Assembly (NCBI GenBank): GCA_951406725.2
Contig: OX597817.1
Location: 115,382,001 to 115,446,000, forward strand
Length of the DNA stretch: 64,000 nucleotides
Source: Octopus vulgaris
Lineage: Eukaryota
Reading direction: 5' to 3'
A program made the position numbers and the translations under genes. Positions 1 through 64,000 of this stretch are shown here, piece after piece (positions within the stretch are counted from its first letter, which is position 1; each line of letters starts with the position of its first letter). The notes under the pieces are model-generated. The model made no database searches and was not told where the DNA came from. It was given only the letters and a program-made list of their open reading frames with translations.

Positions 1-17
1 CGAATACAATCGCTTTT

Positions 18-225
18 ACTATAGGTATAAGGCCTGAAATTTTTGGGAAAGGGACTGGTCTATTTCATTGACCCCAGTATTCAACAGGTACTTATTTTAT
101 CGATCCCCCGACAAGATGAAAGACAAAGTCGACCACGAGGCAATTTGAACTCAGAAGGTAAAGACAGACCAAATGCGGCTATACATTTTGTCCGGCTTTC
201 TAACGATTCTACCAGCTCACCACCT
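18..225 (-). mobile_element. tRNA-derived SINE, family A (head ~GGCGGCGAGCTGGCAGAATCGTTAG..., core GAGTTCAAATT-GGTCGACTTTG)
   Basis: The reverse complement shares the B-box-like GAGTTCAAAT and GTCGACTTTG core with dispersed copies at 23060, 29850, 38610, 42495 and 59767. Confidence 0.8.
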
Positions 226-1215
226 CAGAAAAACTTCATGATGTACTTGTAGATATAATATATTTAAAAAATTAGTAATAATACGGAAAAGTACCTGACC
301 GAAAGGCAAAACAACGGTGTATATGAATTCACAGACAATGGACTGGTCATTCCTTTCTTCTTTGTATTGTGTTTGCTAACATTGCTAGGCATAGTTAACA
401 CTAGATATAAAATCCCGTCGCAAATTATAGGAGCTCTATTACCAAAAAATTTACACGCCTTTCATTAGCTTGCTGTGTTACGTTTAAAGTGTTTCATGAG
501 GATAGCCTGAGGAAGTACGGTTGCTACTGTATTTGCAAGTGTATTTCACACTGCAGGGAGACAAACATTTCACTGGGGCAACGGCGATTCAGTGCGTTTT
601 GAGACTCATTAAATACACAGCATTATATTTATTCCTGGGCCCTCCGAACCGTTTATTCTGCCTAATACATCTTTAATATTAGATAGTGTAGTAGATATCC
701 TATTATCAGAAAATTGTACATAGTCGCTCTTGATAAGGCAATATTGATTGAAAATAACAGAGAAAGTATTTCGTTTTCATTCCGGTTGTCAAATATTGTA
801 TTGAATCTTATTTTAAAAGAGATCTAATTCAAGCAAGTTCTCCATGTTAAATAAATTTCATTTAATATGAACAATAATATTATCATGTTTTCTGCGGAAA
901 TATTTGATTTCTATCTGTTGCTTTTAATGTATCAGACTGTTGCAATTCTAATTTAATTATGGTAAGTAAGAGATACAATATCGATGAACGTGCAGGAACA
1001 CGAATGAATATATATAGTTGTCCAGTTATTATTTACGCCATATTTATGGATTAAATTTCATCTGAACAAAGCCCCTTCATAAGACCAAACACTTGAAGGT
1101 CAGTAGATATAAGGAATGAATTTAAATACTGAGATTGAAATATTAAAATTACATCAGTTCATACAGTGTAAATATAGGGATCAGAGTTTCCACGTGTGTG
1201 TGCCTATTTGTGTAC

Positions 1216-1281
<66 letters not shown>

Positions 1282-1284
<3 letters not shown>

Positions 1285-4200
1285 CATTGGTTGCTTGGAG
1301 CTAAGAGTATGACTTGAAAAGCAGCCTGCAACCTCTGCACCAGGCAAACAACTAAAAAACAAGAAACCACCAGTCCTGCGGTTGACAAGCTGGAATGTCA
1401 GGACCAAGTGCCCTGGAATATTTGATGATCTACCCAGGGTTGAAGACACAAAGAAAACGGCCATCATTGACCGTGAACTAAAGAGGCTTAACTTAGACAT
1501 TGCTGGGCTACAAGAGACAAGACTTCCCTCAAACGGCAAACTCAAAAAACAGAATTTCACCTTATTTTGGTATGGAAGCGATCCAAAAGAACTTCGTCAG
1601 CATGGCGTTGGCTTTGCAGTGACAAACTCATTACTCTCCTCAATAGAACCACCATCAGGAGGCACTGAGCGTATCATCTCACTGCGCCTCTCGACTTCTT
1701 CTGGCTCAGTACATCTACTCAGCATCTATGCTCCCACTCTCTACAGCTCAGAGGAGACCAAGGACCAGTTCTACAAAGATCTCAACTGTGTCATAAAAAC
1801 TATACCAACAACTGAAAATATCTACCTTCTAGGGGACTTTAACGCTCGCGTGGGATCTGACCATGATTCGTGGCCCATTTGTGTTGGACACTTTAGTATT
1901 GGCAACATGAATGACAATGGTCAGAGACTACTCGAATTCTGCACATACCATAAACTGTGCATGACAAACACATTCTTTACCAACAAGCCATCCCACAAGG
2001 CATCTTGGAGACATCCAAGATCTCACCACTGGCATCAGCTGGATCTCATCATTACACGGAGATCCTTTCTGAATTCTGTTCTAATAACCCGCAGTTACCA
2101 CAGCTCGGATTGTGACACGGACCACTCACTTATTAGAAGTAGGGTGAGGATTCTGCCGAAAAAAGTCCATCGCTCCAAAAAAGTGGGCCGACTACGCATT
2201 AACACTGCCAGAACCTCGGACCCTAGACTGCGAAAATGTTTTGCTGCTTCTATCAATGTTGCCCTCAGTATCTGCCCAACCTCCTCTGCTGAAGGTAGGT
2301 GGAATTATATCGGGGAAGCTTTGTATACCACATCAATAGATACTTTCGGCATGAGAGAAAGGCAAAATCCAGATTGGTTCAATGCTGGGCTCTCAGAGCT
2401 GGAGCCAGTTATCGAAGCAAAGCGTGCAGCTCTGATGCAATGCAAGAGTGATTCTTCTACAAAGTCACTCGAAGAACTCAGAAGGGCAAGAAATAAAACC
2501 CAACTGACAGCCAGACGCTGTGCAAATAGGTATTGGCAGGAAATCTGTCAGAGTATCCAGTCAGCTGCTGACAGGAGCGACACCCGTGGGATGTATGCCG
2601 GTTTGAAGAAGGCCCTCGGTCCATACGCAACCAAGTCGGCCCCTCTGAAATCAACTCTTGGAGATCTCATCAGGGATCAAAGCAAGCAAATGGATAGATG
2701 GGTGGAGCACTACCAGGATCTCTACTCACGGGAGACTACAGTAGCTGAGGCCGCAATCGAGAGTGTCAAGATCTTGCCAGTCATGTGCGAACTTGACAGT
2801 CCGCCATCTATAGCAGAGCTCACCAAGGCTATTCACTCCCTAGCAAGTAACAAGGCTCCGGGAAAAGACGGCATCCCCTCAGAGATCATCAAAGCCGGCA
2901 AAAACACCATCCTGCTTCGGCACCTTCATGAGCTTCTGTGTCAGTGCTGGGAAGAGGGTACAGTCCCTCAGGATATGCGGGGTGCAAACATCATTACGCT
3001 TTACAAAAACAAAGGTGACCGTGGTGATTGTAACAATTACCGTGGAATATCTCTTCTAAGCACTGTTGGAAAGATCGTTGCTCGTGTTGTCCTGGCCAGG
3101 CTACAACTACTTGCTTCTCGAATCTATCCGGAATCGCAGTGTGGCTTTAGAAGAAGCAGATCAACTATTGATATGATGTTCTCCATACGCCAACATCAGA
3201 AGAAGTCCAGAAAGCAGAAAATGCCACCATATATGGCCTTCATTGATCTAACAAAGGCCTTTGACTCGGTAAGTAAAAAAGGCCCCTTCATCCTGCTCCA
3301 AAAATCGGATGTCCACCAAAGCTGCTGAGGATCATCAAGTCTTTCCATGATGATATGCAAGGCACCATACAGCACAATGGTTCAACATCAGCCGCCTTCC
3401 AAATGAAGAACGGGGTAAAGCAAGGTTGTGTCCTCTCTCCTACATTATTTGGCATTTTCTTCTCGTTCTTGCTCTCACATGCCTTTCAGACATCAGATGA
3501 TGGAGTGTTTCTGCACAGTAGAAGTGACGGGAAACTGTTCAATCCCTCACGCCTGCGTGCCAAGACCAAAATCAGAAACGTCCTGATCAAGGAGATGCTA
3601 TTTGCTGATGATGCCGCTCTGGCATCACACACAGAAGAAGCCCTCCAAAGGCTCATTAACTGTTTTGAGCAAGCATGTAACGACTTTGGCTTAGCTATCA
3701 GCCTTAAGAAGACCAACATCATGGGTCAGGCTACATCGGACATCCCAAACATACATATTGAAGACCACAGATTACAGGAGGTGGAGAAGTTTACCTGTCT
3801 TGGCTCTACCGTCACCTACAACCTATCCCTTGACGCTGAGCTCAATATACGCATTGGCAAGGCAGCTGCTGCGATGGCCCAACTCTCCAAACGGGCATGG
3901 GACAACAATAAGCTGACCAAGACCACGAAAATGAAGATCTACCAGGCATGTGTACTTAGCACTCTACTGTATGGAAGTGAGACTTGGACGCTATACACAC
4001 GCCAAGAGCGTCGCCTAAACATCTTTCACCTGCGCTGCCTCCGGAAAATCCTCCGCATCAAATGGTAGAATCATATTCCCAACAAGGATGTCATCAAGCA
4101 AGCAGGAATACCAAGCATGTTTGCACTCCTCACACAAAGACTTATGAGATGGCTTGGGCATGTTAGCCGTATGAAAGATGGCAGAATCCCCAAGGACATA

Positions 4201-4615
4201 CTCTGTAGAGAGCCTGCTAGGGGTACTAGGTCTGTGGGTAGACCGTTCTTACGTTACAAGGATGTTTGCAAAAGGGACATCAAGGCCTGCAACATCAATA
4301 TTAGCAGTTGGGAAGCAATTGCCAGCAACCGTGGAGATTGGCGACGTACCGTAAAAGAGGGAATACAAAGGAGTGACAGAGAGAGAGAGGAGAAATGAAA
4401 AGACAAGAAAAGACGTCAACAAGAAACTATGACAATACAACCAGCCAGGAATAGTCTTCACTACATTTGCGGTACCTGCCAGAGGGAGTGTTTGTCCAGG
4501 ATAGGACTACACAGCCACAGCAGGAAATGTATCAGGGCATGAAATGTAAAAGCCGGACTGGGCTATTTTATGCGCAACTCCATTGTCTCCCGAGACGAAA
4601 AGGATGCCAACCAAT
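1282..4615 (+). mobile_element. RTE-clade LINE, near full length, inserted in a (TA)n tract
   Basis: Single long APE+RT reading frame; short 3' UTR ending GGATGCCAACCAA; (TA)n at 1221-1281 and TATATA directly after 4615. Confidence 0.93.
1382..4542 (+). pseudogene. RTE ORF (apurinic endonuclease + reverse transcriptase + C-terminal Cys/His motif) with one frameshift and two in-frame stops
   Basis: APE motifs SWNVRT, GLQETR, LGDFNARVG, DTDH. RT motifs KAPGKDG, YRGISLLS, QCGFR, FIDLTKAFDSV, GVKQGCVLSP, LFADD. Frameshift near 3300 (restoring one A gives LQKIGCPPKLL). TAG at 4066-4068 and TGA at 4396-4398; the frame then continues to CGTCQRECLSRIGLHSHSRKC and stops at 4540-4542. Confidence 0.93.
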
Positions 4616-4859
4616 ATATATATATGCAATATAAAATCCGTTCTCTCTGTCTGTGTGTGTGTCTTCGAAAATTGACTTCGAAACTGAAATAGCACTTCAT
4701 CGCAGAGCTTCATCGTGATATACAGACACTCAGCAATGAGTATATTGCTTCTTATAGTAGAAACAACAGTAAGCTAACGAAGTTCCTGGCATAATTTCTC
4801 ATTCATTTAATTTCTTACACAAACACACGCACACACATGTATATATATGCATGTATGTA

Positions 4860-5025
4860 GATTATAACTCCGGTTTCCCTAGAATTCCCGTCTACCAAAT
4901 TTATCTTCGATATAAGTCGGCTCGGAGCTACAGCAGAAGACACTTGCCGAACGTATCACCAAATATGATAGAACCCGGAACAAAATTACTGCAAAGTAAA
5001 CTTCCTAAAACGCGGGTCATGCTGG
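4860..5025 (-). mobile_element. Degenerate SINE family B copy (5' half)
   Basis: The reverse complement resembles 6102-6265 (TTCCGGGTTC..., GGCAAGTGTCTTCTGCT.TAGC, TTTGGTAGACGG). Confidence 0.7.
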
Positions 5026-6101
5026 GGTCTATGTATGAAAAGAAAATATTTAGAAACACATAAAAGGGACAAGTGAACATTACACCAATTTTGAATACTT
5101 GTTGGGAATAAGATTAAGAAATGCTTCAATTGTCAGACGCAGAAGTCCTAATATGTTCAACCATTCATGTTTCAGGACTCTTAAGGTATTTTGTATTCCG
5201 CGCATTATGTGTAGAAACACAAGTAACAACTAATAATGACTGACTTGTACTGACCATTTAGCATTGATAATTTAACGAATGCGTATATACATCGTTATAT
5301 ATGCTGGTAGTTGGAAATTTCTCTGTCAGTAGCAATGTAAATGTTTGCAAGTATTTACCGCTTAAGAAGTAAAGTATCAAATCACTTTCAGGAATTTTAT
5401 ATAAATATTTCAAAAATGTATAAGATTATAAACTTGAAAACACAACAATTTTCTTGAGAAACCAGCAAAAGTGAAAAGTAAGCTAAGACGTTAGACGTCT
5501 TTCACACGTGCCATAAACAATATAAGAAAACTAACAAAATACCTACCATCTTCTACGCTATTGATTTAGAAGTAAAATACATAACTATCAGGATAAAAAT
5601 AGACAATAAAATACAATTTCTAGTGTTTCATGAACCATAAATTACATTTAAAGATCAAAAAGATATCTTGTTAACTCCAATTGCAAATTAATAAAACCAA
5701 CAAAACAAGAGATAGCTAGAATCAGTACAAATGTTTAAGATTCTATCATTTCCAGCATTAAATGGGTCACTACACTTTCAATATGTAATAATAGATTATT
5801 TGTCAACAAGCAGCTGAGTTGTGTGGGTATTAATCACCTTTGAGAATTTATGTAGTCGACGTGGTAGAGGTCTTTCCGACTACGAATAGATCGATACTTC
5901 AAAAAGATTTAGAATTTGGTTAATGTTTTCCATCTAGTGATTAGGACTCTAATACAGGCTAGAGGTCTTTGTTATTTTAAATAATTTCTTTGAGGTTTAA
6001 AGTTAGAATTCCTGAATTATTTGTTGGGATGATGGAGCTGAGTCTTGTAAATGAACAAGACTACGTGTAGATTTAATTGCAAGAGATTCTGCTCAAACAC
6101 A

Positions 6102-6266
6102 GGCGCAGGAGTGGCTGTGTGGTAAGTAGCTTGCTAACCAACCACATGGTTCCGGGTTCAGTCCCACTGCGTGGCATCTTGGGCAAGTGTCTTCTGCTAT
6201 AGCCCCGGGCCGACCAATGCCTTGTGAGTGGATTTGGTAGACGGAAACTGAAAGAAGCCTGTCGTA

Positions 6267-6359
<93 letters not shown>

Positions 6360-6546
6360 TTGTGTGTCTGTGTTTGTCCCCCTAGCATGTCCCCATCACC
6401 TAGCGGTTCGGCAACAGAGACCGATAGAATAAGTACTGGGCTTACAAAGAATAAGTCCCGGGGTCGATTTGCTCGACTAAAGGCGGTGCTCCAGCATGGC
6501 CGCAGTCAAATGACTGAAACAAGTAAAACAGTAAAGAGTAAAGAGT
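6102..6546 (+). mobile_element. Full-length tRNA-derived SINE, family B, with internal (TA)n(TG)n and a LINE-like 3' tail
   Basis: A-box TGGCTGTGTGG, B-box GGGTTCAGTCCC, core TTGGGCAAGTGTCTT, internal microsatellite 6264-6360, tail GGCGGTGCTCCAGCATGGCCGCAGTCAAATGACTGAAAC followed by AGTAAAG repeats. Confidence 0.88.
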
Positions 6547-7244
6547 AACTGAATTCTAACTTCACCATCATGTTAGACTTTCTATTTTGCAAAATATAAT
6601 TATTGATTATATGGATGTAGTTAGGAATGTAATCAAAGCGTTAAGTGTTTTCAAAGCGACGAAGAAACTTACCTTCTTAGTTACAACTGGTAAATGCTGA
6701 CATTATAGTAAAATTATTGCAAAATTGCGGTACATTCATATAGATTCTAGAGTATTCATATAAATTCCAATATATTAATATATTTTACGTTGTTATTAAC
6801 CACAGAGTGAAAATAGATTTGTTTCTACTAATACTGAAAAAAAAAATGGCAAATTGCAGATCGTTGGGCAGTTATTTTACGTTGAACACCACGGCTTAAG
6901 ATACATCTGCCAAGCAATTATGCGGTTTCTTTTATATTAGGCCTAAAGACACAACGCAATTTTAGAGAATGGGTATGTAGTGAGATTGAGGTAAAACCAA
7001 ATATCTGTATCGAGTAGCCAGAAGCGAATGTCTTGCTTTACACTCCCCGCTGATATCGTGTAATTATAAGGCTTCATTTGTTATGTCAAATTCTTTACCA
7101 TTTGAATTTATCTCAGCCACAGGTCAAGAAAGTGAAGTTTTTCAGTATCTTAAATTTCTACAACTTTCTCTTTTGAGATTTTCTTTATATATATTACATA
7201 TACTTCAGCTATAGTTCAGTTGTTAACACATCGTATACTGTATT

Positions 7245-7316
<72 letters not shown>

Positions 7317-8530
7317 TTCTATGTAATACATATGCATAGCTCAGTTGTTTAAAATATCTATATTTCTGAATTTTTACGCTAACAGTAATTAAAGTGCCAT
7401 GTCTGTTTTAAATATAAATTATCATGGTTAATAATTCCCACTTTTTACTTTTACGTTTCTATACAATGAATTCAAACATCACGACTGAACATTTTAACAC
7501 GCTATAGCTCTCTATTTGAGACGAACCATTTACACTTATATAACTTACTTTTATACCTGTGCTACTCCATATCAGTTAGTGAATTAAATGACTGATGAAT
7601 AACGCCTCTGAGTTTCACAGGAAGCAAATATTCATTGACACGAAAATTCAAGAATTCCTCATGTAGCAAATCTCGGTGGCCTTAAAAGGCGTGAACACCA
7701 ATTGGGTGATATAATTGTCACCTTGGTTTGGCAATATGCAAATAGGAATCCGATAATCTTCTCTTTGGTAAGCGAAGCGAACATCAGAGAGATATTTTTG
7801 TCATCTGCTTTATCATTTCCATAGATACTCCATATACTTATATTACAAAAATATTCTTAAGCCAATGCGCCAACCATAAGCAAGTAATATCCCAATTATC
7901 TCAAATCAAACCCTGCCATATCAAACTAACAATATTTGCACGCCGGCCGTTGTACGTTATAACATTTTAAGTTGAATACATAGTGACTTTGATTTAAAGA
8001 TTTCAGTTTCTGTTAATGAAACTTTTAATTAAGTATAGCTTGCTCGTTGTACTGATTATAAGTGAGAGTGTAATTGATTTCAAAGATCAGGATATAAAAC
8101 CAGAGATTGGAATCCGAATGCAAAGTGTAATATAAGTTCAGAAATTCAGATATAAGCAAATGGAATAGTTTCGTAACACTTCAGCTCGATTTACTCCAAT
8201 TTTAGAATTCTCTAACCCCTCTTTCTTTTCCTGAACACTTGAAGGCTTGGCCAGAAAACATTTGAATAGTAACAATTGTAAACTACTTTATAATTATTAA
8301 CTTATGATGGTTTTATCCGCATCAAAATTGTTTTGTCATTGTATAAGAGCTTGATACTGGCCAGCGGTTTTAGGGAATGGTGCTTTATGTTATGGTCTTC
8401 AAAGAAAGAATAGTAAATTTGAATGCTGAACGTAAAGAACCGGAAGAAACCCCACTATGCTTTTAGTTAGATACGCCGACGATTATGTCTGTTGGTTGTG
8501 TTTAGTTGCTTTGTATATCATATGAGTGAA

Positions 8531-8810
8531 GGCGCGTGCCCTAGTGGCTAGGTTGTTACACTCACGATTATTAGATAGTGAGTTCGACTCTCGGACCAGG
8601 CAGAGCATTGTGTCCTTGAACAAAACACTTAGTTTCAGGTTGTTCCAGGCCACTCAACTGTAAATGGGTACCCTGCGGTGGAATAGACTTTCGATCAGAG
8701 GGAATGTTGGCCTGCTCTCCTAGCCAGCTGAGTAGCATCCTTCAAACGCTAAAATAATGCCAAGCACATTATGGCCAGCAATGTATAGCAACATTTAATA
8801 GTTTTGTAAA
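8531..8810 (+). mobile_element. tRNA-derived SINE, family C
   Basis: Head GGCGCGTGCCCTAGTGGCTAGG, B-box GAGTTCGACTC, core TGTGTCCTTGAACAAAACACTT; related copies at 22802 and 40330. Confidence 0.75.
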
Positions 8811-11404
8811 TACTGGGTTATATGAAATATAATCATGTAGAAAAGTTAGGCATAGAAAAACGAACATATCGAAGTAGGCTGAATACTTGGATTCGCAACT
8901 GTATGAAAGAAGCTGCAAATCTTATTTTAAAACTCGGTTGTGTTAAGTGCATTTAATGACAGATAATTCTGTATATTTTCCAATAATTATTGTTAGCAAG
9001 TATGTGATTTCTACATTGTAATGAAATGAAAATTTAACAGTTGAATACGAGATACCACCAAATAACGTTCATTTTCAAAACTGAAATTTTCTTCTCATGC
9101 AGTGATCTAAATATTTAATTATCCCAGTCTCCGAGTTTTCTCGTACCACAATCCGATAACAAATGTTACTACAAAACTGGACTAGCCATATGTCAGATCG
9201 CAACAAAAAATTATTTTGTTACATTATTAGAATACATTTAATATGAGAAGTATTTTAGACAAATCAACAGTTCAGTGCTCTTTGTCTAACGTGAATGTTT
9301 TATTTTCAGCTTGGTCTTATCGCTGTACTGAATATATAAATATAAACTTAACTCACAGTATTTCCTACAGCATGTTGGCACACCTAGAATAAAGTGCTAT
9401 GAGGCATCACTGCTTATTACTTTATGAAGAATCATCGTCCGATAAATATGGCCATATTCTTAACAGGGGAGACAATGGAATCACTATTTCATAAATATAA
9501 TGGGATATTAATCAAGAAATATTTAACATTTAACGACTTTATCATTGTAGTTTCCTTATTGTAGTTTTCCTTAAATTTGCCTGGGACAATAAGTTTATAT
9601 GTTACAATCTTTCGATCATTTAATCAAGGTATCCATCATCCCTGAAACATCAACTTGCATATGCAGAAATGATGGTAAAGTAATTATTTAATGAAAACTT
9701 GTTTGCATTCACGAAACTTCAATGAAGGTTCCAAGCAATAATTTTGTGAAATCAATTCCACGAGGAAAAGATTTCATTCAATTTCAGTTAAAAAGGTTCA
9801 TTAATTTTCTCAGATCTATTAAGGCTTTCAATCATTCACGGAAAGATTATTGGAAATGAAAACATATTAAGACTCAAATACATTTCATAATATTCAATGT
9901 AGGTTGTTGGGACACGAAATTATTATTCATAGTATTAACCTGCAAGATTTACTGTGACAGAGTCAAACATGCAGAGCCGAATTTGATTAATTAGATTTCA
10001 AATAATTATGACATTTTCCATTGTTATTTCGTATTGAATAGATTTGATAGAGAAAATCCACAATCTTTATTTGGTAAGAAATTCATCAACAAAGGAAGCT
10101 TTGAATTGAGAATGTAAACTAACGCTGCATGTTTTATCGCCCGCCTACGAGAGAATAAAAACAAATACAGTTTTACCAAGTAGAGTTGAATTTGTTCGAA
10201 CCTACAAAATAGAAAGCCGAATGTAAATAATCTCGCCCTCTATGTAGCATATCTACCAACTTTATCTCTTATATTAGCGAAAGAAGAAGCTCCTCACTGT
10301 CACTTGAAGTGGTAAATGTTGCAGCAAAATCATCTTTACATCGTACCCTATGTCTTGGGTACTGCAGAACAGGATGAAGAAAAAAAGACTGAATGGTCAT
10401 AGTTTAGACTACATGGCAACTTACATTCTTATGATTTTATTCAACACTATTTGAGATGATATAGAGTGATATATTATGAGAAATATTATTATTTTCTTGT
10501 TCTTTTTATCAACGAGGCCATTATCTTCACTATCCTTATCATCATCATAATAGAAGCGTGCGATTCTGCTTTATAAAACCAATATGCCAATCAAAACTGA
10601 GAGCACCATCGCTATTGTCACGTTGAGAATAAGAATGAATGAAAACAAAACATAAAAACCACCAGCTGGTTATAGTTAAATGAACAATTACGTACGAAAC
10701 CACATATGATTCAGAGTTTTGATAACCCACACAAACAAATTGTATGTGTAATTTGTTTGTAGGAAAAGAGAATTTCTTTCAAGAGACAAGAATCACAAAA
10801 TATGATTTGCAGAAAAAAAAAACTGATACTAATATTAAAAAAAAAACTTAGGAAAATAAATAAAAATCTACCCCCACCAGAAAATAAAGCAAAGCTCCAA
10901 CAAAATTGAAAACAGGAAAGGAATTTCAAAACAGCATTATTACGGAATGTAGTAATTGGAAAGCCTTGACTACCTGGGATTATAAAACCTTTTACGCTAT
11001 TCAGACACATGTGATACAAGAATTCATGACTAAATTATTTGTTACCTTAAGAGACTCCAGACTGTGCTTGAAGAGCAGAAAACATACAATGACACATAGA
11101 TCTCAGAAATAAGCAACGTAAAAATGAATAACAGTTCTTTTAGAAATATACCTATAATACAGGGATAAAAGTCTGTAGAACTCAAGTAGTAATGTTTTCA
11201 TGTATACATCGTACCATTCACACACAGACACAGATACACATAGACGCGCGCACGCACACACACACACACACACAGGTTGTTCAGACTAAATATGACAGTT
11301 TGCATAAAAAGACAAACATAATAAACATAATATCCCATCCCAAAATAAAAAAATAATATATTCCATAAAATCAAAAGATATGAACGAAACTGTCACTGGG
11401 AGAT

Positions 11405-11860
11405 AATAGTTTACTTAAAGTAGTCGTTCTTAGCTTCAATTGCGATCTCAAGACAACTCCGTAACCATGCGTTACTTATTGCGTCCCATATCCATTTCCT
11501 TTCGCTATATATGGCACTTCCTTCGAAAGCCCCTTCAATGCTTTTTCTACTTTTTTCCATCTCCATCCATTCCACCTTCCTACTCTCCTCTGAGTACACC
11601 TTGTAGGTAATGGTTTTCATTTACATATTTTCCATAACCCTTTTCGGGGTTAACAACTTTACGTCACCGCCCACCTTCTGCGTCATATTACTCAGCTCCT
11701 TCAGTCCGGCTAGGTCTACCTCCTTTTTCTACACCTCTGCAGCCTCACCAGAATTCTTTACTCTTTCCAAATGCTCGTCCATTCTATTTACCGCCTTAAC
11801 AAGCTCCTCCTCCACTGAAGACAGCTCATACTCGCTCGTAACTGATGATAACACTATCCA
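11405..11860 (-). pseudogene. Decayed coding-like fragment, probably retroelement-derived (ORF1-like, charged/coiled-coil)
   Basis: GC-richer island whose minus strand reads EEELVKAVNRMDEHLE...KELSNMTQKVGG...EESRKVEWMEMEK with few stops. No diagnostic motif recognised. Confidence 0.3.
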
Positions 11861-11956
11861 GAGCCAGTATGTTGAATTTTATGAGTCAAGGATAAACAAG
11901 GCAAAAATAATGCGAAAATATCATTTACTATTATGAAAACAATACACACGCATATT

Positions 11957-12040
11957 AAGGCGGCAAACTGGCAGAATTGTTAGCATGCTGGATGAAATGC
12001 TTAGCAGTATTTCGCCTGCTCTGTTCTGCGTTCAAATTCT
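11957..12040 (+). mobile_element. SINE family A, 5' fragment
   Basis: AAGGCGGCAAACTGGCAGAATTGTTAGCATG...GTTCAAATTC. Confidence 0.75.
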
Positions 12041-12412
12041 ATACGTGTGTGTGTATATATCTATACACACACGCGTAGAGATATGTAATTAAAGGATGTA
12101 GGTACAATTCTAATAAGAATATACTTAACAGCCTGTTTCTTGAATATATTTCTAAATATTTCCAAAATCAACATCTCATACGTGTTCCATATACTTCTAA
12201 GCGAACCATAAAGATACAAAAATGAATCTACGGTATTGATTTTTATGACATTATTTGTATATTATGAATGAATTTTCCTTAATATTTTATTTTGTTCGAT
12301 ATTTGCAGCACGAATTAATTTCCTGAGTACTCAGAACAGAAGCATTCAAGTTGCTTTCCGGGGTGGAATGATCAAGGTTTTGACCAAATTTTACGTTCCC
12401 TTGTATTATCTA

Positions 12413-12806
12413 CTAGCAGTATCGCCCGGCGTTGCTCGGGTTTGTAAGGGAAATAACTATACAACATTTTTAGAGAGTTATAGCCAAAAAATAGCAAAAA
12501 AATGCATTAAAAATGGAAAAAATATGATGGTAAATTTTTTTTTAAATCGTTGACTCATCGTTGACATTTTTAGAGAGTTACTTCCCTTTAAAAAATATGC
12601 ATGAAAATGGAAAAAAAATGATGGTAAATTATTTTTAAAATCGTAGACTCATCGTAGACGCGCGCTAATACCCAGAAGGGCTTGATATGAATCCCGTCTA
12701 TAAGATACCCGGTTTTGGTTAAACTGCACCGCAAAATGTGGGAGTAGTTAGGAATCTAAATCGTAGGAGACAGACACTCACACAACTTCACTTTTATATA
12801 TATAGA
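12413..12806 (-). mobile_element. Non-autonomous Helitron
   Basis: The minus strand starts TCTATATATATAAAA and ends with hairpin CCCGAGCAACGCCGGG then ATACTG-CTAG followed by T. It contains an internal ~100-bp tandem duplication (about 12464-12660). Confidence 0.85.
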
Positions 12807-13883
12807 CATATCTATGCATAAACCCAACGCTGTGCGGCGTCTTCATAATCCTTCTCACTGATTACATATTAAGATGTAATCATCTTAATATGTATTAAGA
12901 TTTATACCTCCAAATGCCTTCGTATAAATAAATCAGCTTTCTTCATAGTAGTTTCGCAACGAGTTAGTTGATAGAGTTGTTCGAACGTTAGTGCATAAGT
13001 GTAGCAAAAAATACTAAGTAGACGCTGGAGCGTCGGTTACGATATTCGTTTCGGTTCTCTACACTATGAGCTCGAATTCTGAAAAGTCAACTTTAGCTTT
13101 AACATTTTTGCATTCGATAAAATAATGTATCGACCCAAAACAATAATTATGCGATGAATTCTTGGAGAATCGAACGTCCTGCCTTTCGGCATTTGTTATG
13201 GCTATTTGCATTCTAAAATTTTCGATTAACGCTACAACATGATTCATGCGTGTTGTTTGCGGAGTCCACATGTATGCCACATCTTCGGCGTGAGAAAAAT
13301 TTCTTTGCTTTCTATTACATAAGGAAGTCATTACAAAAAAAAAAAGCCCGAAAGGTCTTTGTTATTGCTCTTCTCTTTCTCAATAAGGGGGAAAATAATT
13401 AGTTCTCATGTTGTATGATATTATACTGTTGGCATTAGTTTGTCAAACATATAGGAAGAGATGAGAATCAACCTTCGTTTATAAAAAGAGTTGTATTATT
13501 TCGACATGGATTTGCAGTGTATTTTCAGAAATTCTTTCACGTGGGTGCACGCAAAAATAAACCTCGCTTCCAGGAGCATAATCGCAAAGGAGAAGCACTC
13601 ATCAAAAATTATTTTAATTATTTTCATTGATCTCGGCATGACGTTGTCAAGTGTAGATACAGCGATAACTCGACATTTTAAATCATGCATTTACAAAGGG
13701 TATGCATTTCTAAGTGAGATATATCTTATCAAAAACTATTTAACTCATGAAGATCTCGGAAATAAACCACACTTCTGAAGTATGGCAATCTTGCTTCTTT
13801 CAATAAATATAACCATAACATATATGAAGCAATCAGTATTGCACCATGCCATTCATACGCATGAATGACATTGACCAAAGTTG

Positions 13884-14387
13884 TACACTCTCTCATGAAA
13901 AGTGTAGAAGTGGCTAATCTCTATCTAAATTTTAAAAAGAAACGCCTCTTAGACGGTCAGTCAGTACATCAGCTATAAAACTCAAGTGTACCTCACATTA
14001 AAATACGGTTCACAGATCTGACGTGTGAATGACAATTTCAACAAGACCGTTTTAATTATACACAACGTATATAAAATTAATACAAGAATTTACCTGCGTT
14101 GCCCTTTGGCTTTCGGCATATCTAAACTACCAATATGAAAACCCTCTTTACCAAATTTCCCTCCATTCATTTTCATATGTCCCTTCTGTCATATGAATTG
14201 TGGCTCCTGTCCAGAACCGTTCTTTTGTAAACTGAGGTTACATATATTATCTAAAATGATAGACTTCTGCAATTTACATTCCTTATGATATTTTACCTCT
14301 TGGCATTGGCGAGAAATTGTTAACTTAACAAGGATTGGCATCAAGCCATAATTTGTTAGGAGATCTAGTAAGAATGTATGCATGTTT

Positions 14388-14418
<31 letters not shown>

Positions 14419-14455
14419 CGTATATACGTATATACACACACATATATATATATAC

Positions 14456-14486
<31 letters not shown>

Positions 14487-14490
14487 AATA

Positions 14491-14523
<33 letters not shown>

Positions 14524-14524
14524 T

Positions 14525-14577
<53 letters not shown>

Positions 14578-15072
14578 GAATTGATATTTAGAAAGCACAA
14601 AGTGTGGCAGGTAACGCTAAGTAAGTGCTATTCTAAACATACACATCTCGCCTCCCCACCATCTATCCACAAATACTACCGATACATTCTCAAATTTTCC
14701 TTCACACCACAAGACACTTTCGAATGAGCAACACAGAATACAGGGCTCCATATTTTATATAAACATGAACTACTATTGGAACTTACATACCATGTACAGG
14801 GAACGTTTTACCACTTCTATACATCACATTCCTCGAATAATGGAACTACAACTATAATATCTTTCTATATCTTATATTTTTACTTTCATTGACTTATTTC
14901 CCTCTGTATTACTTATCTCCTCGTTTTCCCAAATAATTCCTCATTTCGAGCTCAAATATTTACCTCTATTTAACCATCTCACATCATCACTGATGAAAGG
15001 ATATCCATAATATCCTAGAAACAGGATAGAGTGTATATATACACTCTCTCATGAAAAGTGTAGAAGTGGCTA
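13884..15072 (+). mobile_element. Non-coding element bounded by an exact 33-bp direct repeat, with a hammerhead-like motif near its 3' end
   Basis: TACACTCTCTCATGAAAAGTGTAGAAGTGGCTA occurs at 13884-13916 and 15040-15072; CTGATGA-stem-GAAAC at 14990-15022; internal TA tract 14390-14573. Confidence 0.55.
14983..15024 (+). ncRNA. Hammerhead ribozyme motif, 3'-disrupted
   Basis: CTGATGA-a-AGGATAT-ccata-ATATCCT-a-GAAAC-ag. Stem III and the cleavage triplet are replaced by a 20-bp palindrome at 15028-15047. Confidence 0.65.
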
Positions 15073-15459
15073 TATATATAGGAGAGGAAACATTATAAAA
15101 AGCAGAATGCTACATGGAAAATTTTTAAAAATTATAAAGGGGAAAAGAAATTTGTTTTTTAAATTGAGAAAGGGGAAAAAAGAAATTTACAATATATTTT
15201 TCAAAAAAATAATAATAAACATATACAAAAATTAAAAAATAAGTATACCGCTACATTCTTTATGTTTGTTTAGTTCAATAATTGTCCTTGGAAAAATTTC
15301 TTTGGAGGATTAAGATCCATGTGATTAAACGTAGTGCTTAGATAAAAGTGTTTCGTAAAAGAGTGTCAAAACAGGAAATGGGGTAGGAGCTATCCTGTTC
15401 CTGTGAGTAAAGGGAGACAACTCTGTGGATGTTATGCTCTTCAATGGGGATGATGGACT

Positions 15460-16280
15460 CTTTGTCAAACAGGATGCTTATATTAATTTTTTGACGGATA
15501 GGATGTTAGAAAAAAGAGTATGGTCATCGTGGAGTTTGCATATTAAGATGCGTTTGGAATTTTTCAAAAAAAGATTCTCTTTGTTGATTCTTTCTCGTGT
15601 AGTGATTTCGTCTTTATATTGGTAGAAGGGGAATATGTGAAATTTAGGATTTTTGTCTCTAGCGCACGAGCTATGTGACTACATAGTGGAATTTGACGGT
15701 ATTCTGGGATACTTTTCTGTTCGTTATGGACCGCTACTCTTCTACGTAAAGGAAGGCTCGTTTGTCCAACATAATTGTGTTGGGAACCGGCGCATGTGAG
15801 AACGTAGATGAGGTTCTCAGAGGAACAGGAGAAGTTGGTCTTGATTTTAAACTTCGTTCCTTGTTTGAAAGTAAATTCAGAACCTTCAAGTAGGAAGGGG
15901 CAGGTACCACAATTAAGGCGTGCACATTTTTAACTGATAGGGATGGATGTGGTGTGTGAAGTTTGGCATTTGTCAAGAGTTTTTCAAAGATTTATGTTGC
16001 CTTTTACATTTGAGGATTTTATGTGTATTGATAATATTATTTATTTTGGGTCTGTGGACAGTAAGGGGAGGTTTTGTATGGTCGTGGTGTATGCTTCGAT
16101 ATTTTGGGGGTTGTGGGTGTAAATGTATGGGAGTATTTTGTTGCTGTGTTGGGTAGTTTTCAGAGTATTATTGTCTAGTCTTTGGCACGATTTATTCCAT
16201 ACTCTATGAGAGTGGAGGGATATTGGCGTTATAATAGTGTTTTTTCGAGGTCTTGAAGGCGTATTGATATTTAGTCAACT
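15460..16280 (-). pseudogene. Penelope-like element (Neptune-like) fragment: Cys-rich linker + GIY-YIG endonuclease, frameshifted
   Basis: The minus strand reads CARLNCGTCPFLLEGSEFTFKQGTKFKIKTNFSCSSENLIYVLTCAGSQHNYVGQTSLPLRRR, clearly homologous to the ORF at 33521-34348. Confidence 0.85.
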
Positions 16281-16491
16281 ATATTATAGAGTGATATATT
16301 AAATCTATAGATACTACACATATATATTAATTATATAGCTAGCTTATTTAATGAGTTTGTCTATATTTGAACCATTTCTTATTTTGATTACAATATTAAT
16401 GACTTGTACTAGCATTGTGTATATTAATTAATTTTAAAGTATTGAATATTTAAGTAACGTTTTTAGTTTTCATTTAATGTATATTTAGTAT

Positions 16492-16574
<83 letters not shown>

Positions 16575-16804
16575 TGAAGACTGGAGAATTTCTTGTAGGA
16601 AATTTCTTGCATGCTTATCCAACCTGTACAACTTTTGTAATTCTTATTATGATATGAAGCAGGTCTAATGGTGAATAAATAATACCAAACAAAGTTTCCA
16701 GATTCCTGTTTTAGTGTGTGTGTGTGTGTGTTGATATACACTTCAGTAATGTAACTATGCACGTGCTGTTTTCGATTTCTATTTTTCTTTTGACTTTCCC
16801 CTAT

Positions 16805-16845
16805 TTCCTTTCCGACAAAGAGCTATGCTCGAAACGAGAAAAACT
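16805..16845 (+). ncRNA. Decayed minimal hammerhead motif in a short microsatellite-associated element
   Basis: TTT-CCGACAA-a-GAGC-tat-GCTC-GAAAC-GAG-AAAA. The core deviates from CTGANGA; same architecture as 46877-46912. Confidence 0.4.
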
Positions 16846-19043
16846 CTCTCTTTTTACTGAGCGTCAAAGTAATAATTCTTTGTGCATGTCCTCTTGTTGT
16901 CAGTTAATTCTATAATTCATGTATTTGAATTGACTACACACACGCACGCACACACTCACAGATACGCTCATGCATATTGTGTGTCTATTACTCAGTCGGT
17001 GCGTGTTATGAATAACGGGAAACCTCACACTTTTGGCTGAGAAATGATACCATGAAGTCCCTCCATTGGTAGCAGTCCAAATCTTTGCCAGCATTGTGTA
17101 AAATCTAAAATGTGATGATAGTTGTCAACGATTCCTACGGTGATTAACTGTTTAAATTTTTCCTCTGACCTCTTCCAGTACTATAGAAATTGAAACTCGG
17201 CCATCTTACTGTGCGAATAGAGATTACAAAGCAATCCTTCTTAATACACGGGTATAAATTAATCATAAATTGTTTATGAAATTAACTTTTTTGCAATATT
17301 CTAAAACCACTTGTTTAATAAATATATATAATGTTATTCCATATTATGAATAACATTCGTCTGTATTTGTAATGTGTATTTATGGGAAACACTGTTTTAT
17401 TGCCGAATATTTTTGTGTTATTTGGGAGAATTATTGGTTATATCTAAATATTTATTGTATTTTGTAAGTTCATATGTTTTCCTATCATTTATATTTACTG
17501 TGCACAGATTGCTTACTGAAAAGAAGATAATATTTGGCAAACAGTCAGTACATGATATGCGATATACGTACTGATTAAAAATTTAATTTTATACCATTTG
17601 TTTAAAAAATTACCTACTATTTATAAACATATTTGTACAAGAACAACGAATGAAATAATGTGTAAATCATTTTAAAGATGATGTGTATATAAGAGAATAA
17701 TATTGAATCACAAATATTTTTCAATCCTAAAGCGTATTATATATACAGAATATATTAATTTGAAGATATTTTCGGTAAGTATTCATATGTAATTATATTT
17801 GTAGAAATATTTCTTAAATAATCAATCTGCGCACATACTTCCAACGAATGCCGACATTTAGAAAATATTTTCAATTTATATGAAATCTTATACTAAATTA
17901 TTTAGATAGCGTATTATCAGTTATTATCATATTAATTACTTAAATTTCACGTAGAAACATATTTATAAAAACAGGGTAATCTCAGATACCTATTTGTTTC
18001 AGTAGTATTTTAATCGGAACTTAACTATACATCATTGCAGTTAACGATTTCACAGGATCTTCTATGTAAAGTTGATGATCAAAACTCTGGTCAGATAGAA
18101 TGGTTAGACTGATTGAGCACATTTGGGACTTCAGTATAAGGTTGAACAGTGGACAATACTTTCAGATGTTTTCTCTAATCCGTATCTGTAATTCAGCTCA
18201 TCGCTTGCAGTTAGTTAAATAGGCACCATTTACATGGAATGTTGTATATCTAAATTACATCTCTAACTTATTAATCGTATTTGTATATTATGTCGATTGG
18301 TCCTTCTACAGACATTTAAATGCGTTGTTCATTTACACTGTGCAAAGAAATTATCAATAGATATGTTAATAAAACAGTTGCTATATTTACCTGCAATCTT
18401 GTAAAAACATATATTTCTCTATAAGACAAAAACTTCCAAACTCACTTTCCTAGAAGAAGTTGCATTCCAGCCATCTGTTCATGGCATATCACGTATTCAT
18501 CGTGACAGGAAGATGAAAATAAATTAGCATTGAATGAAACGCCGATTTTGAAGAGTTTCTGCTTATTTAAACAAAACGATGCACTCTAAGGTATCTAAAT
18601 AGAATTCCACTCTAATGATAATTGAGAAATGATAATCTAGAAAATGATGCAAGACTTGAGAAATTCTGAATTAGGAGCGTTCTCCCATATATGACGCTTG
18701 ATAAACCGTCATCTAAAAATATGTAAATTAAAGTTTGTTTCGCCTGAAATTTCATTTCCAGCGAAATATTATATTCTAACTTATGAAATATATCTACGTT
18801 TCTTTGTTGGGGTGCCTGTATATGCATATATGCATGTCTATAGGTGTACAAACGAGAGAATGGAGCACCCGATTTACGCGCAGGAGTATATTATTGCAGA
18901 CATACACGCGTGCATACAGTTTCGATCATGGTTATGATTTGCAAGCTAGTTTAAGAATGACAATATTACGTTTAAGAATACCAATACCATGTTTAAAATG
19001 ACACACATAGTTTATATATCTGCTACATTTTTCTCGATATCGG

Positions 19044-19044
<1 letters not shown>

Positions 19045-19101
<57 letters not shown>

Positions 19102-19115
19102 CATACGTATATGTG

Positions 19116-19146
<31 letters not shown>

Positions 19147-19413
19147 GTTTATATATGTATATACACATATATATATATGGTTATGTATGTATATGTATGT
19201 ATATATATATATGTATATATGTATATATATCTATGTATATATATGTATGTATATATATGTGGATATATATATGTATGTATATGTATGTATATATATATGT
19301 ATATATATATGTATATATATGTATATATATATATACATATATGTATATATCTATATATATGTATACACATGTACATATATATGTGTGTGTGTACATATAT
19401 ATATATATGTACA

Positions 19414-19450
<37 letters not shown>

Positions 19451-19485
19451 GTACAAATATACATATAGATTATATATTACACTTA

Positions 19486-19530
<45 letters not shown>
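19045..19530. repeat. Long compound (TA)/(TG)/(TATG) microsatellite
   Basis: Direct reading. Similar tracts at 14390-14573, 31710-31985, 34450-34585, 35770-35950 and 57820-57980. Confidence 0.95.
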
Positions 19531-19531
<1 letters not shown>

Positions 19532-21429
19532 TGTATTCAAAATAACTAGTGATTTCATTAAATGTTTTAACTGCTAGGTTCCGTTTCTTTTAATAAACGC
19601 AGTTTTCTCTAAAATAGTAAATTAGTTCCAAATTTATTTAATTAGGTAAATCGGTTTTGAACTTCCCTCACATGAAATATTGTTCATTATATCAGACTTT
19701 GTCGAGATAAAATACACTTACACATTGAATATCATGCACACACGGAGTAGAATGCTTATAGAAAGACGTGTATCTATTATCTTTCCTAAACTAAAATTCC
19801 AATATCAGTTACAAGATTAAAAATGATCGAATGCCTGTGGCATTTATCTTTACAGCCAGTTAACAAAGCTTCAGTGAATGCTGACTAATATAATTCGAGG
19901 TCTTATCTATCATCTGGAAACATGATAGTCACTTATTGAAGTTAATCCTTGTAATTAAATATTGCAGATACAAAAGTAGAATTTTGGTCATTGGCCAAAG
20001 AATCTGTTGAACTTTCCAACTCTAAAGTCAATCAATTAACGTATCTGAGATATGGTTACTTTTGAAAGATGTGAAGTTATTCCACAAAATTGTTAATAAG
20101 TAAATAACGGGAAATTGTAAAATATATTATGTAATAATATTGAATATCTGAAAATGTAGTTTTTTCAGTGTTTAGTGTCTTTACTATGAACACTCCACAA
20201 GGTTTGAAATACAACACACTTTTTACGTGTCTTAGCTTTAATTCCGTGAATAGTTTAAATATGATACTTAAAGAATGAAGTAAAAGAAAACATTTCAGAG
20301 AACCAATGACTATATATTTGAAATCTTAATCTGCCTTGTGAATAAAGTAGCCCGCAATAAAAAAGAAGTTATATCATCATGTGAGAGTTATAAATTGATA
20401 AGGGATACCCTATAGCAAATATTTACCTCAGGAATAACGTTATTAAGTGAATGTATTGTAATATCATATCAGTTATATTTAAAAGGGATAGTTACATTTT
20501 CAATATAACAACTGCAACTAGCGAACGTCGCGTGCGACTATATTTCAAAAGTGTTGAACTACTTCATAAAATTTAATTTCATATATACAAACTTGTAGAA
20601 GACAAGTCTTATGATAAAAGACTGTAACATTTAAAAAATCAGCGCACGTTATTAGTTTGAATGCTCATTGCTTCTTGGGCAAGTCATTTAACCCTCCGCA
20701 ATTAACAAAAAATTCTAAGCGTATAATCACCGGTGACAATATACAACAGTAATAGGTTCTCTCGAACCTAAACCACAATTCTATTTTGATGCATTCATTT
20801 CAATTTAAAATTTTAATTTCATTAAGATAAACAGGAACTACATGACTAATATCTCTTCGTCTATTTAAATATCAGGAGAAATACGTCCAAATATGAAACC
20901 GATATTGAATCAGACTACATAATATAACGTAAGGAACTGATGGATGATTTGTTGAGAACGGAAACCACTTCAAAATAATTTTGTTGCGTAAAAATTCACA
21001 TACAAATTTTCAGTTGTGCTCCTACAGTAATGTAGCTAATAGATCTGCTGTCAAGTAGAACATGTACTGATTCAAAGGAAAGAAACTTTATGGCTCCAAT
21101 CTGTTTAATTGTTTCCAAGAACAAGGCACACAAAAGGCAGTAGCATTCTACTAATATAATTTAGATACTGATAAATTCCAACCAGCTCTTTTAAGGAAAA
21201 TGTCATCCCTGCCCACCGCTCAGGGTCTAATCTCACAGTCTGTCAGCTCCTCCTGCTGGTATCTAACACCAAATCATACAAACTGCATTCTGTACAATGG
21301 CCATCAGATATCATAACTTACACAAACCACACAGTTCACATAGCAGTACCCTATACAACCAATTATAACACGTGATGCAAATCCAAACACCGCACACGAA
21401 ACGTAATCTTCTCCCAACAAAATAATTCA

Positions 21430-22605
21430 TATAACTGGCAAATACGTTATTTACATTTGACGGATATTTGTTTTCACCTTCATCGCCTGTCTTGAGGAAA
21501 TTTCGAACCTGGGTTCTCATTCCTAAGGTATTTTTCGATGTTACTATTATTATGATTCTGATCACTGCTTGGAATCGAACTCTGAACCACTACGCCATAT
21601 GCTCGTGGACAATTATGGAGTGAATTGTAGGACTTATAAAGTTAATATTTTTCTATCCTTCCTTAATACTGGTTCCCATATGCTATTCATATCTGCACTC
21701 ATTCTGCTTAGGAGGTTGTTGTGTCCTATGCTGCTTCTTTCAGATTTCGTATTTTCCAGTGGTGTTCTCTGTCTATTATTTTAACTTCATCCTACAGGGG
21801 GAGGTGGTCTTCCTTTTTCCATACATGTTCAGCTATACCTGAGTTATCAATATCTCCTCGTGTCAAAGCTTTGCTATGTTCTTCTATCCTTATTTTGAGC
21901 GGGCGACATGTTCCGCCTTTATATAACCTACCACAGCTGCATGGAATAGAGTACACGCAGTTCTTATTCATATTCTTTTCTATTAGTGGTTTTACTCGAA
22001 GGAGATATTTGCGAGGTGTTATATTACTCTTGAATACGGTTATGATGTCATATGGGCCATATATCTTTTGTATCTTTTCGGAGAGGCCTTTCACATAGGA
22101 TAGACAGACTGTGGACAGTTTATTGGTTTTATCTTCTCTTTGCTTCATAATTGGAGTGGATAGTATGTTTTGTGGGTAGTTGTTAATAAATTGTTATTGA
22201 GCTTGATCATTTCTTCGTTATGTGTATCACAATTGCTACTTATATTCTTTGCCCGATGTTTTAGGTACTGAGTAATCCCTCTCTTTACAGTGTATGGATG
22301 GTGGGAATTGAAGTTGAGGCATCGTCCAGTGAAGGTCGGCTTGTGGTATACGGATGTCCTGAATCCATACTTGGTGCGTATTATTAATACATCCAGGAAT
22401 GCTAGCTGATTGTCTTTTTCCTGTATGGATGGCTTCATTGAGTTCACATGATCTAAAAATACTTGGACATCGTCCTGGTGGGGCCAGAGTATAAAGGTGT
22501 CATCTACATATCGCAGCCATAGGGTTGGTTTTAATGGTGTTGAACCTAAAGCCAAATTTTCAAAGTATTCCAATATAGAACTGGCAAATTGTTCACACAT
22601 CAAAG
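21430..22605 (-). mobile_element. Penelope-like element (Penelope/Poseidon-like), 5'-truncated, with degenerate RT + GIY-YIG
   Basis: RT: WLRYVDDTFILW, LAFLDVLI, VYHKPTFT, FNSHHP (22145-22603). Linker/EN: LSYVKGLSEKI, NCVYSIPCSCGRLYKGGTCRPLKIRIEEH, SGIAEHVW (21792-22148). Confidence 0.9.
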
Positions 22606-22801
22606 AGACGTAACGCTAATGTGACATCAGAAATAGAAACAGAATAAACTTAAAGTAAAACTAATGACATCAAATAAACACAGTTCTACTCTTCCGAAAT
22701 ATATTCCACGCGTTCGTGTTCTGTCGGGGTACAAGAAGCTCATATAAAACATTTGGAACACAATGATAAAAATAGTATTGTAATAATGATGATATTGTGC
22801 A

Positions 22802-23050
22802 GACGCGTGGCTTATTGCTTAGGAGTACTAGACTCATGATCGTAAGATGTTTCGATTCCTGGACCAGGTGTCGCGGTTGTTTTGTTTCTTTTTAAGCAAA
22901 ATATTTCATTTCAGGTTGCTCAATTCCCTTTGCTGGCAAAAATAAGTAATCCTAGGATCTCCGCTGTTTCATCCAGGGGTGAAAATATGCGTCTTGGAAA
23001 TCGGAAAACCGGCCCTATGAGACTATATGACTCGGGAAGTACCTTTATAC
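22802..23050 (+). mobile_element. SINE family C copy
   Basis: GACGCGTGGCTTATTGCTTAGG...TTCGATTCCTGGACC, homologous to 8531. Confidence 0.7.
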
Positions 23051-23059
23051 TTAAAGCAC

Positions 23060-23260
23060 TGAGCTGGTCGAATCGTTAGCACACCGGGAAAAATACTTAG
23101 CGGCATTTCGTCCGTCTTTACACTTTGAGTTCAAATTCCACAAGGAAACGTTTACCTTTCAAGGTCAATAAAATAAGTTCTAGTTAACCACTAGGGTTTA
23201 ATGTGATAGACTTACACCCAACTCCGAAACTGCTGGCCTTGAGGCAAAATTTGAAATCAA
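23060..23260 (+). mobile_element. SINE family A copy directly following the family C copy
   Basis: GAGCTGGTCGAATCGTTAGCACACCGGG...GAGTTCAAATTCC...GGCCTTGAGGCAAAATTTGAAA. Confidence 0.75.
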
Positions 23261-25399
23261 TAATTATGATACTAACCATCTCCTCACGAAAGACTGTTGA
23301 AATATTTTAGTTCTTATGTTTTGAACCAATCATATATTTGAGATGAACGTATTCGCTTTTCTCAGTAGTAAACATCTCCACATATATGGAAAAATAGCAA
23401 GGGGCAGACAAATATATATAAAAAAAGGTTAAAGCAAAATGAAATAAATACCAAAACGAAGAATCCACAACTAGCGTCTTAGTCAGCAGTGAATGTTTTA
23501 TAACTCGATTTTGTTAAAGAGGAAATAGATACTTATGGCGTCAATGGTTTCGCAGATCTTTTAATATAAGTGAAGACTATCACATTTTCTGCTTGTTCAA
23601 TAATAGTATAAGGATGTTACATTTTATATTGAAGGCCTAATTATAAATTGTAAGTATTGCTTCAGTAAGTACATAAGATTAATTGAATCTGATAAATATA
23701 TTTCTATCAAGTTTGCATGCTGGATTTCTCTCCATATGCTCTGTTATGTTTCATGAGAAATACATAAGCTTTAGAAAGTAATAATGAATATTTACAAGGT
23801 TACAAAGCATAATAGCAGTAGAGTGATACATATCTGTTTTAAGTAGGTACAACAACGGATATATACGTCCTAGTGGATGCATTTCTTTTGTTTTGCATCA
23901 GTTTATAGCAATTAAAATTAAATGCTCACTGTATTATACTTAGTCCAAACTTCGTTCTATCCCTACATAACAGAAGGAACATTTTTTGCATGAGAATGAA
24001 AAATATACAACGCCTGTATTTAGTTATGCCATGGAAAAACCTCACTATATGTTTCTGCTTTCTTTTATTCCAATCAGTACACAACGAATTCTATTGTCAT
24101 TGACAAGTATTTATCATATCCTTCGAGAAAACTAATAATGATTCCAGCAATTCCAAGCTTAAGTCAATTACATCGAGCCTCAAGTATTCACTTGATAATT
24201 ATTTTTTGCACCCGGTAGAATTTGAACTCAGAACGTAAAGACAACGAAACATCAGCTAAGCATTTCGTGCGGGATGCTAACGTTTCTGTCAATAGGGATC
24301 CTTTTGTTAATAGAGACCTTCCACATCCCTTGGTAATATTTGATCAACTTTTTCCTGTACGGTATAGACAGACGAGTGGAATATATATGCATTTAATATA
24401 TGAGGCTTACATTATTGCTTTCAGAATAAATTGTCACCTTATTATATCGTAATAAATTTAAAATAATTTCTACAGTTCACAAAAGCAATGAAATCAGCTA
24501 CCGAAAATTGGAGGAGAATTTTATATATTTTTACCACACATCTCAAATACATTTAAAATATTTATTGTTCTCATTTATCATATTTTTTGTTCACAATATT
24601 GTTCTTGACATATAAAATTGTTTAATAATTAATTAGAATTCATCGTATCTTAAATGTTTAATGGCTAATCATATCACCTATATAAATATATAAAAATCGT
24701 ATTGTCAATAGAAATAATATAAAAAATTAAAAATTCCATCTAAGTGATACAGAGTATTCGAAATCTGAGCTTTATACGTTTCTATGTTCGTGTATAGAAG
24801 CACGTTGTTAAAGGATTGTTAATAAAATAAAAGGCTATCACAAACATTCTACAGAGGATATTATATCTACGTTTTACTATTCTTGAAAGATTAGAATACT
24901 TCCGTTAAAATATTCAACTTCTATTCAGTATTATGTAGATTATTCTCTTTCAAGAATGCCCAGTCTGAAGAAATATAGATTTAATGCTTATTACTTAAAT
25001 ATTTGCTTCGTTGAAGTAATTGTTTCCTTATTTGGTCTAAACATAAATCTGTTAATTTAAAACGAATCATTTTACAAGTAATTGAAATCACAAAGTTCAG
25101 ACATAATAGACAAATCTAAGGTGTTCATATCGTCTTTCTCTCGGTGCGAATAAATAAATAATCGAAAATTGAAATACCATGTTATTTATGAGCAGCCGGT
25201 TTTGGAGATAATTATCTTACTGACTTTACATTCCACGAAGATGGCAGTAAATTTTGTTTCATAATATTTAACATTTAATTATTAAAACAAATTTTGGAAC
25301 GAATACTACTTCAGTTGTACCATATCTGTCACCTGGTGCAAAAAAAGAGAGGAAAGTGTCGAATGCGATTCTTCATAGCTAAAGCTTGATTGTTACCTT

Positions 25400-25574
25400 T
25401 TATTTGTTTCAGTTATTAGACTGCGGACATACTGGGGCACCGCCTGGATCTGGTATATATTCTGTCCGTTTCTTTTGTCGAACTTCTATTCTACGGCACC
25501 GTAAACATGCCAACAACACTTATAAAATGATGGAGGGTAAAAGCGCAGAAACACACACACACACACACACATAC

Positions 25575-25606
<32 letters not shown>

Positions 25607-25765
25607 GCACGCATATATACACGACAGATTTCTTTCAGTTTACGGTGGCCACGAAATCTACTCACAACGCTTCGGTCGGCCCGAGGCTATAGTAGAAGAC
25701 ATTTGCCCAAGGTGTTACAGAGAACCCAGAAACATGTAGTTGAGAAGTATACTTCTTACCACTCA
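25400..25765 (-). mobile_element. SINE family B copy
   Basis: The reverse complement has TTGGGCAAATGTCTTCTACTATAGCCTCGGGCCGACC, an internal (TG)n and the tail AGGCGGTGCCCCAGTATGTCCGCAGTCTAATAACTGAAAC. Confidence 0.8.
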
Positions 25766-26080
25766 GTCTGAACTAAACACAATAAAACTGACCGTATAGT
25801 TTTTTAATTAGATTCTTTTGTAAAATATGTTTGAAGATTTAGTTGCCTATTACAAGATTATCGAAATTTTGAGAGGTGCCTTGGAAAGCTGGGGTTTAGA
25901 GGAACACTAAAGTATATTTAAATACAATATCTAAATACAATTATTATCATCCATCATATTCGAATTTGCATCAGTGTTATGTTTAGTTCATTACTAGTGC
26001 ATTCGTATTCTATAATACGAAAAAGAATGAATATTAAATATGAGATGATGAAAAGCAGAAAATAATTAGCAATTGTAAAC

Positions 26081-27256
26081 TATTAGCTTGGAAAAATGTC
26101 CCGTTGCATTTTTTGAACGATCTCTTTGAGCTAATGCTTTCTATACTGACATTAAAAAAAGCATTAATATCATTCTAATGTCTGTTTTCTTTCTTTGCAG
26201 ATTACTTTATATAACAGTGGTTAAATTCGCATCAATTCTACCTGTGTAAAATGAGTTTATGTGTGACACACACCATGCTGTATGAATGTTAAATGGACTC
26301 TTCAGCAATGGAAGTGACATGTAGTATCCGTTCTGTCAATAAAATTGCACCTTTAATTACAGGGATAAATCAACCATGGTTTGGCCGTTTCTTTCTGGGA
26401 AATTTATCATCCCGGTCTTCTGAAAACCAAACTACACAAGCATTAGCAAAACAATTCAATTCAAGCGCCTTAAAATCATAAAACACATTCACCAACAAAG
26501 ATAAACTTTGTCAGAGGGTCCATCGCCAACTGAATGCTTGTCAGTTTAAGCAAAATGTCATCCTCTTCTCGCCATTCAAGAGTAAATTCGAATCCAAACA
26601 TTTGATGAGTAAAAATCACCACTAGTGACAAAAATGAGTTTTCTATACGGCAAAATTCACGACAGGAATCTCTCAGTGAAGCAAGAGAATCCATCTCCAA
26701 ACCAGAATTACACCCCCAAAATTTATACTCTGCGTTTTGTCGGATACGATGGCTGTCGTCTATGTTGAAGTGTTAACAAAAAAAAACAGGCAATATGGGG
26801 TAATATTCTCCTCAAGTAGAAGGACAAGAAATTGCAGCGAAAGTGTCCGTCATTGATCGGTCGTAAAGAGACGTTACTCATGCAAGATAATGGATGATCA
26901 CACATTGCTCCAGCCATTCTAGAAAAGTTAATGGCACTAAATATGGAAGTTCAACCTCATCTCTCTTACTCTCCTGATCTTCTTCATTTAATATTCATCT
27001 TTGAAACCATTGCAATATTTTGTGGGAAAACATTTCATTAATTGAGAAAAGATCAAAATTATATACAGTATATATATTTCTTTTTGTTTCAAAACCTGGA
27101 GAATATTACGCCCAAGAGATACAAAATTTCCAAAACATACGATAACGTTATCAATAATGAGGGGAAAATACTATCTTAATTAAATATAGCAAGACCAAAG
27201 AAGCATTTGTTTCTTCCCTATCTTGATATGCGACAAGCCTATCTGTCCTACCGAAT
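26081..27256 (+). mobile_element. Highly decayed mariner transposon
   Basis: Remnant motifs ITTSDK (VTGDEK-like), MQDNG..H and VQPHLSYSPDL. Imperfect TIRs TATTAGCTTGGAAAAATGTCCCGTTGCAT versus the reverse complement of ATGCGACAAGCCTATCTGTCCTACCGAATA. Confidence 0.7.
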
Positions 27257-28832
27257 ATATTTCATTTCAATATACTACATGAATTTGGCAATTATTATAA
27301 CTATATTTTTAGAGTAACATGCAGAATCATTAGAAAGTCATACAAAATAAACGCTATGCGTCCCAGCTCTCTACTTTCTGTATTTTTCTAAGTTAAAGTT
27401 TCACCGGGGTCAAATATGCCTTCTAGTATGACGGGTTCAATAAAATAAAGTGCTAGTAAGACACTTGCATCGATGCTATCACTAACATTCTCCACTCAAA
27501 ATTATTCGCCTTATTATAGACATTAAACTGAAAAAAGGGCATCGGAGTGGCATACTATGCACGCAGACAGAGATAAAATAAATTACATCAATAGTTGTAT
27601 CCTCTTCTTATTGTTTATGCATATGTAACAAACAAAAAAGATTTGATTCACTCGTCCGCCAGTTTTAAACATAATCAAACCAAAATAATGAGTTCGCGCC
27701 ACTCACCCAATGAGTATTTCTGGCAAATTTAGTAAAAATCCGTTCAGCCGTTTCCAGTAATTTCGCAAACAAACACACAAAGACGAGCGACTACAATACT
27801 CTGCTTTCGCCTATACGCGTAGGGAATATATATTTAGTATACTCACTTCCGTAAACCTTGTTACTAAAGATAAGAATACTGACATTTAATAGTACATTAA
27901 CAAAAGTGAATAAATTAAAATATCAGTTTGTGTATTTTATTTATTTTGATTGTTGGATGCGCGGGGCTTGAATACCACCTACCATTTTATGGGCTAGGCT
28001 TGAAAGTGAAGTATAAATATTTAGAAATACTTGTATTCTTACTAAAACGTTTAAAACCTATCAAACTCTCAATCAACGAAATGATGATGAACTGAATGTT
28101 GTATCATAAAGATTCTTAATAAATTGAATATAACCTCTTAAATAGAAAATCAATCAGATAAAAGAGAGATCAATTCTAAAAATTCACACGAAACGAAGTT
28201 TACTTCCCATGCTTACGTGTTAAACCTCCCTATATATTTTATTATTCTTCAAAATATTTTGCACGAAGCCAACTATTTTCAAGGAGGAGGACTATATAAT
28301 TTCCACTGAAAATTTTATCCAACCCGAAATGATAACCTGCAAAATTGACCTCGTGTTGAACTCAAGCTGTAAGGAGTGTGAAGAAATATAGCTAAGTATT
28401 TTTGTCCGAATCTCTAATGATTTACCACTTTACTGCTCTTGCATATTTGAAATTTATAACACTCAGTTTTAACTGTCATATATGATTTTCGTAGGACAAA
28501 TCAAAATATGGATGAAAATTCCTGTCTTACGCAAATTTCTTTCATTATAAATAGGTTTTGAAATTTCCTGGTAGTTTATCAATGCAGATTTTCTTTAATT
28601 ATATATTCTAGTGAAAACCACTTATATTTAAAATACATGATTAACTTATATTTTTTAAAATACATGTATGTCTAACATTTTCTTCTGTATATCCTTCTTC
28701 TACAACGTCCAAGCTAATTTCATATTTCATAATGATTCATACTTTGGGTACAATTTGTTTTATGTGGATTATATTGTATCCTTTCCTCTTCATTTCGATA
28801 CATGCATACAAATACTCAAATCTCAACCATAA

Positions 28833-28877
<45 letters not shown>

Positions 28878-29849
28878 GAATGTATGTATATTTAGAAAAA
28901 AATATATTTTAATATTTCACAAATTTAACAAATGTATTTTGTGCTATTTCTCTCTGGTTTTTTTTTTTGGTAATAAGTTCAAATGAATTATGTTTTTTTC
29001 GCCACTAAATATTCATAAACGTAAGATTGAAATTCAGATATACGAATAAAATATCTTTCTATAATCTCTAATGACAATATATTTATTGCGCTAGCTTCAA
29101 GTTTAGAGACAAGTTTAATATGCGGTTATCACTTTGACAAATTTGCTTTCCAAATTGAAAGTGGAAGGCACAATATTTTGCCTTGTTTAAAAAATAACTC
29201 ATATTTCCATTCATTTTGAATTACGCTTTAAAACAGCGAACCATTAATATTGCTTTTTCGTAATTTTCTCATTTTTTTTATTATGTAAGAATATTTACAT
29301 CCTATCTTCCATTCATTTATCTTTTATATTCTGATGTTCTCAAATATATGAAGCATTGCACATTATTTTAATTTGATAAAAAAAATTTCGTAATGAGTTA
29401 CAAGAAAAGGAAGAAAAATATTTAATGTACGATGTATAAGGGTAGTGGCAAGCAAAAACTTAAAAGGCGTGGGCAAAATACTCCGCAGTAATTCTTACGG
29501 TTATCTTAGCTCTGAATTGAAATCACGCTGGAGCCACATTTGCAGATAAATGTAAGGAGGAATAAAAAGTTTACAGTAAATATAAGGGGGATAAAATGAC
29601 CACAGACAAATGCAAGGAGAGATAAAATGATTACACTAAAGAATTATTTAATGAGTTGGGTCTATTTAATAGACCACGGATCTACTATAGGCTAGCGTGA
29701 TATAAAAATCTCAAATAATCGACCAACTAAGGATTCTGGATAGGTGTGTACGAGGATGCCTCATCTGTTGTAATATACTCCCATCACATTCATATTATAT
29801 ATTAATAATACATATATCTCTCTCTATACGGTACACATACATATTGACT

Positions 29850-30035
29850 TTAAAATTTGGCGGAAGGCCAGAAACTTTAGGGGAAGTGTAAGTCGATTAC
29901 ATAGAGCCCAGTGCTCAAAGGTGCTTATTTTATCCAACGAGAAAGTCGACCTGGGCGGAATTTGAACGTAAAGATGGAAGAAATGCTGCTGAGCATTTTG
30001 TCCGGCATGCTAACAATTCTGCCAGGTCGTTGTCT
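29850..30035 (-). mobile_element. SINE family A copy
   Basis: AAAGTCGACCTGGGCGGAATTTGAAC...GCATTTTGTCCGGCATGCTAACAATTCTGCCAG. Confidence 0.75.
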
Positions 30036-30565
30036 TATGATACACCCACTTATTATTCGCCAACACATTCACATGGCATCGCTTAAGAAACAGACACCAT
30101 TTATCAGAAAATGAAACGCAAAAATAAAAATAAATACGGTGAACGGAAAATATGAATAAATATTTAATGTACGTCATAATATATCGAGGAATAATATATT
30201 GCTTTAGAATTCAACATTATTTACTATTATTATTACAGTAAGATATTTTTTCTTGACAGTAAATTTTTACTATAGATATCTAAATTCTGAAAAAGATTCA
30301 TAGCCACAGGTATACTTTATTTCTTTCATTCTTTTATTCCATTCAGTCAGTTGGTTTCAGACCTGCTGCAGTGTATGTAGCTTTGACGCGGTTTATTCCA
30401 TCAAATAAACTCTGCTTTATTAAATCTGATATTTACTACATCGATCTCATTTTCAAGTGATTTTATGGAGACATAAACAAAACACCACCACTTAAGTCAA
30501 CATCTCTAACGAAAAGACGTATGTGCATACGTACACATACGCGCATGAGTCCGCTCATACACATA

Positions 30566-31554
30566 CGAGGATTAGCTGAAAAGTTCAAAGGCTGAAAAAT
30601 ATATTTTCAAGGAATATGAACTAATGGAGATTTATTTTTCAACATCGTTCCCATTGTGGTTCACACACTTCTTCCATCGGGGTTTTAGTGCTGGCATCCC
30701 GCTGGGGAAGAAGCTTTCATCCTGATGGGGAAAAAGTAATCAACAGCGGATATGACGTCATCATTACTGCGATACTGGTTCCCAGCTAAGTGATTTTTCC
30801 TATTGGGGAACAGATGAGAATCAGACTGTGTCAAATTGGAGTAATAGGGAATGTAATGTACTAATTCAAAGCCACAGTCATGCACAAAAGAACATTGAAA
30901 TCGAGGACTTGTGGGTATTGTCCAGATGAAAAAGACCTCCTTGCCTCTATTTTCCTACGTGTTTGGCCTTGATAGCCTTTGGTAACTGCCTCAGCAGGTT
31001 AGCATGATAACCCCTTTTGAAGATACTTAATAAACACAATGCATTTTATATCCCCCAAAACTGAGGCCATCACCTTCCCTGCAGATGAGATGAGTCTGGG
31101 CTGCTTTGGAGCAGGTGGCAAGGAGCGTTTCCACTGAATGAATCATGTCTCTAGCTCAAAGTGATGAACACGGTCTCTGTAATTGTCAGTGGTGGCATTT
31201 GCAGGACTAGACCTTGGGTCATCTTCAAGACACTCTCTTACCCTCCTAAATTCAGCTGTCCAGTTTTACCCTGTTGATAAAGCTGGGGAGTCATCCCCTA
31301 ATGTCGCATGCATGTTGACATGAAGATACTTTGGAATTAAATCCTTTCCTTAAAGATACTTGATAAAAAAACGATGCCAAATTTTCTCAATTTTCAAGTT
31401 AGCAGTTACACTTGAAGTTTTGTTTGAAAAGTCAGACATCAGTTTGTTCGGAAAGAAAAATACAATTATTAATAATAAGAGCTAAAATTCACGATTTCAC
31501 AGCTCAAGCATCACTACTTCATAGTTGGCCTATGAATCTTTCAGCCCACCCTCG
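30566..31554 (-). mobile_element. Decayed mariner transposon with internal deletion
   Basis: TIRs CGAGGATTAGCTGAAAAGTTCAAAGGC and GGCCTATGAATCTTTCAGCCCACCCTCG, with TA on the left. The minus ORF GFELVHYIPYYSNLTQSDSHLFP matches the YSPDLAPSDFHLF motif. Confidence 0.85.
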
Positions 31555-31913
31555 AACGAAATGATATCCATTTGAGTTGGGAATGTTTATATTGATTTCT
31601 ACGAAGTTTTCCTGGGATGTCGAAGGTACAAGTAGAAAGCATGGATTTATATTAGTTCTTATAGCCTACATTGTTTTGGTTTTATGAAAAATATAATTAA
31701 ACACACAAATACATGTACGTATACCTCCATGGACGTATGTGTATGTGTATTTTTATATGTATGCGTGCGTCTTTATGTATATATGTGTGTGTATGTATAT
31801 ATATGTGTATATATATATATATATGTGCGTGTATATATGTATGTATATATAAATATATATATGTATATATATATATATATGTATGCATATATGTTTGTAT
31901 GTATATATGTGAG

Positions 31914-31988
<75 letters not shown>

Positions 31989-32159
31989 CTGAGTATATAA
32001 ATTTAAAAAAACACCTTTTATCAATTCAACAATGAAAAAATTAAATCATAACATTTACAAAAAATTACATCTAATAGAAAATTAAGAATAAGATAAAAAC
32101 ATATTCTAATGATAAAGTAATATGCAAAATAAAAAATAAAACGTATATATTTGGTAGAA

Positions 32160-32239
32160 TAACTACGCGCGTTTCGTGGCTAAATTTAAGAAATAAGAGT
32201 AAAATCAATTCAATATAAATATAGTCACTCCTCAGGTTA
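32160..32239 (-). ncRNA. Type I hammerhead ribozyme, canonical core
   Basis: Minus strand: TAAC (stem I) CTGAGGA GTGACTA..TAGCCAC (stem II) GAAAC GCGC GTA GTTA (stem I'). Palindromic stem III ACGCGCGT; GUA cleavage triplet. Confidence 0.85.
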
Positions 32240-32346
32240 AAGATAAAAACAATAACATAATTAAATAAATAATCTTGTAAAATACAAAATATCTTAAATA
32301 TATTCTTGCGTAAATAATTATTTTATTATTTTATTATTTCTCTCTT

Positions 32347-32429
32347 TAACCTGAAGAGTAACTATATTTATATTGAATTGATTTTACTGTTATCATTTCG
32401 TAAATATAGCCACGAAACACGTATAGTTA
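32347..32429 (+). ncRNA. Type I hammerhead ribozyme, inverted sister copy, partly mutated
   Basis: TAAC CTGAAGA GTAACTATATTTA..TAAATATAGCCAC GAAAC ACGT ATA GTTA. Confidence 0.75.
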
Positions 32430-32830
32430 TTCTACGAAATATATACGTTTTATTTATTATTTTGCACATTACTTAATCATTGGTATATGTCTTTACCTTA
32501 TATCTAATTTTCTATAAGATATATTTTTTTCTAAATGGTATAATTTAATTTTTTCATTGTTGAATTGATAAAAGGTAGTTTTTTTTCCATTTTATGTATG
32601 TATATATATATATATATATATTACATTTTGTGAAATTTGATTTGGTATTTCGAAATTGAATTTTTCCCTGTAAGTTTGAAATAATATTCCCTCTTATTAT
32701 TATGTATATATATGCATATATATGTATATATATGTATATATATATATATGCATATATATGTATATATATATATATATATATGTAAAAATAAGACAAAATA
32801 GAAAATGCTATAATAATTTTATAGTGAACA

Positions 32831-32875
32831 TTTCAGTACCGGTTTCGGTCATTTTGAGACCTTTTCAACTGTAAC
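32831..32875 (-). ncRNA. Minimal type I hammerhead with a U3:A8 covariant core
   Basis: Minus strand: GTTACAG TTGAAAA GGTC-tcaaaat-GACC GAAAC CG GTA CTGAAAT. The C3:G8 pair is replaced by U:A; palindromic stem III ACCGGT. Confidence 0.78.
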
Positions 32876-33228
32876 GATTAAATAATTAAAAAATTAAATT
32901 TAGAAAAATTAGAAGAAAAGTTTTTTTAAGGGAATATTTCTATAGTAGTGTTCAGATATAAGTGGCATTCTGCTTTTCTCTGACTCCCTTGTTTGCACTT
33001 GTGTGTTGTGAGTTCTTGGTAGGGTAGATGAAGAAGAAGAATGCTGATGTGGTGGAAAGGGGGTGGGAAAGTCTGGGAGTGCCCTGATGGCCGTATTTTG
33101 AATGGTCAGTGTCGACTGGCAGTCTCAGTTTAATTCAGGATAATGTTTCTATTAATAGGCTTGTTTATGGAATTTGCGTAGGTGTTATACTGAAAAAGTA
33201 TTAGTGATAAAGTTAAGAGGTGGAAGGT

Positions 33229-33420
33229 GAAGAAGAAGAAGAAGAAGAAGAAGAAGAAGAAGAAGAAGAAGAAGAAGAAGAAGAAGCAGGAGAAGGTGAC
33301 GATGTTGATGACGATGATGATGAAGAAGAAGAAGGAGAAGGAGAAGATGATGATGATGGTGGTGATGATGACGACGACGATGATGATGACGATAATGATG
33401 AAGAAGAAGAAGAAGAAAAA
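33229..33420. repeat. (GAA)n/(GAT)n trinucleotide tract inside the PLE 3' UTR
   Basis: Direct reading; source of the spurious poly-E/D and poly-K ORFs. Confidence 0.95.
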
Positions 33421-33520
33421 ACCGAGAAGGGAGAATATGAATGGGTGAAAGTTAGTAATGGATTCTTTGGAATGTAATATTTGTGTGTATATATTTCTTT
33501 TATTCTAAAGTTGAGGTATA

Positions 33521-34430
33521 TTAATTGTTTGTCGTAGACCCGTTAAGAAGTGGTCTGTATTTTCTAATAAAGAGATTTTCTTTACTTATTCGTTGTATCC
33601 AGGTTGTATCGTCCCTAAATTGATAGAGGGGGAAAATCCTGAAGCTTGGTGTTTTTTTGTTGGCGCAAGTATCTATGTGTTGGCTAAAAGCTATTTTTCT
33701 GTTTTGGGGAATTTTTATCTGGGATCTGTGCAGGGCCATTCGTATACGCAAACCATTTTTCGTTTGGCCTATGTACTGCTCTTGACACCCGGAGCAGGTT
33801 AGTGAGTATATTAGGTTCTCCGAAGCACATGTGAAGTTGCTTTTCACTGTGAACCGTTGTCCCTGTTTGAAGGAGAACTCTGATCCCTCAATTAGATAGT
33901 CGCATATCCCGCAATTGGGTCTTCCACATTTTTTTACTGTCGGCTTCTGTGTTGAAGAGTGTATTCGGGCTTGTGTTAGAAGACTTTTCATGGATTTAGG
34001 CTGTCTCTTGCTTTTTATGATCGTGTGTGTTTGGAGGATTGTGTTCATTCTGTGGTCTTTTTTTAAGAGGGGTATGTTGTGGAGGATGGTGCTGAAGGCT
34101 TCGTTATTGAGGGGGTTGTGTGTGGAGATGTATGGTAAGGCTTTTGGTTGTAAGTTTTTCTTTGATTTGGGATGTCTCAGTTCCTTGATGTTAAGTTGAA
34201 GGGCACGTTGAATGCACTTGTCAATTAGTGAAGGTGGATAGTTCCTGGTGACAAGGGTATCTTTTAGTTCTTGTAGTCGTGTGTCTCTGGTGTTTGCGTT
34301 AGAGACTATAGTGCATATCATTTTTGCTAGATTGAAGGGGATATTCATCCTGGTGTGTCTAGGGTGGCATGAATTGAATGGAAGGTATTGCTTAGAGTCT
34401 GTAGGCTTATAATATATGTCTGTTTCTATT
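33521..34430 (-). CDS. PLE polyprotein C-terminal part (RT thumb, Cys-rich linker, GIY-YIG endonuclease); open but 5'-truncated
   Basis: The frame extends upstream of the listed Met as [25 protein letters not shown]. Linker [11 protein letters not shown]; [21 protein letters not shown]...RMALH...FSQH...[13 protein letters not shown]. The RT catalytic core is absent. Confidence 0.85.
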
Positions 34431-34475
34431 GTATTATTGGCTTATTGTATTATATATATATATGTATATATATGC

Positions 34476-34508
<33 letters not shown>

Positions 34509-34520
34509 TATGTGTATATA

Positions 34521-34586
<66 letters not shown>

Positions 34587-34587
<1 letters not shown>

Positions 34588-35769
34588 CTTAAGTTCTGTC
34601 CGATTTTACCTTTCTCAAAATTGAATTAAATTTAATAGTATTTTAGAACGTGTAATGGAATTTAAAATCATTTTTATGCATTTATGTAGATTTAAACTGA
34701 TTAAATATTATTTTACAGCATAATAGAATTTAAGTCATATAATGCTTCATGAGTACAAAAAAGGAAACTCTGCAACCGAAACGCCTCGAAACGTAGACGC
34801 AGTTTATGGGAAAGAATGCTTGAATAAAATAACTTGCAGAAGATGGTTTGCAAAATTCAAAAGTGGAGATTTCAGGTTTGAAGATGAAGATAGAACAGGA
34901 CGTCAATTTGAGTTTGATGATAAGCTTCTTGGGGCATAACTAGAAGAAAATCCTGCATTATAATTTGAAGAATTGGCAATAAAGCTGAGTTCAAACCAAA
35001 CGACTGTTCATTGTCATCTTCAACAACTTGGTAAGTTTCCTAAGCTTGGAAAATGGGTGCCTAATGAAGTGTCCGAAAACAACCACAAATCCCGAGTTGA
35101 CATCTGCTCTTCTCTCCATTCTCGGGAACTCATTTCACCCTCTTTGGATAGACTTCTAAACACTGGCTTGGAAACAGGGAACAAACGCAACCGGAATCGA
35201 GAAGGGAACATCATGGGAAAAAGTTTCTTTTTTCTATATGGTAGAATTGCAAAGGAATAATTCATTTTGAATTGTTACCACCTAATGCAACAATCAATGC
35301 TCAAATCTACTGTCAGCAGTTAGAGCGTTTGAACCAAGCTTTAAAGAAAAATAGACACACTTTAGTGAAGCGAAAAGGAGTGATGTTTCATCAGGAAAAT
35401 ACGCGATCCCACACTCTAAAGATCACATCACGGAAGATCGTAGAGCTGGGTTGGGAAAAATTCCTCATCCACCTTATTCTCCCGACCTTGCTCCTTCAGA
35501 CTACCATTTGTTTTGTAGTTTACAGAATCATTTGGGGGATATAACTTTCGCAAGCCAGAAGGAGGTCGAAACTGACTGACATTTCAGAGTACTTCGCTTT
35601 GTAACCAAAAGAGTTTTACATTGATGGGATTAAAACGCTTGTAAATAGATGTAAGGAATTCATAGATACTCACGGAAAGTACATTGATGATTAAATTTCA
35701 TTTAAATATAACATTTAATCACTTGCTTTCTTTTTTCAAAATTTGGACAGAATTTATGGAATGAACTGA
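34587..35769 (+). mobile_element. Mariner transposon, decayed, inserted in a (TA)n tract
   Basis: HTH region MLHEYKKGNSATE...WFAKFKSGDF; GKWVPNEV (WVPHEL-like); FHQENTRSH; HPPYSPDLAPSDYHLF. TIR core TAAGTTCTGTCCGATTTT versus AAAATTTGGACAGAATTTA. The first catalytic Asp region is deleted. Confidence 0.93.
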
Positions 35770-35818
35770 TATATATCCATATATATATATATGTGTATAT
35801 ATATATATATATATATTT

Positions 35819-35868
<50 letters not shown>

Positions 35869-35893
35869 AAATATATATGTACATATATATATG

Positions 35894-35949
<56 letters not shown>

Positions 35950-35979
35950 TGTATGCGTGTGTATAAGTTACCTATATAT

Positions 35980-36470
35980 ATGGGATCCGCCGACAAGATA
36001 ACATGTAATTACGATGAATCGTAACGTATCTATATAAATGGAAATAGCAAGTACAGTTATTTATATAAACAAGAGCAGACAAAGATAAGCAGGCTCATGT
36101 ATTAATGCATTTGTTATTACATATTTGTGAATATATTTGGGGATATATATTCTAAAGATTATCGAAGCGGTTCGTAACTTAAAAATTTAAGAGAAATAGT
36201 TAATGAGTATGTGACATTCTACATTAAATTATTTTATATATTTACAAAATAGTCGAAAGTAAATTATATAACGTTATCTAATCCTGCTGCGATATATAAT
36301 TACATTATTTTATAATTAACTAGCTTTATTAAGAGAAGATTTTTGAAATGATATGGTGTTTAAATTTTCCCTCTGCGAACTGTAACATCTGCTACTTCGT
36401 TAACATTCGACTAAATTACAGACTAATTAACTGTATTAAACTATCGTTTAATGAAATATTCGTATATGGA
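35980..36470 (+). repeat. Diverged direct repeat, copy 1 (partner at 41820-42298)
   Basis: Shared colinear blocks AGAGCAGACAAAGATAAGCA, AAATTATATAACGTTAT, TTTTATAATTAACTAGCTTTATTAAGAG, CTGCGAACTGTAACA and TTAAACTATCG. Confidence 0.88.
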
Positions 36471-38609
36471 TTTTACTTCATCTTAGATTTTATCTGAATG
36501 AAGAAAATGCTCAATGCTACAAACTTGTTCTTATGAGGAACACACCTCTCTCATGAAACGTATTAACATGTAACACTGCAAATACCGTGCTGCCGGAAAA
36601 TAAGAACGATTTGATTGTTAGAATATTAATTTCATTTCATGATTATGTGGTGCTTAGTTCAAATACACTGACCAGCACCTTAGACAATTATGTTATGTCA
36701 TAACCTCAGATGTCGGGATCACGTTGTCTGAAATTCATATGCAATACTTGTGTAACCACATCAGAGAGACTTGAAATTCTTAAATTATTTTAGTGAAGTG
36801 CATTCAGATTAAAGTACTTTCAGAACTGATCTCTGGGGTGACAAGAACTGCCGTTTGGCATTCTTTCTATTAGACTCAGTGTCCTGGAAAGGGGTCTCAG
36901 GAAGAGCTCTTTCTCCTCTGGCAATGGTATTTGAGAAAATATACTATTTAAATGAATAGCTGCCACAAAATTGATTTATCTACTGTGAGTCTCCACAGAA
37001 GTGTTAGGCTGTTTAATCTTTAGGTAGTTTAAGCATTTTTCAAATATATTACATAAGCATGGCTTACAAATAGTCTCCGTATTCAAATGAATTTATATGA
37101 TATGTTTGTACCGTGTTGAATATTGAAGAAGAGATTATTAAAATATACTTTGGCAGGTTTACACAAACTGTCAACATTAGTCATTAAAAAGAGAAATAGT
37201 AAAATAAGAGTAAGACTAGAAGTTGAAATTTTGATAAATCGAAGAAGAGTAATATGACGAGAGGGGGCAAATAAATAAGAAACTAAACAGAAGCTCATGA
37301 CCATACCAACTGGTGGTGGAGAAAAGAAGAAATTAAACGACAGGAGAGAAAAGCTTGACAAAATCAATCTCGTCTTTCACCAACATTACCATGCCGTCAA
37401 TAGTATCGAGTCTTCTATGCAAAAATTGGTCTACAGTGTCAGGAATACCTTCACCATAAAGGAAGCGTTCGATAAAGAAGAAAATATATTCTCGGATACG
37501 AGATAAAGCCGACGACAACAACGATGGATGGATTCTTCATATTCCAACAGCCACGATTATTTGTCACGTCTATGTAAAATGTATTTTGATTCTTAATACC
37601 CCGTGTAAAATACAGAGGCAGAATCCTATTTCTTTATTTGGGTTTAGCAACCTATATACATAAAATATATGTAGCTTAAAGTTCGTAATTTCTTAGATGT
37701 GTATACGTTGTTGTTAACAAGTCTATATTGCTTTTTGAGTGATATTGTTTATTAATAATATAATTAATATGTTTTAGTTTTTACATCTTATTTATTAAAG
37801 AAAATAATGTTTATTTGTCACGCATTGTACTGCTGTTTTATTTAAATGTGGTAATTCTGAAGAAAATTTAGATAAGTATCAATAAATAACATTAATTCCC
37901 TAGTGCGTTTGCTTTAATAAATGTTTCCTTTGTCTGTTCCTAAGTCTGTAATATATGTAGTAATTGAGCCATTCAATGGATAACTATTGCTTAAATAATT
38001 AAATAGTTGATGTATGACCATTCATACAGGTGGAAATTAACAAATATATAGAATATAGTTATCACATTTGTACTAATTGCAAACCAAATATTTCTCACCA
38101 AAGAAAATATTTCCCCACCATTATAAAATTTTGCATATTTGTAATTAGGGCGCATCTGAAAATATACTTTCAGTTTCGGTATTAATTCTATACGACAAAG
38201 AAAGCAATATTTATAATAAAAAGTTTTTGATATTTTAAAATTTTACACAATTGCTGGTATTTCAACATTTCAACATTTATATTTTAATGGTGTTGTGATT
38301 TCCTTTCTACTAATAACATTTAAATTCTGTAATTGAAGTGATTGATATTTGAAACAAGGCAATAAAATATTTTAAAGATCAATGAATTATATTCTTAGAC
38401 GAAGTTACTCTTTTAAAAACATATTTTCATTTATACATAAACACAATTAACTTATTTGATTAAAGAGGGAAACACACTTCTATTGCAAACTGACACAACT
38501 GTAGTCGAAGGTATATATAGTTAATATTAATGAACTACCCTGTAAAAAGTCAATAATGTATATTGAATTATCTTGACTAAATATGCTATTCCTCTAAACA
38601 TACTGTTCT

Positions 38610-38768
38610 TTTCTACTCAGGGCACAAGGCCCGAAATTTTTGGTGAGGGGGCCCAGTCAATTAGATAGACCCCAGCACACAACTGGCACTTAATTTATCG
38701 ACCCCGAAAGAATGAAAGGCAAAGTCGACCTCGGCGGAATTTGAACTCAGAACATAGAGACAGACGAA
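38610..38768 (-). mobile_element. SINE family A copy, well conserved, 5'-truncated
   Basis: GGCACAAGGCCCGAAATTTT...ATCGACCCCGAAAGAATGAAAGGCAAAGTCGACCTCGGCGGAATTTGAACTCAGAAC. Confidence 0.85.
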
Positions 38769-39409
38769 CATGGAGTGCTGTTTATTGATTGATTCTTGAT
38801 AGGAGATTGCCTCTACTCTTCGGACAGTTCCTAAATATTATGTAATGATGTTGGATTTTTATTCCTGTTTAGAAGGCTCGATTGTAGACAACAAAGTACA
38901 AGACATCACATAGTAGGCAAAATGTGTATCTTTCTCTGTCGCTTAATCTCCCTTACACATATGCAGGTTATTTTCTGCTGCATTTATAGGCTTTGAAATT
39001 TTAGAATTAATTGAAAATTTTCAAACTTAGTATATTGATATAATTTTTCACGTTGAATCTGATTGTGTTATTTACTTGTGCCTGAAACAATGTTACAGAG
39101 GTTTAAAGCTTTATAATTTTTACCCAATCAGAAAACAAGATTTGGAAGCTGGCATTATGTTTCCACGAAACTTGTCTATCAAAAAGTAGATACCGGCGAA
39201 AGTTGTAAGACATTTTGAAGTTTTAATGAATTTTAACGAATAAAGTCATGTGATACGGTAGAAAAGATATGTAAACGACTTAAAAGTTAAAATCTTCAAT
39301 GAAATGTTCTTTTGGGAAAAATTACAAGAGTGTACGTTCTAGTAATGTAGTAATAGTTAAATTCATGTACACGATACATTTTTTGTTGTGAAAATTCGTA
39401 AACGAAATT

Positions 39410-40110
39410 TTGAGGTATACTCTTGGAGTTTCTCAAACCAATTACAAGTTTTCATATCGCCTATGCCGCATAAACTCACAGAGATACAATCCAACCATAC
39501 AACGGTGGATTACACGTTATCTTTTATTTCCTTCTTTTACACAAGCACATGTACTGTTTTCCACTTGTTGCGTATGGGTACCATGTTTCGAGTTAATAAA
39601 CTCAAATCTGTGGTTCACTGTTTGTCGAAAATTATAACCATCAATTTCAGTGAAAGTAGGCCTTCCAGAAGTCCCTGGGAGAATCGACTAACGTATGCAT
39701 TCCTCCCGCGTGTTACCATTCCAACATAGCACTGTATGAAGAAAAAGATGTCTGGTCTCGTGACGCTACGAAGACCCAATGCTCAGGTAGAAGACATATT
39801 TCCTTGGTTGTATTGATATCTTGAGTAGACTTTCTTCGATCTCATCAATCTTCTCCGCACCTATTTCAAGAACATAGGTGTTTAATTACCAGCTGTGCAG
39901 TAGCCCATCCTTAGTTCTTGAACACAAATACGAACTGAAGTCAATCCATTAACCCATGAGTGAAAGAAAAAAAATAGTACAGTCCAAAGAAGAAGGGTTC
40001 CACCTTCAAACCATTTATCTTTTCTGACAGACGTGAGCAGACTACAGCCTAACGTCTTTTTTGCCAACAGGCACAAATGTGTCTGTGGCTGTCTATTGAT
40101 TACAATTTCC
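39410..40110 (-). pseudogene. Merlin (IS1016/IS1595-ISXO2-like) DDE transposase relic
   Basis: Minus strand, read across frameshifts: TSVRKDKWFEG..LTSVRICVQEL; KIDEIEESL (VEIDES); YNQG; LPEHWVF; ILPGT; FWKAY; KTVNHRFEFINSKHGTHTQQVE (TVNH...GAHTQNVE); YLCEFMRHRR (YLAEFMWRRR). Motif order matches ISXO2-like transposases. Confidence 0.82.
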
Positions 40111-40329
40111 CCAGATTTGCAAACTTAAAAGACACTATTAACATTTTATATACTAATTAGCATGCAAAATTGCATCAGTGAATCACACTTAAAAACAATT
40201 AGAAGAAAATATAAATTTATAGAAAACAGAAAAGATCCCATATGTATTCGTACATATATGCAACTTTAATATCAAACATTCTCCAACACTTTTCGTCATA
40301 TTATGCATGTGTGTGTGTGTGTAAAATCA

Positions 40330-40645
40330 TGGGATTACCCCTAGAAAGTTATCCTCCAAGGTACAAGTCCAGGCAAAGTTGTTTATGGAAGACGAGTAGT
40401 CGCCATGCATACCAGTCTCTCCTCTCTACGCCACTGTTGTTATCCAAGGGAAAGGCAAAAGTCGATAAGCTTGGCACCAGTGACGTCGCAGCTCATTTCT
40501 AACGCTGAGAGTACTGGACCAGCGTGAAATAAAATGTCTTCTTCAAGACACATAAAATGTCTTGCGCAACACACATCCCGGTCCAGGATTCGAACTCACT
40601 ACGTCATGATTGCGAGCTCAACGCTCTGACCGCTGAGCCATGCAC
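40330..40645 (-). mobile_element. SINE family C-related copy with a long 3' body
   Basis: Reverse-complement head GTGCATGGCTCAGCGGTCAGAGCG...GAGTTCGAATCCTGGACCGGG, core TGTGTCTTGAAGAAGACATTTTATTTCACG. Confidence 0.75.
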
Positions 40646-41011
40646 GTTCATATATATATATATATTTTTACAAATTTGTGATGTTACCAGTAGGACCACA
40701 ACTTCAGTTTCAGGAGAACCCTATTTTCTGGAGTACACATAGAAAGTTATATCCAAAACACTAATCTAATAATATAATCATTTTAAAGCCTACTATATAG
40801 TACAATAAAATAAAGTGCATTAGAATTGATTAAAAATTATATAAACACAATAACACAATTAAAATATAAATATATAGAAAGGGCAGTCAAAGTCCAAAGC
40901 ATGAATTGGTTTGGGCTGTAACTGCCCTATTTAGCATGTAAGGTGTCCTGTCACAGGTCACCTCTTTCTTGTATAAATACTTAAATTGTTTATACACTAT
41001 CATATATGAAA

Positions 41012-41107
<96 letters not shown>

Positions 41108-41237
41108 ATAAACTTAGATAAACTTAGATATGTTTCGACCAATGATTGGTCCAGGTCTATAAATATATATATATATATGTATACGTTTAAATATTTGTTG
41201 TGCAAGATTTTTATGTGAAGTTGTGTGTTGAAACAGA

Positions 41238-41744
41238 TATTGTTGTATTTAGGAATGGTCATTTTGCCAGTTTAGCCAATAAAAAAAAAACGCACTATAT
41301 ATTTGGTGTTACTTTGCTTCAGTGTTATTTATTTTTTACATTAATCTTAATCTTATTTCGGCCAGAGTTCTTTCGTCACACTCCTGTGACCGCATCAGTG
41401 GTCCTTTGTTTTCTTCTTACTTATTTGTGTCTCTCCTTACTAACCGTCAGCCATTTTGTATTTCTATTGTTTGTCTTCATTTGCGCATGCTTATATCTCT
41501 ACATGCGTTTATGTTTATTTAGTGTGTGTGTGTGTGTGGGGGATGCCTGTAATATTTGTATCTTCTGTTTATATATGTTCACGTAATTTGTATTGTTTTT
41601 TTTTGTATTACAAATTACATGAACATATATAAACAGAAGATACAAATATTACAGATACAAATAATAACACTGAAGCAAAGTAACACCAAATATATAGTGC
41701 GTGTGTTTTTATTGGCTAAACAGGCAAAATGACCATTCCTAAAT

Positions 41745-41752
<8 letters not shown>
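41238..41752. repeat. Nested inverted-repeat element in TA-rich context, carrying a hammerhead variant
   Basis: Outer arms 41238-41330 and 41660-41752 (ATTGTTGTATTTAGGAATGGTCATTTTGCC...). Inner arms about 41547-41590 and 41606-41652. Confidence 0.9.
41360..41404 (-). ncRNA. Minimal type I hammerhead-like motif with a non-canonical position 9
   Basis: Minus strand: GGACCA CTGATGC g GTCACA-ggag-TGTGAC GAAAG aa CTC TGGCC. Confidence 0.65.
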
Positions 41753-41785
<33 letters not shown>

Positions 41786-41819
41786 TGTATGAGTGTGTGA
41801 GCGTGCGTGTGAAAATAGA

Positions 41820-42298
41820 TAAGGAATCCTCCTTAAAAATGAAATGTAACTATGAAGACATCTGCATTTATATAAATGTAGACGTGCTAACAATAAGCAC
41901 AGGTATTTATATATACTAGAGCAGACAAAGATAAGCACGCTAATGTTTTGGTGCATTTGTTCTTGCATATTTATGAAAATATTTGGGAATATTTTAAATG
42001 TTATCGGAGGTGTTCGAATCTGGTACTTAAAGAGTTACAAGAAATTTTTAATGAGTAAGCGCTTTATACATTAACGAAACAGTCAAATGCAAATTATATA
42101 ACGTTATATAATACTGTCGTCAAATATTATTATTTCATTTTATAATTAACTAGCTTTATTAAGAGGAGATTTATGAAACAATAATGTGTTCACATTTTCA
42201 CCCTGCGAACTGTAACACCTACTACTCTGTTAATATTCGAGTAAATTATAGATTAATTAGCTACCTTAAACTATCGCATAATGATATATTTGCATATG
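41820..42298 (+). repeat. Diverged direct repeat, copy 2
   Basis: Colinear with 35980-36470. Confidence 0.88.
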
Positions 42299-42494
42299 CG
42301 CGCACGCACATACACACACAGATAGATACACATAGATATAAGCATTCATATAAAGCTTGTTGTATGTGCTCTCGTCTCACCCCAATACATGTGCAGCTGC
42401 TCTGTATGTGTCCTCTACACCTTCCCATAATCTCTGTATTTGATATAATGTGTTAATTAAAAAACACTGCACCAACCAATATGCATATCAGTTT

Positions 42495-42700
42495 CAAATT
42501 TCTGCACAAGGTCAGCAATTTGAGGAAAGCGGTTAAGTCTATAACAACGATCCCCGTGCTCAGCTGGTACTTATTTTGTCGACTGCGAATGGATGAATGG
42601 CAAAGTTGATCTCGGCAGAATTTAATTAAGAACGTAAAAACGGACGAAATGCCGTTAAGCGTTGTGCCCTGAGGGCTAATCATTCTGCTAGCTAGCCACT
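42495..42700 (-). mobile_element. SINE family A copy
   Basis: TTTCAAATTTCTGCACAAGG...GGCAAAGTTGATCTCGGCAGAATTT...GCTAATCATTCTGCTAGCT. Confidence 0.75.
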
Positions 42701-43991
42701 TTACCTAATATTTATATTGGCTATCATGATATAGAGATAACCCGTTTTATATTGTTTTATATTTCTACTATACATGAACATATGTTACGTCTTTTATAGC
42801 TGAGAGAAAAAGCAGTAACATGGTATATAACTTCAATCAAAACTATATAAGTGCAGATCTTATATGATAATCACTAAATTAAAAACGGAATATATAATTT
42901 TTTTGTGTATTTACAATGTCTCACGCGTATAGTCGGGCAATAACCGAAATTGACTATAGTTAACGCATTTTTCTTAGTATTTTTCGATTTAATATTGATA
43001 TGACTTGAAGCGGGAAAAGACGAGTCGACGTGGACACTTGCACTTGTTCCAACGAGTTGCTCGAAATAGCACTCAGAACTATTCCAAATCCCACCTTGAT
43101 GTCGTTTTCAGAAGGGACATACTCAATAACGCACCAGGATCATATTAGATGTATGGAAATCGCACACCCATCCAAAAAAGATATGGTTACATCTTTCAAT
43201 CTTAGATCTACTCTAGGTAAGCCAATTGAAGATTATACAAGCAACAATGCAGGCGCAACGTTTAACAGCAGCAACAGTGGCATCAGAAGCAACAATAGTA
43301 ACAACACCACCATAAACAATATCAATAACAACAGCAGTAGCAAAAACAAAAAGGATAGTGGCAAAAATGAAAGCGATAGCCAGCACAATAATGATGTGAT
43401 TGATAAGAACAAGAATTGTAACCATAGCAATAAGAAAACAGCCACTGTAAGAAAACAAATGGTAATAAAAGATAGATCCTTAACTGAAAGCAAATAGACT
43501 TTAGTGCGAAATGATTGATTGAGGATATTCTGAAGACTTTAAGGCTGATGGTTCAGAAAATCCTCGCAAATCAACATTGATTACAAATCATTTATAAATA
43601 TTTAAGAAAACCATGCAACTCAATGTAGATATGATGTAATATATTTCCAGTATCTTTTTTATCGAAAAATGTAGGTATAACTTTATCGACTTTTATATAT
43701 TCTCTCATAACGCTCTATAGAATAAATAATCTTTATATCGATCAAGGCAGCTTATCATTTTTCCATCTACAGAGGAATATTTGAATTTGACAGATTTGTA
43801 TCTCCTTACTATTCTTTGGGTTAGTCAAGTGATGAACACAACCCCAAAGAAAGAAGAGATTCAATTGAAACTGTTCATAATTTTTTCAGTCAACGGAAAA
43901 ATAGGTATATTTGATATGATTTTGTGCATACATACATACATACATACATACATACATACATACATACATACATACATACATACATGCATGT

Positions 43992-44027
<36 letters not shown>

Positions 44028-46590
44028 TACCGTTATTAATATTAATAAGGTAGTGGCTAGCAAGCTCACACAGTTACAGGCACAATATAATCTAAATTTA
44101 GATTCAGTAGTGTATATAGGACCACTTGCTAAAATCACAGTCAAGCCTCCAAAACCATCAGAAACTTACAATAAAGATACACACAAGCACTGCAATGAAC
44201 ATATGATAAATAGGCTTACCTTTGCGTTGAATATATCAGTAAGTAATGTATATTTCAATACCAACTGATTTCACCTTCTGCTTCACCGACATACTCTGAG
44301 ATCTTCAGTTAAGAATACCATTTTAAAATCTATTTCTAAAATATTCACTGCATTAACTCATAGATTTGGTCACCATAATCAAATTATTTGTGCAGGTAAA
44401 ATCTCAACCCTCATATGTCGTCTTCGACGAGAGTTCATCATGTACACACACACATGCTATATATGCATGATAATGCTTATGCTTGTGCATGCATCTATAT
44501 TTATTCCTGTATTATTTTAGTTTTCTGTCATTGGTAACTAACTATACAGTGTCTTCTCCTCCAGAATTTTATTCATTTATACCAGTCTCAATACTCATTT
44601 CAGTCTTACACTGTATCGATCTCTATTGACTTCAGTGCAAATACATCGGTGGAACCGAGGAAACGGCATGTGAAATATACATATGAGTTGGATAACTCGC
44701 AACACGTTCCAGACGCGAATTCCTTAACCATCTTACTCTGTCTACGATTATAAGTATATACAATAGTTAGGTATGATATCTTACATTTGATATTTATACT
44801 TATTTCGATGATTATTCGGAGTCATATATAAAATGATTTTTGTTGAAACTTTGCTGGATTTAGATTCAAGACTAATGTGAATAACTACTGAAACTGCAAA
44901 CAATAAGTTTTTTGTGGTATCAGAAGAAATCAACTATAATCACTTAATTAACATATATTCAAAATCAAGTAATACAACGTAACCTAAACTAAATCTATAT
45001 GAATATATTCGCAGAACGCCTAACGATCCTAAGCCGGTACTACGAGAACATTGCTTGCCATTAAAACTATATGCGTTTTACTCAACTTGGTAGGTCGAAT
45101 GAAGAACAAAAACCAGAATAAAGCTTTAAAAAATGACTTAACATATATAGGACCGAATGTATAGCGATGAATGAATTCTTTGTGATATTAACATGAAATC
45201 AAGATAGTTGCTAGGAAATGCGAGAATATAGTTCTATGTTCATGAATGCCGAAATTGTGGATACGCAGGATGTTTGAAAAAGCCAAATGTGGACGAATGA
45301 CGTTTTTATTTTGCATCCATGAACACATGAAAACTTGTGCAAAGTGGAATTTGAAAGATTTTAAAGAAAAATTCCTTTGCGCTGCGCCACCGATATATTT
45401 CAGAATTTTAAAACATTCTCCCTGCTCACTCGAATTGTTTTGTCTACAATTATTGTTCCACTTTCAGACGGTCGTTTATTTTAAACAAGTCGACTGTCTA
45501 CAGGCCGGGAGCATTTTACGTGCCGCTCGATTAGTTATGTATTGCAGGCAAGTCTCTATCAAATTATAATCTCCTGGAGCATGTAATGTGCTGACGGTGT
45601 AGTGTGTGGTATTCTAAAAGTCAAGATAGTTATATCTGGGACGATTTTTGATATCGATTTGCTCGATCAGAGATCGACTAATTTAAACAATCAGAAGGGT
45701 AACAGCAGCAGCAGTAGCGGCAGAGGCAGCAGCAATGATAAAAGCCCCCCCCCCGCCCAAGACAACAAAAACCAACATATTTTCTCCTCTAAATAGATAT
45801 CATTGATGAAACAAAACTGTTTCTATGATGCCTGATTTTAAAAATACTCTGACTGAGAACGCTATAACTGGCAACGAATATAATACAACACTTTGTTTAC
45901 AAAGCGGGTGCCAATATTTTAAATCATTAGTTGTTTACAAGTCTGTGTATATAAATTTAATTAACATTTCATTTTCTCGAAATGTTTTACTTTAAAAAAA
46001 TACCCAGAAGGAGAGGAAAACTTCAATGGTTACCTATTGTACTGGAAAAGAATAGGACCGTTGGACAATAAGTTGTTTTTCTTTCATATAGCTGGTTGAT
46101 TGCTGTCTACAATTTCATACCGACATTACTGCAAAATCTGCAATAATTATTAGACCTTAGACAGTAATATTATTTTGTACAAAATTCTTTAAGATTAAAA
46201 ATAATGTTTTATATGTGTATGTTTCTGACATATTCATATTTGAAACAGGCTCTGAAAAGTACTTTGATTTACTATTCACTCTTATGCACATACACTGACG
46301 GTCAATAAATACCAATGTCAACTGAAAGAGGTATGTTCTTCTTTAATAATTTATTTGCCAAAAGACAGACATAGTTCTATTTTAAAGTAATTTTCATTCG
46401 CCGATTGACTTCCCTAGCCTTTAATGTCTAGAGGTATTTATTTATTAGGATAATGAAAATGTCTCATAAGTTGCAGTAAGAGTGACAAAATGTCTCTTAA
46501 ACTTGTGTATTGCAAAGTTCGCCAAAGTTGATGTAATTCACTCATTCAGAATTTTCACAGGCACATAGACATAGGTATGTATATATATAT

Positions 46591-46629
<39 letters not shown>

Positions 46630-46679
46630 GATAATATAGGTTACATGAGTGTCCGTTAGTCTGTCGCTCTATACAATAT

Positions 46680-46771
<92 letters not shown>

Positions 46772-46876
46772 CATATGACCGTCCGGTCATTCCTTAATGT
46801 TGAACCTTTTATTACTACACATTTTTATTCTCTTTCCATTTGTTTCCTTCTACCTCCACGTTTTTCCTTCTCAGAC

Positions 46877-46912
46877 CTTTCTATCGAAGAGCGTTGGCTC
46901 GAAATGTCAAAG
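46877..46912 (+). ncRNA. Decayed minimal hammerhead motif in a microsatellite-flanked element (~46775-46985)
   Basis: CTTT CTATCGA a GAGC-gttg-GCTC GAAAT GTC AAAG. Stems I and II are intact, the core is mutated. Confidence 0.5.
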
Positions 46913-47443
46913 ACGTTTCCATTCCCGAGTATCAAGCTAATACTCCTGCTTTTTGTTCCTTTTCCTGTCTTCGTCTTTTGTTTTCTGTGTATATATGTAT
47001 GTGTATGTATATATGTATGCATGTATTATGTATGTATGTATGTTTGTATTATGTATGTATGTTTGTATGCATGAATGTATTTACAAGCTTTTAAGCTAGC
47101 TCCTGTGCATGGCTCTTTATTGGGCCTTGGGCCCAACAATGACACTTCATGCATTCAGTACATATTAAACTCTATTAAACTTGAACAATATTTTTCAAGC
47201 AATGAACAATTTTCATCAAAACAATGATATAATTTGTCGACTTGGAACGTGTTGCAAAGCTGTCTGATAAACAACATTTGTTGTCTTCCCATTCAGGGTC
47301 AGCACAAATAGATTGTTTCCATTCCCTACCTTTGAACGATGAACATATAGCTGGCCGTAGGCAACACTAAACTTACCTTACCTTTTAAAAGTTCAACGAT
47401 AATTCTTCTGCCGCCATTTAATTTAAAGACAATTTAATGTACG

Positions 47444-47649
47444 TGTTGTGTGGCCGCCCCCAGATGATGAAGCAGGCTAGCCCAATACGTGGATATAGAG
47501 GGAGAATTCTAGACGTCGTCAAAGCACAGTAGCAGTCGGAGTAGGAGAGCAGAGTCGAGTTGAGTAGAAGGCATCCGAACGTGCGACATAACAGTGGCGA
47601 CGAGGATGAGATGCACACAAGCCACTGTGTGTAGTATTGTGACATAACA
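47444..47649 (+). mobile_element. Internally deleted LTR-retrotransposon relic (Gypsy-like) with PBS and 5-bp TSD
   Basis: TSD GTACG at 47439-47443 and 47650-47654. Termini TGTTGTGT...ACATAACA. The LTR end GACATAACA occurs twice (ending 47593 and 47649), and the first is followed by PBS-like TGGCGACGAGG. Confidence 0.8.
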
Positions 47650-50249
47650 GTACGTAGGACATTACTTTCCGTACAAAAAATTATCTGTAGTAGCTGATAC
47701 GTATCTAAACTCCTGTTCGTAGTTTGAAGGAAAATTACACCACTGTCGCTAAACACAATTTAAAAGTGTGATTTTATGGCTTGGAATTGCTCTAAACGTA
47801 TGTGACCATAAAGAAGTTTGAAATTTAGTATTTTTTAAGGTAACAATAAAATTAGTCGCATCTGTTTTCATGCAGTCGGAGCGCACTAAGTTTCCATGAC
47901 TCCGACGGCCGACAACATGTTAAATAGGTCCAACAAATTTTATTACTTTCTGAAAAAGTACTAAGTTTCCAACGTTTTAATGGGTGAAAGTTATGAGAGG
48001 TAATATTATATGAACGAGTGTGTTCAATATGTATTTCAGTTCCGACCGTTTTAAAGCACGCAATATGGTTAAATTACTTGATACAGTTATAATATTTAGA
48101 GAAATATTTTTTCAAAATTTCAGCATTAAGAAAAAAAACCAAGAATGTAGAATAGTAGAAAAGTCATTGAATAGTGAGAGGGGGTAAAGCAAGAGGAATA
48201 TATTGTTGTAAGAGAAATCTGACACATTGTGGTGTTTCAACTTAGTGGTATTTCATCAGTTGAAGTCACCCTCGGATCAATGAATCTAAATAACTTTTAA
48301 CAGAAAGAAGAGCAAGCTTTTTACTAGAAGTTTGGTAAATGTCTTGCGTGAGCTTATTTTAAATATTTTCAGCACATATATTTCTATTTCTGTCCATTCT
48401 TATCTAAATTAGATAAATTTATTTTTAAGTATCACCACTCTTCATTCGCTATTCATTATCATCAAATTGAATTTGTAAATGCGAAATATGTTAGAAGGCA
48501 CAGCTAGTGTGTCTTAAAGAAAGTTTATCACAGCATCTATACGAAAGGCAAATGGAATATTTATGTGCTATAAAATGCCTTCTAAATATTAAGTAACTAA
48601 TCTTTTAGTGCTGATACTGTCTTACTAAAACAATGTCACTGAAAACACGAGAATAAGAAATCTGCTGAAAAATAAATGTCTAGTGTATATGAAGCTATAT
48701 AAAACATCACAACGATTATACAATTCTTACTGATAGTTTAATATATATTCTAAATAAGAGAATTATGTGTCCACTATGTGAAAAATTCTATAATTTATCA
48801 ATCGCTTTCTGAAGGGTCTCAAAAGATGTATCTCCATAAATCAGTTGAATAAAATATACATCCGGAATAACATAAATCGTCTAAGATTCAGCATTAAAGA
48901 TAGTAAGGGAAAATAATGACTACTTAATAAACTTTATCAAACGCCAGAAAAGTTCAACCGAAATATATTTCTATGTATTCTTTTTGCCTTCATGTTTCTC
49001 ATCTGTAACCTTTCTTTATATTCCGTTTTACTTCTTTTGCAAGTAACTTTGAAGTAATAAAATTACTGCTATCCAGTGGAGCCTCTCATCCACCTGCGTC
49101 AACGACAGCCTCTTTAAAGCTCTCGAGAGACCTTGTGATTCTGAAAGACTTGCAAATAATCTATTTATTGCATATTGTAACGGTGGTAAACGGGTGAAAC
49201 ACTTCAGAAACATGTCTCGTTCTGATAAGAAATTTCGAAAACAAAAAAAGTCAGTGGAATACAGATCAGGAGCCCAGAGGTTATAGAATTATAATCCCAT
49301 ACAATCCAGAAATTGTGGTTTCCTCATCCTATTCTAAATCAAGTACCCATTTTCCTTTCAGGACCGGGTAAAACTTTATAAAATTGTAAAAATTTAAGAA
49401 TATTTCACAGGCTGTTGTCTCTAATTTACGCGTACAGCTGCTTTTCATCTAATACAATCAACTAATTTCTGAGATAGAAATCTTTAATATTCTATTGTTA
49501 TTATTTTGTTTAAACCTGTCGTTTCTCTTCTGACTATAATATATTATCCAAGGTTTCAAAAGTGTTGCCTCCTACGCTTGCACAGAATCCGTTCACCATA
49601 GGAAGCAACTTTTATGAATAAAGCTTAAGAAAGAACAACCACGTAAGAAACGTTTCTCTATTCAGAGCCTGTTCTCTATATTGTATTTTTGAGTTTATCT
49701 AGCATTTCTAAGAATTCTTACCGAATTAGCCACGGTAAAGTTTGAATAGAAGTCATTTATCGAAACTCACCTTTCTTCAATGGCTTGGATGTATACATCC
49801 GCACCAACATCGACAGAAAAATCAAAGAATTGAAATTTGTTATAATTATGAACTATCGGCAGCATACATTGTTAACAGTCACTTCTTCTCACGTAAACAT
49901 TCTATTATATCAACTCAAACTACCTCGTCTGATTTTGTTCAAGCTCAACAAATGTGATTATTTCCTGAGCCTATCTAGGCTAATAAATCAATAGCCCGAT
50001 ACGATCTTCCTCGATATATCACTCCGCATTCAATGTAGTACTAAATGTTACTATACTCTCTAATAGCATCCGCATATAAAAGAACCTGTTAGAAGCCACT
50101 GTATGTTTTTTTCTATTTGCTAATATTTTTCTAATATTCAAAAATTACACAGCACTGTTTAGAAAAAGGAGAAACATTTATCATATTTTGGCCCAGTCTT
50201 GTAAATTACCTTTACATATTTTAGTTTAAATTTCCTAAATTAACTCTCT

Positions 50250-50353
50250 CTATATTGTTTAAACGTTTGTATTTATCTATATTGTTTAAACGTTTGTATT
50301 TATCTATATTGTTTATCTATATTGTTTAAACGTTTGTATATCTTGTTTAAACG
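50250..50353. repeat. 27-bp minisatellite (CTATATTGTTTAAACGTTTGTATTTAT), about 3 copies plus partials
   Basis: Direct reading. Confidence 0.85.
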
Positions 50354-53300
50354 CTGTTAAAACAATTGCAACAAGATTTTATCTCTTTTATTCAAATGCT
50401 AAGAAATTAAAATTATGTACACGGTACTCTGAATGCCATTCATTAACTTATTCGAATTTATGTGACTGAATCATTTTCCTAAGTTTTTTATGTCTTAATT
50501 ATTTAAGTTTTAACATGATTTCGTAATTCTTTCTTTATATGTAAAAGTCTATGTCTACTATTAAACAATGCTGGGGTAGACTATACTCTGATGATGAGCT
50601 GTAACAGAGCAAAGTATGTACTTGACTATCCCTTGCATGCAAAAGTTGTTAAGGCTTGCCCTTGCTACGTCAACTGATATTGACTGATAAATATATATAA
50701 TTGCTTGAAATTTGCTTTAACATTTGTCACCAGATTTCTTTCTCACAGTAGAATGGACATTTCAGTTAAGATGCATGTATGTACAACAAGTTACTACATA
50801 CCCCACGAACTTATTCAGATCTTTAACATATATATAAAATTTAAGATTAATGAGGCTGACAATAGTTCTGGCGAATCAGGGATGACTAGTAGCTAAACAT
50901 CAACAAGACTTCTTTAATGAGCGGCGCAGAAAGTACCGAGCATATAAATAATTTAAATAACTGAAATTTCCTTCGCTTTTGAATAAATGAAATAAAATCT
51001 TGTCGCATGTGTTAAGAAGTGTTAAATAAAATGAGAGTTAATTTCTAAATTTAAAAATTAATCTTTAACAGCTAGCTGGGACGTGGTTGTCATCTGCAAT
51101 TATACCATCAAGCGAACACCAGAAAAATTTTTAAATACTTTCGAATAAAACATGAAATATAAGGTTTCTGAATGCTCAGATTACAGTCAACTTCCATTGT
51201 TTGCAACTCAACAAGATTTGCAAAGCACTCATACTTAGCATTCTATGATTAAATCGGTTCTGCTCTAGATAATCCTCTTCTTATACTAGCTGCCAATTTT
51301 CCTTCACATTCAAAACTCACGCACCCATCACAATGTTTCCAAAAACCGTTCCTCTCAAGTTGATTTCTATGGCAGCAAGGCTTCAGTCGTTAATACTTGA
51401 AATATGTTCAAGCAGTTTGCTTCAGTACTAGTTAAAAAAAATGTCAGTATTTCCTTCTCTACAAAACCAGCAAACTGACTAATAAAAGAAACCTCCATGA
51501 ATCTTTCAAATACTAGCGAATCACCTGTAATAATATGTTCGCCTAAATCTTTTTTTAGTAAAAGCTTTTAGGACCCTATTGAAAGAGAGAGATATAGGGA
51601 AAGGAAAACAAAGGAATTATACTTTAAATAAATATGTTCATATGTGTGTTGCAATGATGAGAGGAGAGGCGGTGTATCAGATAAATTATAGATATAGATA
51701 TAAGTGACGTGTCATTTTTGGATGATATATTAGGTTTCATAATTCGTAGCAGGTATGAAGATATGCGAACAGCAGTGTGATTCGATTTGCATTTGGTCTT
51801 TTCCAGTCCTCAGAAAGTGTTCAAGATTTCAATATTAACATCTTTCGCCGCAATGTATATATTAGTTTTTGCCCAAATTATCATAAGGCATTGTCAGGGA
51901 TTGCGAAGCATAGATATCTATGGATTTAAGGCTTGCAGCTACCAGCTAGATGAACCACAAGTTTATACAATTTTTGAGATAGTGAACAGAAAATATATCT
52001 AAAAAGATCATCAAAACATCAAATTTGTTTGAAAGTTCTAAGGTTACAATTAGAAAAATTTGCCAAAAATTTACTTAAAAACGGGATTTCACAATTAAAG
52101 TTATATCTTTCAAGTCTTCAAATATTCCTTTGAAAGCGGAGAAAAATGTTATTTCGTTGATATATGTTTTATTGCAGTTGAAAAGGTCAGCTAGTCTGAA
52201 ATGAAGTATGTTTTTGATAGCTGTAAATACAGTGCAGATTTCGTGTGAATTATCTAAACTATATATTGATGATGGCTTGTATGCATGCCGCTAATAAAGC
52301 GTAAATACTAGCGTCAAGAAATTGTGTAAGGTTACCAATATCAGTCAATATGTTGTTTCTAAAACTTTCAGACACATTCCTAAATGGAAGACAGAATGGA
52401 AAATCAAAATATTGGTCCGATACAAAGAAATAGATGAAGTGGGTGTTAAAAGTGTTGGTGTACACAAACAAGGGGCAATATCACAATAATCTTACGACAT
52501 AATAAATGAGAGCAAGATAGCACCTATCGAGAGAAAACTTTGCAAAAAGTCTCTGGTATGAAACAGAGCTAAATGTTTTCTTTTTATCAACAGTATCACC
52601 TTCGATTTTATATATATATATATATTCTTAATAGAAGAAACTCACCGGCGATGATCTTGTAGAGAACAAGAGAGAGAGAAAGAGAGATGGGGAGTAACAG
52701 AGAGTGTGCTTTTTATAATCTAGAGACCTCAATGTAATTTGCATTGCTGTACGCTGGGGAACAAAACTGACATATAGCAAACGTAGAAACTCAAATTAAT
52801 ATTTAAATGACTTATCGTGCTGTGTAATGGTATACCAAAAAGCTATAGAATTCCTAGAAACATAAAATACTTCAAAATTTTGGCTTACATGTACAAAAAT
52901 GAGATCTACTTAAGATTTCAAATAATTTACCATTTATCCAGGATCTTCCAAGCAATCACTTGGATAAAATATTGATAAAAAAACGTAACATGAATTTAGA
53001 TTTATATTAGTAATTATATTTCAGAAGCTGCTAAAGAAGATAAAGTAGATTTTGAAGACTTAACAGAGAAGAAATCTTTAATTGTGAAATCACACTATTT
53101 CGTTCTTAAGTAAATTTTAGGTAATGTAACTTTAAAACTTTCAAACAAATCTGAAGTTTAGATTATCTTTTTAAACAAATTTTCGTTTCCTTTTCTCTGA
53201 AACTGTGTAAACTTCTGGTTCACCTAGCAACACAAATTTATACATGCATTTAATGTGACTGCAGGTTAAAACATAAATATATTAATACTGGTATTTTACT

Positions 53301-54346
53301 TGTATTCCTGCCGTTGAAAATGCACTGTCAACATTTTGAGAAAAAATAAGAATTTTGCGATAAATTTATGAATGGCAAACGATGAGACAGCCATTAATGT
53401 TTTATAAATCACGTTTATCCTGAAAATTATGAATTACAATTTTCAAGATACTAATTATCTGGCCATTTTGTATCCTAGTAAGTTAAACAGATTCCATTCA
53501 ACATGGAGCTTCTGCAATATAAAAACTCAAAATTAAAAACCGATTTAAAACAGTCGGAAAGACGTACTGTTTACTTGTTATAGTAACAAACCATTGGTTA
53601 CATTTTGATTAGGTAGAAAATCGTCAGTACTTTGGGGGTGAATGAAGAAAAGTTTGTGAAACTAATAGCGTTTATACAGATGCTCATGGCAAAAATTAAA
53701 CAACATGGGTTCTAATTGTAATTGAAACTACGTTGCGGTCAGATGAGGCAGACACAATTTACGCTGCTACACCTACACTAGGATATGAAAATAACAGCAG
53801 TCGATGCAATTCAAATATTTAGGCCGGAATTATAAACCAGTTCAATGGTAAATGCTGATAAAACACTTACAAGTAAATATTAGGACTAGAAAGATAATCA
53901 TTGAAATCAACTAGAACCATTATTTCCTGAATTCTCAAATGCGATTTCAAAATTTTCTGTTCGTTTTGTTGCTGGTAAGTGAAGCAGAAATTGTTATTCA
54001 CTTCATTTAGAATAGTAAAATACTAATATAACTAACTCCTTTACAGCATCAACTATATTATAAGTTTTATATACATTAACCATACTACCGACAACGTTAA
54101 AACGGTACATTTACTCTCTTTAATTATAGATTGGAAATTAACGGATATTAAATCATTTCAGTTCGGAAAATTTACGTAAGTATTAAATAAATACAAACGA
54201 TTTTACGGGAGCTATCAACGAAGCAAAAGACATTGTGTAAAGAAACTATTAAAACTCAAGAATATAAAAGATATTTCAAATATACTGTAGAAAAATATGC
54301 TTTATAGAAGTTGGAATTTAAGTCGTTTTTACCATCTCACTCTTGA

Positions 54347-57300
54347 CTATATATGTATATATATATATATAAAGCAGAGTTTGTGTGTGTATGTGTGTGT
54401 GGTGTATGTGGGTGTCTGTGTTCCTTATGCGCTCGGAAACTTTGTTGCCGATTTTGACGTACGGGGTATCAAACATTCAGTAATCATTTAGTTACCATTA
54501 CAAAAATTTAACATTATAATCTTTCTATAAGTCACCTATCGTAAATAACATTTTATGCCGCGACGACGACGATGACCTCACATTTTCTACATGAGCGTGT
54601 ATGTGTCTGTCAATGTGTGTGTGTTTGCGCGTTCTTTACGTACGTTAGACCGATGACAGAGAAGTATATGTGTGTGAGTACATGTGAGGATGTATGTGTC
54701 TGTTAGTATTTTTGTGATGACTGACACACACACACACACACATCTAAAGACTGCGACAGACACACAGAGGGACAGAGACAGGTCTGAGGTGAGCGTGAAT
54801 GTATGTCTGTGTGTATCTGTCTTAGTATATGTCTGTGACTGTACTGCCCAATAGTGAAACGTGCTGATTTTCAAAGAGGTTAGTTCAGTTGCGGCCTGGA
54901 CGTTGAACGAATAACCGCGTTCACATTGAAGTACCACTGTGTGGATTTTCCTTTTCATCATGGAGAGTTGCTGTTTAAACAGCATTAACGAGTATCACTA
55001 CTTATGTGCTAAAATATTATTCTGGGTTTTATAACTAGCATGACGATTTGGCTGATTTGACTCCACTCACAACACTCACAATACATCTGAAAAAATGTTA
55101 TTCTGGTTATAACAAATTCGGAATCTTGACGAAGTAGAAAGCTTTAGCAGCTCTTTCAATATAATTACACAAATATTATTCCAGTCCTTATAACCAGTTT
55201 AAAGATAATGCATTTTTAACAGTCCTATCGTCCTTATCGTATCCCTGCTATGTTCTTTTAACAGTATTAGTATTCAACGTTACGCAACCTTTCTACTGCA
55301 TTAGTCAACATTTATTCTATAGCCTATTATCTTGCACAGTTAAAATATATAGTAAGTGATGTCAGATTAATTTATGTCTTGCTACATACATCCTTTAGCA
55401 AATGCTTTAAATTAATTAATGATCATAACAGCAGCATATTCCTTTGTATGCACTTAGTTCAGCGTTCGTTTAAAAATTGTAAAATAATAAACTATTTTTG
55501 ATTTTTGCGTGAAAAATTGAATTACGTCTTCTGAATTTTCTTGAAGCTTGATTTTCCTCACTGTGACAATCAATCCTGGATTTTATAACATTTAGCACAT
55601 GTTCCAAATACATGTTGACTTTTTGTACTTTGTTTCATTGGTGACGCATAGTAATTTTTAAATTTAAATTGGTGACTTTCTGACGCTGGAATATTTCTTT
55701 TGGAAATATTCTCTAAAAACATGATTTTAGTATAACTATGCTTCATAAAGTATGTCTTGCACCTATATTGACTACATTCAGTTTCGCTTGAACTTCGTGT
55801 GTGTACGTTTTGCTGTTTTCAATGTTATCAATTCTATGTGTGTCTATGTATCTGGGAGTGTGTGTTTCCGCGTTCGTTACGTGTATAGTAAACTATAGTA
55901 AATGACATACACTTTACGCCGTTTTAAGGAGCCTGTATCTAATGAGGTAGCCATCCTTATGGTAGGTGATTCCCATGACAGTTGTGATATCTTTATTCGG
56001 GCTCGAGATAACAACCTTAAACGTGTTGCAGAGACTCATCCCTCTTATGATGCTCTCCAGTATCCTCTTATTTTCAGGAATGAACGAGATGGGTATCACT
56101 TGGATATTCTACAAGAGTGAGCCTGCAACAGGAAAGCCAACATGCAACACATGTATCGTGATCTATTTCAGCAATACCTGGTTGATATTTATGCTAAAGT
56201 TGATAGTCAGCGTCTCCATTACATTTGTAACAATTAGAAAACGTTAAGAGCTAAAATTATGTTCATCTCCATGATGCTCTGAAGACAGATGGTGATATTC
56301 AAAACATGGGGCAACTTAGAATCCTCCAATCATCGTTCACATGTGGGTTCTCGACATATGCACGAATGAACACAAGATGCTATGACGTATATCATGGCAT
56401 ATGGAAAACCAAATCTTTTTTTCTCTTTCACATGCAATCCTAAATGGGAGGAAATAAAATCTAACATTCTTCCAGCGTTGCTTCTTCTGGTATTACAGCA
56501 ACCCTCCTGAATGAAGGAAGAACTGCGTATTCCACGTTCAAGCTCCTTCTAAACCTTGCAATGAAAGAATCTCAAACTTGCAACATTTCCAAAAGATCTG
56601 CAATAGTAACAGTTCTTGCCGTATTGTTAGGGATGAGTGCACTGTCAAATCGTGGAGATCCAGAGGTACTTGACCGTACCCTCCAAAACAAAAATCAATA
56701 GCACGCTCTTGGGAAGAGTAACAGTACTTCTTGCATGAAATTTCCGTCAAACATTGTCAGTTATCCTCAAAGGATCAAAAGGTGATGAGGTCAATGCGTG
56801 TTTCGGGAAATCGTACATTCGGAGACGTGAAAACACTTTATCTTGCAAGCAGCATCAGAGTACTCTGCAAGGTGATCATACTAGCTTCTTCAGATAAGTA
56901 ATGAGATATTAACAGCCAACTCAAATCTTCAGTTACACGAAATCACATGCGGTCAAATGATACTTTCTCTTAGATATCTTATAGATAAAATATTTCCTAA
57001 TTTATCTGTCAATTACAATGATGTAAACTGGCTATGTGAATGGGCTATACTAGATCCAACTAATGAAATGGTCGATAAACTCAATCATGAATTTCTTCAA
57101 AAGTTAACAAATACATTAGAAATGACTTTTTTATCAATTGACAACAGTCAATCAAGATCAGGTTGTTCAATACCCTGTTGAATTTTTGAGCACACTTAAA
57201 GCCATGGGATGCCACTGCATAAGTTGATACTAATACTGGGTGCGCCCATTATGTTACTTTGGAAATTGGACCCACCCCACCTCTGTAATGGAACTCACTT

Positions 57301-57712
57301 AATCGTAACTTCCATGAAGCTCCATGTCCTACAGGCAACGATCATCACAGGTAGCCACAAAGGAGAAAAAGTCTTATTTCAATTAACAAATTTCAGGGTC
57401 AATCCCCCAATGTAGTTGCACTTGATCTCTCTACTACATGCTTCTCCTACGGCCAACTCTATGTTTCTTGCTCGCGAGTTCGACTGGAGAGTAAAAATGT
57501 ATATATTTAATTTACATTTAATTTCGTAAATTATTTACATTTATATAAGACCTACCTCCTGGTATTGTTTTCCGGTTAGAAGTTAGTATTTTCTGTACGC
57601 TACCATTTATTTCACGTTTTTTTCCGCGTATTCGCACGTCCCACGCCATAATAAAAGTTATCAATTTAGCACGAACAGCGGTCTGCGCGTGAAGAACGTG
57701 TTTGCATATTAG
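54347..57712 (+). mobile_element. Helitron, deleted and decayed autonomous-type copy
   Basis: 5' CTATATAT..ATAAAGCAGAGTTTGTGTG has the same architecture as the Helitron 5' end at 12806. 3' hairpin GCGCGT-gaaga-ACGTGT then TTAG followed by T. RepHel remnants lie inside. Boundaries are approximate. Confidence 0.7.
55900..57490 (+). pseudogene. Helitron RepHel (HUH Rep + Pif1-like helicase) remnants
   Basis: NEVAILMVG..HPSYDALQYPLIF..DGYH; LFQQYLVDIYAKVDSQRL; FTCNPKWEEI; ASSGITATLLNEGRTAYSTFK; FRQTLSVI; WAILDPTNEMVDKLN; GAPIMLLWKLDPPHLCNGT; QGQS..CFSYGQLYVSCSRV. Confidence 0.92.
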
Positions 57713-57819
57713 TAGCACCCGAAGATAAGTATTGTGATCCTTAAACAGAAATATTTGACTTTCATCAGATGTAGTGCTCTCTTTGTTGATTTATACCACG
57801 ATCCATACATTAAATATAC

Positions 57820-57891
<72 letters not shown>

Positions 57892-57946
57892 GCATACATA
57901 TACATACATATACATACATATACATTTACATACATACATATATATA

Positions 57947-57985
<39 letters not shown>

Positions 57986-58172
57986 GAGCTGTGTTCTGTT
58001 AAGGACGTATAAGAGTACAAATAGAGCTCGTTCACCTTTAGAATTCCCAAATAGCCGGTAGTATTCTTATGGTATGCTACCAATTCTAGTCTTAGGTATT
58101 CCACGTGTGTGAAAATTAAAAGTAAAAAGTAAGAGTCAAAAGGAAGAGTTTGTACGGTTAGATAGCTTTTTA

Positions 58173-58291
58173 ATCGCTACAAATTTTTCGATACGTACAG
58201 ATCCTCGTATATACAGGATTTAAAGTTAAGTTTAAATTAAATCATTTAACGATTTACCTGTATAAGATCTATATGTATCTCCTCTGACGAT
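58173..58291 (-). ncRNA. Decayed type I hammerhead with a long stem II
   Basis: Minus strand: ATCGT CAGAGGA GATAC..AGATC..TATACAGG [loop] CCTGTATA..GATCT..GTATC GAAAA ATTT GTA GCGAT. Two point changes from a canonical core. Confidence 0.6.
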
Positions 58292-58485
58292 ACTCAGTTG
58301 CTGTCACCATAAACAAATTTAGATTTCCATGCTACAACATCCATGTTCTAAGAATATATATATATATTGTTAGAATATATATATATATATATATATATTG
58401 TTAGAACATGGTATCAATACCACAAAATGAGCATTAAGAAGTTTAATATGTTACTGTTATTTGGGCAAACAAATAAAATTTGAGG

Positions 58486-58600
58486 AGAAGAAGAAGAAGA
58501 AGAAGAAGAAGAAGAAGAAGAAGAAGAAGAAGAAGAAGAAGAAGAAGAAGAAGAAGAAGAAGAAGAACAACAACAACAACAACAACAACAACACAACAAC
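58486..58600. repeat. (GAA)n(CAA)n microsatellite
   Basis: Direct reading. Confidence 0.95.
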
Positions 58601-59766
58601 TTTGAAACTGCCTGGTTAGCAGGTCAAGTGAATATATATACTTTATTGTCTCGAATTAAGATAACTGTGTTATAATTGATGTATATTATTTGATAAACTC
58701 TTTCAAAATACATTTCAACTAAAATTAGTCCAGAACGAATGCTTTGAAATAATTATGAATATTGATAGGAGTACAGTATAAAATTTTAGACATTGATTCA
58801 AACCTAATACAACGTTGGTAATTAGCCCACATAATCCGCAGGAGCTGAGACCTATGATGCAAAGCATTTTTTTATCCGGACATTCATTGTTCCACTTCTT
58901 TTGAGCATTACATATTTAACAATACACTATGCATTGCTCGCTCATTTAAAGACGGCTGCTGTCGTTAGAACAAGATATGTCAGCCATGTCTAAGAAATTG
59001 AGCGATAACGCAAATGCTCTGCCGTTGGTTCTTAATAATAATGTCTTTTATATTCTTCATAATATAATGATTAAAGTAAAATGCCTGTAGATATACCTGA
59101 CATAACAATAGTAAATTTAGTACAATACACTTCAGACAATGTGGAGTTTACCTATTGAAGGTACGAAGACGCAATGCTAAGGTGTATACTAATAGTTAAT
59201 TAAGTTAATTGCAATTTTGAAAAGGTGTTTCATAAGAACTTGTTATTCACAGAGTATTTTATTTAATCTATTCAATGGGGAGCGTTATTTTCCCATTAAT
59301 TATTATTTCATACAAATGAATAGCAATTGATCTTGATTAATTACTAAACCCGAGGCAAATTTAATTAATCAAACTTTGTGCATGTCATTTACAAATTGCT
59401 GGTATGATTTAGTTCACTGATCATGACTAATATATTAGCTATATCTCTCACAATGAATACTGATCATTGTATTAGCATATCAATATAGCTTATTTGGTTA
59501 TGAGAATAGTCTATAAAAAATGACCACTTCACTATCGGTTAATTTTAGCATCTTTATATTTCAAATGTTACCTGATTAAATCAATAATTTCAACTTCCAG
59601 AAGAAAGTTGTCACGCTGATCTATTCTAAGATTACTAAACGAATTTTCAAAGAGTGTCGATTATTTTATTTGTTAGAAAATGAAGGTTGACATTCAATAG
59701 TTAAAAACAACAATAAAACTTTGTTTAAATAAAACATATTTCATTATTAATATGGCGAGAAAATGT

Positions 59767-59927
59767 AAGGCGGTAGGTAGGCAGAATCTTTGGAATGTCG
59801 GGCAAAATGCTTTGCGGTAGAATTGAAATTCCGCTGTGGTCGACTTTGACCTTGCATTCATTCTGGGTCGTTTTAATCGATTTACCTCTAACTTGAACGT
59901 GCTGACCTAGTACCAAAATTTGAAACT
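59767..59927 (+). mobile_element. SINE family A copy with internal deletions
   Basis: AAGGCGGTAGGTAGGCAGAATC...AAATTCCGCTGTGGTCGACTTTG...CCAAAATTTGAAAC. Confidence 0.7.
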
Positions 59928-60047
59928 AATATAGTATGATCTCGCTATGTAGCAGTGGGAAGTATATCACTATTTACGCATTTACCTATTCATATCCCTA
60001 CTTATATTTCTACTCAAACGCATACTGATATAAATATACATGCGCAT

Positions 60048-60079
<32 letters not shown>

Positions 60080-60082
<3 letters not shown>

Positions 60083-61519
60083 AGATAAGAAAATGGAGAA
60101 ATACATCTAAATCAAATATCAATTACACGATAATACTCAATCACATACTTTGTTAAACCACCACATAAGAGACTGTAGGGTTACATATAAAAAGCAGAAC
60201 AAATCAGTGTACATAAAGGAATGTACATAAAAAAGTGTACATAAAAGAGTAATAATGTATAATAAGTAGAATATATATAAACGAGAATATAAATATAAGT
60301 AAATATAAATATAAGTATAGATTACATCTTACAGCTGTTTCGGCCATGTAGATAAGTATTCTCACTTTACCAATATTAGCCTTTTATGGTAGGTCAATAT
60401 ATAGAGACATTTACAAAAATATCATAAGGCCTCTTCGGAGATTATGATATTTAAATCAGTCTACATATATATCCACATGGGTGTGGGTACATACCCATAA
60501 TACAACATATACATATACATATGAGTGCATATACTCACACTCCTATACATATAAAAATATACATATACATAATGATATAAATAAATAATATAAATTAATA
60601 AACATATATATGTTCCACATTCAACGTCTCAGTTTTTCGACTTAATATTGTGATAATAAACATACACATATTAGTACCTAGATGCAAATATACATAGGCA
60701 ATAGTACATTATATTACTTCATACTAATTTCTAAAGTGTCATTGAAGTTAGCATCATTATCGTTGTCAATACAATAAATATTACTATTATTATCATTCAT
60801 AATATTATTAATAACGCTTACATTAGGATCCAGATTGGCAAATAAGTATGTCCTGGTTCCAGTTAGTAATTTTCCTTATGACATAAATACACTATTGGAT
60901 TTGAATTTAAAATTATCATTATCTTCCCCATGGTTGGTCCATTGTGAACCGCCCGACCTCTACCACACCGCACAAGCAAAACATACACATCCAAATCTAA
61001 CCCTAAACCCACACATGCACACAGAAACTCACACACACACATGCACACACACATGAATACACCCCTACACATCGCCACACTTTCACTGAAATGCAGAGTG
61101 CATGTCTGTCATCGCATGGCTTATAGACAAATCAGTACAGGCAGCAGTGTCTAACACTAACACACATACTCACACGCACATCCGCATATACATATATACA
61201 TATCCAAATATGCACCTGCGTGCTCTTGTGTGTAATAAAAACATACATCCGTACATCCACCCACGATCATACCTATATGTACAAAAACATACATACGTCC
61301 ATATACACATTTTCACACACCCCGACACCTCAACTCACATCTTCTAAATCTTAAATTAAAATATATGTCTGCCCATCCAAAGACGTATATATACATACAC
61401 AAAAAGTAAACAGAAGTTACTATTAATTAGATATAAGTTCATTAATTATAAATTAAATTAATTATAGATTAGTAAGTGCCAGATAAACAAATTTAAATAA
61501 TTAAATAAATAAATATAAA

Positions 61520-61565
<46 letters not shown>

Positions 61566-61716
61566 GCTAAAGTATTACTGGTAGAAGAATTAGATGTTAT
61601 TTAAATCTAGAGAAAGTGTACGCCAATATGTGGTGGCTTAATAACGTATGTGATTGAGTATTATCGTGTAATTGCTTTTTGATTTAGATGTATTTCTCTA
61701 TTTTCTTATCTTGTAT
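60080..61716. mobile_element. ~1.6-kb non-coding segment with ~90-bp inverted ends and an internal hammerhead
   Basis: TACAAGATAAGAAAATGGAGAAATACATCTAAATCAAA...CCACCACATA (60080-60168) is the reverse complement of 61627-61716. A TA tract lies on the left; HHR at 60326-60442. Confidence 0.7.
60326..60442 (-). ncRNA. Type I hammerhead with a large loop 2 and a U4C change
   Basis: Minus strand: ATCT CCGAAGA GGCC [~85 nt] GGCC GAAAC AGCT GTA AGAT. Palindromic stem III ACAGCTGT. Confidence 0.7.
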
Positions 61717-61911
61717 TAGTAATTTGTGGTAAATCACTTTACCTTTGCCCATATAATACAGTAAATGAATCGATTGCATCGCAATCATTAACATTTATGT
61801 ATTAACTTTGTTGGGTACTTCAGTAGCAGTATATTGGATATATGTTATCCCGTGGAGGGTTGCATTTACAACCCCTATCTCAATTTATATATATATATAT
61901 ATATATATATA

Positions 61912-62050
61912 CACTGAGGCCTCGATATATGAATTAATACGCTTCCGGAGAACGCTCGTAAAGCGAAAACAAGTAAACAGAAAATAAAATTCCTAACAGC
62001 TCGTAACCCGGCATTTCGTAAAGCGGCTCTTCGTAAAGTGAGTAATCCAG
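61912..62050. mobile_element. Possible pogo/Tigger-type MITE
   Basis: TA-CACTGAGGCCTCGATATATGAA ... TTCGTAAAGTGAGTAATCCAG-TA; only weak terminal inverted similarity. Confidence 0.4.
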
Positions 62051-62120
62051 TAATCTATATAAGCCTGACAGTGGCCCGCGAAACTTTGAGTCACATGGAG
62101 CTGAATGGAGCTGTTTTGAG

Positions 62121-62181
<61 letters not shown>

Positions 62182-62444
62182 TTACTTGGAAATGGATAGG
62201 TCTCTTTCAATTACATAGTAAATAAAATATAATATAACATGTATATATAATATTGAATAAAAGTTTCAAAAAAGTTCTATTTTTAATTAGTATCAATAGT
62301 GAAGATTATTATCAATAACCACATTATAATTAATTCATAACTATAAGCCCATAATGTGGTTATTGACATTTAAAAGTATATTCTCGGCATATTTGGCATA
62401 GAAAATTTTTTTCTTTCGCCCTTATTTATGAGTTGTTTATATAT

Positions 62445-62615
62445 ATATCTGTAATATAACATGTGACAATTATTTGGTTTCCATAATAAAACTCCGACTT
62501 TCGGATGTCGGGCGGAAACCTGGACCGGAATCTCTTCAGGTTTCCACCCCGACATCCGAAACTCGGAAGTATTATTATGGCAACCGAATAATTGTCACAG
62601 ATTGTATTACATATA
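62445..62615. repeat. ~80-bp-arm hairpin; each arm contains the 3' half of a hammerhead
   Basis: TGTGACAATTATTTGGTTTCCATAATAA..TTTCGGATGTCGGGCGGAAACCTG pairs with CAGGTTTCCACCCCGACATCCGAAA..TTATTATGGCAACCGAATAATTGTCACA. The right arm reads GAAAC-TCGGAA-GTA. Confidence 0.88.
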
Positions 62616-62821
62616 AATTCCTATGTTTACATAATATCGAGGTTTCTTTCATTATTTTGTAATCTTACCGTTACTATTAATAATACATTGTATATATATA
62701 TATATTCTTTACAGATTTAGAGTAAAAATTATTAATTTAATAAACTAACCAATTTTACCAAGTAGTTTTCGGCATGGAAAAGAATCATATTCGGTAAAAA
62801 CTTATATAAAAAGTTTTTTTT

Positions 62822-63155
62822 CATATATAATTATAGCAATAATTAAGGGTTTAGCAACAAGTTGCTTGACCATATACCGAAAATTTTAGAAATAGCAGCC
62901 AAAAGACTGCTATTTATTTTTTTTACAAAATATGTCTTCACAGATAACAATATTTGTAACGCACATAGGCAAAAAGAAGACTGCTTGATTTCATTATTTT
63001 TCTTCTTTTTGCCCATGTGAGTTACAAATATTGTTATCTGGGAAGACATATTTTGTAGAAAAAAGAAATAACTGTCTTTTGGCTGCTATTTCTAAAATCT
63101 TCGGTATGTGGTCAATCAACTTGTTGCTAAACCCTTAATTATTGTTATAAATATA
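62822..63155. repeat. Near-perfect fold-back with ~155-bp arms and a ~20-bp spacer
   Basis: AATAATTAAGGGTTTAGCAACAAGTTG...GGCAAAAAGAAGA versus TCTTCTTTTTGCC...CAACTTGTTGCTAAACCCTTAATTATT; TA-rich ends. Confidence 0.93.
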
Positions 63156-63164
63156 TATAGATAT

Positions 63165-63720
63165 TTTTTTTTCTCTAGTTTCAGCTCAGAGCTGTGGCCA
63201 TGCTGAAGCACCGACGTTTTGCTACATATTTATTACTAAGACCCTCCTATAATATGTGACACTTGATGAAGAATGGAGTTTGATACAGCTACCCTCTTTT
63301 GCACCTCTTGCCGTGAGATAGGTTCATCTGGGACTCTCGACAGGAAGAGGTTCAGCTTTGATTTAAAAACCCCTACATCTACTTTGTGCAAGTTCCTCAG
63401 ACTCTTTGAGAGAATATTAAAAAGCTGTGGGTCCTTGAAACCCAGGCTGTTGCAGTAACTGGTTCTGATGTGTGATGGCATTTCTGGGACCTTTGGCACT
63501 ATGCAGTGTCGTCTCGTTCTGGTATTGGTGTAGCTTTCAATGCCAAAATTTGGCACAAATACTTCCAGGTTCATCCAGATATATATTACTGCATACCTCT
63601 CCCGTCTTCTCTCCAGGGAGTTGAGTCTTAACTGTTTCAACCTTTCCAGTGGCTGAGTTGTTGCAGAGAGACGATCTTCTTTGTGAATCTTCTCTGGATT
63701 GCTTCAACGTCCGCTGTTAA
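63165..63720 (-). mobile_element. CR1/L2-group LINE 3' fragment (ORF2 C-terminus and 3' tail)
   Basis: LKQLRLNSLERRRERYAVIYIW...SLGFKDPQLFNILSKSLR...FKSKLNLFLSRVPDEP, typical of CR1-group post-RT sequence. Stem-loop tail followed by an A-run. Confidence 0.82.
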
Positions 63721-64000
63721 TTCCACACTGGTGGCTGACCATAGCTGTGAGCAGTAATCCAGGCGGCTGAGGACGCAATGGTTTCCTTATCTCTGGTTCT
63801 GAATGTTCTTCGGATCCATCCGGCCAGTCGTCTGTATTATATATATATATATACATGCATATATGCGTACAAGACGTCACCAACGGTGAAAATAACATGA
63901 GATACGTTGAAAATCTAGGGAAAAGAGTGAAATACGTAAAAAACAAGAATAAAATGGAAAACAGGACAAGTAGACACAGAGAAATGACCCGAAATGAGGA

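Follow-up and report, generated by a model that had tools for sequence, protein, structure and literature searches.

Hammerhead motifs in a 64-kb window of the Octopus vulgaris genome are, for the most part, probably tail ends of Penelope-like elements

Hammerhead-bearing repeats in the window

Our study examined a 64-kb window of the Octopus vulgaris genome (the whole stretch of DNA analysed), for which an initial annotation had listed 12 hammerhead (HHR) sites; these 12 are the base of the counts below. Ten of them belong to nine genome-wide repeat families (A to I) with a type-I HHR and a palindromic or near-palindromic stem III, and at all ten the stem-I edges of the motifs agree with the positions first listed. 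Only the best 40 candidates per genome search were scored, and the family and locus counts rest on these.

Family A is represented at 31994–32319 (minus strand) by what appears to be the 3′ end of a 5′-truncated Penelope-like element (PLE), which ends at (TG)n(TA)n and carries an intact HHR (32160–32239, minus) with a CUGAGGA core and a long stem II. A second copy, inverted head-to-head, occupies 32311–32700 (plus) and ends at the (TA)n of 32701–32781; its HHR (32347–32429, plus) has a damaged stem II. A repeat search of the window was swamped by microsatellites, except for an inverted repeat at 32005–32584. The palindrome ACGCGCGT reported earlier is indeed present in the window copy but is a variant, as most family A copies have ACACGTGT. 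Family B (32781–34443, minus) is a 5′-truncated Neptune-like PLE with (TA)n on both sides, in which an ORF remnant (33521–34441) with an RT thumb, a CxxC linker and a GIY-YIG motif accompanies an HHR at 32834–32871 (minus) that has a U3-A8 pair and an ACCGGT stem III.

Families C to F are likewise read as PLE ends. Family C (41180–41609, minus) has an HHR at 41362–41401 (minus) with a fixed CUGAUGC core and an extra G, and is accompanied by an inverted partial copy at 41659–41751. In family D (60081–61632, minus), a 5′-truncated PLE, the last codons of the ORF lie at 61564–61632, the HHR (60326–60442, minus) has U4C and a ACAGCTGT stem III, and an inverted copy begins at 61627. Family E is a short 3′ end (57983–58345, minus) with a decayed HHR (58173–58291, minus) and a long stem II hairpin (fold z=−4.55), while the family F copy (14630–15041, plus) has an HHR at 14987–15024 (plus) whose stem I 3′ strand is here swapped for other sequence. 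Families G and H are short decayed copies: G at 16738–16930 (plus; 3′ limit approximate), with its HHR at 16809–16841 (plus), a commonest core of CCGACGA with an extra A and an ACGT stem III, and H at 46780–46994 (plus), with its HHR at 46878–46911 (plus) and a commonest core of CUGUCGA (A6U), again with an extra A. Family I (62443–62680) is a palindrome of two head-to-head truncated HHR ends, with a core at 62485–62543 (minus).

Two sites were rejected as HHRs. At 41122 there is a hairpin with GAAA, but CUGANGA is absent from the window and from three other copies; the feature (41106–41155, minus) is the 3′ end of an APE-RT LINE, with a hairpin and a short terminal repeat, and adjoins (TG)n(TA)n. 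At locus L105 the same sequence follows the end of an ORF matching an APE-RT LINE protein. The core is absent from site 40690 in the window and in two other copies.

Descriptor scans against dinucleotide shuffles, as had been suggested, gave enrichment, although just one of the 12 sites passed the strict form. The strict CUGANGA/GAAA descriptor matched once in the window (32160), against a mean of 0.06 in 100 local shuffles. A relaxed descriptor, composed only after the motifs were known, matched four times (shuffles 0.44±0.62; four reached in 0/100), and a looser one matched seven times, two of these outside the listed sites, against 2.18 in shuffles (seven reached in 2/100). An Rfam scan of the window returned no hammerhead at the gathering score, with HH9 alone appearing at 32818–32882 (E=3.8); the Rfam matches were mainly microsatellites resembling miRNA models. 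Stronger evidence than the window scan came from the family level, where each of the ten sites has genome-wide copies keeping the core and paired stems. Stems within families show copies mostly in neutral decay, and median copy identity across families ranges from 81 to 99 %, indicating very different ages.

The failure of two sites, the single strict match, the lack of an Rfam match at threshold and the several window copies that fold no better than shuffles are what would be expected of chance matches in AT-rich repeats. We nevertheless regard this explanation as extremely improbable, given the enrichment over shuffles, the nine families whose different stems share one topology and one place near the 3′ end, and a compensatory U3-A8 pair that is fixed in 25 of 25 family B copies. 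At the family level, the chance reading is refuted.

Links to Penelope-like coding sequences

Longer copies of families A to F have an upstream PLE ORF with GIY-YIG-type motifs, plus RT motifs where these were reached (RT in A, B, C and F; EN in A to F). The ENs align with one another at CxxC or CxC, at a YIG/YVG motif and at the R and E further downstream. In family A, three loci (L154, L156 and L163) have the ORF stop some 1.4 kb before the core, 15 of 20 loci gave an EN match at the query or next to it and RT-like motifs were seen at L166 and L168; homologue searches with the family A RT piece were empty at E≤0.001, and a PDB sequence search also returned no match. Family B carries a 3′ extension (about 35 nt) and showed an ORF link in 24 of 25 loci, with a query that selects long copies, and Pfam GIY-YIG was matched on a longer copy (L100, E=5.8e-5). 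ORF matches were present in 9 of 22 family C loci, and at L117 the core follows the end of ORF P0002 by about 550 nt. The ORF link of family D comes from L114, where the stop of ORF P0001 lies 1.9 kb upstream of the core, from L113 and from the window copy itself. An EN ORF lies upstream in 11 of 16 family F loci, with EN and HHR within one locus at L214, L217, L219 and L226, and an EN ORF remnant was found upstream in 1 of 16 family E loci (L124).

For the remaining families, upstream walking reached no ORF in any of 30 family G loci, and the window's own H subfamily showed an ORF in 0 of 20. A sister subfamily of H shares about 76 % identity with it and has a Neptune-like ORF upstream in 15 of 24 loci, and a sister copy of family I follows a GIY-YIG ORF at one locus (L107), on which Pfam also matched GIY-YIG. 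A Pfam search returned no named domain for the C, D and A proteins, and their putative PLE identity is drawn from motifs, chains of tblastn matches and look-alikes in the Atlas; among those of P0001 and P0002 are clusters in which 37 and 13 % of members have GIY-YIG. From motif resemblance, B and H are presumably Neptune-like and A, D, E, F and I Nematis-like, with C unplaced. The longest pieces are 5′-truncated, and none of the recovered copies is a full-length element with two pLTRs.

With ten sites in HHR repeat families and six of these families running upstream into a PLE RT/GIY-YIG gene, it is very probable that the majority of sites are 5′-truncated tail ends (pLTRs) of coding PLEs, which the elements' own enzymes inserted at TA microsatellites. 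As had been proposed, PLE RT/GIY-YIG is the likely mobilizer of the HHR copies. The motifs are minimal type-I HHRs of PLE type and stem from several unrelated lineages; in a masked self-BLAST, most of the window's HHR sites showed no relation to one another.

Copy ends, tandem arrays and modes of spread

Adjacency to microsatellites was confirmed: in families other than G and I, a microsatellite was found no more than 15 nt from 118 of 151 3′ ends, and 100 of the 151 adjoin (TA)n; for random positions the figures were 6.4 and 12.1 % (n=151, from the best 40 candidates per search). Each family has one or two fixed 3′ ends, at microsatellites, with two discrete ends in B, C, D and E. The 5′ ends are variable in A, B, C, D and F, spreading over hundreds of bases in A, C, D and F, and 49 of 151 5′ breaks fall at microsatellites. 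An inverted HHR pair was present in 23 of 151 loci, and no HHR-bearing tandem array was found in the 64-kb window.

The initial annotation had envisaged a retrozyme-like system. Its motifs are genuine, but the independence of its non-autonomous families did not hold, as six of the nine families (A to F) are contiguous with a PLE ORF, H and I are linked to one through sister subfamilies and same-strand HHR pairs occur in just 2 of 151 loci. Non-LTR retrozymes in the published sense, as tandem non-coding HHR repeats that form circular RNA and borrow PLE proteins, would share the type-I HHRs and the co-occurrence with PLEs, and are derived from pLTRs (bioRxiv 10.64898/2026.07.22.740005). The near absence of tandem arrays, the contiguity with ORFs and HHRs that are minimal rather than canonical make them a very unlikely explanation, and for these loci it is largely refuted. 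Taken together, ORF contiguity and the near absence of tandem arrays leave largely the outcome that the annotation had set against its own proposal, namely that all copies are PLE pLTR ends; this is direct for A to F and by sister subfamilies for H and I, with no ORF reached in the 30 loci of G.

What is left over from the independent-element idea is the clustering of 5′ ends seen in E and G. In E, 14 of 15 copies begin between −40 and −81 relative to the core, with a query extended only to −34; 27 of the 29 G copies begin in this range too, but there the query start at −69 selects against shorter copies. One explanation is that E, G and perhaps H also spread as short, SINE-like solo-pLTR units, in which an internal promoter 60–80 nt upstream of the hammerhead would yield a short RNA to be copied in trans by PLE proteins into TA tracts. 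Putative Inr-like motifs lie near the upper 5′ edge in G and E and were counted in its favour. Portions of PMC2377424 and PMC3846280 describe an internal promoter or Inr within pLTRs, and those of the latter also pLTR mobilization in trans. However, the 5′ edges are ragged over 20–40 nt, and priming of an ordinary tandem transcript at the 5′ pLTR would yield an equal pile-up without an independent element. The trees of E and G are star-like, with long and short copies intermixed and no short-only clade, and mean identity is equal in short and long copies (E, 0.90 vs 0.89; G, 0.82 vs 0.82), although a single alignment column distinguishes all 14 short E copies from the 2 long ones. On balance, we consider solo-pLTR units unlikely.

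For PLE tail ends, published PLE biology suggests a route in which the GIY-YIG nuclease would nick (TA)n, RT would prime on a fixed tail about 50–420 nt past the hammerhead and mostly stop early, and the inverted copy would arise by template jump or self-priming. The predicted cleavage site is traversed in every copy, which makes it likely that the template RNA had not been cut at this point or had been re-ligated. With a palindromic stem III, cleavage is predicted only where two HHRs lie in one RNA (a tandem transcript), and solo genomic copies are thus predicted to be silent fossils.

Core variation and relation to known elements

Judged from sequence, a canonical type-I core (C3 U4 G5 A6 N7 G8 A9 ... 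G12 A13 A14 A15.1, U16.1 H17 and three stems) appears in A, E, F and I, and fixed deviations appear in D and G (U4C), C (A9C) and H (A6U). Stem II inserts are very long in A, D and E (about 50–90 nt). Fixed core variants (A9C, U4C and U3-A8) are found in young families, and the copies of family C, with A9C, are 99 % identical. It is conceivable, if doubtful, that SINE-like solo-pLTR spread (200–350 nt, with the 5′ end at the pLTR transcription start and mobilization in trans by the parent PLE) is the main mode in E and G and that the broken-looking cores of very young families, such as A9C in C, mean that hammerhead cleavage is weak or that PLEs can spread without it.

The pattern is mostly one already known from other animals, rather than a separate class of non-coding element. 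In the sections of Cervera and de la Pena (2014; PMC4209133) drawn upon here, single and opposite-strand minimal HHRs are considered probable truncated PLEs. The minimal HHRs of EN+ PLE pLTRs described there are alike in that one genome holds many unrelated families and most HHRs occur alone or as opposite-strand pairs 100–700 bp apart; they also share a palindromic stem III, an extra base after A9, a U3-A8 core and few copies in full elements. The long stem II inserts of A, D and E and the fixed A9C or A6U cores have no counterpart in those sections, although such core variants may already be described. Our families also resemble the EN+ PLE clades Neptune, Nematis and Hydra (Craig et al. 2021; PMC8557442) in RT, a Cys-rich linker, a C-terminal GIY-YIG, (TA)n insertion bias, inverted 5′-truncated copies and an optional 30–40 bp tail (compare the family B extension), although clade labels here come from motif resemblance and not from a tree with reference elements. 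That study calls HHR function in EN+ PLEs unclear. Animal non-LTR retrozymes (PMC7229834; bioRxiv 10.64898/2026.07.22.740005) share the type-I HHR, non-coding local context and pLTR ancestry, but are defined by 150–450 bp tandem units and circular RNA, and such arrays are nearly absent here. No paper title on octopus hammerhead ribozymes was among the matches listed.

In summary, our study adds to the annotation of this genome at least nine HHR-bearing families, most of them tied to PLE genes, strewn through its TA tracts. Recently active families have fixed natural variants of the core (U3-A8, U4C and A9C), a panel for asking whether PLEs require hammerhead cleavage. The clustered 5′ ends of E and G could point to a stage midway between truncated PLEs and true retrozymes.

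Hammerhead motifs and their genomic copies

Our study placed ten of the twelve hammerhead-like (HHR) sites listed in the initial annotation in nine genome-wide repeat families (A–I), and the listed coordinates lay at, or a few bases off, the stem-I edges of genuine HHR motifs. A strict descriptor gave one match in the window, compared to 0.06 in shuffles, and a relaxed descriptor, tolerating one altered core position, the U3-A8 pair and one additional base, gave four sites where 100 local dinucleotide shuffles averaged 0.44 ± 0.62 and never reached four. A looser descriptor gave seven sites against 2.18 (2 of 100 shuffles reached seven); as the relaxed and looser forms were composed after the motifs had been seen, their enrichment is somewhat flattered. 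The strict form recovered 32160 only. Rfam returned a single weak hammerhead match in the window (HH9, E=3.8). Sites were therefore judged through their copies across 2.8 Gb in 227 contigs; the best 40 of 174–2384 candidates were scored in each search, and all copy and locus counts below refer to these.

Family A, to which both 32160 and the inverted copy 32347 belong, carried a CUGAAGA core in 22 of 30 copies, with a stem III that was mostly ACACGTGT. In family B (32834), all 25 copies had UUGAAAA, a compensatory U3-A8 pair, and 21 of 22 copies had CUGAUGC plus an extra G in family C (41362) and CCGAAGA in family D (60326). The core of family E (58173), which has a long stem II, was CUGAGGA (11/16), and that of family F (14987) was read from the alignment as CUGAUGA; in the window copy, stem I lacks its 3′ strand. 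The most frequent cores were CCGACGA in family G (16809; 9/30 copies, 8 unparsed) and CUGUCGA in family H (46878; 7/20). Family I (62485–62573) showed, in its non-window copies, a complete CUGAAGA motif whose stem I spans 5 bp, while the window copy consists of two truncated ends fused as a palindrome. Stem sequences varied among families and the HHR topology was constant. Two sites proposed as hammerheads did not hold: 41122 lacked CUGANGA in all four copies seen, and at one locus (L105) its sequence came after an ORF end matching an APE-RT LINE protein; at 40690 the window and two other copies showed no core.

Stem II inserts of ~50–90 nt in families A, D and E are unusually large for minimal hammerheads, and in family E this region gives a long hairpin on folding (z=−4.55). 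Families F and I (L137–L151; L143, L221) apparently carry one more base in the 3′ strand of stem II, immediately before GAAA, in addition to, or replacing, the known extra base after A9. Earlier work recorded the U3-A8 core and an additional base following A9, and found dimer activity to be low (PMC4209133); U3-A8 is active and A6C and U4C are slow (PMC3088659), and dimer cleavage has been reviewed (PMC6765202). The variants A9C and A6U may have been described before.

Penelope-like ORFs upstream of the hammerheads

ORFs of Penelope-like elements (PLEs) were found upstream of most families. Family B showed ORF homology at 24 of 25 loci, with a query biased to long copies, and in L100 a 377-aa piece combined YLDD and a CxxC linker with a Pfam GIY-YIG match. 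The ORF P0002 ended ~550 nt upstream of the family C core in L117 and was matched at 9 of 22 loci; in L114, P0001 ended 1.9 kb upstream of the family D core, and its final codons are still present in the window copy. Their Atlas look-alikes included clusters in which 37 % (P0001) and 13 % (P0002) of members carried GIY-YIG, and the Atlas neighbours came mainly from molluscs. An upstream walk in family A found endonuclease (EN) matches at or beside the query at 15 of 20 loci. L166 and L168 showed RT-like motifs, and the HHR and ORF occurred together in L154, L156 and L163; the RT piece had no match at E≤0.001 in two homolog searches. Two walks in family F gave EN matches at 11 of 16 loci, and four of these also contained the HHR; in family E an EN remnant was continuous with the HHR region at one of 16 (L124). 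A sister subfamily of H (~76 % identical) lay downstream of a Neptune-like ORF at 15 of 24 loci, with no ORF upstream in 20 loci of the window's own subfamily; one sister copy of family I lay downstream of a GIY-YIG ORF (L107), and family G had an upstream ORF at none of 30 loci. The ENs could be aligned on Cys motifs, YIG/YVG and downstream R and E. Weighing against the PLE assignment, besides the empty homolog searches for the A RT piece, Pfam named the upstream proteins of B and L107 only.

Other elements in the window

A near-complete LINE, which we take to be RTE-like, occupies 1313–4068 (+), with AP endonuclease and RT (Pfam Exo_endo_phos, RVT_1) separated by one frameshift. A PLE fragment at 21795–22615 (−), presumably Penelope/Poseidon-like, has an RT end with YVDD followed by a GIY-YIG-like portion that lacks the CxxC linker. 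A second Neptune-like fragment (15041–16139, −; Pfam GIY-YIG E=3e-5; 40 % identity to family B) lies in a tail-to-tail arrangement with the copy of family F, and no clear HHR was seen in its 3′ part. An exact direct repeat of 32–33 nt (13885–13916 and 15040–15072, 1.15 kb apart) may represent a copied tail or a target duplication of unusual length; its second copy coincides with the point where the family F HHR breaks off. A segment from within the 3′ UTR of family A that lacks the HHR (16263–16485, +) runs up to (TA)n at 16494, and a further long inverted repeat was seen by eye at 62840–63140 (arms near 62840–62910 and 63075–63140).

Ends, arrangement and interpretation

The proposed microsatellite adjacency was borne out across seven families (A–F and H): 118 of 151 3′ ends lay ≤15 nt from a microsatellite and 100 at (TA)n, compared to random-position backgrounds of 6.4 % and 12.1 %. 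First 5′ breaks lay within this distance of a microsatellite at 49 of the 151 loci. Adjacency alone fits targeting or post-insertion tract growth and does not separate them. Families B, C, D and E each have two discrete 3′ ends. A (TA)n bias, inverted truncated copies, a 30–40 bp tail and clade motifs have been described (PMC8557442).

The initial annotation proposed retrozyme-like non-autonomous families. Retrozymes are defined by tandem units (PMC7229834; likewise bioRxiv 10.64898/2026.07.22.740005), and TRF found no HHR array in the window; same-strand HHR pairs occurred at 2 and inverted HHRs at 23 of 151 loci, counts that miss partial copies covering <60 % of the query. PLE insertions are mostly 5′-truncated with one terminal repeat (bioRxiv 10.64898/2026.07.22.740005), and genomes hold many minimal HHR families, whose motifs mostly occur singly or on opposite strands and probably mark truncated PLEs (PMC4209133). 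We favour such 5′-truncated PLE tails.

Scattered 5′ ends, across hundreds of bases, characterized families A, C, D and F. In family E, by contrast, 14 of 15 piled up between −40 and −81 relative to the core, with a query reaching −34 only, and in family G 27 of 29 did, with a query start of −69 that imposes a partial bias. Long and short copies of both were equally similar and mixed on trees, and one alignment column sets 2 long family E copies apart from 14 short ones. Inr motifs in PLE terminal repeats (pLTRs), solo pLTRs and mobilization in trans are documented (PMC3846280), as is a mapped internal promoter of Penelope (PMC2377424). The remaining novel reading, in which families E and G spread as SINE-like solo pLTRs and young families can dispense with cleavage, seems to us unlikely.

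For truncated PLE tails, the PLE literature suggests that GIY-YIG nicking at (TA)n would be followed by target-primed reverse transcription, starting from the fixed tail beyond the HHR, and by early termination; inverted copies would arise by template jump or self-priming. The predicted cleavage site is included in all copies, so the RNA that was copied had likely either escaped cutting or been rejoined at that point. With a palindromic stem III, cleavage is predicted only for dimers in tandem transcripts, and solo copies are therefore predicted to be silent.

In Octopus vulgaris, 31 Penelope-like families have been reported as recently active, with hammerheads unmentioned in the main text (PMC13282606). 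The HHR motifs are genuine and belong to a system already known; what is new here is the families of HHR-bearing PLEs, visible via their truncated tails.

Follow-up and report, generated by a model that had tools for sequence, protein, structure and literature searches.

The inverted repeat at 32005-32587 very probably consists of two 5'-shortened copies of a hammerhead-bearing repeat that lie head to head in (TA)n, likely as a single minimal insertion that the reverse transcriptase (RT) and GIY-YIG endonuclease of a Penelope-like element (PLE) produced. It is most likely an ordinary, ageing PLE footprint and not a purpose-built ribozyme switch. The window, i.e., the whole stretch of 64,000 nucleotides from Octopus vulgaris that was analysed, is animal-like DNA, rich in microsatellites, in which several PLE remnants occur. 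The features discussed below are:

31770..31993, no strand: left flank, (TA)n/(TG)n microsatellite, the likely target (in three organisms, the 3' ends of the family border on (TA)n).
31994..32284 (core match 32005-32284), minus strand: left arm, a 5'-truncated repeat copy with its 3' end outward (alignment, contigs).
32160..32239, minus strand: type I hammerhead with intact core, helix I of 4 bp, helix II paired at 11/13, loop 3 palindrome ACGCGCGU, predicted cut after GUA (motif descriptor, alignment, folding).
32285..32300, no strand: head-to-head junction, an AT-rich spacer absent from most family copies (alignment, contig depth).
32301..32587, plus strand: right arm, a second 5'-truncated copy with its 3' end outward (alignment, contigs).
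32347..32429, plus strand: decayed hammerhead, in which helix III and the loop-3 palindrome are disrupted by G16.2-to-A (32423), and one helix II pair is lost through G-to-A at 32360 (alignment, contigs, folding).
32593..32621, no strand: right flank, (TA)n microsatellite (sequence).
32790..34441, minus strand: separate 5'-truncated PLE with thumb, CX4CxxC linker and GIY-YIG (ORF 34441-33521; ORF, profile match, descriptor).

The minus arm (32005-32284) and the plus arm (32301-32587) are separated by a 16-nt AT spacer and align over 291 columns with 252 identities, 39 mismatches and 7 gap columns. The local alignment score of 403 compares with a maximum of 87 in 300 shuffles, which bears out the 600-bp palindrome described in the earlier note. 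The whole palindrome is predicted to fold at -288 and -254 kcal/mol; the hairpin at -288 kcal/mol has a z of -37, and none of 100 shuffles was equally stable. At their outer ends, both arms pass into (TA)n or (TG)n microsatellite, and these ends correspond to within about 10 nt; the inner break points are at about -120 and -124 relative to the ribozyme cut. A TSD or a 30-40-nt tail is unreadable here, the flanks being microsatellite and the right end being masked in the contig mapping.

The left arm carries on the minus strand the sequence UAAC CUGAGGA G..C GAAAC GCGC GUA/GUUA, with the core starting from 32235 and the predicted cut between 32164 and 32163. All core elements are present (C3-A9, G12-A14, pairs 10.1-11.1, 15.1-16.1 and 15.2-16.2, and an NUH triplet), and the canonical hammerhead proposed earlier for this strand, with a cut at about 32164, thus stands in both respects. 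A strict descriptor with palindromic loop 3 has three matches in the window, none in 59 of 60 shuffled sequences and one in the remaining shuffle. Rfam gave no hammerhead match at the palindrome, either at the gathering score or up to an E of 10, and returned only microsatellite noise. The right-arm core starts from 32351 on the plus strand and reads GAAAC ACGU AUA. The plus-strand sister of the earlier note is therefore present, but its helix III is broken: pair 15.2-16.2 is lost, and the copy fails the strict descriptor.

At position 4 of helix II, an A faces C in each of the arms (GTGA.. and GTAA..), and each arm pairs at 11 of 13 positions. The perfect 13-bp stem II that had been reconstructed by combining the arms was not recovered, as the best mix read from the sequence reaches 12/13 with A opposite C in both. 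The letter that would complete it (GTGG) makes up 26-65% of family depth at 32225, so the perfect stem occurs in the family and is absent from the palindrome locus. Decay of the right loop 3 at CpG sites was considered and ruled out, since the family itself has ACGU and it is the left arm that deviates. The left loop 3 differs from the family form by two changes that preserve the palindrome (ACGU to GCGC), each found in 2% of family depth or less; this double change hints at a selected template variant.

The family was viewed through contigs of four of the 24 listed runs, mapped to 31990-32700 at 80% likeness. The fourth of these runs, X15, is presumed to be RNA, and its 50 contigs carry no weight on expression. 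The three DNA runs (organisms A, B, and C) have 1844, 2103, and 1422 mapped contigs, with summed depth peaking in the 3' tail at 257k, 439k, and 72k, respectively; the listed single long pieces have depths of 5-64. Summed contig depth is no copy number, and thousands of copies is meant as an order of magnitude. Depth drops about tenfold at the 5' half of the core and by another tenfold just upstream. At 32278-32301, beside the centre, it is 839, 5070, and 741, which is 90- to 300-fold below the tail; part of the centre (32312-32341) is masked. In each of the three DNA runs, loose ends past the family 3' end, at 31994/32005, consist of (TA)n. Together with the depth gradient and 22 junction ends, they indicate a family with a common 3' end and variable 5' truncation.

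The family majority reads GAAAC ACGU GUC, i.e., a palindromic loop 3 and a canonical triplet. Among the 40 variant rows listed, N7 is the sole varying position of the core, and helix I shows a change from A-U to G-U. The earlier note had tied its ribozyme to conservation of the core among genomic copies, and in these rows the core is kept except at N7; this constancy makes the ribozyme a feature of the family. A motif search of paper texts and two supplements, in which line breaks can split motifs, found no printed record of the family, and the motif was not found in the available part of the PMC8557442 supplement. Repeat libraries may well hold the family.

Other head-to-head junctions are found among the mapped contigs. 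In the rows listed, 11 further joints (7 + 4, from two joint lists) skip the centre and connect an antisense with a sense piece. The 22 ends of these joints range between -91 and +136 relative to the cut, with TA-rich filler at the joints. Of the seven joints of the first list, five have sides as short as 23-25 letters, in AT-rich sequence; run X3 supplies most of the joints, and each is weak alone. The joint 32194 to 32539 recurs in each of the three DNA runs, on sides of 30-45. The count leaves out two deletions within an arm and a single backward joint. Six opposite-strand joints were discarded, five of them lying at mirrored places as an artefact of the palindromic reference.

These data bear on whether the palindrome was copied as a unit. 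A MITE or foldback DNA transposon that moved whole, bounded by long terminal inverted repeats, would have the long inverted arms, the TA flanks and the high copy number, and the junction 32028 to 32439, at depth 1023 in one run, indicates that some inverted forms were multiplied. However, a centre 90- to 300-fold under the tail and differing junctions, with other break points and unequal arms, count against a unit copied whole, and the conserved part is an RNA motif. This origin is extremely improbable and already largely refuted. In the form concerned, from run X3, an inverted 3' tip of 24 nt is joined to a copy that begins at 32439, and the depth of this joint is that of an inverted form that has apparently been multiplied.

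An arm could also represent one non-LTR retrozyme or hammerhead SINE unit, spread through cleaved or circular RNA, with two copies brought together by inversion or nested insertion. The unit is short and AT-rich, has thousands of copies and no linked ORF, and carries a type I hammerhead whose loop 3 is palindromic; retrozymes are reported as PLE derivatives in the accessible text of 10.64898/2026.07.22.740005. Yet head-to-tail joints are absent both at the locus and among the 15 + 12 joint rows listed, the loose 3' ends enter (TA)n and not a next unit, the 5' ends vary, and retrozymes are described as tandem arrays (PMC7229834, in the part available). A retrozyme or SINE origin is highly improbable, though somewhat less so than a DNA transposon.

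Fourteen of the 22 junction ends are close to the cut, at most 2 nt before it or 28 nt past it, and two of these are on the first base past it (+1). Short copies of the family may have been reverse-transcribed from hammerhead-cut RNA, which is considered unlikely. The pile-up is explained as easily by microhomology with the (TA)n target (TATATA, +14 to +20), 11 loose ends at 32439 being (TA)n, and by alignment stops at arm mismatches next to the cut. If such copying did occur, thousands of palindromic stumps would be an in vivo cleavage record of a PLE hammerhead, from which the priming of the inverted half could be read.

The preferred explanation, a minimal PLE insertion, would proceed in the following way. 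The endonuclease would nick AT-rich (TA)n DNA, and reverse transcription would start from the fixed 3' end of the family and terminate prematurely, some 120 nt upstream of the ribozyme cut. The same or a sister RNA would yield another copy in inverted orientation, by priming from the other strand or by fold-back, and the two 5' ends would be joined across the 16-nt AT spacer. Both arms would then drift by point mutation to the 13% difference. The hammerheads would be passengers of the terminal repeat of the element, and the family form (GAAAC ACGU GUC) would act as a dimer via its palindromic loop 3. The repeat may be the terminus of an autonomous PLE or belong to a non-autonomous derivative. 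Membership of the palindrome family in PLEs is inferred. High copy in A, B, and C, the (TA)n 3' ends, the 11 varied joints and the fall in depth were counted for it, as were the PLE ORF with its own hammerhead in the same window, a hammerhead copy with an inverted tip (60078-61716), and a metagenome relative of the ORF in which RT and GIY-YIG are followed by a minimal hammerhead. Counted against it were the different hammerhead and tail of the neighbouring PLE, the lack of an Rfam score and the five polymorphic sites at which the arms differ. No RT-GIY-YIG ORF was linked to the palindrome family by contig or locus in the mapped run contigs, whose letters are given up to 30 nt, in the window or in the motif scans; the scans gave 0 matches each in metagenome, viral, and prokaryote collections.

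The neighbouring PLE is represented by the minus-strand ORF 34441-33521, which has a GIY-YIG match below the Pfam cut-off (E 0.0013) and is 33% identical to the metagenome ORF with RT and GIY-YIG motifs and a minimal hammerhead after it. Its own U3-A8 hammerhead (32871-32834; UUGAAAA GGUC..GACC GAAAC CG GUA) is located 650 nt past the ORF stop. This hammerhead directly follows a pyrimidine tract and AG, maybe an intron end, and is followed by a short tail and (TA)n. The palindrome as the end of this PLE was considered and rejected, since that PLE has its own hammerhead and tail. In blastn, only short low-complexity matches were found between it and the palindrome arms, which places it in another family. 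In the metagenome, a PLE ORF (L002 82-2397 and 2467-2505; L001 1475-1513) has a minimal hammerhead 75 nt past its stop. The hammerhead, a possible intron and a second reading-frame start likely make this PLE a partial tandem.

Further repeats occur in the window. A long hammerhead copy at 60078-61716 (minus) has a 90-nt inverted tip that is 93% alike and (TA)n at its left end; its hammerhead, near 60326-60442, has U4-to-C, about 90 nt of helix II and loop, and a palindromic AGCU loop 3. Two near-perfect palindromes with TA-rich ends are found at 62443-62618 (81%) and 62823-63158 (89%), the former with CUGAAGA and GAAA GUC pieces and no full hammerhead. Inverted pairs lie at 41237-41754, 41547-41654, and 51945-53228, one nested in another, and 41751-42298 is 73% like 35907-36468. 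Decayed PLE ORF fragments at 15544-16261 and 21792-22615 (both minus) are 44% and 34% identical to the neighbouring PLE protein, and no hammerhead was found after either. A frameshifted non-LTR retrotransposon with AP endonuclease and RT, which we take to be RTE-like, occupies 1313-4398 (plus).

Between the arms, which differ by 13%, there are 19 transitions and 20 transversions. Differences fall in 6/53 columns of core and stems, 2/27 of loop 2, 17/155 of the tail, and 11/45 of the upstream part. They are as frequent in the ribozyme as in the tail, so selection on the hairpin or the ribozymes is not seen. From near-fixed family sites, the left arm departs at seven and the right at six, among the rows listed. 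Both arms carry C17-to-A at a site where 92-96% of family depth is C; they share alleles at six further polymorphic family sites and differ at five. The earlier note had offered age or two different templates for the divergence, and had suggested comparing the arms with genomic copies for signs of different subfamilies. The arms do not appear closer to different subfamilies, and the shared rare allele and the near-equal departures speak for age within one sub-lineage. As read from these alleles, the pattern favours one sub-lineage with neutral ageing of about 6-7% per arm. Two templates of that sub-lineage, one a sister of the other, are possible.

As monomers, neither ribozyme is predicted to favour the hammerhead fold. 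Folded alone, the left region reaches -2.7 kcal/mol as a hammerhead vs. -10.8 at best, and the right region +1.6 vs. -17.4, i.e., penalties of 8 and 19 kcal/mol, with helix II pair probabilities of at most 0.10 and 0.20, respectively. In each arm, the bases past the cut form a competing helix with G8, A9 and the 5' strand of helix II. This "off" helix involves 32355-32365 with 32422-32432 in the right arm and 32231-32225 with 32163-32157 in the left. It is lengthened by the shared C17-to-A and by two right-arm changes, the right arm having a z of -2.2 (5/200 shuffles). Homodimer energies of the loop-3 8-mer are -13.3 (left), -10.3 (family form), and -3.3 kcal/mol (right), and the left-right pair has -3.2 kcal/mol. 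In the fold of the full palindrome, the hammerhead pair probability is about 1e-13.

The arms point outward, and the antisense arm would thus be transcribed first, giving one sense ribozyme per read-through RNA and no dimer in cis. According to these fold predictions, such RNA from the locus is not expected to cut. The claim that transcripts of either direction hold one sense ribozyme and a hairpin that can bury it agrees with the folding. Its extension to a designed sequestering or small-RNA device is unsupported, the form being usual for PLEs, the centre private to the locus, and no selection seen. A locus kept as a functional RNA device, i.e., a ribozyme-locking hairpin or a small-RNA source, would account for the very stable hairpin and the ribozyme buried in the predicted fold. 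The differences between arms, through their 19 transitions, give 13 G-U pairs in minus-strand RNA vs. six in plus-strand RNA, a weak skew, and antisense small RNAs from PLE copies elsewhere appear in the part of PMC3846280 available. However, the arms differ by 13%, including 20 transversions, the ribozyme of the right arm is broken, the locus is spanned by no listed contig of any run, and similar inverted pairs recur within the window. Such a function is highly improbable.

As a single locus, the palindrome has little weight, being an old, partly broken example of an insertion form already described. The family is large, present in at least three organisms, and many of its copies seemingly have inverted junctions. 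It offers a natural data set on the priming of the head-to-head half and on template cutting by the hammerhead in vivo. Caution is also due, as palindromes of this kind can readily be mistaken for MITEs or for designed RNA switches. The literature search for cephalopod PLE hammerheads or palindromes returned general papers only, and the comparisons that follow refer to the available parts of the papers cited.

Inverted pLTRs are described in PLEs, with head-to-head palindromic junctions as the most frequent type (PMC3846280). A copy that is inverted and 5'-truncated frequently lies at the PLE 5' end, and (TA)n is a preferred target (PMC8557442). Both target strands were nicked and extended, and ribozyme cleavage depended on protein, with no reads ending at the cut (PMC11167929). 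The palindrome resembles the inverted pLTRs of EN+ PLEs (Arkhipova et al. 2013, PMC3846280; Craig et al. 2021, PMC8557442) in its truncated copies placed 5' to 5', outward fixed 3' ends, variable breaks and (TA)n target. It differs from them in having neither an ORF nor a direct pLTR pair, in its arms of equal length, and in the unreadable TSD and 30-40-nt tail.

PLE hammerheads have a long helix II, a short helix I and a palindromic loop 3; they are dimer-dependent and of low activity, and opposite-strand pairs occur 100-700 bp apart (Cervera and de la Pena 2014, PMC4209133). The hammerheads of the palindrome family are likewise type I, with helix I of 4 bp, long helix II, G10.1-C11.1, palindromic loop 3 and variable N7. 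In contrast to those published, they have a longer helix II (13 bp), an AU loop of 27-30 nt, and no extra base between 9 and 10.1. Metazoan non-LTR retrozymes (PMC7229834; 10.64898/2026.07.22.740005) are also short, low-GC, non-coding and high-copy, with a type I hammerhead. They are defined in both sources as tandem arrays, and these head-to-tail arrays make circular RNA, whereas the palindrome is an inverted pair with ragged 5' ends.
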